58,581 nucleotides of DNA from a virus (Duplodnaviria > Caudoviricetes). Positions 1-58,581 of this stretch are shown in pieces (positions within the stretch are counted from its first letter, which is position 1; every line of letters begins with the position of its first letter). Position numbers and translations under genes: made by a program. Under the pieces are notes generated by a model that searched no databases, had not been told where the DNA came from, and saw nothing but the letters and a program-made list of their open reading frames with translations. The stretch is taken from positions 1 through 58,581 of IMG/VR virus record IMGVR_UViG_3300025096_001538; one strand, 5' to 3'.

Positions 1-381
1 TGCACCTTTTCTTAAAGATTTATTTTTTACTTTTTTCTTTTTAATTGGTTTCTTCTTTTTCTTTTTAGGTTTTACACCAACACCAGCTGCAGCTCCACCA
101 CCACTATTAGGTGCAGCAGTGACACTTTTCCTCTTTATTGCGGCTGCTAATTTACCTGCATCTGGAAAATATCGTTTTTTATTCTTGTTAGTATAACCCA
201 TAAATACACCAGGTTTATCTTCTCTCAAATTACCAATAAACTTATTCATGGCATTCTCTTTCCAACCAAACTTTATTAATGATTCTCTTAAAAACTGAAG
301 GTGTGTTGAATTTGTGAAATCTGGGGCACCACCTTTACATTTATGAGAAAAGTCTTTTAATATTTTATCCCAATTCTTCAT
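1..381 (-). CDS. Hypothetical protein, N-terminal part (runs off the window)
   Basis: Not in the ORF track. ATG at 381 overlaps the polymerase stop (ATGA). My translation MKNWDKILKDFSHKCKGGAPDFTNSTHLQFLRESL...NLRE-DKPG...KKKKPIKKKK stays open to base 1. Confidence 0.8.
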   Translation of the reverse strand, partial: MKNWDKILKDFSHKCKGGAPDFTNSTHLQFLRESLIKFGWKENAMNKFIGNLREDKPGVFMGYTNKNKKRYFPDAGKLAAAIKRKSVTAAPNSGGGAAAGVGVKPKKKKKKPIKKKKVKNKSLRKGA

Positions 382-1649
382 AACTTCTCCGTTATATCTT
401 CCATTTCATGATAGTTGTTCCCCTTACCTGTTTTAGTAGGAAATAACCCGTTACTCTCAATAATCTTTTTTGTTTCTTTCAAAAAATCAACTCCATCGTT
501 TAAGTTAAAGTCAAATAAAAATGAATCATAACTATACAAAATTAACCGACTCTTGTATGATTCTAAAAAAGGAATTAAGTTACTTAACATCTTCATATTG
601 TTTTCTGTCTCCATCAATTGTATGATATAGTTAAATAGCTTATTCCTATTCATATCAGATAAATTCTTTCTATATATCTTCTTACTATAAATATTAGAAG
701 TTATAAAATCCCCTTGTTTATATTCACTCCAAATTTTATTTATATAATCGTGAACTTTTCCGAAAAATGGATTGATTTGTATGACTTCTTGTGGAATATG
801 ACCATATAAGTACTGAAAAGACCGATTTTTAGACTCTTGGTAATCACATCCGTAAAATTCTCCCATATGTTCGTGAACTGAACCATCTGGAAATTTATAA
901 TCAACTACTTCTCCTATTAATCGTAAGTGATATGCATCATAGTCAAACTCTACCAATAAACCACTATCAAACCTACTACGAAATGGTTTTCTACTACCAT
1001 CTGTCTTGTTCAGAGCTGCAAAATTGATACCACCGAACCTGTTACTTGGTCTACCTGTACTGGTATAGGGATTATATTCACTAAAAACTATACTTTCTTT
1101 GGTATTTAACCCAGCAGTTTCTAAGTAAGTCAAATTATCAATTATATCATCATTATATTCTTGATGAACTGGTAAATCAATATGTTTCTGAAATTCATTG
1201 GATAACTTTCTACACAATTCCAAATGTTTCAATATAGGAACTACACAATTTACTCCATTCATTTTATAATACTTTCTATTAAAATAATCGTGGGTATTTG
1301 TCGTTATATCTTCAATGTATAATGGTTCATTGTATTCCATATAATGTTGAAGATTTATATCTATAATATTTTTCCATTTAACAATGTGATTAAATTGTTT
1401 TTTATTATATACATACTTTTTATGGTCTGAATCTAACCTATCAAAATATGATTTATCAAGATTCATTGATTCACTATGTCTAAACGGCAAAAGATATTCT
1501 TCACCATCTAATATTTTCACATATAGAAGGCACAAATCATTTTCTATTGGATGTTTATTTACATCACATAAGATTGGAATTAAAATACAACTTGAATCTT
1601 GATATTTTTCTAAAAAACTCTCAAACTCAAGTTTCGTTTCTATTATCAC
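378..1649 (-). CDS. Compact, divergent family A DNA polymerase
   Basis: Pol A motifs: TSTGRPS, motif A-like VEFDYDAYHLRLI, motif B-like ESKNRSFQYLYG, NYIIQ, motif C-like LYSYDSFLFD. Confidence 0.85.
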   Translation of the reverse strand: MIIETKLEFESFLEKYQDSSCILIPILCDVNKHPIENDLCLLYVKILDGEEYLLPFRHSESMNLDKSYFDRLDSDHKKYVYNKKQFNHIVKWKNIIDINLQHYMEYNEPLYIEDITTNTHDYFNRKYYKMNGVNCVVPILKHLELCRKLSNEFQKHIDLPVHQEYNDDIIDNLTYLETAGLNTKESIVFSEYNPYTSTGRPSNRFGGINFAALNKTDGSRKPFRSRFDSGLLVEFDYDAYHLRLIGEVVDYKFPDGSVHEHMGEFYGCDYQESKNRSFQYLYGHIPQEVIQINPFFGKVHDYINKIWSEYKQGDFITSNIYSKKIYRKNLSDMNRNKLFNYIIQLMETENNMKMLSNLIPFLESYKSRLILYSYDSFLFDFNLNDGVDFLKETKKIIESNGLFPTKTGKGNNYHEMEDITEKL

Positions 1650-2538
1650 TATAACCTATTTTATGTTTTACATAAGTAACTATTTTTTCTGCAATATTTG
1701 TTTTACAGAACTTATCCATTCCCTCAAATCCAGGTGATGAATTTACCTCACATATTCTATATCCACCATTATCAAATAACAAATCAACTCCTGCTATATC
1801 CAAGTTAAGTAGTCTTGAAGATTCTCCACCTAACCATTGTATATCATCATCAATCTGATATGGAATACCTTCCCCACCCCGTGTAATGTTTGCTCTGAAA
1901 TCGTCATCTACTGCCTGTCTCATCATACAACCAGCTACTTTACCATTGACTACCAATACCCTTAAATCTTTACCATAACTATCTTTAATAAACTCTTGAA
2001 TAATAATATTATAACTTGGTTTAGTTATTTCTGCCATTTTTAAGAGTTGTTGTAATTGTTTTCTGTTTTCACATAAGAATACACCCGCACCAAATGAACC
2101 ACTTAGAGTTTTAATGATTGCTGGATATCCTATATTCTTTTCTACAAAATCTATATCAATAGGATGTTTAACCAATAGAGTCTTTGGTACTGGTAAACTT
2201 GATTGTCCTAAAACTTGTTGTGTATATAACTTGTCTTTAACTGTATCGATGGAATTACTTCCATTAATAAGTATCACTCCCAACCTCTCTAAATGACGAA
2301 TAATAGCTTTAATAAAGTAAGTTGTTCCACTACCCGTTCTTGGTATCACAAAATCGGGCAAAGGTCTTGATTTACCAGCAACTAATATAGATTTTCTATC
2401 GTCTCTATCGACAAAAATATCTACATCTTGTGGATTGACTACACGAATTTTAAGTCCTTGTTTCTCAAATTCTTCTATAAGTTTTTGAGTTTCATAAGAT
2501 TCTTCTACTTTATTTTTATATAATATCCATCCGTTCAT
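1627..2538 (-). CDS. RimK-family ATP-grasp ligase
   Basis: VIPRTG, KDKL, PVPKT, GYPAIIKTLSGSFGAGV, IIQEFI, DLRVLVV, FRANITRGG, GVDLL, CEVNSSPG match RimK/LysX family signatures. Confidence 0.9.
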   Translation of the reverse strand: MNGWILYKNKVEESYETQKLIEEFEKQGLKIRVVNPQDVDIFVDRDDRKSILVAGKSRPLPDFVIPRTGSGTTYFIKAIIRHLERLGVILINGSNSIDTVKDKLYTQQVLGQSSLPVPKTLLVKHPIDIDFVEKNIGYPAIIKTLSGSFGAGVFLCENRKQLQQLLKMAEITKPSYNIIIQEFIKDSYGKDLRVLVVNGKVAGCMMRQAVDDDFRANITRGGEGIPYQIDDDIQWLGGESSRLLNLDIAGVDLLFDNGGYRICEVNSSPGFEGMDKFCKTNIAEKIVTYVKHKIGYSDNRNET

Positions 2539-3161
2539 TTCAACAATATCCCCTTTTCGTGTCCTACTATAATACTTGTATCAACATAAGATTCAAATCC
2601 TGATTCTTTTGCTCTTAACTGAAAACTAACATCTTCTCCATGAAATCCAAGTCCTTCTATAATTGGTCCAAACCAAGGATACTCTATCTTTTCAAAAACA
2701 CCCTTTTTAATTAACATCCAACCCATACCATTTGACCAAACTTTTATCAACTCACCATTAACCTCGTTAGTATACAACCCTTCCCCATTTTCATTAAAAC
2801 ATGCATATTGTATAGGTATATCATTTAATGTATCCCCTTTTGGCTTTCTTAAATATAATCCAGAAACTATATCTTTGTCATGTTCTAATAACTTAAAGAA
2901 ATTATCTGGTTCAAATACTTGGTCTGAATCAATCCACATGATATAATCATATTCTTTTTTACCTTGCCAGGGGGCCTGATATAAACCAAAATTTCTATCT
3001 GCACCTAACAATAATGACCTAACTTTATAAACATTAGGAATATATTGACTTAAAAGTTCATATTCAATATCTCTTTTATGTAACTCTTTGGTAAGATTAG
3101 TCCAACACTTCAAAAACCTATTTGAAAAACTGTTTCCTGGAACACAAAATATTATTTTCAT
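2535..3161 (-). CDS. GT-A fold (GT2-like) glycosyltransferase
   Basis: DYIMWIDSDQVF (DxD), DKDIVSGLY, GMGWMLIKKGVFE, GEDVSF, VGHEK. Start placed at ATG 3161 (ATGA overlap with thyX stop). Confidence 0.75.
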   Translation of the reverse strand: MKIIFCVPGNSFSNRFLKCWTNLTKELHKRDIEYELLSQYIPNVYKVRSLLLGADRNFGLYQAPWQGKKEYDYIMWIDSDQVFEPDNFFKLLEHDKDIVSGLYLRKPKGDTLNDIPIQYACFNENGEGLYTNEVNGELIKVWSNGMGWMLIKKGVFEKIEYPWFGPIIEGLGFHGEDVSFQLRAKESGFESYVDTSIIVGHEKGILLK

Positions 3162-3859
3162 TTCCAGTATACTTCTTCCCATAGTTTAGTAGTTTCTGGA
3201 AATACATCTAACATAATCTTTTTCATTGCTTTTGCATATTCTTGTATCTCTACTTGTGATGTTGGTTCGTCTCTAAGTTCTATAAAATTCATAATAGACT
3301 GAAAGGATGCTGTCCACCATACTTTTGTGTATTGTGAAAGTGGTAAGATAACTCTTGCCTGTTCTTTAGCTACACCATAATGTGTTACCAATCTTTCATA
3401 CATATTTTTTGTTGTATTTAAAGCAGTATTATAAGCGTGAATTGCTCTACTATTTTGTTCATCACCTAATTCACCATCTGAAGCTTGTTTATTATCTTTA
3501 GATTGTTTTCTCCAAACTGATGGTTCATAGTATTCTTCTACTTCTACATAACGACCACTTATTTCATTCCAAGCATGGTCTTTTGTAGAACTATTGGATG
3601 TAGTCTCAATCCCAACTACATGCTTATACCATTGTCTCATTACGAACTCTGGTGCCTTGATAATCATCATGACATGCTGGTGTCTGAATGGACTGAAATG
3701 TTTGTGTTTGATTAGGAACTTAGATAATCGTCTGTCTTTATCTTCGAATGTTTTACTACGACCACCGAATGATACTCTTGCTGCATTAACTGGTGTCAAG
3801 TCATCACCGAGAGTGTCTACAACCTCAATGTAACCTTTATCTAATACATCTATTTTCAT
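3158..3859 (-). CDS. thyX: FAD-dependent thymidylate synthase
   Basis: NAARVSF, HFSPF, RQWYKH, WNEISGRY, KEQARVILP, NFIELR, QVEIQEYA. Confidence 0.95.
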   Translation of the reverse strand: MKIDVLDKGYIEVVDTLGDDLTPVNAARVSFGGRSKTFEDKDRRLSKFLIKHKHFSPFRHQHVMMIIKAPEFVMRQWYKHVVGIETTSNSSTKDHAWNEISGRYVEVEEYYEPSVWRKQSKDNKQASDGELGDEQNSRAIHAYNTALNTTKNMYERLVTHYGVAKEQARVILPLSQYTKVWWTASFQSIMNFIELRDEPTSQVEIQEYAKAMKKIMLDVFPETTKLWEEVYWK

Positions 3860-3910
3860 ATTACTATAACCTTTATTTATATATATTAAATTAAATTGTC
3901 AAAATGTCAA

Positions 3911-4693
3911 TTAATATCCTGAACTTCCTCTTATATTATCAGTTACTATAGAAACACCCGTATTTGTTGTTATTGTCTTTCCTCTACTCAATGATTTATT
4001 ATATTCTTCATGAGTTGATCCTGGCATCCAATTACCATTTGGCATCTGATGGGCCCCACTCAATCCCATTGAAGTTGCAACTGATAAAGCTCTTTCTTTC
4101 GAAGTGTACGAATGTGGATTGTGTAATAATCGTTCAAGTTTTTTTCTTGTAGTGGATTCTGGATTTTCTTTTTCTTGATAAAACTCAAGTAGATTTATAA
4201 GATGATTTCTAATACCTGGTAACTTTTTTTCTGTAAGTAATACAGACACTAAATTTGACGTTGTTACTTTCTTTGGTGTTCCAGTAATATTCCATCTTAA
4301 ACTAGCCACTTGATATAATTTTGGATCTTTCTCATAAGATGATGGACTTATTTCAAATATAGTACCTTCACCATCTAACAAATATCTTGCAAAAAATCTA
4401 ATTATAAACCCACTTTTTTTCTCTTTCTTTCCGATAATTGGTTTATGTGGATTAAGATAAACTTCTCGGCCCTCACCTGATATTCTTGAATATTGATGAA
4501 ACATAGTATCATTTTTTACTGGAATAAGTTTTCTACCTTTTCTATCTACAAAAACTTCTTGTTTATCTTTAGTATATATAATTTTATATAACGACCCGTT
4601 AGGAAATGGATAATAATCAGAATAAACAAATTGATTCTTTTCAGCATGTTTATATTCAGTTTGTCGTTCTATGTTATTTACTTGTATTCCCAT
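3911..4693 (-). CDS. Hypothetical protein at end of baseplate cluster
   Basis: 260-aa ORF in operon context; short C-terminal GAHQMPNGNWMPGSTH motif. Confidence 0.7.
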   Translation of the reverse strand: MGIQVNNIERQTEYKHAEKNQFVYSDYYPFPNGSLYKIIYTKDKQEVFVDRKGRKLIPVKNDTMFHQYSRISGEGREVYLNPHKPIIGKKEKKSGFIIRFFARYLLDGEGTIFEISPSSYEKDPKLYQVASLRWNITGTPKKVTTSNLVSVLLTEKKLPGIRNHLINLLEFYQEKENPESTTRKKLERLLHNPHSYTSKERALSVATSMGLSGAHQMPNGNWMPGSTHEEYNKSLSRGKTITTNTGVSIVTDNIRGSSGY

Positions 4694-4697
4694 TTAT

Positions 4698-6443
4698 CTA
4701 CCCTCCAGTCGGTATACTAATTGTAGTTCCAGAAGAACCTGGAGCCGTAACATTATCATAAATATTTATCATTAATGCATCAATATTCGAACCTGCTGGT
4801 AAACTGGACATAATACTATTACTAATACCAGGCATCATTTGAGTAAATTGTTCTGCAGATACACCATTTTCAGAAATTCCTATCTTAATTAGAGAACCAT
4901 CTGCAGATGTATCCATCTGAAAAGCAATATCCCCCTTACTCATCCCCTCAATATCCATTGGTTTATGTTTCACTTGTGCAGTCAAAGTTTCATTATATAC
5001 TGGGTCTGTCATTGCCTCGTCTTTCCATAATAATTGTCCATCTACCATGGCCTGTCCACCCGTACCTATAGCAATATTTGCAATTGAAACTGATGGATTA
5101 ATTACTGGTGTTTGTGCTGTTGTCGTATCTGTACCTTCACCAGGTTCTGGTATTTCCTTTAAAGTACCACTCTCTTGACCTTCCGTTAAAGCTTTATTAT
5201 ATGCATCTTCGGCTATTTTTTTCTCTAACATAGCTGCCATAATTCTTAAATCTTCTTCTGATTTTTGGTCAAGAGCCTTATTTACCTTATCTAATGCCGC
5301 TTCTTCATTTGCCCGTGGATTCCGTTTGGTTATTTCTTCCTTTTCTTCTGACTTTAATTTTCCCATTGATGCTCTTATTTGACTATTTAATGTAGTTGAC
5401 CATCCAGAAGAATCTATTTTATGACTAACTCCTTTTACTTGAAAACATGCCCTATCTCTATATCCTCCTGGAATATATGAACTCTGAAATGCATTGCCTG
5501 GGAAAATTGCCGAAGTACCATCTATTTCAAGTTCTAATTCTATTGGTATTATAGGATCGTGAACAGCAGATAATCCCTCGTTTCCCTTTAACTCTTTAAC
5601 TATATATTTTTTATATGGTGACTTCATTATTATATCGTGTGTCTTATTCCAAGGACTTCCATCTGCAACATCATTAGATTCAACTCGTTCATTAATACCA
5701 TCAAACAACAAGTAAAATTTTATTAAACTATTCTTTTTATATACTTGATATTTACTTTGAAATTCTGGTAAACTGAAATCTGCTCCCCAGACAACTCCAT
5801 TAAATACTTTGCGATGAAAATTATCAAGTTTCATTGCTTTCAGTTCTTCATCAGTTGTTGTTATATCCTCTTCTCCAACCTCCCTATTTGCCTTTTTATA
5901 CTTATCATATTCTTTTTTCATCAACTCATCTAAAATAGACTCATATATAATAGTTCCATCTTGACTGCCTGCCTTTCCACCATATATCAAAGGTTGATTA
6001 ATATCTGCATCTGCACGACCAAAAGGTAGATTATTTTTATATGGATAATCAACTTGTCCACCCAAAACAGATTTCCTTAACTTTACTCTGGCCTCTTCTG
6101 CTGTCAACCCTTCCTCTGTCAAATCTTTATTTCCTAATATTCTACTCCATGCTAAACCAGCTTTTTCATCTTCATTTAAGGTTTCAGTTTCATCACCATC
6201 AGTCATATTCTGTGCACCATACATAGCTACAAGTTGCATCCTATCTGGTAACCTTGCCTCCATATTCTGAGATTTTACCATAGAACTTTTTTGCCAAGTA
6301 GGAAATTCAAAAAGTCCATCTAATTTTTCTTCTTTATCTTTCTCATCCAAAGCATCTGGATCTTTTTGATGACTTTTATTATTTAATTTCTCTAAAACTG
6401 GATCCAAGACCCATCCATTATCTTTTATCTGTACTGTGTTCAT
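4698..6443 (-). CDS. Putative baseplate hub protein, C-terminal part (continues 6440..8647 across a frameshift)
   Basis: LELEIDGTSAIFPGNAF...FQVKGVSHKIDSSGWSTTL resembles the C-terminal barrel of gp27/gpD-type hubs. Its start sequence MNTVQI also ends the upstream ORF. Confidence 0.65.
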   Translation of the reverse strand: MNTVQIKDNGWVLDPVLEKLNNKSHQKDPDALDEKDKEEKLDGLFEFPTWQKSSMVKSQNMEARLPDRMQLVAMYGAQNMTDGDETETLNEDEKAGLAWSRILGNKDLTEEGLTAEEARVKLRKSVLGGQVDYPYKNNLPFGRADADINQPLIYGGKAGSQDGTIIYESILDELMKKEYDKYKKANREVGEEDITTTDEELKAMKLDNFHRKVFNGVVWGADFSLPEFQSKYQVYKKNSLIKFYLLFDGINERVESNDVADGSPWNKTHDIIMKSPYKKYIVKELKGNEGLSAVHDPIIPIELELEIDGTSAIFPGNAFQSSYIPGGYRDRACFQVKGVSHKIDSSGWSTTLNSQIRASMGKLKSEEKEEITKRNPRANEEAALDKVNKALDQKSEEDLRIMAAMLEKKIAEDAYNKALTEGQESGTLKEIPEPGEGTDTTTAQTPVINPSVSIANIAIGTGGQAMVDGQLLWKDEAMTDPVYNETLTAQVKHKPMDIEGMSKGDIAFQMDTSADGSLIKIGISENGVSAEQFTQMMPGISNSIMSSLPAGSNIDALMINIYDNVTAPGSSGTTISIPTGG

Positions 6444-6487
6444 ATCATCTGTCCAATCTGTACTGTGTTCATATCATCTGTCCAATC
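6427..6487. repeat. Perfect 29-bp tandem duplication causing a frameshift
   Basis: ATCTGTACTGTGTTCATATCATCTGTCCA at 6427-6455 and 6456-6484, followed by ATC. Confidence 0.97.
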
Positions 6488-8647
6488 AATACCAAAATTA
6501 TAAATCCCACCATATTCGTCTGAAAATCCATCCCATACATTTAGAATTGCCTGTTGTACAGAACTTGCGTTAGCCATTTTTTCTTTTAAATATCTTGCGT
6601 TAAAATATACATTTCTTAAAATACCACTATTTGGATCTTCGGGATCATCAAAATTATGTATCATACCTTCTATTGGTTTAAATGGCATTAAAGGTGATAT
6701 TGAAAATTTCTTACCATTCTCATCAAGCTCAAATGGTCTTGAATTAATATTATTTAATCCCACCATACCATATCCTTCTATCGGTGCTCTCCATCTACCA
6801 TCAAGTTCAGTCCATTTATTTGGATCTGCCCAAGACTCATTCATTGTCATGTATGAAAAATCACTTTCGTTCTTCAAAAGTAAAAACTTAGAAAAATCTG
6901 TTGTAATTAATTTCTCATGATTTCTAATTTTTATAGGATGTACTTCTTCTTCACCCGTTTCTTCATTTACTATCCGTTCAATAGATCTAAATTGTCCCAA
7001 AACTATATTCATTTCTACTTTACTAAAAAACCGAGAAAGAACATTGTCCTCGAACCAACCCCAAGTAACATACATCTCATCGTGTTCATAAGTTTTCCAT
7101 GTGCCAGGATTAAATTTAGCTGTTTGCCAACCATCTCCACCCCAATCAATTCCCACTTCTTCATTTGCGGCCATAGTACCAAACGTAAACCAACTCATAA
7201 ATCTAAGAATATGACCACCTTGCATAATATTTTCATTATGTAAGATATTATACCACAACTGATTTGGTAAATCATCCATATACATATCAAATGTTAAAAA
7301 TGGTGAATACGCTGCTACTGTTCCTTGTGTTGAATTATACATCATATTAAAACGGGTTCCACCTTTGAACAGGGTCTTACCATCTGTATTCTTATCTATC
7401 TCTGTTGTTGCTGTCTTATTTTCAAAAGCACCCACTCCTGGAAAAGATGAACCACCCATGTGCAAAGGACTATTTTTATCTTCAAATGGTGATGTTTCAA
7501 TCTCCTTAGAAACATCATCTGCCACAACTGGTAATAATGTTACATGATTTACTTCACCTGTTCCAAAACTTGCAACACCTTCTTCTTCTTCGGTTAAGTA
7601 TTGATAAAAATCAATTCCAAGAGAAACACCTGCCCCAACCCAAACAGCTGGTGATAGCCATTGGAGTGGATCTACTTGAGTAATGGCCTCTTCCTCTGTC
7701 ATTACATTACCACTACTCAGTAATCCACCGAACTCTCCCGTTAGCATATTCTGTATCGCGCCCATTTTTTCTGTTACTTTCTCAACTGATGAGCCTCTCA
7801 TATCCTTGAACATACCACCAATAGTTTGTAAACTTGGATTTGAAGATTTCTTCACATCTTGTTCTAATACACTTATTCCTGGTGCAACCAAACTTGTTAC
7901 ACAATCAAATCCACCATCTTCTCTAACCGACCAGGAAAAATCTTTAACTATCCCAATCAATGCATCATAATTTCCATTCTGATTTACTACATGATTTGGC
8001 AATTCTTTTAATAAATCTCTACCAGGTTGTAATTTTATTAATTGTGTTTCTCCATCATCATTTACTTCTAATATAGGAAACAATTCAATATTTTGTAAAT
8101 CACCAACACCTGACCATCCCCAATCTATAAATATAGTTTCACCATGATGTAAAAAATGTTTTGTTAATCTATCTAATTCTTCCCAACTCCAACAAGTCCA
8201 GTTAACTTCTGCTGCTCTTGTTGCTCCCATAGTCCTTCCACCACCCTTAAATTCGATATTTACATCTTTAACTCCAGGGAGCGGTCTATATTTTTGTTCG
8301 TGTCCACTTATTGGAGTACCTACATATTTAGCCCCTCTATCAGATATCGTATCATATATAGTTCTTGTGGCATTGGGACCTTCTTGGAATTGAAAATTTT
8401 CTGCCAAATTACCAAACGAATCCAATTCTCCACCCATTAAAACTACCGGCTTTTCGTCTGCCGTAGTACTTAGTGAAATCATCCTCATAAATACAGACCT
8501 TGAAAACATATAATTCTTTTTTATATCTCCACTTTCATCAGTAAGTGTTTCTCCTGCACTAACAACTTTATCATTCTTTTCAAGCATATTCATCTTATCA
8601 AAAAGAGTTTTTTGTGTAGATTCTGGTATATTACTAAAAGTAATCAT
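6440..8647 (-). CDS. Putative baseplate hub protein, N-terminal part
   Basis: Follows the LysM/gpX-like gene; RPLPGVKDVNI, AEVNWTCWS, IFIDWGWS, GNYDALIGIVKDFSW, GGFDCVT. Ends in the duplicated segment. Confidence 0.6.
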   Translation of the reverse strand: MITFSNIPESTQKTLFDKMNMLEKNDKVVSAGETLTDESGDIKKNYMFSRSVFMRMISLSTTADEKPVVLMGGELDSFGNLAENFQFQEGPNATRTIYDTISDRGAKYVGTPISGHEQKYRPLPGVKDVNIEFKGGGRTMGATRAAEVNWTCWSWEELDRLTKHFLHHGETIFIDWGWSGVGDLQNIELFPILEVNDDGETQLIKLQPGRDLLKELPNHVVNQNGNYDALIGIVKDFSWSVREDGGFDCVTSLVAPGISVLEQDVKKSSNPSLQTIGGMFKDMRGSSVEKVTEKMGAIQNMLTGEFGGLLSSGNVMTEEEAITQVDPLQWLSPAVWVGAGVSLGIDFYQYLTEEEEGVASFGTGEVNHVTLLPVVADDVSKEIETSPFEDKNSPLHMGGSSFPGVGAFENKTATTEIDKNTDGKTLFKGGTRFNMMYNSTQGTVAAYSPFLTFDMYMDDLPNQLWYNILHNENIMQGGHILRFMSWFTFGTMAANEEVGIDWGGDGWQTAKFNPGTWKTYEHDEMYVTWGWFEDNVLSRFFSKVEMNIVLGQFRSIERIVNEETGEEEVHPIKIRNHEKLITTDFSKFLLLKNESDFSYMTMNESWADPNKWTELDGRWRAPIEGYGMVGLNNINSRPFELDENGKKFSISPLMPFKPIEGMIHNFDDPEDPNSGILRNVYFNARYLKEKMANASSVQQAILNVWDGFSDEYGGIYNFGIDWTDDMNTVQIGQMI

Positions 8648-8947
8648 TTAATATGAACTTTCCTTTAACTTAGCCAGAATAGGTTGTATTTCTGTAGGAA
8701 TCCTAATTTGTTTGTCTGATTCGAGTCCGATATGTGCCGCATCTAAATTATTTGCCTTTGCTATAATCCACCATAAAGATACATCACCATAGTATTTGTA
8801 TGCAAGATTATCTAATCTATCCCCGTATTTTGGGTACATAAAAACATCACTATCACGGATGGGGATTTTAGGATACAAGGTTGGTTTAAAAACCCTTTTT
8901 CCTTCTCTATTTTTTCTTATTACAGTATGTTTATATCTACTTGACAT
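8648..8947 (-). CDS. LysM-like baseplate wedge protein (T4 gp53 / P2 gpX-like)
   Basis: GDRLDNLAYKYYGDVSLWWIIAKAN...QIRIP. Confidence 0.85.
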   Translation of the reverse strand: MSSRYKHTVIRKNREGKRVFKPTLYPKIPIRDSDVFMYPKYGDRLDNLAYKYYGDVSLWWIIAKANNLDAAHIGLESDKQIRIPTEIQPILAKLKESSY

Positions 8948-8957
8948 AATTTATTCC

Positions 8958-11900
8958 TTATCCTACTACAACGGCCGTACCTGGTGCATCCACTGGTATG
9001 TAATATCTTTTACCTTTACTATTTGTCTTAATCGGTTCACCTTTAGGTCCAGTCGCAAGTGATTCTTGTCCTGTTGGTGCTAAACCTATTGGTACTCCAT
9101 AATGTTTACCTATGGTTTGCTGTAAAACATCACCAACATAAGTAAATGAACATTGACAAGTAACATGCTTAGGTAATTGTAATCCATCTTCTATTTCCCA
9201 AGTACTTTGATCATCAACATCTACAGTTAAACTATCAAGAAATCCTGGACTTCTATTAAACATATCACCAATAGTCAATTCTATAAATGGTGCAACCATC
9301 ATATTACTACTAAATGATGGATAACATAACCCCACAAGATAATTTGTCTTTTGCCATAAAACTGACAATTCTTGCTTTGTCTTAGGATATATATCAAATG
9401 AAAAACTTAGTTTTCTTTCTGCTCCATTATAAACATAAACTTGATCTGGACGACCTATGTATCTTGTTCCACTCCATTCAGGTGTAATACTATCTGATAT
9501 ACCACTTAATATTGCTCTAAATACAATAAACTTATCATTAACAACATCTTTAAATTTAAATTTTATAAAATCACTTGTTTTATTTTCTGCTTCAGTTTGT
9601 TTATCAGTATAATCTTCTCCATATGGTATCATATTAACTTTATCATTAGTACCATGCTTGATTACTCCAAGTGTACTATCTACTACCTTATCTACATTAG
9701 GTTTACCTTGATTACCAATATCATCTACTACTTTCTTTGATTTATCTCTAATACCCTTTCCATCTTTCTCTGATAATTCATTTAACCAAGCTGGTCTTGC
9801 ATCTTTATCAAGTGCATTTAGATTCAATTCTCCTGCACTTCTTAAAGTTGTTTCATAGTTATATTTTCCGTGTTGTGCATCATCCTGAATTTGTCCTGGT
9901 CTTGCAAATGTAGGTGAAATTGGAATTGAACCATAAGCTAATGTAGAATACTCTTTAATATTATTTAAATCAAGTTGTTTGTTTACCGTTTTATCATTAA
10001 GAGTAAAAATATTAGTTTTTAAGTCCTTTAATTCTGTCTTTTTTAATTCTCCTAATCGTTCTTCACCTATATAATCTTTAAGTTTACTATTTTCTGTATC
10101 CCAAAACTTCCAAGAATAATTTATTAGTCGAGATAATGGATTCCAAACTTCTTCACCTTCAGGATCATTACTATAATCTGACCAATGTGGATTAACACTA
10201 ATACCATTTAACTTATTGTATGATTTTGTTAAAAAATCTGGACTCGTTCTCGGTAATGCCTTTGGAGCTCCATCAACTGTAGTATAAAGTGGATTACCAT
10301 GAACCCCATATAATTGACTTAATGAATCAAAAGCTGATACTTGAAGTGCAATATCTGTTGGTTCTTCACCCAAACTCTTAACATAATCAGTAAGAGAAAA
10401 ATTAGATTTTTTACCAATAGTAAAAGGACCACCCAAGTCACTCATTTTTTGGTGTATGTCAGCTACAGCACCTTTCCAATCTGCTTCTTTTTTCTCTGCC
10501 GCTGCAGCTTCCTCTACTTTAGCCTGTCGGTCAGCATTTGCTTGGGCAGCTGCTAATTCCTGATTACGTTTAGTTACTGCTTCTTGTCTTTTAAGGGCCG
10601 ATTGGAATGCTATACCAGCTGCGTCGATTTGTAATTCAACAAGAAGATTCCTTGTTTCAATGTCAACAAGAGGATTCACTGCACCTGGCACAGGTTCCAT
10701 ACTATTATGAAAACTATTATTACTCAAAGACTTATGCCAATTAAATGCCTTTTCATTTGTTGGATCAAAAAATATCCAATTTTCACCAAGTATACGTGAT
10801 ACAAACTCAAATCCAGTTTGTGGTGCATATCCTGTATCGGATGTTAATCCTGAATAAGGTAATGAAAAATAAGAAACAGGACCTCTTGGTGCACCTTTTC
10901 TTGCTCCCGAATCACTTGCCCAAGAAGTACCGAGTCCAACTGCACTTGTGGAAGAATGTTTACCAGTCGTAAAAGAAATAGTACCACCATCTGGACGATT
11001 TCCATCTCCTGGATAAATTAACATATCTGAATCTAATACTTCATTTCCCCCTTCCCAACTCAATTTTCTAATTGATTCAGGTATATCATCATAGGAAGTA
11101 GGATCTAAATATGCCCAATTAAAATTAACCATATCCGAATATGATGAACCTAAATCACCATAGGAAAAAGTATCCAATTCTGAATAGGAAGAGCGGTAAT
11201 AATACTTCTTTACACCTACTCGGTTTGGACTATGGGTGGCCTGTGTCCAAAAATTAGCATCCCAAAACTCACCTACAGGATCATGGAAATGAATCCCATC
11301 TACTCCAAAAGCACCCTTTTGACTAAATACTTCTTGAGTTGGCCATCTGGGAGTTCTACCAAATAAATAAGTTATTCCCCAATCAAATCCATCCATAAAC
11401 TTATTAGTTGTTCTTTTTTCAAACTCAATAAAATTCTTAGTTAATCTTGTTAATCTACTTTTTTCAAACTTAAACTCTTCACCACGATCTCCAAATCCCC
11501 AAATATCATCATCTCCATCATTTTTCCAATAATCTTCATATTTGTTAGGTGCAAATAATCCAAAAACAGTAAGATGTCTTTGCCAATGTACTTTAGGTAT
11601 TAATGATGCAGATAAACTAACTGGATTATAAAGTCTCGTTTCTGGACGAGGATTATAATCTTGTAAAAGATACTGCTTAGATGCCCATTGTTTACCAGAC
11701 TCGGTTTGTAACCAACTTTCAATTCTCAACGTATCTTCTGCGGCTCTTGCCATAGCCAAAGCCAAATATTCTACTGGAGCAAATGATTGTTTTGGATCTC
11801 TTGGAATATAAGTTTGTCCAATCGAGTGTCTTATAATTGGATGTGATTCATCCCATGTATTTATAACTTGTTCATCATCAGTACCAGCATTTATTGTCAC

Positions 11901-13346
11901 AAGTCTGGCTCCGCCATCTGAGTTTGGACTGAACTGTTTATACGGCCATACTTCTTCAGTATGATCATATGCCTTTTTGAGAAATGTTGTTAATGGTGTA
12001 GGTAATTGATAGTTAGGCATACTATCATACAAACTGACATCCGTAAGGTCTTGGAACATCCCACCACCGTGTGTAAAAAGAAAATTTTGTTCCTGTTCAT
12101 GTGTATATCCAAATTGTGTTTCTATCGAATATGCTGTAGCTTGGTCTGGATATGACCGAGGTATATTATATAATGTCCGTTGTGCTGTTACTCCTTGTCC
12201 AAAAAACTCTAAAAATGATCCTGGAATCTGATATTCACCATTTTCTGTCATATATCTACCAGTTACCGTCCAATCAGGTAAAGTATCTGAATATCTTGGA
12301 GCTGCACCACCAACTGCTCCTGCAAAATCTTGTGAACCTATATGTATAGAACCAAGTTTCCATTTTTCGGATGGTATAGAAGTACTTTCATTTTCAAATA
12401 AATCCGTTAATAAAGACACATGATTAAAATTATCAATAGTTGGTAAAAAATGATGTTGATATACATCATATCGTTTTTCGTCTTGTTGATTTCCTAATTC
12501 ATGAAATATTTTATCAGGCCAACTTGCTGCTATACTATCTGATGCTCCAAGTCCAACTGCTGATGGGACTATCTGAACAATATCTCCTCCTGAACCTACA
12601 TACAATCCAGGATACCCAGATATTGGTAAAGTAGTAAAATCACTACCATGTGCATCAGTTACCTTTGGTGTTACATTTATATTTGTTTGATAATCTTGTG
12701 TAGTAGGACCAGATAATGTAATCATATCAACTTGATGTGTTACTGAATCAACTGGTTCTGAATGTTGACTTACATATTCAGCCAATGGAGTTGTCATAAA
12801 ATCTTCTGCCCATGCGTTTGGAGCTACGGGTGAAATATTAAGTGTTTGTTCTGGAACACTACCATGTGGTCCATTAGAACTTACTTGTGCTATAGTATGA
12901 GATAATGGTGTTAAAGTATAACCACCTTCACCAATAGTATATTTAGATTCACCCATATCAACTGTAAACCCATGTGGATGTCCTCCAGGTGGAATAAATC
13001 CTTGTCCTTGTTTTGTTCCATCCATATAATCTGTTACGCCATATGGACCTCTTGTTTCTGGTTCAGTTTCAAGTGGACCAAAATTACTTACCATTTCTTC
13101 TAATGATTTCGGATTTGGTCTTTCAAATGTTTGTTGTCCTGTTACTATTGAAGAATGACCATCATAAAAAGTTTGTGGAACTCCTGCTCCATCATCGAGT
13201 TCACTATGGTCTTTAGGATGTGGTGGCTGTCCGTTTGGTTTTATTCCACCATGACGACCACCTATCTGACTATTATTTTCAGTAGTAGCAGCATACTTAG
13301 TCCATTTAAAGTTCTCTAAATTTTGTGTTAAATCAACAATACCCAT
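8958..13346 (-). CDS. Large baseplate / tail tube initiator-like protein
   Basis: Lies between tape measure and LysM gene. C-terminal FRAILSGISDSITPEW...YIGRPDQVYVYNGAERKLSFSF...PFIELTIGD resembles gp48/gp54/gpU-type tube-initiator domains; the long N-terminal region is unassigned. Confidence 0.6.
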   Translation of the reverse strand: MGIVDLTQNLENFKWTKYAATTENNSQIGGRHGGIKPNGQPPHPKDHSELDDGAGVPQTFYDGHSSIVTGQQTFERPNPKSLEEMVSNFGPLETEPETRGPYGVTDYMDGTKQGQGFIPPGGHPHGFTVDMGESKYTIGEGGYTLTPLSHTIAQVSSNGPHGSVPEQTLNISPVAPNAWAEDFMTTPLAEYVSQHSEPVDSVTHQVDMITLSGPTTQDYQTNINVTPKVTDAHGSDFTTLPISGYPGLYVGSGGDIVQIVPSAVGLGASDSIAASWPDKIFHELGNQQDEKRYDVYQHHFLPTIDNFNHVSLLTDLFENESTSIPSEKWKLGSIHIGSQDFAGAVGGAAPRYSDTLPDWTVTGRYMTENGEYQIPGSFLEFFGQGVTAQRTLYNIPRSYPDQATAYSIETQFGYTHEQEQNFLFTHGGGMFQDLTDVSLYDSMPNYQLPTPLTTFLKKAYDHTEEVWPYKQFSPNSDGGARLVTINAGTDDEQVINTWDESHPIIRHSIGQTYIPRDPKQSFAPVEYLALAMARAAEDTLRIESWLQTESGKQWASKQYLLQDYNPRPETRLYNPVSLSASLIPKVHWQRHLTVFGLFAPNKYEDYWKNDGDDDIWGFGDRGEEFKFEKSRLTRLTKNFIEFEKRTTNKFMDGFDWGITYLFGRTPRWPTQEVFSQKGAFGVDGIHFHDPVGEFWDANFWTQATHSPNRVGVKKYYYRSSYSELDTFSYGDLGSSYSDMVNFNWAYLDPTSYDDIPESIRKLSWEGGNEVLDSDMLIYPGDGNRPDGGTISFTTGKHSSTSAVGLGTSWASDSGARKGAPRGPVSYFSLPYSGLTSDTGYAPQTGFEFVSRILGENWIFFDPTNEKAFNWHKSLSNNSFHNSMEPVPGAVNPLVDIETRNLLVELQIDAAGIAFQSALKRQEAVTKRNQELAAAQANADRQAKVEEAAAAEKKEADWKGAVADIHQKMSDLGGPFTIGKKSNFSLTDYVKSLGEEPTDIALQVSAFDSLSQLYGVHGNPLYTTVDGAPKALPRTSPDFLTKSYNKLNGISVNPHWSDYSNDPEGEEVWNPLSRLINYSWKFWDTENSKLKDYIGEERLGELKKTELKDLKTNIFTLNDKTVNKQLDLNNIKEYSTLAYGSIPISPTFARPGQIQDDAQHGKYNYETTLRSAGELNLNALDKDARPAWLNELSEKDGKGIRDKSKKVVDDIGNQGKPNVDKVVDSTLGVIKHGTNDKVNMIPYGEDYTDKQTEAENKTSDFIKFKFKDVVNDKFIVFRAILSGISDSITPEWSGTRYIGRPDQVYVYNGAERKLSFSFDIYPKTKQELSVLWQKTNYLVGLCYPSFSSNMMVAPFIELTIGDMFNRSPGFLDSLTVDVDDQSTWEIEDGLQLPKHVTCQCSFTYVGDVLQQTIGKHYGVPIGLAPTGQESLATGPKGEPIKTNSKGKRYYIPVDAPGTAVVVG

Positions 13347-16273
13347 TACTTTCCTTTAACTATATCTAATGTTGCATTTCGTTGTTTTCTAGCCTGTTCT
13401 TCTCTATCTGTTAAACTCTGATTGGTTAATGCAATTAATTGTTCAAGTTTCTGTTCAGTACCAGTATTATCTGCCTGAACTACTATTGGTTGTTGATTTC
13501 TTAAACTTGCCATAGTTTCAAGTAAGTTTGGAGCGGCTGCCCAATCATCATTTGGTGATAATTCTCTAAATTGACCTTCTTTTGTTGCAATTTTGGTTGT
13601 TTTACCTGATTCTCCAATAACATCACCAGCCCCCTTCATATCTTTGAACACCCCACTACCAAATGTTGAATATCCCAATGCTCCACCAGCTATTGCACCT
13701 GCTGTCATTCCACCTAACATAGCCAGACCGATACCAGCTCCAAATCCACTTGCTATCAAAGCTCCTGCTATAGCACCAATTATTCCAAAGACTATCGCAC
13801 CTTGTAGCTTGTATTGTTTGTTTTGGTCTGCCAAAGCCTTTGCCTTTTGTTCTTCTGTCATCATCAAGGTCATTAAATCACTCGTCTGTATGCTAAGTGC
13901 AGATGCAGCTTCTTGTCTCTGTACGGCCGTCATTTTATTCCATTCGGCCTCACCACCAAGTTGTTTTAAAACTTCTTTCTGTCCCTGAACAAGTTTTCCA
14001 TCATATATTAATTGTCGAGCTCTTTCAAAATTAAGATTCTTATTAAGTAGTACTGACAATTCCATTTCTTTGGCAATAGATGTTTCCCAATCCAATAAAC
14101 TTTCAGCCATTTGAGCAGTTACACCTAAATTAGACCCTAGCTTAGCTGCATGTTTTGTAGCTTCTATTATATTATCACCAGTACCTTTAGTATATGCTGC
14201 CACAAATTCCATATTACCTGCCATATCAGCAAATACTTTAGACGCGGATAATCCTTCTTTTTTAATTTGTTTTATCCACTTTACTTGTTGGTCGAGTGCC
14301 ATTTCCTTAGTTGAATCAGTAGTAGCAACTTGAAGTTTTAATATTTTTGCCATATCAGTTGCCTGGACTCCGTGTAACACGGATGTCTTTTTCATAGTCC
14401 ACAAAACTTCATTACTCACATCTGATAATGACCCGAACTCGTCTAATACCGCCTGTGCTTCGTCTTTAAATATTAAAGCTGATATTGGCATCTCATTCCA
14501 AGCAACACCTAAATCTCTAGCAGTACTCCACAATTTATAAAACACACCACCAAGTACACCAGCAATACCTATCATTTTACCCATACTACCTTTAGCTTTA
14601 GACAAAAAACCACTAAATTTTCCTGATGATTTTGCCGTTTTTGGTATTTCTTTTCCTAAGTCTTTTTGAGACGCCACAGATTTGGCTCTTGCTATTGATT
14701 CATCGTAAGCCGATTCACCCATCTCTGCCTGATTACTCAAATCTTGTCCACCAATTCCTTCACCTTTAAATGAAGGTGCACCACCACCACCACCACCACC
14801 TTTACCTTTCATAGCACTGATAATAGCTGGTATAAGTGCTTTTGCTTTACCTTTCATAGCACTGATAATAGCTGGTATAAGTGCTTTTGCTTTAGTAATA
14901 AGTTCGTCAAAATTACCAACATGAGTATGAATACTTCCTGGTGTTGTTCCGGCGGCTGTTAATTTGGCGATATTTTCTTCCATTGTACCCATAGGTAAGG
15001 CTTCCGTTGCAATATTAGGTTGTGCAAATCCTTCCATATATTCATTATAACCTTTATGTGCATGAACACTTTGTTGTGCCGCTACTGTAGCATTACCTAC
15101 AGATTTATTCCATTCATCAAAATTCATCATATTATCACCAACCATATCTGTACCACCAGTTGCAGACTCTATAACTCCACCAGTAGTAGTAACACTACCA
15201 TTTACATACATTACAACATCACCAGATATTGTTAAATCCTCAGAAGTAACAGTACTATCTATCGGTCCTCCCTGATTCATTTCTCTAAAAATTTGTGCTT
15301 CCTGCTTGTTCCCAACTGACTCTGCATTTTGCACAGCGTTACTAAGTTCTCCTTCTGCGTAAACGAACTGATTAGTCATATCGTCAATATAACCTTTCCC
15401 TTCTTTAACCATCGATTGGATATATTCTTCTAATACTGCTGAATCAGCGCCCTTTAGGCCGCTACGATATTCCAGTGATGCCTGTCTGGACTCATCCGTC
15501 TTTCCAGTAAACTCCTCACGGGCCGATTCCGATGCACCTTCTCTAAATGCATCAGATAATTGTTCTCCCCATTCATCAAATGGCATAAGTGATGATATCA
15601 ATCCTCCAAAAATAGGTATTTGTTTTATCCAATCATCTATAGCACTAAATGGTTGATTGATTAATTTTGCAGTTTCATCAATTCTGTTATGAACCCGTTT
15701 CATTTCATCTTGTTGGGTCTGTAAATTTTTTAAATGTTTAACATCTTCTTTATTCCCGTGTGCTTTTGCCTTTGCAATATCTCTATTTAAATCAAGACTA
15801 ATAAATTCGGAAGTACCTATTGATAACATATTTCCTGCAACTTCTCGTGTTCTATCCACCGTATTAACCATAATTGCGGCTTTGGCTTTGTGAAATTTAG
15901 TACCACCTTGTAATAACTTATTATATTCCTGTTCTCTACCAACCAATCCTTTAGCCAGTTTACCCATAGCAGTTGAATGATCTACTTGGGCGAGAATATG
16001 TTCAGATGAGGCAACAGTTGATTTATTGTACTCTTTGGCCAAATCGACCAGATTATTCCACTTCTCAACTCCCTTGTTTAAATCTTTATTAAGTGTTTCG
16101 GTAGCAATTAATTGTAACTTTTGGGTTTCAGACATGCTATCCCACATATCTTTATTTGAGGCAATCCACTTTACAATGAGCTGAGATTGTTCATCTTGTC
16201 GTTTAGCCAACTCTTGAAATGCCTGAGTTGACTCACTAATGTTTTTATTGAATGGTTTTTTATTTATCGCCAC
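13346..16273 (-). CDS. Tail tape measure protein
   Basis: Long helical Ala/Gln/Lys-rich ORF with hydrophobic Gly/Ala segments, directly after tube and chaperone genes; GTG start. Confidence 0.8.
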   Translation of the reverse strand: MAINKKPFNKNISESTQAFQELAKRQDEQSQLIVKWIASNKDMWDSMSETQKLQLIATETLNKDLNKGVEKWNNLVDLAKEYNKSTVASSEHILAQVDHSTAMGKLAKGLVGREQEYNKLLQGGTKFHKAKAAIMVNTVDRTREVAGNMLSIGTSEFISLDLNRDIAKAKAHGNKEDVKHLKNLQTQQDEMKRVHNRIDETAKLINQPFSAIDDWIKQIPIFGGLISSLMPFDEWGEQLSDAFREGASESAREEFTGKTDESRQASLEYRSGLKGADSAVLEEYIQSMVKEGKGYIDDMTNQFVYAEGELSNAVQNAESVGNKQEAQIFREMNQGGPIDSTVTSEDLTISGDVVMYVNGSVTTTGGVIESATGGTDMVGDNMMNFDEWNKSVGNATVAAQQSVHAHKGYNEYMEGFAQPNIATEALPMGTMEENIAKLTAAGTTPGSIHTHVGNFDELITKAKALIPAIISAMKGKAKALIPAIISAMKGKGGGGGGGAPSFKGEGIGGQDLSNQAEMGESAYDESIARAKSVASQKDLGKEIPKTAKSSGKFSGFLSKAKGSMGKMIGIAGVLGGVFYKLWSTARDLGVAWNEMPISALIFKDEAQAVLDEFGSLSDVSNEVLWTMKKTSVLHGVQATDMAKILKLQVATTDSTKEMALDQQVKWIKQIKKEGLSASKVFADMAGNMEFVAAYTKGTGDNIIEATKHAAKLGSNLGVTAQMAESLLDWETSIAKEMELSVLLNKNLNFERARQLIYDGKLVQGQKEVLKQLGGEAEWNKMTAVQRQEAASALSIQTSDLMTLMMTEEQKAKALADQNKQYKLQGAIVFGIIGAIAGALIASGFGAGIGLAMLGGMTAGAIAGGALGYSTFGSGVFKDMKGAGDVIGESGKTTKIATKEGQFRELSPNDDWAAAPNLLETMASLRNQQPIVVQADNTGTEQKLEQLIALTNQSLTDREEQARKQRNATLDIVKGK
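14800..14894. repeat. Perfect 45-bp in-frame tandem duplication in tape measure gene
   Basis: CTTTACCTTTCATAGCACTGATAATAGCTGGTATAAGTGCTTTTG twice (KAKALIPAIISAMKG x2), next to a CCA run encoding poly-Gly. Confidence 0.97.
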
Positions 16274-16318
16274 GAATTATACCTTGTTTGATATTGAAGT
16301 ATTTAATTCGAAAAAAAT

Positions 16319-16561
16319 CTAAAATATATTAGGAAATACCTTTTTTAAATCTTTTCTAAGTTGTTCGTCATCTTTTGTTAAATGTCCATATAGATCATCT
16401 GCAGCATCTTCAGCGGCTTTAATCTTCCGTATAAGGTCTGGATCTTTAAATAAAGACTTTACAAACTTACGTCCCTTCTTTCGTCCAAGATGACGCCAAA
16501 GTTTCTCCATAAACTCATTTAGAACTTGTTCATTTTTGACAACATATTTGTACTTAGGCAT
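16319..16561 (-). CDS. Hypothetical protein
   Basis: 80-aa ORF with GGAG upstream and its own upstream motif at 16607. Confidence 0.75.
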   Translation of the reverse strand: MPKYKYVVKNEQVLNEFMEKLWRHLGRKKGRKFVKSLFKDPDLIRKIKAAEDAADDLYGHLTKDDEQLRKDLKKVFPNIF

Positions 16562-16606
16562 TGTTCTTTTCTCCGAATTAAATAAAACTGAATGTTACTT
16601 ATCAAT

Positions 16607-16616
16607 TATAAATATC
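16607..16616 (-). promoter_or_regulatory. Recurrent intergenic motif GATATTTATA (candidate late promoter)
   Basis: Plus strand TATAAATATC, upstream of 16561 and the tape measure block. Confidence 0.65.
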
Positions 16617-16636
16617 AAAGTAGAGAAAAAATAATA

Positions 16637-16867
16637 TTATCTGTTAGATTTTTTTATGTTAGGACGACTTAATTTAGATGACTTTTTTGTAGCCTTTTCA
16701 TAGGCAGCATTTTCTTCATCATATTGCTGTTTAAGTCGTTTAAGATAATAAAGTCTTAAATACACGGGCATATTATAGACTTCATTGAATGTGAATCCGC
16801 CCTTGGCGTTATAAATCAATTGAAATATTTGATTATGTATGTTTGGTTTATCTTCTGGTTGAAGGCC
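16637..16867 (-). CDS. Frameshift extension of tail assembly chaperone (GT-like)
   Basis: The +1 frame is open from the T7 run: FFGLQPEDKPNIHNQIFQLIYNAKGGFTFNEVYNMPVYLRLYYL. No convincing start or SD of its own. Confidence 0.75.
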   Translation of the reverse strand, partial: GLQPEDKPNIHNQIFQLIYNAKGGFTFNEVYNMPVYLRLYYLKRLKQQYDEENAAYEKATKKSSKLSRPNIKKSNR

Positions 16868-17624
16868 AAAAAAACTGAGCAGTCACAGGGACCGCTACCT
16901 CCTCGACTTCTCCGTTGTCGAGTTCTATCATAACAGTCATATCAACATCTGGACTAATTGATGTTAAATATGCCCTATATGCAAATGAATCAACAGAAAG
17001 AAATTCATTCTCTACAAAATTATTTATAGTAATTTTTTTATTGTCACCATCAACCGATGTAATGGAAGTCTTTAATCTTGTAGTGATTTCAGGATCAATA
17101 CCAGTTTCTTTTGTAAACTTTTTCATTGCCTTCAATTCGTCATCTATCTGGCGTTCCTCTTTTTGAGTAAGAAACTTAAATGTGACAACTCTTTTTGAAG
17201 TAGGCAATTCAAACTGGTGCTCATTAACTCCTTTAGTAAATTGTGTAAAATCTATTCTTTTATCTTCAAGTGAAGTTAAATCTATTGTTTCATCCCTTTG
17301 TCTACCACTACTTGCATCTACAAATGTTATAGGATAATCCTTACCATATGCTAAAACTCTGGCTGCTACCATAATTGCATTTTTATCACCTATTAAAACA
17401 TCATCAAGTGTTACACCTTCTGTAACAATGAGTGCCTCTAAAAGTTTATCAAGTACAATTCCTTTTTGTATTAAATTTCCAGAAGTTAGAATATCTTCTT
17501 CTTTTGCTGTCATATACTTAATTTCCACTTGACCACTCGATAACGGATTATCTTCTGGATAAAAATATCCCTTAGAAGGTAAATCTATTACCTCGGATGG
17601 AAATTGGCGTTTTTCTTCTGCCAT
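16848..17624 (-). CDS. Tail assembly chaperone / T4 gp26-like hub assembly protein
   Basis: IDLPSKGYFYP, IKYMTAKEEDIL, ARVLAYG, FELPTSK, C-terminal FFWP; position between tube and tape measure. Confidence 0.75.
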   Translation of the reverse strand: MAEEKRQFPSEVIDLPSKGYFYPEDNPLSSGQVEIKYMTAKEEDILTSGNLIQKGIVLDKLLEALIVTEGVTLDDVLIGDKNAIMVAARVLAYGKDYPITFVDASSGRQRDETIDLTSLEDKRIDFTQFTKGVNEHQFELPTSKRVVTFKFLTQKEERQIDDELKAMKKFTKETGIDPEITTRLKTSITSVDGDNKKITINNFVENEFLSVDSFAYRAYLTSISPDVDMTVMIELDNGEVEEVAVPVTAQFFWPSTRR

Positions 17625-17695
17625 AATTATCTCCTATGTATTATTCTATTGAATAGTTTTTGTAACCATCAATATAACCAATTAATTAAAACTTT

Positions 17696-17721
17696 ACTGG
17701 GTATCAATTAAGATACCCAGT
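17696..17721. other. Perfect 10-bp stem-loop
   Basis: ACTGGGTATC-aattaa-GATACCCAGT just after the 17730 stop; no clear U-tract on the minus strand. Confidence 0.7.
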
Positions 17722-17729
17722 CAAAATTA

Positions 17730-17942
17730 TTATTTAGGTGCTGCAAATTTCTCCGCTGCTGTTACACCTAACCCAACTACCGTAATGTACATAAAACATT
17801 CAAGTATTTGGTCTTTAATATCAAATCCACCAAATGTGTTTGCTCCCCAAGAAGCTACTAACATAACAAATGATGCAAATCCAATAAATCTTTTACTGGA
17901 AACTTTTGCATCACCAGATAACATCTGTGTAAAAAAACTCAT
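17730..17942 (-). CDS. Small two-TM membrane protein (holin-like)
   Basis: 70 aa, SSKRFIG followed by two hydrophobic segments; GGAG upstream. Confidence 0.55.
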   Translation of the reverse strand: MSFFTQMLSGDAKVSSKRFIGFASFVMLVASWGANTFGGFDIKDQILECFMYITVVGLGVTAAEKFAAPK

Positions 17943-17954
17943 GTTTTTCTCCGT

Positions 17955-18446
17955 TTAGAATTGTAGGATAGCGTAATCGTATCTTAATGTAAGTGTAATG
18001 TCCGCTGGATCAGTAGTATTTGCCCAATCCATATCATTAAAGTTAGCGTTTACAATCCAAGTTCCCTTTAATGTCCACTCCTCAACTTTATCACCAACAG
18101 GTCCTAAGACATTGATAGTTACATCTTTCTTATAGAAATCTGTATATCCATCTCTACCTGTTACTGACTCGTGAGCTAATCTTACCCATTCCATAACAGC
18201 TTGTGCTCCACTTGGAACAACTGGGTCATAAAGTGTAATTTCTAATTCTTCCCATGCCCCTTTACCTTTGACATATCTTTTTACATTGATGTGGTCTAAT
18301 TCAATTGTTTCAAAGGCTATTGAAGGTCTGTTAGCGGTTTTTATGAGATAAGCTGGTATACCTTCAATGTACATGATGTACCGATTTTTTGTTTTCGGTT
18401 CAAATGGTGTGAACATTATTTCAGAAGGATCTAATAGTTCTGGCAT
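17955..18446 (-). CDS. Tail tube protein (T4 gp19-like)
   Basis: FEPKTKNRY, KGAWEELEITLYDP, VMEWVR, YKKDVTINVLGPVGDKVEEWTLKGTW, LTLRYDYA; follows sheath. Confidence 0.92.
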   Translation of the reverse strand: MPELLDPSEIMFTPFEPKTKNRYIMYIEGIPAYLIKTANRPSIAFETIELDHINVKRYVKGKGAWEELEITLYDPVVPSGAQAVMEWVRLAHESVTGRDGYTDFYKKDVTINVLGPVGDKVEEWTLKGTWIVNANFNDMDWANTTDPADITLTLRYDYAILQF

Positions 18447-18477
18447 CTTTATTCTCCAATAAGTTTAATTCTTCAAC

Positions 18478-18487
18478 TATAAATATC
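18478..18487 (-). promoter_or_regulatory. Recurrent motif GATATTTATA upstream of tail tube (second copy at 18553-18562)
   Basis: Plus strand TATAAATATC, about 30 nt upstream of the ATG. Confidence 0.65.
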
Positions 18488-18570
18488 AAAAATTATAAAA
18501 ATCATCATAATCATTTTTCATAGTTTTATAGAAGTTTTATAGTATCTTCATATATAAATATACCGAGCAA

Positions 18571-18601
18571 CAAAAAACCCCTCAAAAAAGAGGGGTTTTT
18601 G
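18571..18601 (-). terminator. Intrinsic terminator after tail sheath
   Basis: AAAAACCCCTC-aaaaaa-GAGGGGTTTTT hairpin with A/T tracts on both sides. Confidence 0.85.
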
Positions 18602-18624
18602 TTTAGTTAATCTATTGATTAAAC

Positions 18625-21399
18625 TTATTCAGGAAATGTAGCTCCTGTTGGTAATACTACGAAGTCCAATACAATAAATTCAGCTGTCCGTGTTGGTTGG
18701 ATAAATATCTGACCAACAAGTTGATTTCTATCAACAACATCTGGAGTATTATTGGTATCATCCATTACTACTCTAAATGCGGATAAACCACTATTTGATT
18801 GTACAGACTCTAAGAATGGATTCACTATGTTAAGGAATCTATTTCTTGTAGCTGTAGTATTCTGTTCGAATACTAAATACCTACTTGATGAAGCGATAAA
18901 CTTCTTCAATCTAATCAACAATCTTCGTACATTAACCCTATCAAGTGCTGATGGTCTTGCTTGGAGTGTTTTCTGTCCCCAAACTACCACACCTTGACCT
19001 GGGAATGAAGCGATTGGATTAACTCTATCTTCATAAAGTTCATCTCTTTCAGAATGAGTCAATCTTGTTTGTGCTTCAAGTACGGTTGTTAATCCACCAC
19101 GATTCAGACCAGCTGGTGCGAACCATTCGTGTGCTACTTTATCTGTGTAAGCGATTACACCAGGTAACACAACTGAAGGCGGAACCCATACAGGTAACGA
19201 TGTATTTCTATCTACAATCTTTACCCAAGGATAATAGGTTGCTGCGTAATTCGTATCAAGTGCGGAAATTGTATTTACTGCACTTGCTATTGTACCACCA
19301 TGAATACCACAATCCAATACATAAAATGCATCACCACGAGCTTCACATTTAGCTATCGCGTGATTAGTAATCTTGGAATGTAATCCGTGAATTATACCAG
19401 GTGTTATCAACATATTGATATCGAACTCATCAGCGTTACTAATAGCGTTAATTGCTTTTTTGTAAGATACTGAACCACCAGTAGATGATGTTGAACAATC
19501 AAATCCTTGAGTATTGGTATTAACAATATTCGCTCCCGTATATTTAGGAACTGCTGGATTTGAACCATCAAAACCACCTTGAAATGGAACAACGAACTTT
19601 CTCTGTTTAATATGAGAAAGGTCAAGTGTTATCTTTTCAGTACCATCTGAATAAGTAGTTCCAAGTGTTGATGCGTCTGCATGTCCATTGAAATCCTCAA
19701 GACTCATTGTGGTATTTGAACCATTTCCAAATGAATTATGTGGTGCTAAATATTCTTCAGCATCAGCATTAGCGTAATCTACACCATATAGTACAGCACT
19801 ATCAAATTCACCTTGTGCATTTGATTGAGTTGCTTTGAATGTCCAAGCTGGAACAGTTGAATCATCACTACCATGTGGATTGTTAATTGACGCGTGTCCC
19901 ATTGGAACTAATGACTTTGGTATTTCATTGTTAGCAATTTCTGAATAATCTGATACATAGATGTATTTAGACAGATTTGGCCAATCACCATTGTAAGTGA
20001 GTTTACCATTTGCGTCTATTGTTACATATCTATCACCGATTCGTCTTGCGAAGTAATTAGGACTTGTTGGATCAAAATTAAGACCATCCCATTGTTCTAA
20101 GATATTATCTTTTGTCAAGTTATTATCATTTAAACCAGTCTGTCTTACTTGAAGTGAAAATGTTCCATAATCACTACCAGCAACTGAACCTGCCTTCTTA
20201 ATATTCGAAATAACAATCTTATATTTGTTATTTACATCACTACCATGTGAACGAGATTTAACTGCAAATAAACTATACCTTCCACCATTTAATGTCTGTG
20301 ATTGAATAGCGGGTGTCGCTGCGTTTTGATATGTTATACCTAAACCTAAAGTTCCATCTACGACTGATACAGTATTACTTGCGGAATATCCCGATGTAGT
20401 TTGTACATACTTGTAATTCTTATACAAATAAGCTGCTACCGTATTCTGACCAGATTTCTGAACTTGTGCATCTCTACTAAATACATCTTCAATATAAGAA
20501 GCGTTACTACTTCCAGTATTAAAACTGAAACTATATTTATTTACACTTCCATCTGCTGTCAAGCTCTTTGCTCCCCAGTTACTACCACTCAATGTTAATG
20601 AAGCTGATTCCCAGTTACCAATAATTGTACTACCTTCTAAATCTGCAGTTCCACTTGAACCACCACGAGATGGTACTAATACTGCGAGTACTTTACCACC
20701 TATTGCTGCGGCTCCACCTGCAAGTGATGTGCTAGTACTTCCAGATTTAAATGAAATACTATTTCCACCAGTTCCCGAAAGGGACGCCGTTACTACAAGA
20801 TTAACGGAATGGGAAACATTTGGTTGCCATACCGATGTAGATACTGGAATACCAGTTGCTGCGTTAATTTGAATAGACATTGACTGGATACGATTCTTAA
20901 ACTCTTCCCTATTATTAACTAATGATCCACTTCCAAGGAAGTAATATGAATTTGCTGAAGGTTCATCAGCTGGTAATGGTAAATCCACAGCTGTAAATTT
21001 AAACTTAGTTCCATCCGAACCAGTTATAGCAAATACATCATTTTCAGACATCCTCGACATACTAATTGATGCATTTCCATATTTTGCAGCCGTTGTAGTT
21101 CCTGTCGTAATTGCCAATGAATCTGCTGAGTATCCACTTGTGTTAAGAATACGAACTATCGTTACAGTTCCTGCACTCCTTAAATATTGTTCTACCGCGT
21201 ATGGTGTATAATAATCTTTGGTCGTAGTTCCAAACATTTCTTCGAACTCAGGAAAATTACTAATTTGAGTTGGTACAAAAGCAGGACCTTTAAGTGTTGG
21301 TCCTATTATACATGCTCCAATATCAGCAATCCCTTGTGGAAGAAATGATAAATCCCGTTCCCTCGTAAACACACCTGGCGATACGATTCTTTCTGCCAT
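18625..21399 (-). CDS. Tail sheath protein (T4 gp18-like)
   Basis: VSPGVFTRERD, IIGPTLKGP, YAATYYPWV, WFAPAGLNRG, VNPIASFPGQGVVVWGQKTL, RVNVRRL, FEQN, IQPTRTAEFIVLDF. Confidence 0.96.
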   Translation of the reverse strand: MAERIVSPGVFTRERDLSFLPQGIADIGACIIGPTLKGPAFVPTQISNFPEFEEMFGTTTKDYYTPYAVEQYLRSAGTVTIVRILNTSGYSADSLAITTGTTTAAKYGNASISMSRMSENDVFAITGSDGTKFKFTAVDLPLPADEPSANSYYFLGSGSLVNNREEFKNRIQSMSIQINAATGIPVSTSVWQPNVSHSVNLVVTASLSGTGGNSISFKSGSTSTSLAGGAAAIGGKVLAVLVPSRGGSSGTADLEGSTIIGNWESASLTLSGSNWGAKSLTADGSVNKYSFSFNTGSSNASYIEDVFSRDAQVQKSGQNTVAAYLYKNYKYVQTTSGYSASNTVSVVDGTLGLGITYQNAATPAIQSQTLNGGRYSLFAVKSRSHGSDVNNKYKIVISNIKKAGSVAGSDYGTFSLQVRQTGLNDNNLTKDNILEQWDGLNFDPTSPNYFARRIGDRYVTIDANGKLTYNGDWPNLSKYIYVSDYSEIANNEIPKSLVPMGHASINNPHGSDDSTVPAWTFKATQSNAQGEFDSAVLYGVDYANADAEEYLAPHNSFGNGSNTTMSLEDFNGHADASTLGTTYSDGTEKITLDLSHIKQRKFVVPFQGGFDGSNPAVPKYTGANIVNTNTQGFDCSTSSTGGSVSYKKAINAISNADEFDINMLITPGIIHGLHSKITNHAIAKCEARGDAFYVLDCGIHGGTIASAVNTISALDTNYAATYYPWVKIVDRNTSLPVWVPPSVVLPGVIAYTDKVAHEWFAPAGLNRGGLTTVLEAQTRLTHSERDELYEDRVNPIASFPGQGVVVWGQKTLQARPSALDRVNVRRLLIRLKKFIASSSRYLVFEQNTTATRNRFLNIVNPFLESVQSNSGLSAFRVVMDDTNNTPDVVDRNQLVGQIFIQPTRTAEFIVLDFVVLPTGATFPE

Positions 21400-21450
21400 T
21401 ATTTTTCTCCTATGTTATAATTTAAATAACTAAATTAGTCGTTTTTAGAC

Positions 21451-21473
21451 TATAAATATTTAATATAAATATC
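21451..21473 (-). promoter_or_regulatory. Two copies of the recurrent motif upstream of sheath
   Basis: Plus strand TATAAATATT (21451) and TATAAATATC (21464). Confidence 0.65.
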
Positions 21474-21512
21474 GCCTAACTTTCTCAAACGATATGTTTG
21501 TGGGAGATTATT

Positions 21513-21812
21513 TTAAGTAGTTTCTGAAGTTTCTACTGGTGCAGGAGTAAATACTCCTGTTGCTGGATCTAAATTTCCAGGACCATACTTTTCATTCAAA
21601 TCAGCAACTAATTTTCGTTCAGTTTCTTGAACTTCACCGTACTCAACTTCCAATTTAGCCTTAGCATTATCCAATTGGTCTAATTGTTGTGTTACCAACA
21701 ACCTTTGAACCTCTAATTGTCCAAATTGTAGTTGTTTCTGTTGATATGAGCTTTGTAGGTCTTGTAAAGATTTCAATTCATCTTCTGTGAACTTTGTCTC
21801 TTTGTTAGCCAT
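21513..21812 (-). CDS. Hypothetical coiled-coil protein
   Basis: 99 aa, Gln/Leu heptads ending KYGPGNLDPATGVFTP; GGAG upstream and motif at 21852-21861. Confidence 0.8.
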   Translation of the reverse strand: MANKETKFTEDELKSLQDLQSSYQQKQLQFGQLEVQRLLVTQQLDQLDNAKAKLEVEYGEVQETERKLVADLNEKYGPGNLDPATGVFTPAPVETSETT

Positions 21813-21873
21813 AACTTTTTCTCCTTATTATTATTTATAACTTATACAATATATAAATATCAAGTAAATTACT

Positions 21874-22884
21874 CTAATTCACTTTTTTCTTTAGATCTTC
21901 TATCTCTTGTTTTAATTCCTTTACCGATTCTATTAATAACGGAACTAATCGTTTATAGTCAACTCCCAAATAACCATTTTTTCTTTCTACCACAATTTCA
22001 GGAATGACTTTTTTAACTTCTTGTGCAATTACCCCAACATCGTGTCCTCTATGTTGAGCCCAACCTGGTGATTTCTCGTTCCAATCAAACTCTACACCAC
22101 GAATACCATCTATCTTATCCAATGAACCTTGTATAACTTCTATATTATCTTTAAGTCTTTCGTCTGATGAGTTATATGCTACAACATCACCATCTGATAT
22201 TATATCACCAGATGCAGATACGATTCCAAACGAAGCGGTTGCAGAAGCACTTATATTTCCAGTAATTTCAAGGCCTGTGTTTAAAGTTTTTCCAACATAT
22301 TGATAAACAGACATATAGCAATATTGACTATCACTTGGATCTTTTGCGGAATTAAGAAATTGAATTACACCAGTTTTATAATCAAATACATAATCATTAG
22401 TTGAAACTATATCACCACTATCTACTGATTCGGATGTAACGGCACTTGATTTATAAAGAATTGCTAAATATCCTGGAGTAGAATCTTCAACCGTAGATGT
22501 TGCCAATCCAGCTATTGAATATTTAGGAGATATAAAATTAGTCTGTTGATTGCTATCTATTAACTGTGCACCAACTCCACTATTGCTTCCACTCGGGTCT
22601 AAAAAGAACCAAATTTCATTATTAGTATTTGATTTAGTCAATTTATGTCTATACCAATACTTCATAATGTTTTCACTACTAACCGAGTAAAAAGAACCAC
22701 TCTGTGAACTTCCACTATAAGGTAATCCAGATGATGGAATCTTACCAGTTTGAGTATATATCTCAGACGACTGTAAATCAAGTACACTTGTAAATGATTC
22801 TTGAGCAGTCGTGTAGGTATTATGCGTATATCTTCTTGACGCTAATAATCTACTTGATTTTGACCCTGAATCTATTTTTCCCAT
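21874..22884 (-). CDS. Tail fibre/spike-like protein with C-terminal S74 intramolecular chaperone
   Basis: SSDERLKDNI, IRGVEFDW, DVGVIAQEV, LGVDYKRLVPLLIESVKEL. Confidence 0.85.
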   Translation of the reverse strand: MGKIDSGSKSSRLLASRRYTHNTYTTAQESFTSVLDLQSSEIYTQTGKIPSSGLPYSGSSQSGSFYSVSSENIMKYWYRHKLTKSNTNNEIWFFLDPSGSNSGVGAQLIDSNQQTNFISPKYSIAGLATSTVEDSTPGYLAILYKSSAVTSESVDSGDIVSTNDYVFDYKTGVIQFLNSAKDPSDSQYCYMSVYQYVGKTLNTGLEITGNISASATASFGIVSASGDIISDGDVVAYNSSDERLKDNIEVIQGSLDKIDGIRGVEFDWNEKSPGWAQHRGHDVGVIAQEVKKVIPEIVVERKNGYLGVDYKRLVPLLIESVKELKQEIEDLKKKVN

Positions 22885-22893
22885 TTCTTATCT

Positions 22894-25614
22894 CTAACTA
22901 AAAGTCAATGTTATGTCATCTATTGGTGTTGGATCACCTTTATATCTGACTATTACATAAAGTTCATTATCATTTGAATCTAAATACATTCCATCTGCAT
23001 TTCTTATTGGAACGGTATATGTATTACTTCCAATACTACCACCACTATTTCCATACAAACTAATTGCCGTGGAAAATGGATTTTTAAAATTATCTTGTGC
23101 TATATCTGCTTCAATTAAATTACTTGTAGTTGCTGTAGGATCATAAATCCTTGCCACACCCAAAGCGCTATTATTACCACTATTTTTACCCGAACTCTCA
23201 AATAATAATGCACATGAAACACCATTTGTGGTAGCGTTCCAAGCTATCAATGTATTATTATTAAGATTTACCGTCATACTTGATTTCGTTCCACCATCAG
23301 TTTGAAATCTTCTAATATAATACTTGTAAGTTCCACTACCATAACTTGATGGATACCAATATCTATAACTACCACCTGGATCTACCAAAAATCCTGGTTT
23401 CACTTGTAAGTCATAATTACCTAATTGATTTATTGCAAATGTAGTTGTCCATGCAGTTCCATTAAATGCCTGTACGTTATCTGCCAATTGTATTCTGTAA
23501 CTTTCACCAGTAAATGTTTCTGTTGTTCCTGCTAAAGTTCCACCATCATATCCTTGTGCTCTTCCATAAACTCCCATACTTCCACTTGTATGAGGTTGAC
23601 CAAACATACTTGCAGAATGATAATAAATTGTTTGAGTATCTAATGTCGAATAATCACTATCCCTATCCCTTGCCCTTGTCTGAACCGTAAATGTTTCATC
23701 AGTAAGAGTTGCTGAAGATTGTATATTCTCATCATTACCTGCAGCAAATAATACGGATGCAGATACTATTGCTATATCATTATAATATGGAACTGTGCTC
23801 GTACTTCTTGCACTTGAACCACCACTATCATAGATTGCATTTGCAGTTTGTATTGTTCCACCACTCGTGGAAATATTATCATTAGTTATCGATACACTAC
23901 CCACACCAACACTACCACCATTCATATCTGTTAATGTGGTTGTTGCTGCATATAACGGATTAAATAGTCCTGTAATTTTTGTTGATATTTCATAAGTAGA
24001 ACCAGTTACATAAGGTGCTCCACTTAAACTTCTCGACACACAGGTTAAATATCTTGTTGTTGTCCCAACATCTGCCAATGAGTTATCTCCTATAGCAGTA
24101 TTAATTGTAGATCTCGGTGCGAAAAAATATTTTTTATCAGTTCCATTTACATATGTAAAAGCTCCTGATCCAGTTGCTATTCCAACCTTTAAACCATGAA
24201 AATTATAATATCCACTTGCAGATACACTTGTGAAATCATTATTTAAGCTCGGATTAGAACCACTATATCTTCTTGTCAACGAACCCGTCATAGAAGTTCC
24301 ACCAAGATTTTCAAATTTACCATCTTGATATGCTGCAGGTATAACTGCAGGATTAGCAGATGCAATTTTTGCCAATTCCACACCACTCGTTGTTCCAAAA
24401 TCAGTCATCGTATAATCTATATAAGATTGTGTAGTAAATGTGTTAGATGCTGTTGTTGGCGTTGCAACACTTCCTGTATCACTAAATGATTGTGTTGCTA
24501 TTACTCTAACATCAAATCGTGTTGCCCCACCACTTGTCAAACCACCTAATCCAAATAATTCACTATCAGCTGATGATTGAACACTTGTTGAACCACCACT
24601 ATTGGAATCAAAATCTACATAGTAAGTTGGACCATTACTAGCGTAAAAAGTTATACCATCAAAAATCTTTTCACCAACACCTGTCCAATCCTTGTGAACT
24701 AAATAATTTAATGTTGTGTTACTTAATGATGTATAATTTTGTGGTAATCTACCAGCTATCTGACTTGCAGTTGAACCTAAATTATTATTATTTGTATCTA
24801 CACTTGCAAATGTTTTTGTATTTGCGGTTGGTGATGCTGTATCTATTGAATGACTAATTATTCCAGCCATAAATCTTAATATTTCACTCACATGAGTAGT
24901 ATTATCAAAATTGTTAAAATAACTACCTACTAAATTAGATTGCCATTGATTTGAAGTTGGATATCCATTTTGTATATTATTACTATATATAGCAGTAGAT
25001 CCACTATCTACTAAACTTATATTTATTGATTCTGAAACATTTAGTGATCCACTTACTTTCAAATCTTGAGTTGCTGCATAAAATGATCCCGTTTTTGCAA
25101 ATACTCCTGCAGAAACTCCAGTTAAACTACTACCATCACCTAATAATTTTCCAAACGAACCAGTTGCAGTTGAGCCACTTATATCACCAGACAAGTGAAT
25201 GTCTTTGTATCGTAGTGTAGAAGAGCCTAAATCTGTTGTATTATCCGATTCTGGTCTTAATAAAGTGGTAGCACTACCACCAAGTTTAATAAATGTATTA
25301 TCGGGTATAATAATTGAATTATTAGATCTATTACCACCCCCTCTAATTTCAACTTCTTCACCATCTTTAGCAGATATGTAAGTACTTCCATCCGATTTAC
25401 CAGATATTATCATATAATCATTTGAACCTGTCTGGTGTGTAGTTTTTAGTCCTACATAATTAGTACCTAAAGAATATGCTTCTTCTCCTAATACTAAACC
25501 ATCTCCATATATACTTTCCGATACATACAATGAACCAGTAATGCTATGACTACCAGAAATTACTAATGAACCAGTTAAGACACTATCTAATTGTTTTAAT
25601 TTTAACTGAGCCAT
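22894..25614 (-). CDS. Ser/Thr/Gly-rich virion structural protein
   Basis: 906 aa, beta-rich composition, many SGS/TGS motifs, tail-fibre-like LRPESDNTTDLGSSTLRYKDIH. Confidence 0.65.
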   Translation of the reverse strand: MAQLKLKQLDSVLTGSLVISGSHSITGSLYVSESIYGDGLVLGEEAYSLGTNYVGLKTTHQTGSNDYMIISGKSDGSTYISAKDGEEVEIRGGGNRSNNSIIIPDNTFIKLGGSATTLLRPESDNTTDLGSSTLRYKDIHLSGDISGSTATGSFGKLLGDGSSLTGVSAGVFAKTGSFYAATQDLKVSGSLNVSESINISLVDSGSTAIYSNNIQNGYPTSNQWQSNLVGSYFNNFDNTTHVSEILRFMAGIISHSIDTASPTANTKTFASVDTNNNNLGSTASQIAGRLPQNYTSLSNTTLNYLVHKDWTGVGEKIFDGITFYASNGPTYYVDFDSNSGGSTSVQSSADSELFGLGGLTSGGATRFDVRVIATQSFSDTGSVATPTTASNTFTTQSYIDYTMTDFGTTSGVELAKIASANPAVIPAAYQDGKFENLGGTSMTGSLTRRYSGSNPSLNNDFTSVSASGYYNFHGLKVGIATGSGAFTYVNGTDKKYFFAPRSTINTAIGDNSLADVGTTTRYLTCVSRSLSGAPYVTGSTYEISTKITGLFNPLYAATTTLTDMNGGSVGVGSVSITNDNISTSGGTIQTANAIYDSGGSSARSTSTVPYYNDIAIVSASVLFAAGNDENIQSSATLTDETFTVQTRARDRDSDYSTLDTQTIYYHSASMFGQPHTSGSMGVYGRAQGYDGGTLAGTTETFTGESYRIQLADNVQAFNGTAWTTTFAINQLGNYDLQVKPGFLVDPGGSYRYWYPSSYGSGTYKYYIRRFQTDGGTKSSMTVNLNNNTLIAWNATTNGVSCALLFESSGKNSGNNSALGVARIYDPTATTSNLIEADIAQDNFKNPFSTAISLYGNSGGSIGSNTYTVPIRNADGMYLDSNDNELYVIVRYKGDPTPIDDITLTFS

Positions 25615-25889
25615 TCTAATTCCTTATACTTCAATGCCTCTTGTTGTTTTCTTTCTTCCCAATACAAAGTCATTCCCTGTGAAATATTCTTTTTGTGTAC
25701 TCTACTCTTTGGTTTCTTCATCTTTTCTATGGTATCCATAGCAAGTTTTCTATCCGATTGAGCACACGACTTACAAACAGCATTGTTCCCTACAGCACGG
25801 TCAAAAGTGTCCTTTCGAGTATAATAAATAATTCTATTACAATCGGGACACTTTCGGTTTTTTCTGTCTCTCCAATGGCGTTTTCTCAT
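25602..25889 (-). CDS. Zinc-ribbon protein with NUMOD3-like tail
   Basis: CPDC...CKSC followed by DTIEKMKKPKSRVHKKNIS; ATG at 25889 sits just below the motif at 25896-25905. Confidence 0.6.
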   Translation of the reverse strand: MRKRHWRDRKNRKCPDCNRIIYYTRKDTFDRAVGNNAVCKSCAQSDRKLAMDTIEKMKKPKSRVHKKNISQGMTLYWEERKQQEALKYKELEWLS

Positions 25890-25938
25890 ATCACTAATAA
25901 ATATCAAGAAATGGAAATAGTAAAAGAAAAGTGGATAA

Positions 25939-26328
25939 TTAAATTAAATCTTCAATCATTTCCTCAATTTTTTTATTGAGAATCTTTATTTCTTTTAATC
26001 CTTTTTTAATCAAGGTAGGTTTACCTTTATTTATACCCGAAAAAACCTTACCCATATTTACTTTCCAACTGTCTCCATAGATTCTTAACATTAAAAAGGA
26101 GCGTTTTTCATCACTCATTTTTTCATCAATAGTAGATTCAACTTTAAAAGGTGGTCTATCTATATCCGTATAAACTTTTCCTAACTCTACATCAGTTCCA
26201 CCCAATCTTTCAAATTCCGTAAGACCATCTGGTTCTCTACCTTTCATCACAGGTTTAGACCACCTTTTTGGTAAATCTCTGAATGAAGTATCATTCCATT
26301 CTTTTAATAATTCTTTTAGTTTAATCAT
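25939..26328 (-). CDS. Leader-bearing hypothetical protein (MIKLKELLKE)
   Basis: Shared leader; internal ESTIDE site. Confidence 0.75.
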   Translation of the reverse strand: MIKLKELLKEWNDTSFRDLPKRWSKPVMKGREPDGLTEFERLGGTDVELGKVYTDIDRPPFKVESTIDEKMSDEKRSFLMLRIYGDSWKVNMGKVFSGINKGKPTLIKKGLKEIKILNKKIEEMIEDLI

Positions 26329-26722
26329 TCTCAATAGTCTCCTTAACCCACTTATTTATTGGACTTGGTAAATCACCTACATCAAAATATCCCCAATCTA
26401 TATGTTCATGATTTATTCTTGGGATAAATTTTGTATTTCCCTTTAATACATATAAATAGAACTCTCCACCATTATCTTTCTTATAGGTACTATTTAAGTC
26501 TGGAATACCATTTAATACTATCTGTGTTTCTTCCGTAAATTCTCTAACTGAACCTGCTAATGGTTCTTCTCCAATTTGTATATGACCTTTAGGAATATGC
26601 CAAGTACCAGATTTCTCTCCTAAACATAATAATACTTTATCATTCCAATAATATAAAACTCCACCAGTATCATCAGAATCGTTCTCGTGTCCTTCAAATA
26701 ATAAATCTTTTAGTTTAAGCAT
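26321..26722 (-). CDS. Nudix hydrolase with leader MLKLKDLLFE
   Basis: Nudix box PKGHIQIGEEPLAGSVREFTEETQI; EHIDWGYF. Confidence 0.88.
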   Translation of the reverse strand: MLKLKDLLFEGHENDSDDTGGVLYYWNDKVLLCLGEKSGTWHIPKGHIQIGEEPLAGSVREFTEETQIVLNGIPDLNSTYKKDNGGEFYLYVLKGNTKFIPRINHEHIDWGYFDVGDLPSPINKWVKETIEND

Positions 26723-27098
26723 TTGAATTACCTGTTTCTTTTCTTACGAAATCTATAACATCACCCTTATCTCCATTACCTTTAAAGGCTATTTTCTTAT
26801 ATGCATCAACCCACATCTTATCACCTTCAATTTGAATATATGCAGTTTTCATACGACCCGTTTTTTCTACTTCTGACCAAGAAATAATTTTAACTCTTGG
26901 ATGTCCACCTATTGGCCATATTCTATTATACTCTTTATCTCTTGCAGTTATGGATTTATAAGTTTCTTTATATTTTGCTTCCCTTAAAGGTGTTTTTGGA
27001 TGTGTTTCCATTACATCTTTAAATGTGGGAAGTGGATCACCAAACTTTCTATCCCACGCGTATTTGCTTTCTTTTAATAATTTTTTTAATTTTACCAT
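26715..27098 (-). CDS. Leader-bearing hypothetical protein (MVKLKKLLKE)
   Basis: Shared leader; SKYAWDRKFGDPLPTFKDVM module also in 38140..38559; motif variant at 27119-27128 upstream. Confidence 0.75.
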   Translation of the reverse strand: MVKLKKLLKESKYAWDRKFGDPLPTFKDVMETHPKTPLREAKYKETYKSITARDKEYNRIWPIGGHPRVKIISWSEVEKTGRMKTAYIQIEGDKMWVDAYKKIAFKGNGDKGDVIDFVRKETGNSNA

Positions 27099-27142
27099 TT
27101 TACTTTCCTTTTTATACTATTAAATATCAAATTACCTATAAT

Positions 27143-28666
27143 TTAACTCCAAGTGGCCCCACCTGATCCTCCGTCTGTTGGAATAGTACCATCATACCGA
27201 TTACCATTGGAATTGACATTACCACTATAATCATAAACTATACTACCACTACTCTCAGTCATCTTCCAATATGCCTGTAAACCAGTTTCATTAGATACAT
27301 CGTAAGGTGTTCCATTATTATAGTAAATAGAAGCGTTACTTGTTTTATCTCCTGAGAATACTGAAAACTCCTTTATAGAACCAGAAAAATGTGCATTAAC
27401 GGCATTACCATCGTTACGATATGAACCAATAGTCAAACCTTGATTATAATTTGCTGGAACTCCTGAAGATGAGATTATTGAATTTATAGGTATTAATGTC
27501 CCATCTACATATAATTTTGAACCAGATAATTCATTTACAGAATCAAATACCATCCAATGATGCCATTGTCCATCATCTTGTGCAGAAGTATCATCCCAAT
27601 ATATATACCAATTAGCATTATACCACCTCAAAGGTCTGCCGGCATGAAAATTAAAAATAAAAGATTTTTTATTAGTTCCCCACCCAAATGGAGCCTGATT
27701 TCTACCAGTTTCAGATGACTTTGCCCAAAATGAATAAGTTTTATCTGAAGGAATATTAGTTCCCTGGCCACTACTGCCTGAAAAAACAGTATTAACTTCA
27801 TCATATTCTCCATCAAAATGAAGTTCTCCTGTAGATTCAAACCTACCCCATGCCTTTATTACATCATCACTTGATAGATTATATCCTAAACTATCAGAAT
27901 CGGCTATTAAATGAAAAGTACCCCTATTCTGTTCTATAGTTAATGCATCGTGTTCCATAACCTGTCCGTTATTAAAAAATATAAAATCTGATTCATTTGT
28001 TGCAGTTGTACCAGTTGGTGCCGATGCTGAAAGTACACCATTAAAACTGGCCGTATTATTAGAAATAGTTGATGCAGTTTTATTAAAATTTTTCCGTAAA
28101 TATGGTTCAACAACAGTAGTTCCAACATTTGAATCTGCATATGTTTTAGCTGCCCCTTCTGTTACAATTGCAGTCTGACTATTGTCTCCTAAAAGACCAT
28201 CATTAGATATTTCGTTACTACTATACCCATTTAATACAAAAGAGCCCGTTTCATATAAACTACCAGTAACATAATGAATATCATCTAAAGAATTACCAAA
28301 CTGAGTTGATCCAGATTTGAAAATAGTATTAGATGAAGTTAATTCTGCAGTTATTATTTCTGCAGTTATTTTTCCATTAATTGTTGCATTACCAGATATA
28401 TTCAAATTCGTTGTAATTGTTGTATCACCAGTATTTGTTAAATTACTATTAAAACTACCATCAGAAAGAATAGATAAATTATTACCAAATCTATATGAAC
28501 TGGCAGTAATTTGTCCAAATTGAACATCAGATGTTGTACTCACATCCTGTCCGATTGTAAGTTGTTGTGCTATGGATGTACCACCATCCCATTCAACTCC
28601 ACTATTAGATGCTGTTACTCCATTTGCTCCTATTATTGTTAATGGATTTTGTAATATAAATGGCAT
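27143..28666 (-). CDS. Fibre/whisker-like protein with C-terminal LamG/concanavalin-like domain
   Basis: TYSFWAK, DDGQWHH, KLYVDG, LTIG, FSGSIKEFSVF, GLQAYWKM, VYDYSGN; N-terminal half paralogous to C-terminal half of 28676..30373. Confidence 0.75.
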   Translation of the reverse strand: MPFILQNPLTIIGANGVTASNSGVEWDGGTSIAQQLTIGQDVSTTSDVQFGQITASSYRFGNNLSILSDGSFNSNLTNTGDTTITTNLNISGNATINGKITAEIITAELTSSNTIFKSGSTQFGNSLDDIHYVTGSLYETGSFVLNGYSSNEISNDGLLGDNSQTAIVTEGAAKTYADSNVGTTVVEPYLRKNFNKTASTISNNTASFNGVLSASAPTGTTATNESDFIFFNNGQVMEHDALTIEQNRGTFHLIADSDSLGYNLSSDDVIKAWGRFESTGELHFDGEYDEVNTVFSGSSGQGTNIPSDKTYSFWAKSSETGRNQAPFGWGTNKKSFIFNFHAGRPLRWYNANWYIYWDDTSAQDDGQWHHWMVFDSVNELSGSKLYVDGTLIPINSIISSSGVPANYNQGLTIGSYRNDGNAVNAHFSGSIKEFSVFSGDKTSNASIYYNNGTPYDVSNETGLQAYWKMTESSGSIVYDYSGNVNSNGNRYDGTIPTDGGSGGATWS

Positions 28667-28675
28667 TTTATAATC

Positions 28676-30373
28676 CTACGAATTGAACTTACCCCAAGCA
28701 AGTATTTCATCATCACTCTCTAATGTATAACCAATAGAAGTTGTATCTACTTTAAGATGAAAAGTTGAAGCTGCTTGTTGTATAGTTAATGCATCATGTT
28801 CCATATATTGACCATTAATAAAAAATAGAAAATCGTGTTCAGTAGTTCCAGTCATCCCAGTTGGTGCCGATGCCGTTACTGCACTAAAACTTGCTGTACT
28901 ATTACCACTTATACCAGATGATATTTTTACATATTGTTTTCTTAAATATGCCTGTTCTCCTGCAGAACCTAAACCACTAACATATTGTTTTACTGCATAT
29001 TCAGTAACTAATGCATTTTGACTATTATCTGTTAATGAAGTATCATTTGATATTTCCGTTACATCATACCCATTCAACCCAAATGAACCTGTAGTATATA
29101 AACTACCACTAAATTGATGTGTATCATCTTGCGTATCACCAAATATAGTAGAACCACTTGAAAACATTATAGACGCAGATACAAGTTCAGTATGAAATTC
29201 TTGTGCGATTAAAGTTCCACTAATAGAAGCATTACCTGTAACTGATAGATTAGAGGTTGTAGTTAAAGAACCACTAACAACTACATCTCCAGTAATACCA
29301 CTATTATTAATATTAAGCGGAGCAGTCGTTCCAACCCTTAGAGAAGAAGTTACTGCATTGAACTGAACATTTGCTGCTGTACCAACTGGTTGTCCGATTG
29401 ATATTTCATGAGTTAATGGTGTAGAACCATCAAAAGATATACCATCATTTGTAACTGTTATACCAGTTCCCGAAGATAATGTCAAAGTATTGGATAAAAC
29501 AACATCTACTGAACCGCCCGTACCCATTGTTGACATTTGTTCATCCCCACCAAATGTACCAGCTAAAGTTTCAGAATCAACTGTGGTTTCTGCCCCAACA
29601 ATAACTTGTTTTGGTGTTAAATATTTTTGCATTGTATGGGGACCAGATAATTCGTTATATGCCTCGGGTATTAAATAACCATTCAAAGTAACACTAAACT
29701 CTGTCTTAACAATTCTTTCCCTATCTGAAACTTCTGTACTATCTGTAAAACTATCAATATTAGTTCTAAATCTCATTTTGTTCGGTTCACCCCAATAAGA
29801 ACCCGCAGACCAATTAATTCTTTCTACCAATTTATTCATTTGTTCAATATAAGAAGTCCAAACAATAAAATCATAACTTAACACCATATAATCTGGAACT
29901 GCTACATTATAGTATTCTTTCTGTGGTAATAATCCCTGTTGAACTGAAAATGCATCGTATCTATTAGCATCATTGTATTTTCTCTCAAACTGCCAATGAA
30001 GTTTTGGATCTTCTGGATCCATTTTATCTATTGGTATGGTCGTATCCTTTTCCATTCCAGTCCGTCTGAATGCTATAACGGGTAATATAACTTGTCTTTT
30101 TGAATCCCTCATAAAACCAGTTTTTCTTATTGCATACCACCTTTCTGGTGATGAGTACATTACAGGTACTTTTACGGTTTCACCATTTTCTAAAACTGTG
30201 GGCTTTATCACTTCAGTAAAATAAAACATTATAGCAGAGTCCAAGTCCATTAAACTGATAGATACATCTTTTACATCATCCGTATCTCGTCTAAGTTGAG
30301 TTGCTCTCTGTATAGGTGTTCTTTTTGATCTGGGAATGGGTTTTTGTCTACCCATTACTATATCTACTGCCAT
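28676..30373 (-). CDS. Tail terminator (T4 gp15-like) fused to fibre-like extension
   Basis: VKVPVMYSSPERW, ILPVIAFRRT, VPDYMVLSYDFIVWT, QMNKLVERI; follows gp13/gp14-like genes. Confidence 0.75.
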   Translation of the reverse strand: MAVDIVMGRQKPIPRSKRTPIQRATQLRRDTDDVKDVSISLMDLDSAIMFYFTEVIKPTVLENGETVKVPVMYSSPERWYAIRKTGFMRDSKRQVILPVIAFRRTGMEKDTTIPIDKMDPEDPKLHWQFERKYNDANRYDAFSVQQGLLPQKEYYNVAVPDYMVLSYDFIVWTSYIEQMNKLVERINWSAGSYWGEPNKMRFRTNIDSFTDSTEVSDRERIVKTEFSVTLNGYLIPEAYNELSGPHTMQKYLTPKQVIVGAETTVDSETLAGTFGGDEQMSTMGTGGSVDVVLSNTLTLSSGTGITVTNDGISFDGSTPLTHEISIGQPVGTAANVQFNAVTSSLRVGTTAPLNINNSGITGDVVVSGSLTTTSNLSVTGNASISGTLIAQEFHTELVSASIMFSSGSTIFGDTQDDTHQFSGSLYTTGSFGLNGYDVTEISNDTSLTDNSQNALVTEYAVKQYVSGLGSAGEQAYLRKQYVKISSGISGNSTASFSAVTASAPTGMTGTTEHDFLFFINGQYMEHDALTIQQAASTFHLKVDTTSIGYTLESDDEILAWGKFNS

Positions 30374-30858
30374 TAAATACTCCGTATTCGTTCAATGTTT
30401 AGATTAGAAAATCTAACTCTAAATGTTCCACAACTTACTGTCCAATTATTATCTTGTAACCCACCAACAAGTTGGTTCTCATTTATAGAACTGATTTCAA
30501 AATATGCCCAATTCCATTCAATAACATCACCTACTTCTGGAACTAATGATAAATCAATTAAAGTCTGTCTAAGTATATGAAAATCAGCATTTTGTTGTTC
30601 ATCTGCACTAAATTCATCGGTATTCCAATCAAAATCTGCAGCATCTACTAAACAAGCAAATTTAACACCATCTTTCCATTTTTTTCCACCAGTTGCTTCT
30701 CCATACAAATTGGTCATAGTGTCGTGTGCTGATACTTTATAAAGAACTACTTGTTGGTTGATTATTCCGTCTTTTCCTAACCGAAGATCACCAATTAGCT
30801 CTTTATTTACCCGTTCAAAAACATTTAAGTCTCTTTGTGGTAAAAATCTTCCTGCCAT
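30373..30858 (-). CDS. Neck / head completion protein (gp14-like)
   Basis: NLYGEA, VPEVGDVIEW, YFEI; position after gp13-like gene. Confidence 0.65.
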   Translation of the reverse strand: MAGRFLPQRDLNVFERVNKELIGDLRLGKDGIINQQVVLYKVSAHDTMTNLYGEATGGKKWKDGVKFACLVDAADFDWNTDEFSADEQQNADFHILRQTLIDLSLVPEVGDVIEWNWAYFEISSINENQLVGGLQDNNWTVSCGTFRVRFSNLNIERIRSI

Positions 30859-30862
30859 AATA

Positions 30863-32020
30863 TTATCCTATGTAAATTGGTAAAGGAACTTTTTGTAATT
30901 TTTCTTGCAGTCGTGTTGATTCTTCACTATCTGCCTCTAACATCATTTTTCGACTTGCCGCCTCAAGGTTTTCTCTTAATTGTGTTACGAGAAACTCTTT
31001 TTCACTTTGTGCTTCAGTTCTTAATGTATCACCATCAAGAGTTGTTTCTGCATTTGGAACTGGTATAGTACCATACTTACTCCTAACCATTCCAAGTAAT
31101 TCTTTAGTTAATGCAAGTCCATATTTTCTAATCCATTGTTTTCCTACATCATTTATAAACTGATATTGCATATTATCATAAGGAACATTTGAGAAATCAG
31201 AAACTGTGTTGGATGTTTCTCCATATGCAGTCTGTGTAGGATCATCCCTATCCGATTTTAAGATATATTCAAACCATAATTTATAATTTGTGGTCGGATT
31301 TGGAAATATTCTTAATTTATTATTTTTCAATTCAAAAGTATGTGCTGATTTTCTAAATTGGTCATTAAATTCAATTGCTTGCATTCTCAAAAGGTCTGCG
31401 TATATCGGCATCATCATAAATTGAACGGCTGGTGTCATATTACCCCAACCAAAACCATCTAACATATTGTAAGAACCAGCTCCTGTTCCTGCATACGGGT
31501 CAAAATATCGTTGAACTGCTGGACTTGCTTCATAAAATACTTTCCTAACCTCTATTGCTGAACCACTATGATTTGCATCTGATATCAATGTATTTAAATT
31601 ATATACTTGTGAACCACTAACAATATCAATAGAACCACTATAATGTTCTATAGTTCCACCCACTCCTGCCTCTGTGCCATATTGTTCCGAAACTCTAATT
31701 GCATCTGCAAAATTAGGTGTAACTCGTTTATGAGTAACATTTGAACCAGTTGCCTGTCCTCGTAAAGATAATAGATTCTCTCTGATATTAAATTGATTTA
31801 CTTGTGCTGAATATTCTGTAATTGCCTCTTCAAAACAGGCATAAAATTGTATGTCTTGTAGTTCAATTGCCATAATTGGATAGCCCAATCTCTGAGCACA
31901 CCATTTTGCAAATTTAGGTCCGTCCCCTTGAAATGACGAATCTGAATCATATAATCCAAATGGTGTCGAACCACTATCTGGATGAATTCCTGAACCACTA
32001 CCTGGCCATATAGCTTCCAT
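30863..32020 (-). CDS. Neck protein (T4 gp13-like)
   Basis: RLGYPIMAIEL, CFEEAITEY, WIRKYGLALTKELLGMVRSKY, TLDGDTL, E..EKE.L..QL, PIYIG. Confidence 0.85.
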   Translation of the reverse strand: MEAIWPGSGSGIHPDSGSTPFGLYDSDSSFQGDGPKFAKWCAQRLGYPIMAIELQDIQFYACFEEAITEYSAQVNQFNIRENLLSLRGQATGSNVTHKRVTPNFADAIRVSEQYGTEAGVGGTIEHYSGSIDIVSGSQVYNLNTLISDANHSGSAIEVRKVFYEASPAVQRYFDPYAGTGAGSYNMLDGFGWGNMTPAVQFMMMPIYADLLRMQAIEFNDQFRKSAHTFELKNNKLRIFPNPTTNYKLWFEYILKSDRDDPTQTAYGETSNTVSDFSNVPYDNMQYQFINDVGKQWIRKYGLALTKELLGMVRSKYGTIPVPNAETTLDGDTLRTEAQSEKEFLVTQLRENLEAASRKMMLEADSEESTRLQEKLQKVPLPIYIG

Positions 32021-32055
32021 ATTATAATCTCCTAAAAAAGATATTATTTGTCAAC

Positions 32056-32065
32056 TATAAATATA
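32056..32065 (-). promoter_or_regulatory. Recurrent motif upstream of neck genes
   Basis: Plus strand TATAAATATA, directly after a terminator. Confidence 0.6.
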
Positions 32066-32073
32066 ACGGCAAT

Positions 32074-32101
32074 AAAAAAGGGAACTCAAATTGAATTCCC
32101 T
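32074..32101 (-). terminator. Intrinsic terminator
   Basis: Minus strand GGGAATTCA-att-TGAGTTCCC followed by TTTTTT. Confidence 0.8.
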
Positions 32102-32131
32102 CATTTAATAAATAATATCTACTATAGTATA

Positions 32132-32521
32132 TTAACTTGCGGACGCTGAAGGTAGTGTTCCAACCGCACCTGCTTCCCATGCTGTTGCGTAATGTACTCC
32201 GTGTGATTGATTTGAGGAAAATTTCTTTGATTCTTCATCCCACATTAATTCACATGAACCAGACATATCTATACCAGAGGCTGACATAGAACCTGCCCAT
32301 GCATTAACTTCTGCCTGTGTTGGGAAACGTAAGTTTCCACTATCATCTTTTGTTGTAAAATAGTAAGTAATTGTCTTGGCTATCGGATGTGTTTCAGCAC
32401 CATTCCCTTCAACATCTTGTCCATGCAATACAGGATGATTTGAACCTGTATCAAAACTCCAAGAAACTTTGTTCCATGTTGATTGTGATATTGCTGGTGG
32501 TTTTGTGTATGACACTGCCAT
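32132..32521 (-). CDS. Hypothetical protein, possible capsid decoration
   Basis: Stands alone after the major capsid gene with GGAG, two upstream motifs (32542, 32574) and its own terminator. Confidence 0.6.
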   Translation of the reverse strand: MAVSYTKPPAISQSTWNKVSWSFDTGSNHPVLHGQDVEGNGAETHPIAKTITYYFTTKDDSGNLRFPTQAEVNAWAGSMSASGIDMSGSCELMWDEESKKFSSNQSHGVHYATAWEAGAVGTLPSASAS

Positions 32522-32590
32522 TTTTCTTCTCCGTTATTAACTATAAATATTATAATTTGTAAAAACTGTCATATATAAATATCAAATGCA

Positions 32591-32623
32591 CAAAAAAAGG
32601 GGATTTTTCAACCCCCTTTTTTG
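32591..32623 (-). terminator. Intrinsic terminator after major capsid gene
   Basis: CAAAAAAAGGGG...CCCCTTTTTTG inverted repeat with T-tracts. Confidence 0.85.
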
Positions 32624-32646
32624 TTAGATCTGTGATTTAACTACGA

Positions 32647-34293
32647 TTAAACGTAATTAATATCAGCTACGATTACCTTACCATAGAATTCAGGTCTTAC
32701 CATCTTCTTCGCGTATCGTGTCATTACACCCTTACGAGGAGTGAAATTAACAGGATCGTAAACAAGTGGAGTCATGATTAATGGTACATACGGTGCGTAT
32801 ACAGCTCCAGTTTCAAGGAAATTAGATCCTCTGAAACCAAGTAGGATGTCATTTTCTAACATATAAGGGTTTTTATAAACCGTAAATCTGTTATTCAATG
32901 CACCAACTTTCTGTACACCCATTGCATATGATGTATTGCTCGAATCACCATCTGAATCAGAAGCATATCCAGGAATACTTTCGATAACGGTTGCTGTTTC
33001 AGGTGAAACCACCATGAAATTAGCACCACCACGAAGAGTTTTCTGATGGATTGTGTTACTTACTGCTTGCAGTTTGTTTCCAAGAGTCTGGAACCACTCA
33101 CCTTTCGTGTAAGCGTTAGAGTTACCAGAAACTTCAGTAAATACTGAAGAAGCTGAATCATACTCAAATCCAGTCTTAGCTGACCAATACTCAGTCTTAG
33201 CGTCTGCGTTCTGTTTCAACATATCAAGGATTTCCAAATCAATTTCCATTGAAATGTACTCACTCAACATAGAAGTAAGTTCTGCTTCTGCATCAACTGA
33301 ATGATAAGCGTTAAGGTCTTGAGCTAACTCAGGAGTCCAGATAGCTTTAAGTTTACGAGTTTTCGCAACTATACTAACTGAACGAAGAGCTATATCAATC
33401 TCAGGAATATCAACATCGTCTGCTGAATTAGGTGAAGGAGTAGTAAAAGTACTCTGTTCAAAATCACCTCGTGATGTATCACCAGGTTGTTTATGAAATT
33501 TCACCCAAGACATCTTACCATTAGCACCACTTGAACCTGCACCTCTTACATAAAAATATATGTAAGTGGAATCAGTTGTAGTGTATGCTGGATAAGTTGC
33601 TGTAATGTTTGAACCACTAATTGCGAATGCCCTTGCACCTTCCCAATCTACATTAGACCCAGAGTTTAACTGAGTTTTTGCAATTCTCATCTTAAAGATT
33701 CGATTTGCTAATGTACCTGCGACTGCTACTGACGAACTCAATGAAGGTTCGAACTCAACATCTGCCCATGAAGCAGAAGTTCTTGTGATGGATCCAGATG
33801 GGATACCAGGAGATGTTTGGTCATTAATCGAATATCCAAACCTACCTGCACCATATAGACCACCAGCTGCATCTGCGTTAGATGCGGATGTGTTACCGTG
33901 TATATACGATCCCTTAGAGTGTTGAGCAGTTTGAGTTGTACCGTATTTAAAGTCAAGATAGAAAATCAGACCACTTGGTAGGTTCATAGGTTGAACACTA
34001 ACAAAGTCTTGTGCTGCTAACTCACCAAAGATTCTACGAACCAAAGGAAGTGCTACACCTGACCATTCTTCTGAATTCGAAGCTGTACCAGTTTTAGATG
34101 ATTCATCTATTAACTGACGAGCTTGGTTTTCAAGAAGAACTGCCATTCCATGTTGCTTATTTGTATCTTCAAGACCTTCAAGTAATCCAGTGGGCTCCCA
34201 CTTATTGACTAGCTTTTGGGTTTCTGCTAAACGACTGCGTTCGGAATCATAGCTATCCATCAGTTTTTCGATGGACTGTAAATTGTCTGCCAT
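32647..34293 (-). CDS. Major capsid protein (T4 gp23-like)
   Basis: LLENQ, LPLVRR, VSVQPMNLPSGLIFYL, AKTRKLKAIWTPELAQDLNAYH, DAEAEL, EIDLEIL, YAPYVPL, FTPRKGVMTRYA. Confidence 0.97.
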   Translation of the reverse strand: MADNLQSIEKLMDSYDSERSRLAETQKLVNKWEPTGLLEGLEDTNKQHGMAVLLENQARQLIDESSKTGTASNSEEWSGVALPLVRRIFGELAAQDFVSVQPMNLPSGLIFYLDFKYGTTQTAQHSKGSYIHGNTSASNADAAGGLYGAGRFGYSINDQTSPGIPSGSITRTSASWADVEFEPSLSSSVAVAGTLANRIFKMRIAKTQLNSGSNVDWEGARAFAISGSNITATYPAYTTTDSTYIYFYVRGAGSSGANGKMSWVKFHKQPGDTSRGDFEQSTFTTPSPNSADDVDIPEIDIALRSVSIVAKTRKLKAIWTPELAQDLNAYHSVDAEAELTSMLSEYISMEIDLEILDMLKQNADAKTEYWSAKTGFEYDSASSVFTEVSGNSNAYTKGEWFQTLGNKLQAVSNTIHQKTLRGGANFMVVSPETATVIESIPGYASDSDGDSSNTSYAMGVQKVGALNNRFTVYKNPYMLENDILLGFRGSNFLETGAVYAPYVPLIMTPLVYDPVNFTPRKGVMTRYAKKMVRPEFYGKVIVADINYV

Positions 34294-34329
34294 TTTTTTT
34301 CTCCAAAAAAATATCGTTATTAATTACTA

Positions 34330-35691
34330 TTATAGAATATTAGCTAACTTCTGGAAGCGATTCTTCATATCAAATCCTTCTTCAATCACTTTTGGTGTTG
34401 ATTTAGGTTTGGTAGAAGCAGTTGCTTTAGAGGCGGTGCCTTTACTCTCTTTAATTGGTTTTGGCGTACTTGCGTTTGCCGTTTTGCTACCAAAAGATTC
34501 TGCCAAGGTGGCGAATACCAACTTAACTTCTCTTAGGTTTGCTGCTCTATCGAAGGTTTCTACTACTTTCAACTTTTGTTCATTAGTTAAACCGTGTGCA
34601 CGGAATAATTTGTTAGTGAACAATAGTTTTGCGTTAAGTAGATTTACTTCATTCAACTTAGAACGAAGATACTTCACTACCTTACGATGCTCATCAAGTT
34701 CTGATGTAAGTTTAGATACTTGCTCTTCAGCTTTCTCACCATCTTCATCATCACCCTCTGAAAGTGCTTTCAAGATTTCTTCAAGGTCAATGTCATCTTC
34801 CTCGTTGACTTCTAAGTCACCATTACGGGCTTCAAAATCATCTTGTTCTTTGACTTTGGCGTATTGAACACCATTGACTTCAACTAAATCATCCACTTCC
34901 TCATCTTCTGAGTTTTCGTGACCTGCTGCTGGTGCGTCTGCGGCTGCTGGTTCTTCCGAACCTTGACCGATATCAGACGAATCTGCTGCGTCGTCAGCGA
35001 CTTTATTATCGGCATCACCGATATCAGAAGATACATCATTTTCTGCTAAATCTGCTTGGTCTGCAGTTTCTGCTTCATCAGAAGAAAGACCATCACCGAC
35101 TTCACCTTCCTCATATTCCTCGTTGACATCAGCATCATCTGCTTCATCTTCAAGTTCTTTAAGGATAGATTCTAAGTCGAGTTCATCTTCATCTTCACCT
35201 TCCTGTTCTTCAACAGGAGCTTCAACTTCTTCTTCTTCTTCAGATACTACAGGAGCATATTTAACACCATTAATTTCAATCACACCTTCTTCAGGTATTG
35301 CTGGTTCTTCTGCCCATTCTTCATCTTCATCTGCTACTGCAGGTTCTTCAAAAGGAACTTCTTCGCCAGGAACTTCGTCTTGTGCGACGATAGGTTCTTC
35401 AACGGGAACTTCTTCACCAGGAACTTCATCCTGTGCGACAATAGGTTCTTCACCAACTTCAGGCTCAACTGCTATTTCAGGTTCTTCTTCAGCTTCTGGT
35501 TCTTCCTGTTCTACAGGAACTTCTTCACCAGGAACTTCTTCTTCACCTTCCATTTCAGATTGAATCTTCTGTGAAAGCATGGATTGAATACGGGGAGTGA
35601 AAGCTTCTTCAAGAGCTATTTTAGCGTTTGCAAGTGCCGTTTCTCGGACAGCTTTAGCGTCTGCTATTGCGTCTTTTAAAAGATCATCCAT
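34330..35691 (-). CDS. Prohead scaffold/core protein, very acidic
   Basis: Directly upstream of capsid gene; Glu/Asp-rich with EEVPGEEVP repeats; LNEVNLLNAKLLF and RFQKLANI ends; ATG 35691 has GGAG. Confidence 0.8.
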   Translation of the reverse strand: MDDLLKDAIADAKAVRETALANAKIALEEAFTPRIQSMLSQKIQSEMEGEEEVPGEEVPVEQEEPEAEEEPEIAVEPEVGEEPIVAQDEVPGEEVPVEEPIVAQDEVPGEEVPFEEPAVADEDEEWAEEPAIPEEGVIEINGVKYAPVVSEEEEEVEAPVEEQEGEDEDELDLESILKELEDEADDADVNEEYEEGEVGDGLSSDEAETADQADLAENDVSSDIGDADNKVADDAADSSDIGQGSEEPAAADAPAAGHENSEDEEVDDLVEVNGVQYAKVKEQDDFEARNGDLEVNEEDDIDLEEILKALSEGDDEDGEKAEEQVSKLTSELDEHRKVVKYLRSKLNEVNLLNAKLLFTNKLFRAHGLTNEQKLKVVETFDRAANLREVKLVFATLAESFGSKTANASTPKPIKESKGTASKATASTKPKSTPKVIEEGFDMKNRFQKLANIL

Positions 35692-35813
35692 TATGTTTCT
35701 CCATAAGAGTTTGTTTCCAAGCATAAAATACTTGGATGGAATTAATAAAGTTATTAGGAACTTTAATGCGGTTTACATTATCGGTATGTCATATACGATT
35801 GAATGACATATTC

Positions 35814-35835
35814 TTGTGTATATAAATATACACAA
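35814..35835 (-). promoter_or_regulatory. Recurrent motif embedded in a perfect 9-bp inverted repeat upstream of scaffold/capsid
   Basis: TTGTGTATA-taaa-TATACACAA, containing TATAAATATA at 35821-35830. Confidence 0.65.
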
Positions 35836-35848
35836 ATTAAAAAAACTG

Positions 35849-36112
35849 TTATTTTTTGTAATTTAGGCGTTGCCTTTTAAGTTTTTCTTTAAGTCCTGAT
35901 GTTGGTGGTTCTCCACACCAATCTGGATTATTCTCGTGTTGTCTAATCCAATTACGAACCTTTCCCAACTTTTTTTGTTCAGATCTTTTTGCTGATGGTT
36001 TTTTATAGTATTGTCGTTCTCTCAACTCTACCATTAAACCACTATCTTTAATTTTTCTTTTTAATAACCGTAGAGCGAACTCTATATTATTATTTTTTAC
36101 TTTTATTTCCAA
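35849..36112 (-). CDS. rpsU: Phage-encoded 30S ribosomal protein bS21
   Basis: IKVKNNNIEFALRLLKRKIKDSGLMVELRERQYYKKPSAKR is a bS21 signature; TTG start after GGAGGT. Confidence 0.92.
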   Translation of the reverse strand: MEIKVKNNNIEFALRLLKRKIKDSGLMVELRERQYYKKPSAKRSEQKKLGKVRNWIRQHENNPDWCGEPPTSGLKEKLKRQRLNYKK

Positions 36113-36126
36113 GTAACCTCCGCTTC

Positions 36127-36810
36127 TTAATCGGTTTCGTTTTCACCACTCCAATTTGCATCAACATAATTAAAGAATTTTGATTTTTCTTCATCATCAA
36201 GTTGATCTGGTTCAGATACACCCCATTTTTCGAGTGCAGATTTGAAAAAATCTTCATATGAACCTTCTTGAACTGTGTCTGCTTCTAATTCATCACCATC
36301 TCTGTATGATTTACCTTCTGCTGTATCAACTGGAGTTGATTCATTTATTTCATAATATCTACCAAGAATGTGTCCCATATCTTCATATAGTCCACTCATT
36401 CTTTCTTGTAATGATTGAGCTTCTGTAGCAACTTTCTTAAATTGATTAGAAAGACCTGTTAATTCTTTCATATTACGATTTACCGTGATTTTATCAAACC
36501 AATCTTCGGTTTCTTGTAAGGTATGTTGTTTTGCAGTTTCTGCTAAACGAGAAAGTCTTTCTGCTAATTGTCTTAAATTACCTTCACGATAAATTTCATT
36601 TCCAAATGCATTGAAATTACCAACTTCACCCATAAACTCTTTTACATTTACTTTTTGAGTAGATTGTCCATAGACATCTTCTACTATATCAGTAAGTTTT
36701 GTTGATTTTTTTTGGGTTTTAAATCCCATATCAATATTTGAGAATGCATTGCGTGAAACCATTCCACCTAACATTGCATGTTCTTTAATTAAATCTTTTA
36801 GTTTAGCCAT
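36127..36810 (-). CDS. Leader-bearing head-region protein (MAKLKDLIKE)
   Basis: Shared leader; helical DWFDKITVNRNMKEL...LYEDMGHILGRYYEI core; C-terminal YEDFFKSALEKWGV...KSKFFNYVDANW module; motif at 36830-36839 upstream. Confidence 0.75.
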   Translation of the reverse strand: MAKLKDLIKEHAMLGGMVSRNAFSNIDMGFKTQKKSTKLTDIVEDVYGQSTQKVNVKEFMGEVGNFNAFGNEIYREGNLRQLAERLSRLAETAKQHTLQETEDWFDKITVNRNMKELTGLSNQFKKVATEAQSLQERMSGLYEDMGHILGRYYEINESTPVDTAEGKSYRDGDELEADTVQEGSYEDFFKSALEKWGVSEPDQLDDEEKSKFFNYVDANWSGENETD

Positions 36811-36838
36811 TATATGTCTCCTAATCAAATATAAATAT

Positions 36839-38137
36839 CTATTTTCTTAATTTTCGGTCTTTTGAATATCTTCTGAACCCATTACGAACTTTGTTCCACA
36901 ACATTTTCATAAAAGGTCTTTCACCTTCGTGTGTTCTATTCCAAGGTCCAGTTTCGATACCTCTCACGATATCCAAAGCATCATATCTATCACCCTTTAC
37001 ACCATTCATCATAATCTTAATGACTTGCTGTGATGCTTTACCTAAAATCTTTGACATCTTCTTGATGTCTGAGTCTAAATGTAATCTTGCTTCTTGTGAA
37101 CTCCATCCGGCTGGTAGTGCCCAAAAATCTTCATTTACTTCCCCTTCAGCAAAATATCCTATTTTTTCATATTCCCTTTTTACATTTGGTTTATCTATAA
37201 TAATCAATGATTTTCCAGATTTCTTATGTGTAACTTTTACTGTTTTACCTTTTTTAACTGTAAGGTTTTTCCAATCCCACCCATAATCACCTGATCTTTC
37301 CAACATATCTAAATCTGATTCATTTATTGATTCACCAAACTCTATTGTATGACCACCTTTTTCTATTTTACCATCTTTATGTAACTGTGCCATTTCTTCT
37401 TTAGAAAATTTAATATTATCTTCTTTTACTATAGATTCATTAAATCTTGGATTTTTCAATGTCGTTTGCATCCATTTCATCAAATCAGCTATGATGTCTA
37501 TATATTTTTCAATTTCTCTATCATCTTTTTTTCTAAGGGCCATGATGAATTGTTTTGCTGCCCTGGGTAAATTATGACCACGCTTTCCTAACTCTGAATA
37601 TCCTCTATCAGTTATTCCTTCTTTTACGGATTCTTTCTTATCAAGTTTAGCAATCTTCTTTCTATAGTCTCTCATTCCACCGATTAATTCATCACTATCA
37701 TCTTCATCATCGACTTGTATTGCTTTATATGTAGATTTTTTAAATGCCTTTGGTGTATCATATGGTGCAACTGCAGAAGTGGTTGTTGCTTCAAGTTTTT
37801 TACCAGTCATCTTTTGAGTATATTTGATAAGTTTGGTTATATTCTTTTTTATATCCTCACCACCTCTGTAACTATTATAAGAAAGAGCTATATGTGATGC
37901 TAATTCTTTATTACCACCAAATTTCGGTGTGAGATGTCTTATTACTTTACCCCAATTTGTAATCCGTGTATGGTCGTAATTCTTAAATTTTTTATCCAAA
38001 TCCTTATAGACTTGTATTATATTTTTAACTAATTTTGCCCTATTTTCTTTTAAAGATTCTTTCTTTTCCCAATCTTTAGCCATTTCAGGTTCGTTAGCGT
38101 GCATCCATTTTCTCTGTTTTTCAGATTTGAAGGGCAT
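36839..38137 (-). CDS. Modular hypothetical protein (putative polyprotein)
   Basis: Short modules separated by ESLKE, KLE, ESVKE, ESIVKE, ESINE, EGEVNE. Confidence 0.75.
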   Translation of the reverse strand: MPFKSEKQRKWMHANEPEMAKDWEKKESLKENRAKLVKNIIQVYKDLDKKFKNYDHTRITNWGKVIRHLTPKFGGNKELASHIALSYNSYRGGEDIKKNITKLIKYTQKMTGKKLEATTTSAVAPYDTPKAFKKSTYKAIQVDDEDDSDELIGGMRDYRKKIAKLDKKESVKEGITDRGYSELGKRGHNLPRAAKQFIMALRKKDDREIEKYIDIIADLMKWMQTTLKNPRFNESIVKEDNIKFSKEEMAQLHKDGKIEKGGHTIEFGESINESDLDMLERSGDYGWDWKNLTVKKGKTVKVTHKKSGKSLIIIDKPNVKREYEKIGYFAEGEVNEDFWALPAGWSSQEARLHLDSDIKKMSKILGKASQQVIKIMMNGVKGDRYDALDIVRGIETGPWNRTHEGERPFMKMLWNKVRNGFRRYSKDRKLRK

Positions 38138-38139
38138 TT

Positions 38140-38559
38140 TTACCAAGTACTTCCATCATTCTTACGATGTTTATCTATTATCTTACTCCACACTTTATAA
38201 AGGCCATCTAATTCTTTTATAGCAGTATTAAGTTTTTTAGCTACTTTACTCATATGTGTATGATATTCTTTTGTTGCTGCTTGATAATTTGCTCTACTAT
38301 TCCAATCATACATATCGTTTTCTCTTGGACCATAATCAAGTCTTGGATATCCGCGTCCTATGTCTTTAAATGTTTGGCCCCAATCTCTGTCATAATCACT
38401 AACATCTTTTAATGCTTGGAACTTTGGTAAACTTCCTTCAGTTATTTGTTCTTTAGATTCTTGATGTTGTTTCATCACACTATCTAATGTAGGTAATTTA
38501 TCACCAAACTCTCTTTTGAGATATTTACTCTCGTGTAATATTTCTTTTAATTTTTTCAT
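38140..38559 (-). CDS. Leader-bearing hypothetical protein (MKKLKEILHE)
   Basis: Shared leader; internal EQITE; TAATG coupling to upstream gene. Confidence 0.75.
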   Translation of the reverse strand: MKKLKEILHESKYLKREFGDKLPTLDSVMKQHQESKEQITEGSLPKFQALKDVSDYDRDWGQTFKDIGRGYPRLDYGPRENDMYDWNSRANYQAATKEYHTHMSKVAKKLNTAIKELDGLYKVWSKIIDKHRKNDGSTW

Positions 38560-39026
38560 TATTTTAACTCCGTCCAATCTTGTGGAGAACCATATTCTGC
38601 TCTATAATACCACTTTTTCTCTTTAACATTCCATATGTAAAAAAATTCTTCACCACTATGAAACTTTATTTCATCTCTATCTTTCCATTTACTTGTAGCA
38701 TTACCTTTCTCTCCTCTATCACGACCATAAAATACAGTTACATCTTTATCAGGTTTATCAAAAGAGTGGTCTTTACTACCCTTAATTTTTTTACCAAGTG
38801 TAGAAATACCCTGTTTACCAAGTTTCATTAATTCCTTTACTTTCGCTGAATTATTATAATACCTTTTCAAGTGTTTTCCTACCCAAGAAGGATAACCATC
38901 GTAGTGTCCATAAGTAGATAGTACTTTACCACTTGGAGCTTCAATACCAACACCCCAACGAGTTCCCTCATTGATAATATTCTGAACTTCTTCCTTGATA
39001 ATTTCTCTTAATCTTGATGCTTTCAT
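38559..39026 (-). CDS. HxDGYP-family phage protein behind a 20-aa leader
   Basis: IINE-GTRWGVGI...STYGHYDGYPSWVGKHLKRYY...VFYGRDRGE...EEFFYIW. Confidence 0.7.
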   Translation of the reverse strand: MKASRLREIIKEEVQNIINEGTRWGVGIEAPSGKVLSTYGHYDGYPSWVGKHLKRYYNNSAKVKELMKLGKQGISTLGKKIKGSKDHSFDKPDKDVTVFYGRDRGEKGNATSKWKDRDEIKFHSGEEFFYIWNVKEKKWYYRAEYGSPQDWTELK

Positions 39027-39035
39027 TTTAAACTC

Positions 39036-39836
39036 CTAAAATTTCTTCTTACCTTGCCAATGAACACCATCATAGTATAGATTTGATTTTCTAAATCCAG
39101 TTTTCATTGTAAAATGTCTTACGAAAAATCCTTTGTCTCTTGGTCTTATACCAATCACATTTAATTTATTTCCTTTAATCTCGTAACTACCTTTATTATC
39201 AATACTTCCACTATAAACTAACTTTTTAATTTTTTCTTCACCACTCATCTTCATAGGATTACCTGGTATATCATCTTTTTTAGAAACTTTAATTACCTTT
39301 TCATTTACTGATTCGGTCCATTTATTCTTTTCTGCCATCTTCTCTAATTTTTTCCACTCAGTTCCCATCTTATTAGTAACTCTACTAAAAGCTGACTTAT
39401 CAGTTTTTTTCATATTCATCATAAATCTGTATAAACCTTCCCAATTAGGTTCGACATTAATAGTTCTGGCTTCTTTTTTCAAACGACTCTTTTCGGCTCT
39501 TCCACGATTCTTGGATTGTGCTTCAAATCCCACTATCTTACCACCTTTATGTGAAGCGTCTTTACCATCTCCATTACCATAAGTACCTTTTTTACGATTG
39601 TATTGGTTCAACTCGGCCCTATACTTTTTGGCTTTGGTAGATGAACCATATTTCTTATACTCTTTTTTATAATCTCGTTTCGTTTCTTCACCAAGAGCAA
39701 CAATTTCCTGTTTGACTAAATCAGTAATGTATTCTTTCATTCTTTTCTTATAATCATTCACAGGTTCTTCCTCATGTTTCACCCAAACTGGATGTTCTTC
39801 ACCACTATATGGTCAAGTATGGTGACCAGGTTTCAT
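39036..39836 (-). CDS. Modular protein with HNH-like segment; in-frame TGA at codon 8 if ATG 39836 is used
   Basis: RDYKKEY...GDGKDASH...SKNR resembles small phage HNH proteins; modules separated by ALGEE, LKKE, ESVNE. The track start at 39782 is a GTG without coupling. Confidence 0.6.
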
Positions 39837-40096
39837 TATCTAATATACTTTTTAAGTGATTTTACAAAATCATTTTTAGCATTTCCACCAAACTCTGTTT
39901 TAACTAAAAATGCAACACCTCGTGCAACTTCATCTAAACTAACACTACCCCCACCTTTTTTCTCGGCCTTTTTGAATCCACCCAAGAAACCTTTGTATAC
40001 CCAAGTCCAAAGAGATTCATTTTCTTCGTTTAGTTTTTCATCAAGACGGAAGGTTTTCCACTTTCGAGTCATATCAAATACTTGTTTCTTTTTCAC
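39836..40096 (-). CDS. Hypothetical protein
   Basis: 86-aa ORF coupled on both sides; EKLNEE site. Confidence 0.7.
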   Translation of the reverse strand: MKKKQVFDMTRKWKTFRLDEKLNEENESLWTWVYKGFLGGFKKAEKKGGGSVSLDEVARGVAFLVKTEFGGNAKNDFVKSLKKYIR

Positions 40097-41553
40097 TATA
40101 ATTCCCTCTTAACCAATCTAGCATATTTACTAACTTCTTGTGGATCTAATCGTAATGCTACAATAGTTCTACCCAAGATAGCTAACTTCCTTTTACGATT
40201 AAGATTACCTCTACTTACCGCATCAATAAACTTTTTCATATATCTATCAATTACTGCAGGAATTGGTTGAGAGAAAGCTTCTTCATCTTCCTTCATCAGA
40301 CTTTTAATTTCTTCACGGATTACTTTGCGAAGAATATCTTCACTTATTTTCATTTTGTTTCTCCTAATATATTGTTTAGCCTCTCTACGAGATAATTCTT
40401 TTCCAGTTCTAGCTGGTTTTGGGTATTGTTTACCAGTATATGGATCTATACCTCCAGTTTCACGAGCTTTCTTTTGTTTATACAATAATTGTGCATTTTG
40501 GTCATCTCCAAACACATCACTTTGTGTGCTAACTTGTATACCATAATTTTTCCTATCACCATCTTCATAAATGTTACCTTGTGCATCTACACCCACCATC
40601 ATTCCATCTTCTTTGTCTTTCCATTGAATAATAGTTTGACCATTATCTGCTTCTTGTGTACCTTGTAATTCTAATCTATCTGGATCTTGAGTACCACCGA
40701 TTCTACTTAATACACTGGATCCCATTCTTTGTGTATCTTTATCGTCTTTAATTGGTTTTATACCTGCATCTTTTCTATCTTCTGCATCTCTTGAATCTTG
40801 TGCGTCTTGAGATTTCATATCATCTGCTTCATCATCTGCTGATTGTGACTTTTGTTTTTCAAGATCCCAAAGTTTTTTATTTGCTGCGGTGGCTGCATCA
40901 TCGTATCGTGAATCTCCACCTTGAGTCATACCACCAAATTGTTGTGCCATTTGATTGGCATCATCTGCATCTTTTTGTGCTTGTGATATTTGAGAATCTA
41001 AATCACCACCATCTTCTGGTTCATCTGAAAAATGTTGTGCATTTCGTGTATCACCGTAATCTCTTTCATCATCTTCGTCATCAACTTCCTGACCATAGTT
41101 ATCGTCATATGGATTTGCACTTACACGAGGTTTACCCGTATCACTCTTACTATCTGGAGCTGGTACTTTCGGTTCATCATCTTTCTTTGCGTCTTGTGCT
41201 TTTTGAGAACCAGGATTATCTTTTAAATATTTTGCTTGTCCTTCAGGACCCAAATCATCCCACCAATCTTCTTTTAATTCTTCACCACTTCTACCAGCAA
41301 ATTGTTTTTTATAAAAATCTACATCAGATTGAGATTGTTTTTTAGGTTCTTCCTTTTTATCTGGAGTAAGTTTATCCTTTATCTTCTTAAAAATACTAAC
41401 TGATTTTCCGTGAAGTGGATGTTCTGGATTCCTCAATGGTGTTGTTGCTTTAATTGTTCTACCAGTCTGTGGATTTTTTAAATGCATTTGTGTCATATGA
41501 TTGACTGTTGCTGCAACAATAGGATTTTCAACTAATAATTTTTTTCTACTCAC
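40096..41553 (-). CDS. Modular acidic hypothetical protein, putative internal head protein
   Basis: Follows prohead protease; KKLLVE start, KNPQTGRTIK and DWWDDL modules, internal ILRKVIREEIKSLMKE. Confidence 0.7.
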   Translation of the reverse strand: MSRKKLLVENPIVAATVNHMTQMHLKNPQTGRTIKATTPLRNPEHPLHGKSVSIFKKIKDKLTPDKKEEPKKQSQSDVDFYKKQFAGRSGEELKEDWWDDLGPEGQAKYLKDNPGSQKAQDAKKDDEPKVPAPDSKSDTGKPRVSANPYDDNYGQEVDDEDDERDYGDTRNAQHFSDEPEDGGDLDSQISQAQKDADDANQMAQQFGGMTQGGDSRYDDAATAANKKLWDLEKQKSQSADDEADDMKSQDAQDSRDAEDRKDAGIKPIKDDKDTQRMGSSVLSRIGGTQDPDRLELQGTQEADNGQTIIQWKDKEDGMMVGVDAQGNIYEDGDRKNYGIQVSTQSDVFGDDQNAQLLYKQKKARETGGIDPYTGKQYPKPARTGKELSRREAKQYIRRNKMKISEDILRKVIREEIKSLMKEDEEAFSQPIPAVIDRYMKKFIDAVSRGNLNRKRKLAILGRTIVALRLDPQEVSKYARLVKREL

Positions 41554-41555
41554 AG

Positions 41556-42176
41556 TTACTCTCCACGAATAATATCGTTTATTATACTTTCGACTTTACA
41601 ATACTTACCACAGGTTCTACCTTCTGTAATTGGTATTTCGTTTCCAACACTTTCTTTCATGGGATATAGGAAAGCTCCGTGTGTGGATGGATTTGATACG
41701 AAATCGAATGCTATCAATTCGAAGTCATCTCCTACTTTTTGACCTTCTCCTTCTTCAAGTGGTGTAACTGAACCCATACCACGAGAACTTATACCTAATT
41801 TAATACCTGCTTTAAATAATTCTGTTAATATATTACCACTTGGTGTTCCAAGAACCTCAACCGTACCGACTAAGTTCTTACCTTCCCAATGCATTTCTGT
41901 AATATTATGAGATACATTTTGTAAATTGACTACGGAACTCTCTGGATGGTCTAATTCACCCATTGCTCGTTTCTGTTTAATGAAACTCTCATCATATTTT
42001 TGAGATTCTCGTGCCAAAATACCATGTGGATAAACTCTACCATTCTGGTTTTTTGCATCTGACCTCTGTAAGACACCATGAACCACTAAACGACCATGAT
42101 TTTGTTTAATTGATTCGTTTATTTGTTCTGCTGTTACCTCAAATGGTAAATAATCTACTATTAATTGTTTTGACAT
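41556..42176 (-). CDS. Prohead protease (T4 gp21-like)
   Basis: KNQNGRVYP, AMGELDHP, VSHNI, TPSGNIL, LGISSRGMGS, DFVSNPSTHGAF. Confidence 0.95.
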   Translation of the reverse strand: MSKQLIVDYLPFEVTAEQINESIKQNHGRLVVHGVLQRSDAKNQNGRVYPHGILARESQKYDESFIKQKRAMGELDHPESSVVNLQNVSHNITEMHWEGKNLVGTVEVLGTPSGNILTELFKAGIKLGISSRGMGSVTPLEEGEGQKVGDDFELIAFDFVSNPSTHGAFLYPMKESVGNEIPITEGRTCGKYCKVESIINDIIRGE

Positions 42177-42185
42177 TTTCTACTC

Positions 42186-42704
42186 CTATCTCTTAAATCT
42201 TTCATAGAACTTTGCAAACGAGTGAACGGATTCGGGTACTAAATTATCAATTTCTGCTAGAAATGAATCAAGTACTTTATACAAGGGTTTACTTATACCA
42301 TATGTAAGTGCTCCTGCATTATAATTTCTCCACCCCTTCTTTGGATTATCCGAATAAGTTGTATACTTCTTCATAAATTCTGGAAAATCTTTTTCAGACT
42401 TTTTATACCAATCATCTATTATACCACGCCTTCCAAATATCTCAGTATAAAAATCTGAGTTTCCAAGAGCCTGTCTTAAATCTCCTGAAGTTATCTTTTT
42501 ATCTCTCTTTATTTCTCTGTGTATAAATTGGGTAAGTGGTCTTTCTAAGGATTTGAATTTTCTTAAATTAAAATCATCGGGTTCAATCTTGATTATTGTG
42601 TCGAAAAGTTTATCAAAAACACGATATTTAATAAATTTTGCATTTACCTTTCCTTCACTAATCCTACGATATTGTTTACCGTTTATTTCTATAATTTTTT
42701 TCAT
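42186..42704 (-). CDS. Hypothetical protein
   Basis: 172 aa; IEINGKQYRRISE start echoes the IEINGVKY / VEVNGVQY motifs in the scaffold. Confidence 0.7.
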   Translation of the reverse strand: MKKIIEINGKQYRRISEGKVNAKFIKYRVFDKLFDTIIKIEPDDFNLRKFKSLERPLTQFIHREIKRDKKITSGDLRQALGNSDFYTEIFGRRGIIDDWYKKSEKDFPEFMKKYTTYSDNPKKGWRNYNAGALTYGISKPLYKVLDSFLAEIDNLVPESVHSFAKFYERFKR

Positions 42705-42706
42705 TT

Positions 42707-43051
42707 TTAATCCTCCTTCATAAAATCAAATTCTTGATCTTTAAAGATTTGTTCAAATTCTTCAACATAGTCCTTTGCTAAGGACTTTCTTTGTCTTTTT
42801 GGGAAAACATCCAAGTGATTTCCACCATAAGACCTAACATATCGTTTAGCACCATCATCAATCAGATAAATAAATGCCTTTGAAGCAAGACCTTTACGAT
42901 ATTTTCCTTGTTTCTTCTTTTTTGACAAGTTTTTCAATATCGGCATATACTTTTGTCGATAAAGATTTGCATCATTGTCAATATAAAGTTTTAATTCTTT
43001 CATTTCGTCTGAGAGGTTTTTCTCAACTAATAAATCTTTAAGTTTTATCAT
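42707..43051 (-). CDS. Leader-bearing hypothetical protein (MIKLKDLLVE)
   Basis: Shared leader followed by ELKLYIDNDANLYRQ...YLIDDGAKRY domain. Confidence 0.75.
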   Translation of the reverse strand: MIKLKDLLVEKNLSDEMKELKLYIDNDANLYRQKYMPILKNLSKKKKQGKYRKGLASKAFIYLIDDGAKRYVRSYGGNHLDVFPKRQRKSLAKDYVEEFEQIFKDQEFDFMKED

Positions 43052-43236
43052 TTATCTCTACCCATCATTATTTCATGTCGTAAATCTTCGAGTTTCTTAA
43101 TCCACTCGGTTAATTTTTTAATCATATAGTTCTTACTGACATCCTTGCGATGTATTTCTGTGTGCCATCTTTTTAATAAAGTCGAAATACCATACAAAGA
43201 GTCCATATAAGACTTTCTGTTTTCTTCGAAAGGCAT
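43048..43236 (-). CDS. Hypothetical protein
   Basis: 62 aa, tightly coupled in the operon. Confidence 0.65.
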   Translation of the reverse strand: MPFEENRKSYMDSLYGISTLLKRWHTEIHRKDVSKNYMIKKLTEWIKKLEDLRHEIMMGRDK

Positions 43237-43239
43237 TTT

Positions 43240-43731
43240 CTAATGTAGCTGACCGACTTTATTCGCTAATCGAACTAACCTCTCACTAATTTTACTTAGA
43301 GCTTTGTGTGTGGTTTTCCAATAATCTCTTGAATCCACTTTTAACTCATTTTTTAACTTAACATTATACTTAACCACTCGTTCTAACTCTGTGAGATTGT
43401 CACGAGTCTCTCTCATTGCCATTCCAATTTTTTGCTTGGGTGTCATAGAGTCATCATTTCTCCAAGCGTGATATCTACCTTCATTTACTATTGACTCTTT
43501 CCTCAACTTCGGGTCATCAGCATTAAAATTGGCTGTTCCAATGGTTGGATCACTATGTCCACCAGTGTAACCAGCCTTTCCTTTTTTCTTACCCTTTTTA
43601 TTGCTACCGCCAAATGCATGTGGTGTATTATATTGACCACCTGCACTTGCAGTAGAGTTGGCTTCGTCTAATTCTTGTTTGATTAACTCACGAACAAGTT
43701 TACGAAATAAATCTTCGTTAAGATGTGACAT
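43240..43731 (-). CDS. Hypothetical head-region protein
   Basis: RKLVRELIKQELDE leader, YNTPHAF motif, ESIVNE site, coiled-coil C-terminus. Confidence 0.7.
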   Translation of the reverse strand: MSHLNEDLFRKLVRELIKQELDEANSTASAGGQYNTPHAFGGSNKKGKKKGKAGYTGGHSDPTIGTANFNADDPKLRKESIVNEGRYHAWRNDDSMTPKQKIGMAMRETRDNLTELERVVKYNVKLKNELKVDSRDYWKTTHKALSKISERLVRLANKVGQLH

Positions 43732-44584
43732 TGTGAAGTTCCTTAATAAGTTCGTAATACCTCATTAATGACACAACCTGTTTATCTTTAACTATTTTAC
43801 CTTTCTGTAAAGTATCTGTCTGTTTAATTGCCTCTGATAATTTAATTTTTGTAATATCATCATTAACTCTTGGTAAAATCTTTGTAAGGATTTCTTTAAC
43901 CTTTTTCACTTCACTATTTATAAATTCTCTTAGTGAATTGGTATTAGAAATATTGTTAATATATTCTTTTAATAAATTTCTTTGCATTGAATTAAGACTC
44001 TTATATCTACCATTAAAGTTATCCACCATCAATTGATAAGAAAGTAATCGTAAATCTTTATCTTCTTCCTTAAATTCAGAAATTATTTGACTATCTGTAT
44101 TCTTCAATTTAACTTTGTTACGAGTAATATGTTCTATAACGGAAAAAGTACTTTCTACTTCTTCTGTAGGATTGAATATGGGCGTAGTTTCTACAATAAA
44201 TTTCTTATAAATTGAAGCATACACTTTATAATTAGGAATGCGAGCCCTAAAGAAATCCTCTACAATATAATTCTTCTTAATCTCTTTAATAAGATTATAC
44301 TTTTCAGTACGAAGTTTCTTATTTTGTAATTTTTGCCTTGCCCTTACGACAGCATCGACTAATTTCTCTGCCTTATGAGAAGAATTATAATTCTCTTTTA
44401 ACAAAACCTGATATAATTGATTTTCCTTACCGAGTTCTGTGTTCTCGTTAAAGAATTTTTTTAGCATCTCTACAGATTTACTTTTATCATCACCATTCAT
44501 TACATCTACGGTGATTTGACGGGATATTAATTCAAAAAGAATTCCCGTATTCTTAATCTTCGAGTGTTTTACTCGTTGGGCCAT
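43718..44584 (-). CDS. Helical protein downstream of portal, probable head assembly role
   Basis: KHSKIKNTGILFELISRQIT...FNGRY..L...Q..LLKEYI; GGAG and motif at 44619-44628 upstream. Confidence 0.65.
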   Translation of the reverse strand: MAQRVKHSKIKNTGILFELISRQITVDVMNGDDKSKSVEMLKKFFNENTELGKENQLYQVLLKENYNSSHKAEKLVDAVVRARQKLQNKKLRTEKYNLIKEIKKNYIVEDFFRARIPNYKVYASIYKKFIVETTPIFNPTEEVESTFSVIEHITRNKVKLKNTDSQIISEFKEEDKDLRLLSYQLMVDNFNGRYKSLNSMQRNLLKEYINNISNTNSLREFINSEVKKVKEILTKILPRVNDDITKIKLSEAIKQTDTLQKGKIVKDKQVVSLMRYYELIKELHNVTS

Positions 44585-44650
44585 AATCTATGCTCCTAAA
44601 TGTGTATAGTTCTTCATCTATAAATATAAAAACTTCTAATAATTCGTCAT

Positions 44651-46534
44651 TTAAGTATCACTTAAAGACGAAGATACTTCAGTTTTATATTCTTCTTCTA
44701 CATCAGTCGTTTCTACCAATATTTTTTGGTCTGCTCGACTTACTTTTCCTAAACTTTTCTTTAATGCGTCGTAATGTGCTAATGCAATTCCATATTTTGG
44801 ACTTCCACTACCACCTTTTCGTTTATCGTGTGCTCCAAGTGGATCACGACCTCTTACACTTGAATCTTTTCCGTGTTTAGGACCTTCCTTTGGACGACCA
44901 CTTCCTGGCCACCCATCGTCTGGCATATCCATTTCTAATTCTCTACTTGTTCTTGCTGTTCTTGCTCCTGGTGGTTGTGGTCCAGGTACTCCTGGCATTC
45001 CACCTTCTGCCCCACCAGCGTCCATCATTGCTCCTTGTGTTCCGATGGCTTCGTTACTTTGAACTGGATCATTTCCTTCCATTTCAATCTGTGACCATCT
45101 AAACTTTCGTTTTTGGTCTTTTAGTAATCCAAGTCTAACTTCTTCTTTTTCTTCTTCTGTAAATTTAAATACATTATCATAAATCCACTCCGAATCTGCT
45201 ATTTTAGCGTCCATCATTGATTGTGCTAAACTTTGTTTGTTATTCCACAATTCAATTTTTTCTTCTTCATATATTGTAGATGGGTTTTTTAGATTTAATT
45301 CAAAATTAACCAAGTCTTGATCTGTATATCCTTGTGCGTATAAATGAACGATTGCAATTTTTGTCAATTCACTAATCGTAATTCTCTGTATCCTCTCAAT
45401 GGTTCTTGCAAATCTTACATCTTCTGCTGCCAATGTTGCTTTACTACCAACACTTTCTTCATATCCAAGAAATGCCTTTGGTATCTTTAACGCTGCCATT
45501 AACTTGTTTCTTAGATACTCAATATCTTCAACTGCCTCATAAGTAAGTCCTGGTAAATTCTCTATTTGAGTTCCACTATCTCCACCACGAACTGGTAAAA
45601 AGAAATCCTCTGTAAGATTTTGGATATTATATTTCAAATTATAATCACCTGTATTTTGATCCATTACAGGTGCCTTCTTCATCTTATTGATTATCTTTTG
45701 CATAAAGTTTTCGACTTCTGCGGGTGGAATATTACCAATATCTATTTTGAAAACTCTCTTTTCTGGTGCTCTCATGATTCTATGAATTAACATAGCATCT
45801 TCCATAAGAGATAATTGTTTCCATATCTTACGGGCTCCTTCAATCATACCTTTACCATAAGGTAAGAAGTTTGCGTCCGACAATAATCTGAAATGTGCTA
45901 TTTCATAATTTTCCATTTCTTTATTCCCAGACATAACTGAACTATGTCTTGAATCACCTTCTTCAACTATAAAAGTAACCAAATATGGATTATCTGGATC
46001 TTCTCCTTCAACACGAGTAACATCATATGCCGAAAGTGGAACTACATTTGTAATACCATACTTTTCCTTGATATCTAAATAGAGATAAAAATCTCCATAC
46101 TTACATAGGTTACGAACCCACGGCCAAAGATTAAATTCTATATTCAACACATCATAAAATAAATTATGTAAAATATCATGAATATTTTCATTATCTGAAT
46201 TGATTTCTAATATACTTCCATATTCATTTTTCATTGTAGATTCATCTGCATATACATCAAGTGCACTTGATATAATTGCATCATTGTCCATTTCTTCATA
46301 ATCTCTAAACAGAGCTAATCGTTGTGCTTGAAAACTAATTGCCTGTGAATGTCCATATCCACCTGTTGATAAATTAGTATGTAATCTTGACCATCTATCT
46401 ACAAGACTATTTCTCTGAGCACTTTGAACTCTATCCGTATCAGCAATTTTTAACTTCTTACCACCTGCATGTCTTACTATTACATTTGTGGAAAAAAGTC
46501 GTCTTAATCTTGCTCTTAAATTTGTTTGTGCCAT
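44651..46534 (-). CDS. Portal protein (T4 gp20-like)
   Basis: ALDVYADES, RNLCKYGDF, QLSLMEDAMLIHRIMRAPEKRVFKIDIGN, EDFFLPVRGG, DIEYLRNKL, ALKIPK. Confidence 0.96.
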   Translation of the reverse strand: MAQTNLRARLRRLFSTNVIVRHAGGKKLKIADTDRVQSAQRNSLVDRWSRLHTNLSTGGYGHSQAISFQAQRLALFRDYEEMDNDAIISSALDVYADESTMKNEYGSILEINSDNENIHDILHNLFYDVLNIEFNLWPWVRNLCKYGDFYLYLDIKEKYGITNVVPLSAYDVTRVEGEDPDNPYLVTFIVEEGDSRHSSVMSGNKEMENYEIAHFRLLSDANFLPYGKGMIEGARKIWKQLSLMEDAMLIHRIMRAPEKRVFKIDIGNIPPAEVENFMQKIINKMKKAPVMDQNTGDYNLKYNIQNLTEDFFLPVRGGDSGTQIENLPGLTYEAVEDIEYLRNKLMAALKIPKAFLGYEESVGSKATLAAEDVRFARTIERIQRITISELTKIAIVHLYAQGYTDQDLVNFELNLKNPSTIYEEEKIELWNNKQSLAQSMMDAKIADSEWIYDNVFKFTEEEKEEVRLGLLKDQKRKFRWSQIEMEGNDPVQSNEAIGTQGAMMDAGGAEGGMPGVPGPQPPGARTARTSRELEMDMPDDGWPGSGRPKEGPKHGKDSSVRGRDPLGAHDKRKGGSGSPKYGIALAHYDALKKSLGKVSRADQKILVETTDVEEEYKTEVSSSLSDT

Positions 46535-46546
46535 TTTATCCTCTTA

Positions 46547-48121
46547 TTATTTTATTAACCAAGTTAGATCTTCTTTTGTATTTCCAGTTTCCATTACCCA
46601 TTCATCATTTTGATTGTCGGTCTGTGTATAAACTGGTTCATAATCTAACATTTTACTTAGGACTGTTTTTTGTAGGGCAATTCCTTCTGCGTTCAACCTT
46701 AATGCAGTATCTCTTACCCACAATCCAATTGCTAAACTCATTGCAAGGTCATCATTATATCCTTCCATTGCTTCAGCTCTGTTGTTGTGCCATATAAACA
46801 CAAATAATTCATCAATTAATCTGTCCGAATGAACGATAACAGATTTTTCTCTGAAATATTCTTCTAATTTCGCGATTACTAATGGTCTTGTTTTCATTGT
46901 CATACTAAATCCAGGTACCATTTGTCTTTCGGAATTCCTATATCGGTTTGTTACTTGTCTTGCAACATCAACATACCTTAAATCTTTACTTGTATAAAAT
47001 AGATTATCATATTCTCTATCAATTACTTGTTGAATAGCTGCCCAACCAATACTTGAGTTCTCAATAACTAATAACGCGTTATTAAACTCCATAGCAGTAT
47101 TCATACATAAATTACCAAAATCTTTGGTAGAAATCTTTCCCTTGTATTCTGCAACTTGTTCCATGCTCTCTATTTCAATTACATGAAATGCAGAAAAATC
47201 AGCTCCATCACCACGGGCGACATCAGCAGCCACTACATAATTTTTATTATAATTTGGTTGTCTCCAAATCCACAAGTTACTATCAATTCCTCGTTTCTCA
47301 ACAGGTTCTTCAATTTGTTTTTCTCTGTATTCCTCTAAAATAACACCATCAATAACACCTTGTCCAGAAGTGATAAAGTCACAATCACATTCTTGTGCTG
47401 CTCCACTTGGTCCCAATAACTTATCTTGCTCATCTCTCCAATCTTGTTCTCTATCAGGATGAACCGTCCAATGTAATTTGATTGTATTCCAATCATTCTC
47501 ACCTTCTTCTGCACCTACCCAAGTTTTGTGAAACCAATTACCAACACCATTTGGTGTAGATAGGGCAATACATTGTCCACCAGTTGATAGAGTACTTTGT
47601 GCAGCAGTCCATATTGTATCAATCTTGTCAATAAATGCTGCCTCATCAATAACGAGTAAAGATAGTGCCTCTGAACGACCTGCGTCCTCAGTACTTGATA
47701 TTGCTTTTACTTGTGAACCATTTGAATATCGTAGTGAGAGTTTGTTATCCTCAACACAATTTGACCTTACCCAACTCGGTAGGTTTGCGTGCATAACTCG
47801 GATTTTCGTAACCAAGTTTTTAGCGGTATCTTGTTTAGTTGCAATAACCAATATATTCTTGTCTGATTGAAATGTCATCATCCATAAAGAGTATCCAGCG
47901 GTTAATGTTGATATTCCCAACTGGCGTGCCTTCAGAATAACATTATAATTATTATTTTTAAAATCATTTAGAGAAGCTTCTTGAAACGGATATAAAGCAA
48001 AAGGAACTTTACCTCTTAGTGGATGTTGAATTACAGCATACTTTTTTAGGAAGTACACAGGGTCTTGTGCACATTTTAAATATTCCTTTTTGATGACTGA
48101 CTTTATATTCTTATCACTCAT
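46547..48121 (-). CDS. Terminase large subunit (T4 gp17-like)
   Basis: LYPFQ, LKARQLGIST (Walker A region), LLVIDEAAFI (Walker B), STPNG, AADVARGDGADFS, NDDLAM. Confidence 0.96.
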   Translation of the reverse strand: MSDKNIKSVIKKEYLKCAQDPVYFLKKYAVIQHPLRGKVPFALYPFQEASLNDFKNNNYNVILKARQLGISTLTAGYSLWMMTFQSDKNILVIATKQDTAKNLVTKIRVMHANLPSWVRSNCVEDNKLSLRYSNGSQVKAISSTEDAGRSEALSLLVIDEAAFIDKIDTIWTAAQSTLSTGGQCIALSTPNGVGNWFHKTWVGAEEGENDWNTIKLHWTVHPDREQDWRDEQDKLLGPSGAAQECDCDFITSGQGVIDGVILEEYREKQIEEPVEKRGIDSNLWIWRQPNYNKNYVVAADVARGDGADFSAFHVIEIESMEQVAEYKGKISTKDFGNLCMNTAMEFNNALLVIENSSIGWAAIQQVIDREYDNLFYTSKDLRYVDVARQVTNRYRNSERQMVPGFSMTMKTRPLVIAKLEEYFREKSVIVHSDRLIDELFVFIWHNNRAEAMEGYNDDLAMSLAIGLWVRDTALRLNAEGIALQKTVLSKMLDYEPVYTQTDNQNDEWVMETGNTKEDLTWLIK

Positions 48122-48486
48122 TATAATTTTCCAAATACAAATCCTATTACTAACCACAAATATTGGTTTTCATACCATTTAGGTTCAACTAATTTAACCA
48201 TCTTTTCGTTCATTTTCTCACGAGCATGTAATAAAACAATCTGTTTGTCTTTTGCGTTTAATAGTAAAGAATCAAGTTCTGTCTGATTCTCCAACTTTTT
48301 CATTAAACCTTCATAATCACTAATTACTAATTTCTGTGATGATATCAATGAATCGGCCTTTTCAATTTTACCTTCCCATTGAGCATCTCGTTGTTTAATC
48401 ATTTCCAACGCTTCTTCTTGTGTAAAAGTTTGTTGCCCAAATAGTGGGATGGATAATAATAATATCCATAGATATTTCATTTTCAT
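48121..48486 (-). CDS. Exported coiled-coil protein with C-terminal TM (possible lysis accessory)
   Basis: Signal-like MKYLWILLLSIPLFG, coiled coil, KWYENQYLWLVIGFVFG. Confidence 0.55.
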   Translation of the reverse strand: MKMKYLWILLLSIPLFGQQTFTQEEALEMIKQRDAQWEGKIEKADSLISSQKLVISDYEGLMKKLENQTELDSLLLNAKDKQIVLLHAREKMNEKMVKLVEPKWYENQYLWLVIGFVFGKL

Positions 48487-48490
48487 TCTA

Positions 48491-48775
48491 CTATCGTTGT
48501 TTTTGAAGTACATAGACTACACCAGTTCCACCAATAGTTACTTTACTTACACCAATTTCGTAAACTTGACCTGCGGTTAGTGCTGCGGCCGCTATAGGTC
48601 CACCTTGAATCGGTGTAAGTACAACATTACTTGCATTTTGAACAAGTACTGCTGCTCCGTATCCCATTGATCCAGTAAATGCTACTGTGGTGTTTGAGGC
48701 CACTTTAACTGCCCTGTTATATTTACCAGGCGTCGGTGTAGGTAAACTACGAAACATTGTTCCTGCATCTGCCAT
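48491..48775 (-). CDS. Small beta-rich hypothetical protein
   Basis: 94 aa, GGAG upstream; LTAGQVYEIGVSKV. Confidence 0.7.
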   Translation of the reverse strand: MADAGTMFRSLPTPTPGKYNRAVKVASNTTVAFTGSMGYGAAVLVQNASNVVLTPIQGGPIAAAALTAGQVYEIGVSKVTIGGTGVVYVLQKQR

Positions 48776-48796
48776 TTTTTATCTCCTTATATATAA

Positions 48797-49108
48797 TTAT
48801 TTACTCTTGGAAAACTTACGAAGAAACTCCTCTGCTGATTCTACATCATCACTTTCGTAGGCTGTTTCCATTTTGGCGACCTTTTTCTTATGAATGGTCA
48901 ACTTTCTTTTTTGATTTGTTATCTCTTTTTTATTTTCTGTTTTATTTTCTTGTAATTTTTCTATTCCCTTTTCTATCTCTTTTTCTTTCTTTTTATTTTC
49001 TTTTATAGCCTTTCCTAATTCTTTTACCTCTTTACTTTTGACCGCTCCTGCAGCAAAAAGTCCACCAACTAAACCAAAGAATCCTAATATGAGTTTCCAT
49101 ATTTTCAT
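48797..49108 (-). CDS. N-terminal TM plus coiled-coil protein (i-spanin-like topology)
   Basis: Hydrophobic N-terminus then Lys/Glu coiled coil. Confidence 0.55.
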   Translation of the reverse strand: MKIWKLILGFFGLVGGLFAAGAVKSKEVKELGKAIKENKKKEKEIEKGIEKLQENKTENKKEITNQKRKLTIHKKKVAKMETAYESDDVESAEEFLRKFSKSK

Positions 49109-49110
49109 TA

Positions 49111-49398
49111 TTACATCTCCATTATTTTTTTGTAAGTAGATTTACCCTCTAATTGTTTTGTTTTAGAAGGTTCGTCAAAATCACTATCATCAGGTTCTTG
49201 GTACTTTCCATACCCCTCACCATCTCGTGAAATCTTTTCTTGAACGGGTTTAGGTATTCTAAAATTTACAACCTTTCTTCCGTTTATTGTTGGCATTCCC
49301 CAATCATCTTTACCAATCTCTTTAACTTTAATTTTTTTATTCTTGAATCTACCACCTAAAATGGTATCTCCAATATTCACATCTATTGTAATGGCCAT
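49111..49398 (-). CDS. Hypothetical protein
   Basis: IGDTILGGRFKNKKIKVKEIGKDDWGMPTINGRK small beta domain. Confidence 0.7.
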   Translation of the reverse strand: MAITIDVNIGDTILGGRFKNKKIKVKEIGKDDWGMPTINGRKVVNFRIPKPVQEKISRDGEGYGKYQEPDDSDFDEPSKTKQLEGKSTYKKIMEM

Positions 49399-50078
49399 TA
49401 ATTAACTCCTTTTGGTAATAAGTCAACCAACTTTCCACCTTTCCATTCTCTACCTTTAACTTTACCCATTATTCTGTGGTCTTTCCACTTACCCCACAAT
49501 TTTTTATTATTCGCGAAAACTTTTTGTCCACTTGGATTCACTTGTCTATATCCACTATCGCTTCCCATTTTCTTTGAACCAGGTTCAGGCGTTGATGGGA
49601 TTCCACCACTTTTAGTTCCTTCAGGCGGTGTAGTAGGTTTAACTAATGTTTCTGAAGTAGAATAAAAATTTGCCGTTTCAGGTGGAATAGTATATTCTTG
49701 TTTTCTATGAAATCCGTGTATACCATAAACCCTTTGTTTAGGTGATAATGGTGGTGTATCATCTCTAAGTTCTTCTGCCTTAACTTCTGAATTACCATCG
49801 GGATCACTTAAATATTTATATAATTTACCTGCATCTCTTTTTGCCCGTCTTTCATTGTTCAAACTATCTGGTCCACCATAGATATTATCTGATGCTGGAA
49901 AATCAATTTGTTGCATTCCACGAGTTAAACTTGCAGGTCCTACATATCGTCTTTCACCTCGTTTGGTATATAAACCATCTGGCCATGCATCACCAATATC
50001 TGTCGTGCCAGTGCCTCCACCCCCAGAATATGAGCCCTCCTTAATGATTTCCCATAATCCCTGTTCAAATGTGTTCAC
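49398..50078 (-). CDS. Hypothetical Gly/Pro-rich protein
   Basis: GTG at 50078 overlaps the upstream TAG (TAGTG) with GGAG 6 nt before; EIIKE site near the N-terminus. Confidence 0.7.
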   Translation of the reverse strand: MNTFEQGLWEIIKEGSYSGGGGTGTTDIGDAWPDGLYTKRGERRYVGPASLTRGMQQIDFPASDNIYGGPDSLNNERRAKRDAGKLYKYLSDPDGNSEVKAEELRDDTPPLSPKQRVYGIHGFHRKQEYTIPPETANFYSTSETLVKPTTPPEGTKSGGIPSTPEPGSKKMGSDSGYRQVNPSGQKVFANNKKLWGKWKDHRIMGKVKGREWKGGKLVDLLPKGVN

Positions 50079-50803
50079 TATGCTCTCCAACTTATCATAA
50101 GGTTTTGTCCGTCAAGTTTTTCCGTTACATTATCTTCTCGGTGTAACTCTCCACCTAAACCTCTTTCTATGATATTCTTCAAATCTTTAAATGTTAAATC
50201 TTTATCATCAAAAGGATGTGCCATATGTCCGTATGCTCCACCCTCTGTAATTAATTCTCTAAGTTCATCACTCCACCAATCTTTTGTTAATGGATTATAT
50301 TTTTCAACATGAAGTCTTGGTCGTTTCTTATCACCATCAAAATTCTCATCAGAATCGGCCGATTTTGTTGATGCATCAGGACCAACTCCGGCTGCCATTG
50401 GTGGACCGGCTATTAATTGATCTTTATCAACTCCCATCCATTGTATTACCTTCCAACCTAAACTATCCATTACATTTCGTAAAGTCTTTTTATACTTTTT
50501 TACCTCTCCGTGAGATATTGGATTTGTTGCCCTGTAAGACATAGTATAATCTTCTTCTGGATCCATTGCTCCTTTACTTAATATATACTGGACTACTTTC
50601 CATCCTAATTCGTTCTGCATTGATTCAACCCATTTTTCCGTTTCTTGTTTATATTGGGTTAAAGTTCTGAAAAATGTTGGAGGTCCGTCATCAACTGGTG
50701 CATTTACACCCATAGTTCCTTCTTTTAAAATCTCTGTAATATCATTTTCAACTAAAAAATCTCCTATGACATCACCACTAAATTCTTTTAAATAATCTCT
50801 CAT
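50078..50803 (-). CDS. Modular protein ending in the N-terminal fragment of a ligase-like nucleotidyltransferase
   Basis: LITE-GGAYGHMAHPFD...TEKLDGQNLMISWRA-stop; KxDG is ligase motif I and lies 13 residues from the C-terminus. Confidence 0.65.
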   Translation of the reverse strand: MRDYLKEFSGDVIGDFLVENDITEILKEGTMGVNAPVDDGPPTFFRTLTQYKQETEKWVESMQNELGWKVVQYILSKGAMDPEEDYTMSYRATNPISHGEVKKYKKTLRNVMDSLGWKVIQWMGVDKDQLIAGPPMAAGVGPDASTKSADSDENFDGDKKRPRLHVEKYNPLTKDWWSDELRELITEGGAYGHMAHPFDDKDLTFKDLKNIIERGLGGELHREDNVTEKLDGQNLMISWRA

Positions 50804-51360
50804 CTTGTTTCAACTTTATTTTTATCCAACCACCATTGAACTTTATTAACAACTACATCAAAATTTCTGTGGCTTCTACTCAAATCAAATGAACTCCAAT
50901 AATCTTTTACCAAATAATATGCTGGTTCTACATCTTTTGAACCAGGTCTGATATTTCCTACAACTTGATTTGATTGCATATCTGAATCTACATGATATTT
51001 CAAATAATCATAATCAAATGGATTTGAATAATAATCATTTTCATAAATCCATTTTAAAATCGGGTCAAACTTTACGCCCTTTAAGAACCAATCAGCAGGT
51101 CCTCTAAATTTACTATGTCCCCAACCTTGTACATAAGCGTAATACTGATACATTATGTTAGTAGGATATCTTTTATTACCTGGCCTTCCCTTGTAATCTA
51201 ATTTATTAAACCCCTCTTTCATAACTTCCTTACAAAGTTTTTTTGTACCAGATGGTATCTTACTTTTTTTACCAGTTTCTTTTTGAGCCTGTTTAATAAT
51301 TTTCTCAAAATCTGATGTAGTTACTATTCGTTCTACAATAAGTTCTTTTAATTTAATCAT
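50800..51360 (-). CDS. Leader-bearing hypothetical protein (MIKLKELIVE)
   Basis: Shared leader; ATGA coupling. Confidence 0.75.
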   Translation of the reverse strand: MIKLKELIVERIVTTSDFEKIIKQAQKETGKKSKIPSGTKKLCKEVMKEGFNKLDYKGRPGNKRYPTNIMYQYYAYVQGWGHSKFRGPADWFLKGVKFDPILKWIYENDYYSNPFDYDYLKYHVDSDMQSNQVVGNIRPGSKDVEPAYYLVKDYWSSFDLSRSHRNFDVVVNKVQWWLDKNKVETR

Positions 51361-51617
51361 CTTTTTTCCAAGTCAAATGCTCTGGTCAACATAGCGCCGG
51401 CATGTTGAAGTTCAAGACGAGCTTTTTCATACTTCTTAAAGTATCTCATTAAAGTTCTATTCTTACTCTTTTTAATATCATCCTCAAGTTCATACCAAAG
51501 TCGTCCATCTCGTGATTTATGAATATAATCACTACCAACTTTTAGTAATTTTTGGTGATTCCATGAAATATCTGAAAGGTCTACCTTTTCTTCTAATATT
51601 TTTTTAAGTTTAATCAT
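51357..51617 (-). CDS. Leader-bearing hypothetical protein (MIKLKKILEE)
   Basis: Shared leader; TAATG coupling. Confidence 0.75.
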   Translation of the reverse strand: MIKLKKILEEKVDLSDISWNHQKLLKVGSDYIHKSRDGRLWYELEDDIKKSKNRTLMRYFKKYEKARLELQHAGAMLTRAFDLEKR

Positions 51618-51889
51618 TATCTTTTGTAATAATCTTCAAAACGTTTGTAAGCTGCCCGTTCATCAAATTTACCCTGACGTTTTACACCAATTTTTATTGC
51701 ATCTATAAATGCATGCTTCAAACCAGGAGAATTAAAATCTGACATCATTTTATTGATGTTATCGATTGACCTTCCAATTCCTGCAATGGCGTTTGTTAAT
51801 GGCTTCTTAAGCCGTTTAGCCTGTTTTTCATCTGCGGCGGCCACGCTATCTTCATCAGCCTCACTCATCATATCTTTTAATTTAATCAC
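51617..51889 (-). CDS. Leader-bearing hypothetical protein (MIKLKDMMSE)
   Basis: Shared leader; GTG start with GGAG; motif at 51919-51928 upstream. Confidence 0.75.
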   Translation of the reverse strand: MIKLKDMMSEADEDSVAAADEKQAKRLKKPLTNAIAGIGRSIDNINKMMSDFNSPGLKHAFIDAIKIGVKRQGKFDERAAYKRFEDYYKR

Positions 51890-51926
51890 TTATTATCTCC
51901 GATATATACTGATACACTTATAAATA

Positions 51927-52496
51927 TTAAACTTCTAAACTATTTAGTTTTTCTTCAACCTCTGTTTTCATCTTATTCAATTCTTCGAGAGCTTCTTTAG
52001 ACATAGTTTCAACTTGCTCTTTATTTTGACTCCACTTTTCTTTTTGTAATTCAACTTCTTTAATTCCAACAGAATCAAAAACTTCTACTGGCTTTGAAGC
52101 TTCTTCTTTCCAGTCCTCTATACTCCCAATTTGGTCTTTTATATAGGAAAGTTGATTGTTTAACACCTTTTTTTCTTCCCATTCCTCATATTTACCCTCA
52201 ATTCGAAGCTTATTTTCAAATTTTACTTGGCAATCAAAACAATGATTGTGTAATCTATACATTTTGTCATCTAATCGTCTTTTCATCACCTTTTTACACT
52301 CAGGACAAAACCAAGGAGTCTTTGCTTCCTTTAAAGCGTCCATTCGGTCATTTTTTCGTTCTCTTTCTGCCTTTATTTCTTCCTGTCGTTTCTTTTTTTC
52401 TTCTAAATCTTCCATATGTACAAAAATTCGTTTATCTGGTGTTTTACCACTTAAAATATCTTGTCTTGCCTTTACATGCCTTTGATGTTCATTCAT
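51927..52496 (-). CDS. Zinc-binding coiled-coil protein
   Basis: PWFCPECKKVM...HNHCFDC. Confidence 0.7.
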   Translation of the reverse strand: MNEHQRHVKARQDILSGKTPDKRIFVHMEDLEEKKKRQEEIKAERERKNDRMDALKEAKTPWFCPECKKVMKRRLDDKMYRLHNHCFDCQVKFENKLRIEGKYEEWEEKKVLNNQLSYIKDQIGSIEDWKEEASKPVEVFDSVGIKEVELQKEKWSQNKEQVETMSKEALEELNKMKTEVEEKLNSLEV

Positions 52497-52499
52497 AAA

Positions 52500-52763
52500 C
52501 TAACTCCTCTGTAACGAATCAAGTTTAAACTTAAATCTTAGTTCTTCAAGTTCTTGATCTCTTTTCATTAATTCTATTTCGGCCTGAATATTTTTAATTT
52601 GACCTTGTTTTTCTATTTCTTCTTCCAATGATGTTACTCTACTCTCCAATTTGTACCATCCACCACCTAATGCGCCCAACAATCCTATAATATTAACAAT
52701 AAACTTAATATTACTCATCTTTTTCATCTTAAAGATTTCTTGTATATCTTCGAAATCTTCCAT
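52500..52763 (-). CDS. Small TM plus coiled-coil protein
   Basis: FIVNIIGLLGALGGGWY then heptads. Confidence 0.6.
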   Translation of the reverse strand: MEDFEDIQEIFKMKKMSNIKFIVNIIGLLGALGGGWYKLESRVTSLEEEIEKQGQIKNIQAEIELMKRDQELEELRFKFKLDSLQRS

Positions 52764-55621
52764 TAGAATGTCATAAGTCCTGTTATTTGATTAATCGGTG
52801 CAAATGCTCCTGTAAATTTAAATGTTTTTCCATTATACTTGAAAACTATTCCTTCACTTGGAACTATTGCATCTAATCCACCTATCCTATTCAATTTATC
52901 CAACTGTAATTTTAATGTATTGAGTTTTTTCAAATCTCCACCACTTCTAACATTCTTAATTGCTGCATCTAATTGTTTTTTTACTCGTTGAACCGTAGAA
53001 TCTGGACTTGCTGCTAACCAACCACTTACATTTTTCATTATTTCTGAACCAACCTCAAAAAATAACTCCTCAAATGGTTTCATATTCTTTTTAACCATTT
53101 TTGCGTGGTCTGCTTTATCGGTAGATAATACCCAATCTAAAAATTTTGGATGGTCTTTTAAATCTTTTCTAATCATTGGTATTTTATATGACTTATCAAA
53201 GAATGCCCATCTCTTTGTAAGTTTTTCTAATATTTTATTGGGTATCTTTGGATAATCAGTTTGACTGGCCCCATTCATAATCCATTCTTGCCAAAACATT
53301 TGATGATACATCGAAAGAGTATCATTATCACCTAAACTATATTCCTTTTGTAATTTATTTAATTTACTTATAAAATACTTTTTCTTCTTATCAAAATCTT
53401 GATGTTTAGGTACGGTTAAAAAGTTTGGTTTTCCAATCTTATAATGTTTCTGTATATTTTTATTTACTTGTTTAATCATACCAGCTAACATTCTTGCACT
53501 ATCTTTGACCTCACCAATTGCATTTCCATCATCATCATATTCTAATGCCCCATGAAATACAATTTCGGCTTTGTCATAATTTATAACATTGGATGACTTA
53601 GGCCACATAACTTCAAGATTCATCCAAGCTTTACCATTCTTAAATATCTTATTTCGTTGTTTATCCGAAAGTGAACCAATGGCCCTTTCCAAATCTTTCA
53701 TAGCAAAACTAAATGCGTCCGCGATATCACCCCTACCTTTAAACTTAGAAATTATTCCACTTGTACTTAGTGCAGTTTTACCACCATCCTTTAAGTGTCC
53801 TTTGTTTCTGGCAGCTACTAATTTTCCACCAGTTGCTTCTGTAATCTTTTGTTCCTTCCAATTAAATAATTTCTTAAATTTATTATGCATCATTAAAAAG
53901 ACACCTTCATCCCAATAACCAAATGCATCTTTAAATAATTTTTTCCTTTCTTCATCCGAAAATTTCTGTGAACCAAGTAATTCTCTCATTACCGTTCCAC
54001 TAACTTCCTTTCCACCAACCTTAACTGATTGATGTGGGGCAGTCATAAAATATCCGTGTTCCTCATATCCCTTTAGATTATTCTTATTCTTTTTATAATC
54101 TTGGAAATATGATAAACCACCATCTTTCCTTTTACCACCTGCCAATCTTCCGGCATCCTTTTGTCCGAATATATATATCACGGCAGTGGTCTCGGAATCG
54201 TATTTTTTTAGCACATTATTTGCCACCAATGGAACTTTTTCCTTGATAATACGATTTTTAGGTACACCCATCTTGGTCATATGACGAAGCTTCTCTCTGT
54301 AATTCATAGGATGTTTAGGTGGTTTTTTGATATCTGATGTTGTGATGTAAGCGTCATCTACCCTTGACTTTAACCACTTGTAAGTCTTTAAGTGATGTGG
54401 GCCAAATGGTTGATATCTACCACCATAGATACCTATTACTTTTTTAATTTTTTTATTATCTTCTGATAACCACTCGTCAAAAACTTCCATAGCCTTTCTC
54501 ATACCACTTGTCTGTGATTTATGATGTTTCGCTCTATTATACATCGTTTCCACAATTTCTTTTTGTTCTGATTTAGACCTATTCGTAATTGACTTTATAG
54601 TTTTATTTGCAGTTCTAACTGAATCATAACCAATTCCCTTTATATGATCCAATTTAGTTCGTGGCCAATAATATTGTTCTCCTGCCTCGTTAAGTTGTTC
54701 TAATTCATGTTCTTTTAGAACTGGATTTACAAGTTCCCCTACAAGTGCACTATATTTAGGTTTTTTTGTAGTTGGAACGAATTGTTTATATTTTTTATCT
54801 GGAGTATGTTCATATTCTTTTACAATAAAACTAAGTTTAGACTTATAATCATTTGGAAGTGTATTTTCTATACCAAGAAACTTTACTGCTCCTGGAACAA
54901 GATAAAGTATCATTTCCCTTTTATTTAAGTTCATAATTAATTGACTTGAAGTCCAAAGTTTATTTTGTGCTCTAACTAAATCATACTTGGGTCCCTTATC
55001 TTGTATATGATTATAAAACGCAGGAAATAATTCTTTATAATGTGGTGTCTGGTGTACAACATTTAATGCATTCATCAATCTTAACTCTGAAGATAATTTA
55101 TCATTTCCTCTTTGATAACCTTGTTCAGTATGTTCTATTCCGTGATTAGTTCTTACTATTGGTTCTTTACTTAAATCTTTTATCTTTACTACAGGCTTAA
55201 CTCTACTTGTATTTTCTATCACTACGAGTTTTTTACCATCACCTACCAATGTATGACCTTTAATCCCACCATGATATGATACCAATGATTTTACAACATC
55301 GTGTAAAGTTGTCTTACGAAGTGCCTCTCTAATTCTTGCACCATCTTTGGACATCGCTTTCTTTTTCTTTGACTTATCAAAATCTTTCTCATCTCGTTTT
55401 ACGAATAATGCAGAGTTTACCAAACCGATTCCATGAGAATTCATTCCCTCTGACCAATCTGTATCTTGGTCTATTACATAGCATAACTCAACACCATAAC
55501 CAGTTAGTTCCCTAACTACTTTAAGATTCGGATTATAATTTCTATCTCGGTTTTTACCGATAACCATATCATTACCGAACATTGATGCCACTGCTATACA
55601 TTCTTCTATGTGTTTCTTCAT
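52763..55621 (-). CDS. Four-module polyprotein: Ntn-hydrolase-like, small helical domain, HIGH-type nucleotidyltransferase, C-terminal fragment of a ligase-like domain
   Basis: IEE-CIAV...GKNRDR...WSEGMNSHGIGLVNS...RTNH; QLNE-...TMYNRAKHH; WLSE-...IYGGRYQPFGPHH...SGTVMR; KITE-ATGGKLVAARNK...MNLEV...EGIVF...FKFTG. Confidence 0.7.
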   Translation of the reverse strand: MKKHIEECIAVASMFGNDMVIGKNRDRNYNPNLKVVRELTGYGVELCYVIDQDTDWSEGMNSHGIGLVNSALFVKRDEKDFDKSKKKKAMSKDGARIREALRKTTLHDVVKSLVSYHGGIKGHTLVGDGKKLVVIENTSRVKPVVKIKDLSKEPIVRTNHGIEHTEQGYQRGNDKLSSELRLMNALNVVHQTPHYKELFPAFYNHIQDKGPKYDLVRAQNKLWTSSQLIMNLNKREMILYLVPGAVKFLGIENTLPNDYKSKLSFIVKEYEHTPDKKYKQFVPTTKKPKYSALVGELVNPVLKEHELEQLNEAGEQYYWPRTKLDHIKGIGYDSVRTANKTIKSITNRSKSEQKEIVETMYNRAKHHKSQTSGMRKAMEVFDEWLSEDNKKIKKVIGIYGGRYQPFGPHHLKTYKWLKSRVDDAYITTSDIKKPPKHPMNYREKLRHMTKMGVPKNRIIKEKVPLVANNVLKKYDSETTAVIYIFGQKDAGRLAGGKRKDGGLSYFQDYKKNKNNLKGYEEHGYFMTAPHQSVKVGGKEVSGTVMRELLGSQKFSDEERKKLFKDAFGYWDEGVFLMMHNKFKKLFNWKEQKITEATGGKLVAARNKGHLKDGGKTALSTSGIISKFKGRGDIADAFSFAMKDLERAIGSLSDKQRNKIFKNGKAWMNLEVMWPKSSNVINYDKAEIVFHGALEYDDDGNAIGEVKDSARMLAGMIKQVNKNIQKHYKIGKPNFLTVPKHQDFDKKKKYFISKLNKLQKEYSLGDNDTLSMYHQMFWQEWIMNGASQTDYPKIPNKILEKLTKRWAFFDKSYKIPMIRKDLKDHPKFLDWVLSTDKADHAKMVKKNMKPFEELFFEVGSEIMKNVSGWLAASPDSTVQRVKKQLDAAIKNVRSGGDLKKLNTLKLQLDKLNRIGGLDAIVPSEGIVFKYNGKTFKFTGAFAPINQITGLMTF

Positions 55622-57333
55622 CTCCGTCCACCCTTATCAAAATCTTTTGAGAATTTTTTGAGTTTATCAAATGCTCTAAACTTTTTCATCTTTTCTTGTT
55701 TATGCCATTTCATCTTATCAAATACTTTCATTCTCATATGTTGTTTTACTATCCAATAAATATCAAGAACATTGCCTCCCATAGATTTTATCCACTTGGC
55801 ATATTTCTTAACGAGTTTTGCTGATACATGCTCGTGTCCGTAATGTGTCCAAAACCCTTTCTTTGGATGTAGTTTTGCAGTTGAGTCTTTACCTATATCG
55901 TGAAATAGAGCGGCAAGTGCAAAATCTATATCACCAGTTTTAAGTGCTCTGTTAGTAACGGCAATCGTGTGTTTTAACACATTACCTTCTGGATGAGCAT
56001 CTCTCCGCTGGTCGTAATTTTTGAGATTGTAAACTCTTTTCTTTAAATCACTTGGTAGTGCATTATAAATGTCTTTGAATTTCTTCGGTTTTTTTCTCAT
56101 TGCTATTTCGTTCATTTTAAGTTTCTTTCTCAACTTTTCAATTTCCCTTTGAACTTTCTTTTGGGCTGAACTTCCTGGCATCATTTTCATTGCCATTGTA
56201 TAAAGTTTATACAACTTTGCCTTATCACTATTTTCATTTAAGAATTTATCTTTTTCCTTGTTTTGTATTGCTTTACCAATATCCTTCCCCTTTAAATCAC
56301 CCGAAACATCACTACCTCTTACCGATAGTTTAAATCTAACTAACTTTTTAAAATCTTTTCCAATGTACTTACCCCATTTAAGAATTTGACCTTTACTCAA
56401 TTTAGTCTTTTCTTGAAACTTCTTAATCATAAAGATATTCTCAGGTTTAAAATTCTGTAAAGAATTCAAAAACTGAATATCGACAATTTCTTGATTAGGA
56501 TAGGCTAAACCATTCAATTTCCGTAATGAATTTACATCATTTTTTCGTAAAATCCAAGATAAAAATAAAATATAATCGTTTTCATTTATGTACGGAACTT
56601 TAACTTGAAATCCAGGTAATATCTGTTTTGTAAATCCTAATGAATCAGCAAGTTGTAAATACTTTTTAGTTGATTTTGCCTTTTTGATTGACTTGACAAA
56701 TTCATCTCGTATCCTTTCTGTACTTACACCTTTAAGACTTGGATTTTGTCTTAAAGCCTTTTCTGTTTCTTTCCCTAACTTACCACCAAGTGCCCCCTGA
56801 AATCTTAATGCTCTCATCTTTCTTAACGGATCTTCATCAAATCTTTCGACAGCATTTCCAACCGTTCTGATTTTTTTCCTTTTCAAATCTGCTATTCCAC
56901 CAACCAAGTCTACAATCTCTCCCCTATCCATATCGTAGAACAACGCATTTATGGTTAAATCTCTCCGTTTAACATCACCTTCGATGTCGGTATAATCAAC
57001 TGAACTTGGGCGTCTCCCTTTACCAATATCCTTTCTGAATGTTGCTATTTCGTGTCCAGCCACTATCACGACACCGAATTGTTTTCCAACCTCTACGGTT
57101 TTCAATCCACCTTTTTTTGCTATTGCCAATACCTCGTCAGGTTTAGCGTCGGTGGCCAAATCAAAATCTTTTGGGTTCTTTCCTAATATTGCATCCCTAA
57201 CTGCTCCACCAACAACAAAAAGTTTTTTCTTGTTTTTCTTAAAAAGTTTGTGTATATTCTTTATGTCAGAAGGGATGTTGAGCCTAAATTTAGAATACTC
57301 ATTCAACGGAATTAAATTAGAAAGATAAATCAT
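55618..57333 (-). CDS. CCA-adding enzyme / poly(A) polymerase family protein with C-terminal HD domain
   Basis: VVGGAVRD, KDFDLAT, EIATFR, DVKRRDLTINAL, RFDEDPLRKMRALRF; HPEGNVLKHT, ALFHDIGK, GHE, QHM. ATG 57333 is in a TAATG overlap. Confidence 0.9.
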   Translation of the reverse strand: MIYLSNLIPLNEYSKFRLNIPSDIKNIHKLFKKNKKKLFVVGGAVRDAILGKNPKDFDLATDAKPDEVLAIAKKGGLKTVEVGKQFGVVIVAGHEIATFRKDIGKGRRPSSVDYTDIEGDVKRRDLTINALFYDMDRGEIVDLVGGIADLKRKKIRTVGNAVERFDEDPLRKMRALRFQGALGGKLGKETEKALRQNPSLKGVSTERIRDEFVKSIKKAKSTKKYLQLADSLGFTKQILPGFQVKVPYINENDYILFLSWILRKNDVNSLRKLNGLAYPNQEIVDIQFLNSLQNFKPENIFMIKKFQEKTKLSKGQILKWGKYIGKDFKKLVRFKLSVRGSDVSGDLKGKDIGKAIQNKEKDKFLNENSDKAKLYKLYTMAMKMMPGSSAQKKVQREIEKLRKKLKMNEIAMRKKPKKFKDIYNALPSDLKKRVYNLKNYDQRRDAHPEGNVLKHTIAVTNRALKTGDIDFALAALFHDIGKDSTAKLHPKKGFWTHYGHEHVSAKLVKKYAKWIKSMGGNVLDIYWIVKQHMRMKVFDKMKWHKQEKMKKFRAFDKLKKFSKDFDKGGRR

Positions 57334-57729
57334 TACCACTTCCAACCTAACATTGTCTTAGTTCTAAGATAATGTTTTGCTGCCTCTTCCATTCCATACT
57401 CTTTATCTATCTTTGGATGCCAAGTATCTTTAATCTTTATCTATCTTTGGATGCCAAGTATCTTTAAAGAACTTCATTGGCATTCCCTTGAAAGCATATT
57501 TACTTGAACCAGCCACCATTGTTTGCCAATCTTTTACTATCTTCCTTTTATCTACTATCCAAACATGCTTATATCTTCTACCATTAGAAATCCATTTATT
57601 CTGTACTGAACCAAATACAACTTTTGCCTTTTTATCTTTTTGGTTAGTCATGTAATATTTCCAAGCCCACGAAACACATTCACCACAAGCGATAACTTTT
57701 TCTGATATTAGTTGTCTTAGTTTAATCAT
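57333..57729 (-). pseudogene. Leader-bearing (MIKLRQLISE) Cys-His-Asp transglutaminase/papain-like protein, truncated by a 34-bp duplication
   Basis: GECVSWA...KHVWIVD...KDW. Removing one repeat copy restores ...KIDKEYGMEEAAKHYLRTKTMLGWKW-stop, which couples to the CCA gene start. Confidence 0.6.
57400..57467. repeat. Perfect 34-bp tandem duplication causing a premature stop
   Basis: TCTTTATCTATCTTTGGATGCCAAGTATCTTTAA at 57400-57433 and 57434-57467. Confidence 0.97.
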
Positions 57730-58581
57730 CAAAAACTCCTTTTCTATCTGTATACCACTTACGATATTTTGCTGGAGTTCCAATAGTTATATTTTTTGTA
57801 AGTCTTTCAAGTTGGTCTTTTTGTTTCTTATCCCACTCCCAACCCTTAGCTACTCTACTCATTACAAATACTTCTTTAATCTTTGCACCATATATCAAAA
57901 TTTCATTCCACCAAACAGAACCCTTCGTGGATGGTGTTGCAAGGTTTTTCTTTACTAACTTTTTATGCTTTTTCAATAAATTATTTGTCAAGTCAATGTA
58001 GTCAGCAATTACTTCCTGTGCCTTTTTATTTAATATTTCTTTAACTGCCGCTTCATATTCTTTGATATTATCTGCAGTAGTTCCAAATTTTTCCATCATT
58101 TTATCTTTTGTTTCCCATTCAAAATCTCTCCACGATTCACGGCCAGGAATCTTTTTTCTTTTTGCCGCCGAAGCTACCAAATATGGATCATCAAAAACTA
58201 TTGTTGAATTAATCCACCTACGGCCTGTTTTATCTGGTTCACTTTGCATATCAATATATTTTCTTGCTAATAAAGTTCCTTCTATCCAAAATATAACTCC
58301 GCCTTCAGTCTGAATACCCTTTCCTTTAGCTAATTGAGAATCTTTACCGGCACGAGTAAATGTTGAGATTGATTTTTTACTACCAAGTAATTTTTTTACA
58401 TTTTCTAAATGATGAAGTGTTGTTACATGAAAAGAAGTTATTGGTATTTTACCAATTATTCTCTCCATTGACTTTGGATAGATGGGAATGGTTTTTTGAT
58501 TAAGAACCCAATCTAATGTTTTTCTCGTATGGGCAGGATACCACTTATCATCAATCCAATCTTCTAATAATAAATCTTTTA
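57722..58581 (-). CDS. Leader-bearing hypothetical protein, start just outside the window
   Basis: The frame is open upstream of the track start 58468 to the window edge and reads xKDLLLE-DWIDDKWYP..., matching the leader. Confidence 0.75.
   Translation of the reverse strand, partial: KDLLLEDWIDDKWYPAHTRKTLDWVLNQKTIPIYPKSMERIIGKIPITSFHVTTLHHLENVKKLLGSKKSISTFTRAGKDSQLAKGKGIQTEGGVIFWIEGTLLARKYIDMQSEPDKTGRRWINSTIVFDDPYLVASAAKRKKIPGRESWRDFEWETKDKMMEKFGTTADNIKEYEAAVKEILNKKAQEVIADYIDLTNNLLKKHKKLVKKNLATPSTKGSVWWNEILIYGAKIKEVFVMSRVAKGWEWDKKQKDQLERLTKNITIGTPAKYRKWYTDRKGVFDD

Follow-up and report, generated by a model that had tools for sequence, protein, structure and literature searches.

Ten genes in the window (the whole stretch of DNA analysed, 58,581 nucleotides) start with the same ten-residue leader, which is probably a propeptide of the kind known from the T4 capsid-targeting sequence (CTS), targeting its cargo to the prohead and being removed by a gp21-like protease. 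On sequence grounds, the tag system would be an expanded version of the already known T4-type CTS packaging. The leader consensus was M-x-K-L-K-x-[LIM]-[LIM]-x-E or, more fully, M-(I/A/L/V/K)-K-L-K-x-(L/I)-(L/I/M)-x-E, and Glu was residue 10 in all ten complete copies, as the preliminary description of this DNA had stated.

We searched the window in six frames with the regular expression x-x-[KR]-L-[KRS]-x-[LIM]-[LIM]-x-E. It gave 11 matches; every one lay on the minus strand, which is the coding one, and the rest of the window had none. Ten fell exactly at an ATG or GTG start (57729, 51889 [GTG], 51617, 51360, 43051, 38559, 36810, 27098, 26722 and 26328), and the eleventh, at 39020, lay two residues into the ORF starting at 39026, MKASRLREIIKE. 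The degenerate DNA pattern DTGNNNAARYTNAARNNNNTNNTNNNNGAR matched nine times against 0.04 expected, a count reached by 0 of 100 shuffled sequences. A PSSM trained on 63 leaders of other contigs, with the window left out, scored the ten window leaders at 13.7–23.7 bits, and the top-scoring start in a reversed-sequence control had −1.3 bits. All coordinates in the preliminary description were correct.

The tagged genes, all on the minus strand, encode generally unrelated bodies. MIKLKELLKE begins a 129-aa protein of pI 9.2 (25939..26328; PSSM 23.7 bits). MLKLKDLLFE precedes a NUDIX hydrolase domain in a 133-aa protein (26321..26722; Pfam NUDIX, 9.9e-11), and the leader was present in 120 of its 120 nearest database homologues, at residue 1 in 113. 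At 26715..27098, MVKLKKLLKE is followed by a 30-aa second module (..WDRKFGDPLPTF..PLRE) and a mature part starting AKYKETY (regular expression, module comparison). MAKLKDLIKE starts a conserved, acidic 227-aa head-module protein with 30 orthologues (36127..36810; family 1), and MKKLKEILHE, again with a second module (..KREFGDKLPTL), a 139-aa protein (38140..38559; regular expression, module comparison). The 114-aa protein with MIKLKDLLVE (42707..43051; 23.6 bits) has the portal on one side and the protease on the other. MIKLKDMMSE, from a GTG start, heads a three-gene tagged run (51617..51889; 90 aa); this leader, MIKLKKILEE (51357..51617; 86 aa) and MIKLKELIVE (50800..51360; 186 aa) were each found by regular expression and PSSM. 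MIKLRQLISE begins a 99-aa protein (57430..57729; 15.0 bits), and a further copy (..KDLLLEDW..; 57722..58581) is truncated by the window edge; homologues of this edge ORF in other contigs start with MIKLK..[LI][LIM]xE in 8 of 8 cases. Basic proteins (pI 9.2–10.0) made up 10 of the 12 tagged window proteins.

The earlier statement that similarity mostly stops after the leader held generally, except that 38559, 27098 and 26328 fell into one single-linkage cluster and the first two share the second module. Two starts described before as variants were weaker. The 485-aa protein at 40096..41553 (minus strand, GTG start), a candidate core protein or substrate, has a short N-terminus, ..KKLLVE (Glu9), that fits the terminal motif only; its DWWxDL segment comes after ..ELKE, and in relatives it comes straight after a canonical leader. 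The tRNA nucleotidyltransferase at 55618..57333 (minus strand; phrog_2244, 9.9e-65) has a doubtful leader variant as its N-terminus, MIYLSNLIPLNE, which fell below the listing threshold of the leader PSSM. The C-terminal HD part of this protein was found elsewhere as a stand-alone protein with a canonical leader.

The ORF at 38559..39026 (minus strand; 155 aa) is a twelfth tagged gene, in which a leader of a second type (MKASRLREIIKE..NIINE) precedes a phrog_1987 domain. It was absent from the preliminary list. The AF2 model shows residues 1–21 as a helix of low confidence, with the fold beginning at residue 22. Glu stood directly before the fold in 105 of 105 homologues having a G[TAS]RW start, and [LIVM][LIVMT]xE fitted 96 of these 105, regardless of leader type; orthologues exchange leader types yet retain Glu right before the folded domain. 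Similarly, Glu10 and Lys5 were invariant in the 30 orthologues of family 1, and despite leader lengths of 8 to 14 aa the Glu was fixed just ahead of the conserved mature start. The second module common to 38559 and 27098 reads (R/K)(K/E)FG(D/E)xLPT. It is absent from the 27098 orthologue of the nearest relative, which reads ..LLTE|AKYKETY, so that the two differ by an inserted module with Glu at both borders. Judged from these orthologues, the tag is modular: there are at least two leader types that can replace each other, and some proteins have a second module bordered by Glu sites.

By homology, the window comes from a marine phage of the T4 superfamily that is only distantly related to T4. 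Its genes include homologues of those for TerL, the portal, the gp21 prohead protease and the gp23 capsid protein. The gp23-like major capsid protein (32647..34293, minus strand; sequence match) was 51–56% identical to that of Flavobacterium phage immuto / Microcystis phage Mel-JY01, 37% to that of Rhodothermus phage RM378 and 26% to Aeromonas phage 65 gp23. By capsid identity, we ourselves label the phage Far-T4 / immuto-like, closer to these than to the T-even phages. The same strand carries a gp20-like portal gene (44651..46534; phrog_213, 3.6e-67) and, directly upstream of the capsid gene, a gene for an acidic protein (34330..35724; pI 4.1) that is a gp22-like scaffold candidate by position and composition; family searches with it gave no match. 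The predicted leader peptidase is a gp21-family prohead serine protease (41556..42176, minus strand; phrog_207, 9.8e-51; PDB 5jbl, 1.8e-14). It was 31% identical to T4 gp21 over 163 aa (E 2.8e-22), and the GELDHP and GISSRG blocks are common to both.

Alignment with T4 gp23 predicted a 64-residue capsid propeptide (34102..34293, minus strand) ending QLIDE64|SS, where the T4 site FLTE65|A aligns with LIDE64|S. Related capsid genes had a hydrophobic-hydrophobic-x-Glu motif at the predicted maturation site in 80 of 80 cases. Each of the ten window leaders finishes in [LIM][LIM]xE, as does this predicted site.

Mature cargo was depleted of the cleavage motif. With one protein per cluster, the observed/expected ratio (O/E) was 0.64, compared with 1.32 ± 0.20 in neighbouring genes, and only 2 of 5000 resamples were equally low. 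No depletion in cargo was detected for the control motifs (xD, xQ, xK and reversed). A shuffle comparison, also with one protein per cluster, found 22 motifs where 29.1 were expected (z −1.5), which is weak alone. Since the related motif hydrophobic-hydrophobic-Glu was likewise depleted (O/E 0.53–0.55), composition or secondary structure could explain part of the depletion. The control genes were unexpectedly rich in the cleavage motif (O/E 1.3).

Most cargo belonged to no known family. Recognisable cargo included NUDIX, HD, phosphoribosyltransferase and P-loop kinase-like (zeta-toxin/AAA_33) domains, which are enzymes needing no virion link. One tagged protein of a related contig matched ADPrib_exo_Tox (2.8e-6), and another match, to the MPTase-PolyVal metallopeptidase, was weak (E 5e-4, one tagged protein). 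The cargo may be effectors, as the preliminary description proposed.

These cargo data bear on an alternative in which the protease likewise removes the propeptide, yet the tagged proteins help to build the prohead core, as T4 gp67, gp68 and gp22 do, and are degraded or expelled when the head matures instead of being retained and injected. The head-morphogenesis module houses most tagged genes, family 1 (36810) is acidic, conserved in 30 relatives and always adjacent to the scaffold and capsid genes, and the 41553 protein is long, of low complexity and acidic, all of which would suit core components. However, a core scaffold should be conserved, whereas the cargo forms 24–99 clusters with no relation to one another and is not the same in close relatives; it also contains enzyme domains, and its mature parts are depleted of the cleavage motif, although a protein destined for degradation should show the reverse. 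As a general explanation this is unlikely, but it may apply to family 1 and 41553 alone.

We found 256 unique tagged proteins in related environmental contigs, falling into 99 similarity clusters; contigs anchored by a capsid gene contributed 24 clusters, and adding contigs with other window genes gave 74. Of the contigs, 118 were retrieved via the leader pattern itself, and because 44 of these have no other gene in common with the window, chance matches are possible among the pattern-found tags. In an alignment of 95 representatives, the only invariant columns were M1, L4 and E10, and mean column identity was 5%. Position 7 was L or I in 248 of 256 leaders, while L4 (256/256), position 8 and E10 were fixed by the search pattern. 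The nearest relative had 13 tagged genes, with none in its first 46 kb (43 ORFs); a complete 216-kb relative had only 2; and 8 of 41 capsid-anchored loci had no tag by regular expression.

The preliminary description had raised conservation of DNA rather than protein, and our data placed it at the protein level. The 256 leaders comprised 235 distinct 30-nt strings, and their codon use was near that of gene bodies, with all six Leu and both Glu codons in near-body proportions. A-ending codons were mildly over-used (AAA at K5, 0.93 vs 0.75 in gene bodies; ATA at I7, 0.83 vs 0.41). DNA upstream of tagged genes was not conserved, and ribosome-binding sites differed. An element conserved as nucleic acid, either a translation-initiation enhancer of A-rich codons or the boundary of a recombination cassette for gene shuffling, would match the A-ending excess and the frequent tandem arrangement of tagged genes. 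It is at odds with the diversity of leader DNA, the Leu and Glu codon proportions and the differing upstream regions, and with orthologue leaders that change length or type while the Glu before the mature start remains. Moreover, an RNA element would need neither Glu10 nor hydrophobic residues at positions 4, 7 and 8. We regard this explanation as extremely improbable.

The position of the tagged genes was also informative. In capsid-anchored loci, 137 of 144 tagged ORFs sat 1–9 kb upstream of the capsid gene. Within the window, an N-proximal motif occurred in 17 of 41 genes in 25939–58581, whereas the tail half had it in 2 of 18, and no tail gene had a canonical leader. A promoter-like motif lies at 36830–36838 (before 36810) and 51919–51927 (before the 51889 run). 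The same motif precedes the tube, sheath and adaptor genes, and an exact copy was found upstream of only two of five tagged-gene clusters. As the window genes are all on one strand, the timing of the tagged genes was deduced solely from this putative promoter.

We also considered a signal that acts at the protein level but has no connection with the capsid: it could direct proteins to a chaperone or to a membrane or replication compartment, mark them for degradation at a set time, or act as an inhibitory peptide of the zymogen type. Cargo of the nucleotide-metabolism type (NUDIX, HD, phosphoribosyltransferase and P-loop kinase-like) need not be virion proteins, which would accord with such a role. 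This explanation is nevertheless very unlikely, as it does not account for a tag that ends like the capsid maturation site, cargo that avoids that motif, tagged genes clustered between the portal and capsid genes, or a layout like that of the T4 CTS. The leader is charged and has only ten residues; therefore, a secretion or membrane signal was ruled out.

The capsid-targeting interpretation put forward in the preliminary description is the best supported, through the gp21-family protease, the terminal motif and unrelated cargo avoiding that motif, but its view of the system as a different one did not stand. During head assembly, the leader would bring each tagged protein into the prohead scaffolding core. 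The gp21-like protease (41556–42176) would then cut after Glu10, at the same hydrophobic-hydrophobic-x-Glu predicted for the capsid protein after Glu64. Mature cargo would remain alongside the DNA inside the head and would probably accompany it into the host. We infer core binding, cleavage, packaging or retention and ejection alike from sequence; cleavage is supported indirectly by the Glu kept before the mature start in orthologues and by the scarcity of the motif in cargo.

More tentatively, the tag could serve as a machine-readable address label revealing the packaged and injected proteins of a very abundant, uncultured marine T4-like clade. If so, dozens to ~100 cargo families would be delivered ready-made alongside the DNA, including NUDIX, HD, kinase-like (zeta-toxin/AAA_33), ADP-ribosyltransferase-like and zincin-peptidase-like enzymes and folds without a solved relative. 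Addressing would be modular, in that leaders of two types could be swapped for one another and the module (R/K)KFGEPLPTL could be cut out, and adding 30 nucleotides could retarget any gene to the capsid.

Among known systems, the T4 internal proteins (IPs) are closest. A T4 review assigns CTS targeting to residues 4 and 7 and processing to residues 8 and 10, and IPIII mutagenesis is summarised as showing hydrophobic targeting residues at 4 and 7 (PMC9026906). The T4 N-termini are MKTYQEFIAE in IPII and IPIII and MAKINELLRE in gp24. The CTS of IPII and IPIII and the leader both have ten residues, with hydrophobic residues at 4, 7 and 8 and Glu10; because length and layout match those of T4 (including gp24), the leader appears to represent the T4 mechanism as used by a remotely related phage, although a likeness over ten residues is too short to tell homology from convergence. 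In T4 (IPI, IPII and IPIII) as here, otherwise unrelated small, mostly basic proteins have a short N-terminal propeptide in common (a predicted one here), the head module also encodes a gp21-family protease, and the cargo varies between relatives. The consensus differs (MIKLKDLLxE vs MKTYQEFIAE), and the T4 IPs lie at separate loci, whereas the tagged genes here are mostly within the head gene module. The earlier description of a more widely deployed tag was borne out, with 10–13 tagged genes per genome fragment (window and nearest relative) compared with three T4 IPs, though the 216-kb relative has only two. Two interchangeable leader types, an optional excisable module and some recognisable enzyme cargo further distinguish the system from the T4 CTS, and the present clade is uncultured. 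T4 gp24 and the family-1 leader MAKLKDLIKE are identical at M1, A2, K3, L7 and E10 (5/10) and have the same residue type at positions 4, 6, 8 and 9, but family 1 is not a capsid-protein paralogue.

Polyvalent proteins, P1 Dar and P22 ejection proteins are delivered with the genome by other routes, as large multidomain fusions or through ordered protein–protein incorporation, without a common cleavable ten-residue tag. In the giant phages phiKZ, 201phi2-1 and SPN3US, a gp21-related protease also processes many head-internal proteins, cutting after Glu behind a short motif, but the propeptides of their ejection and inner-body proteins are mostly longer than 100 residues with no common short tag, and P3 of the motif is small (A or S) rather than L or I as here. 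T4 Alt, an ADP-ribosyltransferase packaged via a cleaved propeptide, has a parallel in the tagged ADP-ribosyltransferase-like protein of a related contig.

We searched the window in all six frames for the leader pattern x-x-[KR]-L-[KRS]-x-[LIM]-[LIM]-x-E, with Glu at position 10. Eleven copies were found, all on the coding strand; ten lay exactly on a start codon, and the eleventh began two residues into the ORF at 39026 (38559-39026). As a degenerate DNA pattern, the leader gave 9 matches against 0.04 expected, so that chance was rejected as the origin of the copies. A position-specific scoring matrix (PSSM) trained only on leaders of other contigs, with the window left out, scored the ten copies at 13.7-23.7 bits, against −1.3 for the best start in a reversed-sequence control. 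These results confirmed the common leader on many proteins that the preliminary description had reported. A truncated ORF at the window edge has the sequence KDLLLEDW, and its homologues elsewhere all begin with the canonical leader (8/8). Two proteins previously counted as variants were weaker cases: the 485-aa protein at 41553 has only the terminal KLLVE in common with it, and the tRNA nucleotidyltransferase (55618-57333, minus strand, family search) was not detected by the PSSM. A secretion signal was also considered and rejected, as the leader contains no hydrophobic stretch.

The long ORFs of the window are all encoded by the minus strand, and the GC content ranges from 30 to 39%. Family searches identified a large terminase (46547-48157), a gp20-type portal (44651-46534), a gp21-type prohead protease (41556-42176) and a head-tail adaptor (30863-32020), all on the minus strand. 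Capsid-protein matches identified a gp23-like major capsid protein (32647-34293, minus strand), which shares 56.5% identity with an uncultured phage, 54.6% with Microcystis phage Mel-JY01, 51.5% with Flavobacterium phage immuto, 36.7% with Rhodothermus phage RM378 and 26.4% with gp23 of Aeromonas phage 65. The protease shares 31% identity with T4 gp21 across 163 residues (E 2.8e-22), also has a match in the solved T4 structure 5jbl (1.8e-14), and retains the GELDHP and GISSRG blocks, which we take to be the sites of the catalytic His and Ser. The gene immediately upstream of the capsid gene (34330-35724) encodes a very acidic product (pI 4.1) and is, by position and composition, the scaffold. 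These head genes, with the gp23-like capsid, gp21-like protease and scaffold, therefore identify the window as the late/structural region of a distant T4-superfamily phage. A ribosomal protein S21 homologue (35849-36112, minus strand; phrog_21469, 2.2e-12) is flanked by a tagged gene and the scaffold gene, and RpsU is annotated at the equivalent position in Mel-JY01. Adjoining the portal gene, a basic 288-aa protein (43718-44584) keeps the same place in immuto and Mel-JY01; with 7 sites (2.4 per 100 aa), it has a denser set of cleavage motifs than any other window protein, making it a candidate degradable prohead-core protein.

The leader was then surveyed in related phages. A capsid-protein search of IMG/VR returned 599 matched stretches, 595 of them confirmed relatives, and 80 with 65-85% capsid identity were kept. 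Among the 41 loci that extend 8 kb or more upstream of the capsid gene, 33 carried the leader on one to seven ORFs, and 137 of the 144 leader ORFs in these loci lay 1-9 kb upstream of the capsid gene, that is, inside the head-morphogenesis module. A collection-wide scan for the leader pattern found at least 118 stretches. Pooling 214 loci with the window (2.3 Mb) gave 379 pattern hits among the matches listed, of which 287 coincided with a start codon opening an ORF of 40 aa or more, yielding 256 unique proteins. With the leader stripped, these 256 formed 99 BLAST clusters, 71 of them singletons, and an alignment of 95 cluster representatives left M1, L4 and E10 as the only invariant positions; a paralogous gene family was rejected on these grounds. 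More conservative counts are lower. Restricted to capsid-anchored contigs and the window, there are 24 clusters holding 88 tagged proteins. This rises to 74 clusters holding 208 proteins if 74 of the 118 listed pattern-derived loci, those with another gene in common with the window, are included; the remaining 44 may include chance matches.

The number of tagged genes differs among relatives, from 13 in the nearest relative (82 kb) to 2 in a complete 216-kb genome. In the nearest relative, all 13 lie between 46.6 and 78.9 kb, and none of the 43 ORFs in the first 46 kb is tagged. That stretch (G002:C1:1-46538, L217-L219), which extends 46 kb past the window's right end, has all 43 ORFs on the same strand, and some of its N-termini resemble, by eye only, sugar-nucleotide, glycosyltransferase and radical-SAM-type enzymes. 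The canonical leader was not found in the head modules of the nearest isolates, immuto and Mel-JY01, where only looser N-termini ending in hydrophobic-hydrophobic-x-E were seen.

The leader signal is at the protein level, not the DNA level. Within the window, its codons vary (Leu as CTA, TTA or CTT; Ile as ATT or ATA; Glu as GAA or GAG), and the regions upstream of the copies differ. The 256 unique leaders from the window and related contigs, among the matches listed, comprised 235 distinct 30-nt strings, and codon use at K3, L4 and E10 was close to that of gene bodies, apart from a slight bias towards codons ending in A. A DNA repeat was rejected accordingly, and conservation at the DNA level, which the preliminary description had raised as an objection to its own reading, was looked for and found to lie in the protein instead.

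Orthologue comparisons pointed to the same downstream boundary of the leader. In 30 orthologues of the family 1 protein at 36810 (36127-36810), the leader varied from 8 to 14 residues (e.g. MSKKIKLKDLLKE and MKKKVLKE), and the Glu was invariant, immediately ahead of the conserved mature start. For the 39026 domain, we took the best 120 database homologues and classified the 105 with a G[TAS]RW start: 76 carried a second leader type, MK(K/A)S(Q/R)L(R/K)x(I/L)(I/V)(K/R)E, 23 the canonical leader (some with an extra module), and 6 neither. Glu directly preceded G[TAS]RW in all 105, and 96 fitted [LIVM][LIVMT]xE. In the AlphaFold model of the 39026 protein (pLDDT 87.3), residues 1-21 form a low-confidence helix and the confident fold starts at residue 22. 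The second leader type occurs in the window (38559-39026), in immuto (L001:6287-7045), and at L046:7102 and L147:1022, including a 369-kb contig, and therefore reaches more widely across the group than the canonical leader.

Some cargo proteins carry a further segment after the leader. Compared with its orthologue in the nearest relative, the 27098 protein contains a 30-residue insert with Glu at both edges (..LLKE|S...PLRE|AKYKETY versus ..LLTE|AKYKETY). This second module, with the consensus (W)DRKFGEPLPTL..VM, is bounded by Glu sites and occurs in the window at 26715-27098 and 38140-38559, and in 30 of the 256 tagged proteins among the matches listed. It may be an extra excisable targeting segment.

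Judged from sequence, the leader is most likely a T4-type capsid-targeting propeptide. In the T4 record, IPII and IPIII start with MKTYQEFIAE and gp24 with MAKINELLRE; the leader has the same layout, with equal length, hydrophobic residues at 4, 7 and 8, a mostly acidic or polar residue at 6, and Glu at 10. According to a T4 head-assembly review (PMC9026906), the first 10 residues of IPIII alone are required for incorporation, with targeting depending mainly on residues 4 and 7 and processing on residues 8 and 10. The T4 gp23 propeptide is described as 65 residues long. In the alignment, FLTE65|A of T4 gp23 coincides with LIDE64|S of the window capsid protein, and [LIV][LIV]xE is present at the predicted site in 80 of 80 related capsid genes. 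The last residues of the leaders therefore match the predicted cleavage motif of the protease in its best-conserved substrate.

Mature cargo was depleted of this motif. Across 243 mature parts among the matches listed, [LI][LIVM]xE occurred 37 times against 77.5 expected. With one cargo protein per cluster, the observed/expected ratio was 0.64, versus 1.32 ± 0.20 in sets of 95 neighbouring genes, and only 2 of 5000 resamples were as low. Control motifs ending in xD, xQ or xK and the reversed motif showed no depletion in mature cargo. A shuffle test with one protein per cluster gave z −1.5, which is weak alone; the motif without its spacer residue was likewise depleted in cargo, and control genes were oddly enriched. 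In the window, none of the recognised tail, neck or shell structural proteins carries the canonical leader, and an N-proximal hydrophobic-hydrophobic-x-E was found in 17 of 41 genes in 25939-58581 versus 2 of 18 in the tail half. We infer that the tagged proteins would bind the core, lose the leader by cleavage, be present in the virion and be ejected. Instead of being injected, family 1 (36810) and the 41553 protein could belong to the core and be expelled.

Pfam assigned a family to only one window cargo protein, the NUDIX fusion at 26722; the 39026 domain belongs to phrog_1987, a family of unknown function, and for most window cargo and neighbours Pfam and PHROGs gave no family. Ten of 12 tagged window proteins are basic (pI 9.2-10.0). 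For 27098 and 36810, Protein Atlas gave nothing beyond viral clusters lacking a name or structural hits with TM <0.5. For the AF2 model of the 39026 family, Foldseek found no PDB match at E ≤ 0.001, and the best hit in a wide VIA-align search had Z 4.2. Among 71 representatives from window-related contigs, Pfam identified one each of NUDIX, Zeta_toxin/AAA_33, HD, ADPrib_exo_Tox (2.8e-6), Pribosyltran, and the metallopeptidase-like DUF6782 and MPTase-PolyVal, plus several DUFs. The wider set of 95 representatives added one each of Mom, LysM, Hydrolase_2, Phage_lysozyme, OmpA and SprT-like, and PHROGs added the labels endolysin, cytidyltransferase and polynucleotide kinase; these extra labels come from contigs without demonstrated kinship to the window or from another choice of representative. 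Most cargo had no assigned family.

Several tagged proteins in related loci (e.g. L062:6338-6685, L076:5358-5708, L015:6290-6646) have a Cys-rich CxCGGxCC segment right after the leader or second module, which may be a metal-binding or disulphide motif, and the largest cargo 'cluster' is a mosaic of short modules of this kind. Two window proteins without the tag have C-terminal parts that recur elsewhere as small proteins of their own, headed by the canonical leader: in the tRNA nucleotidyltransferase this is the HD part (residues 417-569; 46% identity), and in a 435-aa protein (36839-38146) the final 100 residues (74% identity). This points to a shuffling of domains between the tagged set and other proteins.

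The T4 late-promoter word TATAAATA (coding strand) proved not to be the motif of interest in the window; the enriched word was ATATTTATA, read on the coding strand, with 15 sites on that strand and 1 on the other against 3.3 expected in total. The coding-strand sites span 16607-51927 (e.g. 18478, 21451, 21464, 32056, 32542, 35821, 36830, 44619, 51919), and 13 of the 15 lie in intergenic gaps, 27-100 nt upstream of a gene. They precede the tube, sheath, adaptor and scaffold genes, 44584, 36810 and the three-gene run from 51889; the 27098 run has a copy with one mismatch. We propose ATATTTATA as a possible late promoter for the clade.

The first proteins to act in an infection are those that enter with the phage DNA, such as anti-restriction factors and host-takeover enzymes, and they are difficult to spot by sequence. 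If the tag works like the T4 capsid-targeting sequence (CTS), a single short motif would be enough to enumerate the proteins that may be packaged by a large group of uncultured marine phages, and dozens of unknown families would be open to targeted tests as early-acting counter-defence factors. The T4 logic of targeting and processing would then be conserved across the T4 superfamily, with three cargo proteins growing to more than ten per genome, and the leader would become the second natural tag with which phage heads could be loaded with foreign proteins. The leader is chiefly of value because it gives sequence-based access to the packaged proteome of an abundant phage clade that is uncultured.

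Our search of the open-access literature turned up no account of this leader. One paper that mentions both metagenomes and the term 'capsid targeting sequence' cites the latter for T4 IPI only, the Far-T4 genomics paper had no passage about internal proteins, protease or leader, and a cyanophage comparison paper contained none of the terms looked for. Giant-phage propeptides are mostly >100 residues with a small residue at P3, whereas the leader here has 10 residues and L, I or M at P3. T-even internal proteins (IPs) are described as a diverse set with a conserved CTS as their only common part. The preliminary description was partly supported. It was right about the mechanism, capsid targeting is the best explanation, and injection would be a further, predicted step, but its claim of a different system did not hold: by its sequence features, the leader represents the CTS principle of T4 in a remote branch of that superfamily. 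Differences from T4 lie in the leader consensus, the location of tagged genes inside the head module, the two exchangeable leader types, the optional and putatively excisable second module, and the recognisable enzymes among the cargo. With 10-13 tagged genes per fragment in the window and its nearest relative, compared with three IPs in T4, it is a known system, strongly expanded here.

Follow-up and report, generated by a model that had tools for sequence, protein, structure and literature searches.

Several phage systems are already known in which one enzyme is encoded in pieces, or in which proteins are processed inside the head. In the cases described for the 'fractured genes' of marine metagenomic phages (PMC2677866), and in the nrdA gene split by an endonuclease, the parts keep their original order and orientation and are separated by a split intein and/or a homing endonuclease. 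Polyvalent proteins, as presented in PMC5512222, are multidomain proteins whose genes lie beside virion genes and which are predicted to be packaged, processed and injected against host defence. In phage T4, the protease gp21 cleaves after L/I-X-E, and proteins are directed into the head by a CTS of 10 residues (PMC9026906).

In a marine T4-like phage and in many of its relatives, an RNA-ligase-like domain that forms one protein elsewhere is split over two genes, with the order of its parts reversed. The split is real, conserved and intein-free. As in the fractured genes and split nrdA, a conserved enzyme comes from two genes of one locus and must be reassembled, and the setting is again that of marine metagenomic phages. 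Unlike the arrangements set out in PMC2677866, the order is reversed here, five unrelated genes stand between the parts, neither intein nor endonuclease is present, and each part is fused to another protein. The polyproteins of the family, 400-1900 aa long, suit the theme of polyvalent proteins; those characterized in PMC5512222 string whole domains together, whereas here a single catalytic domain is divided between two proteins.

The two pieces and their relatives

The window, meaning the whole stretch of 58,581 nucleotides that was analysed, covers about 32% of a genome. Both open reading frames noticed in a preliminary description are present on its minus strand, with ORF-A 2 kb upstream of ORF-B (Table 1). 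Two conserved pieces on separate proteins imply that an active enzyme must be rebuilt from both. The junctions had been described as clean; the stop of ORF-B shares one base with a GTG that has GGAGAG in front of it, and the C-piece follows in frame directly after the ITE of ORF-A. The range first given for this half (52763-53836) does hold the 357-aa piece, but the KITE assigned to it lies just outside, since the Ala codon that follows ITE begins at 53836.

Table 1. Features of the split locus and of the head genes discussed in the text
Feature	Position (nt)	Strand	Description
CCA-adding tRNA nucleotidyltransferase	55618..57345	-	with HD domain; adjoins ORF-A upstream
ORF-A	52763..55621	-	952 aa, polyprotein-like: N-terminal domain, cytidylyltransferase-like domain, ITE, ligase C-piece
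ORF-A residues 1-390	54452..55621	-	without Pfam match; starts MKKHIEE, then Cys
ORF-A residues 391-592	53846..54451	-	nucleotidyltransferase domain of HxGH type (GRYQPFGPHH), CTP_transf_like
ITE, ORF-A 593-595	53837..53845	-	candidate prohead-protease site directly before C-piece
Ligase C-piece, ORF-A 596-952	52766..53836 (+ stop)	-	357 aa; ATGGKLVAARNK...FKFTG...
Intervening gene 1	52500..52763	-	87 aa, predicted membrane helix
Intervening gene 2	51927..52496	-	189 aa, Cys-rich (CPEC...CFDC)
Intervening gene 3	51617..51889	-	90 aa, 10-aa leader MIKLKDMMSE
Intervening gene 4	51357..51617	-	86 aa, leader MIKLKKILEE
Intervening gene 5	50800..51360	-	186 aa, leader MIKLKELIVE
ORF-B	50078..50803	-	241 aa: carrier module (B_N), ITE, ligase N-piece, stop
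B_N carrier module, ORF-B 1-184	50252..50803	-	no known family matched
ITE, ORF-B 185-187	50243..50251	-	candidate cleavage site before N-piece; in 14 of 14 homologs
Ligase N-piece, ORF-B 188-241	50081..50242	-	54 aa; GGAYGH...EKLDGQNLMISWRA
Motif I EKLDG, ORF-B 228-232	50108..50122	-	putative adenylated Lys229
ORF-B stop TAG	50078-50080	-	directly after N-piece
T4 gp21-type prohead protease	41556..42176	-	Peptidase_S77 PF03420, E 8.3e-28, above cut-off, match 41655-42098
T4 gp23-type major capsid protein	32647..34293	-	E 4.6e-75

When a profile of 8 contiguous domains was searched against the window, the N-piece was matched at 50072-50251 (profile 1-60, E 1e-33, with the stop read through) and the C-piece at 52766-53830 (profile 57-409, E 1.4e-196), with no third match or other copy in the window. 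The pieces are thus complementary far beyond chance and, as anticipated, correspond to adjacent regions of one homolog. Since the contig represents about 32% of the genome, an intact second ligase may exist elsewhere. The C-piece carries ARNK, LEV (III-like), FHG (IIIa-like), EGIVF (IV-like), K-x-F-K-F-TG (V-like) and a helical insert; motif I is absent from ORF-A alone. The E, K, D and G of this motif stand unchanged in 31/31 aligned rows and are nearly invariant in 67 rows, and every family-invariant residue is kept in the two window pieces.

ISW-x-x-G-x-L-x-AARNK is normally contiguous, as first stated, and lies in a single uninterrupted ORF in three GenBank phage records (Microcystis phage Mel-JY01, LR756500 and LR756508) and in 11 of 79 related IMG/VR loci. 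Nearly all of the 150 family representatives listed match the full profile; among them, P0134 and P0136 are without the N-piece and show an ORF-A architecture of the split type, and a handful of shorter rows resemble truncated gene calls. The layout of the window recurs in 56 of the 79 related contigs. Wherever at least 3.6 kb of upstream sequence is available (23/23 loci), a C-piece without the N-piece lies 1262-2121 nt upstream. Of the 275 homologs that a search with ORF-B gave, 120 were listed, 119 of them 241-285 aa long. Besides this layout there is a second split one, type 3 (4 loci), with the identical break point and LNE before both pieces; its C-piece clusters with the contiguous forms, apart from the type-1 clade (support 95/90 and 100/97).

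Fold and relationship to RNA ligases

The AlphaFold model of a contiguous relative, L079, reached a pLDDT of 94.6 and a pTM of 0.89, and has a ligase nucleotidyltransferase fold, closest to RNA ligases with best matches at moderate Z. The first is 5cot (Z 9.1, 186 aligned residues, rmsd 3.9), followed by 1xdn (Z 8.7), 9r3w (8.5), 6n0t (8.3), 2hvq (8.2), 1s68 (8.1) and 9qw7 (7.8). RNA ligases make up all seven of the best long matches, at Z 7.8-9.1 with 180-200 aligned residues and an rmsd of 3.9-4.9; Z for capping enzymes and DNA ligases is 5-7, and structural Z values of 7-9 are only moderately above the level reached by unrelated models. With Foldseek, the best 44 rows are all ligases, but at E 0.0098 or weaker and TM 0.17-0.25.

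The fold is shared with Naegleria and Deinococcus Rnl5, T. brucei REL1, T4 Rnl2, fungal Trl1 and T4 Rnl1 (Z 7.3-9.1 over 176-200 residues). Other features common to ATP-dependent RNA ligases are the KxDG motif I and the RNA-repair gene context; a succession of conserved Glu, aromatic, EG and Lys elements may correspond to III, IIIa, IV and V in that order. The conserved E129 (LEV), F148-H149-G150, E380-G381-x-V383 and K392 lie on model strands in the canonical motif order, their motif names being given by pattern rather than by superposition of active sites. The domain departs from RNA ligases in several ways: about 170 residues (about 200-370), forming a helical insert, separate the IIIa-like from the IV-like element; neither an OB nor another known C-terminal domain is present; and the domain usually closes a polyprotein and is here divided over two genes. 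Significant ligase matches were absent from Pfam/NCBIfam searches with ORF-A, ORF-B or L079, and sequence searches of the PDB found nothing; the sole Pfam ligase trace is PF09414 (RNA_ligase) in L060, over 32 residues (E 0.025, 15.1 bits vs a cut-off of 27). We therefore call the domain ligase-like and do not file it under any named Rnl family.

The break coincides, in the L079 model, with residues 57-58, the beta-hairpin turn that joins strands 49-56 and 59-63. Complex prediction, a check suggested at the outset, docks the window halves with ipSAE 0.70, 0.72 and 0.69 in three runs vs 0.01 for the best of 3 controls; the mark applied is attained by 58/80 solved complexes and 2/110 mismatched pairs, the alignments were self-made with rows that include contiguous homologs, and halves of one fold tend to pass anyway. 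The runs share at least 90% of contacts, with a partner pLDDT of 80-83. Strand 50-51 of the N-piece contacts C-piece residues 6-7 and 70-72, and across the predicted interface the sheet seen in the contiguous fold is complete again. These features suggest that the pieces would re-form an active ligase acting on RNA.

Proposed processing in the prohead

The explanation that we find probable overall is a conserved split ligase whose pieces undergo prohead cleavage, pairing and delivery with the DNA. A marine T4-like phage lineage has lost exactly the domain's first 54 residues, with the motif I lysine predicted to accept AMP, from the ligase-bearing polyprotein gene now represented by ORF-A; about 2 kb downstream they form the C-terminal tail of another protein, ORF-B. 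Both precursors would be built into the prohead core. Cutting after Glu would free both pieces (54 and 357 aa) within a confined space; there they may pair non-covalently, like fragment complementation, into an active ligase.

Several grounds, all circumstantial, make it plausible that the precursors are cleaved and the enzyme reassembled in the head, as first proposed. As for the T4 internal proteins and Alt, the contig encodes T4-type protease and capsid genes (T4 rule as given in PMC9026906 and PMC5694885), [LI]xE stands immediately before each putatively released module, and nine small genes in the vicinity start with 10-residue leaders that have L/I/M as residue 8 and E as residue 10. In T4, each packaged protein is complete, whereas each of the two precursors here would supply a portion of a single enzyme. 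The tripeptide precedes both halves in every split form, and its presence before both pieces on a contig with a T4-type prohead protease makes the prohead route the most likely. Among the 201 Met-initiated family proteins, 129 have [LIM]xE within their first 16 residues. Residues 1-4 of the L079 model (IAEG) have a pLDDT below 50 and so are not packed in the fold. Neither ORF-A (start MKKHIEE-C) nor ORF-B (start MRDYLKEF...) begins with the MxKLK..[LI]xE leader of the neighbouring small genes; such leaders are present on many polyproteins of the family.

A different course, in which the ligase would be re-formed in the host cytoplasm from uncleaved full-length proteins, neither packaged nor processed, and [LI]xE would be an inherited linker or structural residues, seems unlikely to us. 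Each piece has an N-terminus free to bear an upstream domain, as the large N-terminal extensions of the ligase domain in contiguous relatives indicate. The tripeptide precedes GG-x-x-GH in 130/168 family members; the other 38 have a different residue in place of the Glu before GG (M in 17, C in 16, others in 5) but still show L/I at -3, and the tripeptide may therefore be partly structural and not only a protease site. With ten [LI]xE in ORF-A and seven in ORF-B, such sites are also common by chance; the ITE at ORF-B 22-24 is not conserved (5/14 homologs). Against an uncleaved enzyme, in both split types [LI]xE stays before the ORF-A C-piece though the usual N-piece is gone, the stand-alone family members have short leaders of 10-65 residues of which most end in [LI]xE, and the genes lie in the head module, beside many genes with 10-residue leaders, in a phage that possesses a T4-type prohead protease.

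Selective constraint and integrity of the split

The possibility that the halves were degenerate was raised from the start and does not hold. Mean pairwise dN/dS is 0.055 for the N-piece (over 35 distinct DNA sequences) and 0.11 for the C-piece, indicating strong purifying selection; the transferase domain has a value of 0.15 and B_N one of 0.27. These values bear on a further reading, which we judge improbable, whereby no enzyme is formed, the C-piece being non-catalytic (e.g. RNA-binding) and the N-piece a conserved tail with another role. In its favour, motif I is missing from ORF-A alone, and the L062-type contigs (6/79) are without this ligase and keep B_N and the transferase domain. The N-piece is nevertheless the most constrained segment, motif I E, K, D and G occur in the translations of all 35 DNA variants seen, the C-piece retains every family-invariant residue, the pieces co-occur in all 23 loci with enough upstream sequence, and their predicted interface restores the sheet of the contiguous fold.

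Misassembly, the other early concern, is ruled out by the Logan contigs of 4/4 marine runs from 4 studies, which bridge the ORF-A junction with 0-2 differences; no contig of these runs holds a joint linking 50081 to 53836. That the halves are rejoined by protein trans-splicing, RNA trans-splicing or DNA rearrangement, or reflect an assembly error, is very improbable: the same layout is found in 56 independent contigs, intein blocks are absent at both ends in the window, ORF-B ends right after the N-piece (ISWRA) with variable last residues (RA, RT, RN, KA, KV, REK) and stop codons, the first C-piece residues vary too (ATGGKL, KL, GL, RL) with no conserved Cys/Ser/Thr nucleophile, and no repeats flank the junctions except the shared ATTACAGA codons. 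Intein-mediated splitting does seem to occur in the family, as P0265 and P0327, compared with their intein-less relative L092, begin with an intein-C-like segment ending in HN, directly before motif I TDGQ.

A split-intein gene pair was also considered for the window and rejected, since ORF-B stops after ISWRA and the C-piece follows ITE with a variable start, unlike P0265 and P0327.

Associated modules and gene context

Delivered with the DNA, the ligase could be part of an RNA/tRNA repair or counter-defence kit. Its other members would be the CCA-adding enzyme encoded alongside and, in relatives, the kinase and exonuclease modules of the same polyprotein; homologous polyproteins contain a P-loop kinase in L075 and an RNase_T exonuclease in L060.

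The transferase domain of ORF-A is directly preceded by WLSE (LSE at residues 385-387). Its CTP_transf_like match (E 0.0013) is below the cut-off in the window and above it in homologs, and weak matches to NMN adenylyltransferase were also obtained. B_N occurs as a stand-alone protein in L062-type contigs and within larger polyproteins in L060 and L003. Intervening gene 2 also comes next after the ligase gene in contiguous relatives. The kin of ORF-A residues 1-390 are hypothetical proteins of Chryseobacterium phages MA9V-1/2.

As a separate observation, this N-terminal region gave weak Atlas leads to Ntn-hydrolase families (scores 0.84-0.87), to be taken as leads only.

Two pieces of one domain

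All genes of the region are carried by the minus strand. ORF-A ends with the C-piece, the larger remainder of a ligase-like domain, and ORF-B, separated from it by five small genes, joins the carrier module B_N to the N-piece, which holds motif I. The coordinates and sequences of the preliminary description proved correct, with the sole correction that 53836 is the first base after the ITE. PHROGs offered no family for ORF-A, ORF-B or the small neighbours of either, and a search for repeats around both junctions returned none beyond short, chance-level ones. The transferase domain of ORF-A, weakly matched in the window, matches above the cut-off in homologs.

Positions of the genes and gene parts discussed in the text
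Feature	Position	Strand	Description
ORF-A	52763-55621	minus	952 aa, four parts
ORF-A N-terminal domain	54452-55621	minus	residues 1-390 (~390); no Pfam match
ORF-A transferase domain			second part; cytidylyltransferase-like nucleotidyltransferase, weak match, E 0.0013
ORF-A ITE tripeptide			residues 593-595
ORF-A C-piece			357 residues, C-terminal; first residues ATGGKLVAARNK
ORF-B	50078-50803	minus	241 aa
ORF-B B_N			184-residue module, no known family
ORF-B ITE tripeptide			residues 185-187
ORF-B N-piece			54 residues, GGAYGH...EKLDGQNLMISWRA, then stop at once
Leader ORF	51617-51889	minus	between the ligase pieces
Leader ORF	51357-51617	minus	between the ligase pieces
Leader ORF	50800-51360	minus	between the ligase pieces
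Leader ORF	42707-43051	minus	
Leader ORF	38140-38577	minus	
Leader ORF	36127-36828	minus	
Leader ORF	26715-27098	minus	
Leader ORF	26321-26722	minus	
Leader ORF	25939-26334	minus	
gp21-type prohead protease	41556-42176		E 8.3e-28
KxDG-type ORF	4698-6443	minus	581 aa, EEKLDG near N-terminus; no Pfam match
ThyX-type thymidylate synthase	3158-3859	minus	PF02511, E 5e-36; far contig end
RimK-like ATP-grasp protein	1627-2538	minus	PF08443, E 4e-48; far contig end

The preliminary description took the two segments to be normally contiguous in related phage proteins, and homologs do join them. With tblastn against phage records, both pieces were found within a single ORF in Microcystis phage Mel-JY01 (639 aa), LR756500 (a 421-aa stand-alone protein) and LR756508 (915 aa), all three with the unbroken pattern ...EK-x-DG...I-[TS]-[WF]-K-x-G-x-L-x-[AT]-ARNK.... 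A profile built from eight contiguous domains found two matches in the window and no third copy of the domain: profile positions 57-409 fall in ORF-A (E 1.4e-196) and positions 1-60 in ORF-B (E 1e-33, the final residues via stop read-through).

The IMG/VR scan provided 79 related loci, on all of which the segments were mapped. The window's split layout, type 1, recurs in 56 of them; the domain is contiguous in 11 (type 2) and takes a second split form in 4 (type 3). This ligase is absent from 6, and the remaining 2 are edge fragments that show just the N-piece. All 23 type-1 loci that extend at least 3.6 kb upstream of ORF-B have, 1262-2121 nt upstream, a C-piece lacking the N-piece; a second N-piece is absent from every type-1 locus.

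On a wider scale, a profile search of 1.84 billion representatives collected 2098 clusters at E <= 0.001. Of the 150 family representatives listed, nearly all cover the whole profile, and the match usually occupies the C-terminus of a protein 400-1900 aa long; the split-type ORF-A architecture occurs only in P0134 and P0136, and a few shorter ones resemble truncated gene calls. P0317, P0319 and P0322-P0325, considered as stand-alone C-pieces, were rejected as truncated or mis-started gene calls because their starts fall inside the domain, e.g. at the Met of LMISW. ORF-B has 275 homologs, and 119 of the 120 listed measure 241-285 aa. The other one, P0114, is a 394-aa fusion with a NUDIX domain (PF00293), 70% identical across the whole query.

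Nature of the domain

Pfam and NCBIfam named no ligase family for the domain, the lone sequence hint being a sub-threshold Pfam RNA_ligase match over motif I in the contiguous ligase of L060 (E 0.025). Against PDB sequences, profiles of 8 and of 67 sequences drew chance-level matches only (patatin, E 0.12; ribosomal eS6, E 0.016). With 8 close sequences AlphaFold reached a pLDDT of only 43.4; with 67 diverse rows, the contiguous domain of L079 was modelled at pLDDT 94.6 and pTM 0.89. In an exhaustive structural comparison of this model RNA ligases rank first, with the Naegleria ligase 5cot (Z 9.1, 186 aligned residues, rmsd 3.9), T. brucei REL1 1xdn (Z 8.7), Trl1 9r3w and 6n0t (Z 8.5 and 8.3), T4 Rnl2 2hvq and 1s68 (Z 8.2 and 8.1) and T4 Rnl1 9do4 (Z 7.3); DNA ligases and capping enzymes score Z 5-7. 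Foldseek against the PDB returned nothing at E <= 0.001, and its top 44 rows are ligases without exception. The aligned part of the model spans residues 5-405, the fold therefore being interrupted by a helical insert of ~170 residues, and the ligase motif order is kept (E44-K45-x-D47-G48, E129, F148-H149-G150, E380-G381-x-V383, K392, named by pattern). We therefore call the domain a putative ligase-type nucleotidyltransferase, closest in the model to RNA ligases at moderate Z and assigned to no named Rnl family. Of the ligase fold that the preliminary description expected, the structural side held, whereas sequence profiles name no ligase family. Elsewhere in the window, the KxDG-type ORF may be another KxDG enzyme, or its motif may be there by chance.

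The N-terminal domain of ORF-A starts with MKKHIEE, then Cys, and carries ...GKNRD; a cut after IEE would leave an N-terminal Cys exposed, as in Ntn hydrolases. In its nearest ESM Atlas clusters, the Ntn-hydrolase families AAT and CBAH account for 18% and 16% of members; the scores are low (0.84-0.87), and these are weak leads towards a possible relation with such enzymes. It has homologs in Chryseobacterium phages MA9V-1 and MA9V-2. For B_N, ESM Atlas gave nothing usable.

Misassembly and decay

A misassembly at the junctions, or decay of the halves, had been raised as explanations that would undo the split. Logan contigs covering the stretch come from four marine runs of four studies. The ORF-A junction is bridged in all four runs by pieces with 0-2 differences, the ORF-B stop by one piece (X4) and the ORF-B ITE site by one (X2) among 32 of 760 pieces listed; none of the 10 Logan joints listed links the N-piece to the C-piece. 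Because the Logan run with the best match could be the source sample itself, the IMG/VR contigs carry more weight as independent evidence. Decay would bring dN/dS near 1. Across type-1 loci, whose pairs are not phylogenetically independent, the mean pairwise Nei-Gojobori value is lowest for the N-piece (0.055, 35 distinct sequences), followed by the C-piece (0.11, 19), the transferase domain (0.15, 21) and B_N (0.27, 38). The window's pieces retain every invariant residue of the family alignments. The split is neither an assembly artefact nor a product of decay.

The break and the fit of the pieces

In the L079 model, strands 49-56 (...NLMISW) and 59-63 (KLIAA) form a hairpin, and the split point is its turn, residues 57-58. 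Among type-1 contigs the N-piece ends in RA, RT, RN, KA, KV or REK before a TAA, TAG or TGA stop, and the C-piece starts with ATGGKL, KL, GL or RL. Such variable new ends are expected of free termini and count against any splicing chemistry.

The complex prediction proposed in the preliminary description was run on the window's 357-aa and 54-aa pieces, each with its own 31-row alignment that included rows of contiguous homologs. In the models the pieces dock, with scores of 0.70, 0.72 and 0.69 against 0.01 for the best of three controls; in the calibration of the tool, 58 of 80 solved complexes reached the mark, as did 2 of 110 mismatched pairs. The runs share at least 90% of contacts, with a partner pLDDT of 80-83. 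The closest predicted contacts, between N-piece residues 50-51 and C-piece residues 6-7 and 70-72, rebuild in the model the hairpin and the adjacent motif-III-like strand. What such a prediction measures is likeness to the intact fold, not binding, and halves of one fold tend to pass.

Possible origin of the split

Four contexts were seen for B_N. In the L062 type it stands by itself and ends ...WWKTNLLED; in L060 (7965-11297, P0335) it opens a 1111-aa polyprotein encoded at ORF-B's map position; in L003, L077 and L083 it lies between transferase and ligase; and in type 1 it is fused to the N-piece only. The L060 polyprotein follows the order B_N, RNase_T exonuclease (PF00929, E 8.8e-6), transferase and contiguous ligase, and contains SPEWWK-x(3-4)-[LI]-x-E twice: one copy closes B_N and the other precedes the ligase. 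Loss of the stretch between these SPEWWK copies would fuse B_N to the N-piece.

The ORF-A sequence ahead of the junction resembles the contiguous L078 and L079 genes, and in the C-piece tree the type-1 clade (100/97) is sister to L078/L079/L082/P0121 (92/91). Type 3 has a break point identical to that of type 1, with its N-piece in a minimal 81-codon ORF (leader ...PLTKEWW...ILNE plus N-piece) ~1 kb downstream of the C-piece gene; its C-piece clusters with the contiguous P0123 and P0125 (95/90), apart from type 1. For these two C-piece lineages, drawn from branch supports only, either the N-piece may have been lost twice from C-piece genes, or a single split may have been followed by exchange of C-piece modules.

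Two family members, P0265 and P0327, have a ~38-residue initial segment ending in HN, directly before TDGQ. Its position is immediately behind the motif I lysine when compared with L092 9836-11101, a relative without intein (88% identical), and its sequence resembles the C-terminal part of an intein, perhaps a split one, inserted at the active site. Viral and metagenome scans for the genome of P0265 found intein-less relatives only.

Head protease and candidate cleavage sites

The contig encodes a gp23-type capsid protein in addition to the gp21-type protease. Excerpts of PMC9026906 place T4 gp21 cleavage after the Glu of L/I-X-E and describe, as do excerpts of PMC5694885, head targeting by the first 10 residues of internal protein III, where residues 8 and 10 decide processing. 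In favour of cleavage, an [LI]xE directly precedes GG-x-x-GH in 130 of 168 family members, and in short stand-alone members it closes a 10-65-residue leader. In both split types it stands directly before the C-piece too: the deletion took exactly GGAYGH...ISWR-x and left the site. Residues 1-4 of the model (IAEG) are unpacked (pLDDT < 50). In an uncontrolled raw count, [LIM]xE falls within the first 16 residues of 129 of 201 Met-initiated family proteins. At the boundary of its first two domains, ORF-A bears an internal leader copy (...EWLSE, then DNKKIKKVIG) of the kind typical of transferase-first polyproteins.

Against cleavage, 38 of 168 members have a residue other than Glu ahead of GG (17 M, 16 C and 5 other) and yet retain L/I at -3; [LI]xE is common, with 10 occurrences in ORF-A and 7 in ORF-B; and the N-termini of both ORFs are unlike the MxKLK leader. 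Cleavage in the head is plausible, not established, the arguments stopping just short of an even balance.

Nine small ORFs of the window carry a 10-residue leader M-x-K-L-K-[DEK]-[LIM]-[LIM]-x-E, three of them starting at an internal Met. Their L/I/M at 8 and E at 10 resemble the two residues on which processing of the T4 capsid targeting sequence depends; these leaders also count in favour of cleavage, and the ORFs are candidate members of a large group of internal proteins packaged in the head. In the prohead protease homolog, ...IPITE stands ~20 residues before the C-terminus, consistent with C-terminal self-processing at a similar site.

Possible function, novelty and lineage

The observation itself is confirmed, and the split-ligase reading is well supported. 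The preliminary description had gone further, to an RNA-ligase-like enzyme reassembled only after proteolysis in the head: the split and the ligase-like domain stood, and for the putative reassembly the backing is that of models and selection only. As a control device, a potentially harmful or mistimed ligase would be kept inactive by encoding its catalytic-lysine peptide on a separate carrier protein; active enzyme would form only where both precursors concentrate and the prohead protease cuts, and the ready-made ligase would be injected as part of an RNA-repair and counter-defence kit. In this reading, the occurrence of one and the same hairpin break in two C-piece lineages (types 1 and 3), whether it arose or became fixed there, would point to selection for the split state and not to a tolerated accident. 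We consider it rather unlikely that capsid-confined fragment complementation serves as such a control device.

RNA or tRNA repair is our best guess at the role of the putative ligase, by analogy with phage RNA-repair sets (ligase, kinase, phosphoesterase, nucleotidyltransferase) that, in excerpts of PMC7824862, counter host tRNA-cleaving defence; packaged multidomain 'polyvalent' phage proteins appear in excerpts of PMC5512222. A CCA-adding enzyme with an HD domain precedes ORF-A.

Split phage genes, packaged processed proteins and ligase-fold enzymes are already known, and we rate the present arrangement as a variant of these. The 'fractured genes' of phages, as excerpts of PMC2677866 present them, are split by inteins and homing endonucleases, with part order and locus retained. 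Here, in contrast, the piece order is reversed, neither intein nor endonuclease is involved, the break lies within the catalytic fold, 12 residues past the active-site lysine, and both pieces form the tails of other (poly)proteins, each preceded by a protease-type site. Among the matches listed by a full-text literature search, seen as excerpts, none described a reverse-order or intein-free split phage ligase.

If the pieces reassemble, this would be a natural two-chain ligase with its AMP-accepting lysine on a 6-kDa peptide, conserved in an abundant marine phage group and made without inteins. Polyprotein processing in the phage head would then relax the need for single-piece domain encoding, and the enzyme would provide a natural template for split-ligase tools. 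The ligase-like family is large, with ~2100 clusters when grouped at 50% identity; no profile of Pfam or NCBIfam matched it in this analysis, and it usually terminates phage polyproteins also bearing nucleotidyltransferase, kinase or exonuclease modules.

In L075 (5118-9248), a 1377-aa polyprotein places an N-terminal P-loop kinase (Zeta_toxin/AAA_33 profiles) ahead of transferase and contiguous ligase, a layout that recalls RNA repair enzymes. L062-type contigs (L062 3727-5430, 5439-6338, 6342-7376, 7986-8555) lack this ligase; at the same map place, their transferase domain is joined to another region with a KxDG motif (NEKVDG). Next come two ORFs with GDIDxxV motifs and no family match, read as putative Pol-beta-type nucleotidyltransferases, and the solitary B_N terminates just after LLE.

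The 58.6-kb window represents an estimated ~32% of a genome, and its sequence occurs in marine metagenomes. Its large terminase is closest to those of Microcystis phage Mel-JY01 (55.5%), for which a literature search found no paper, and Flavobacterium phages vB_FspM_immuto (55.4%). The far contig end encodes a ThyX-type thymidylate synthase and a RimK-like ATP-grasp protein.
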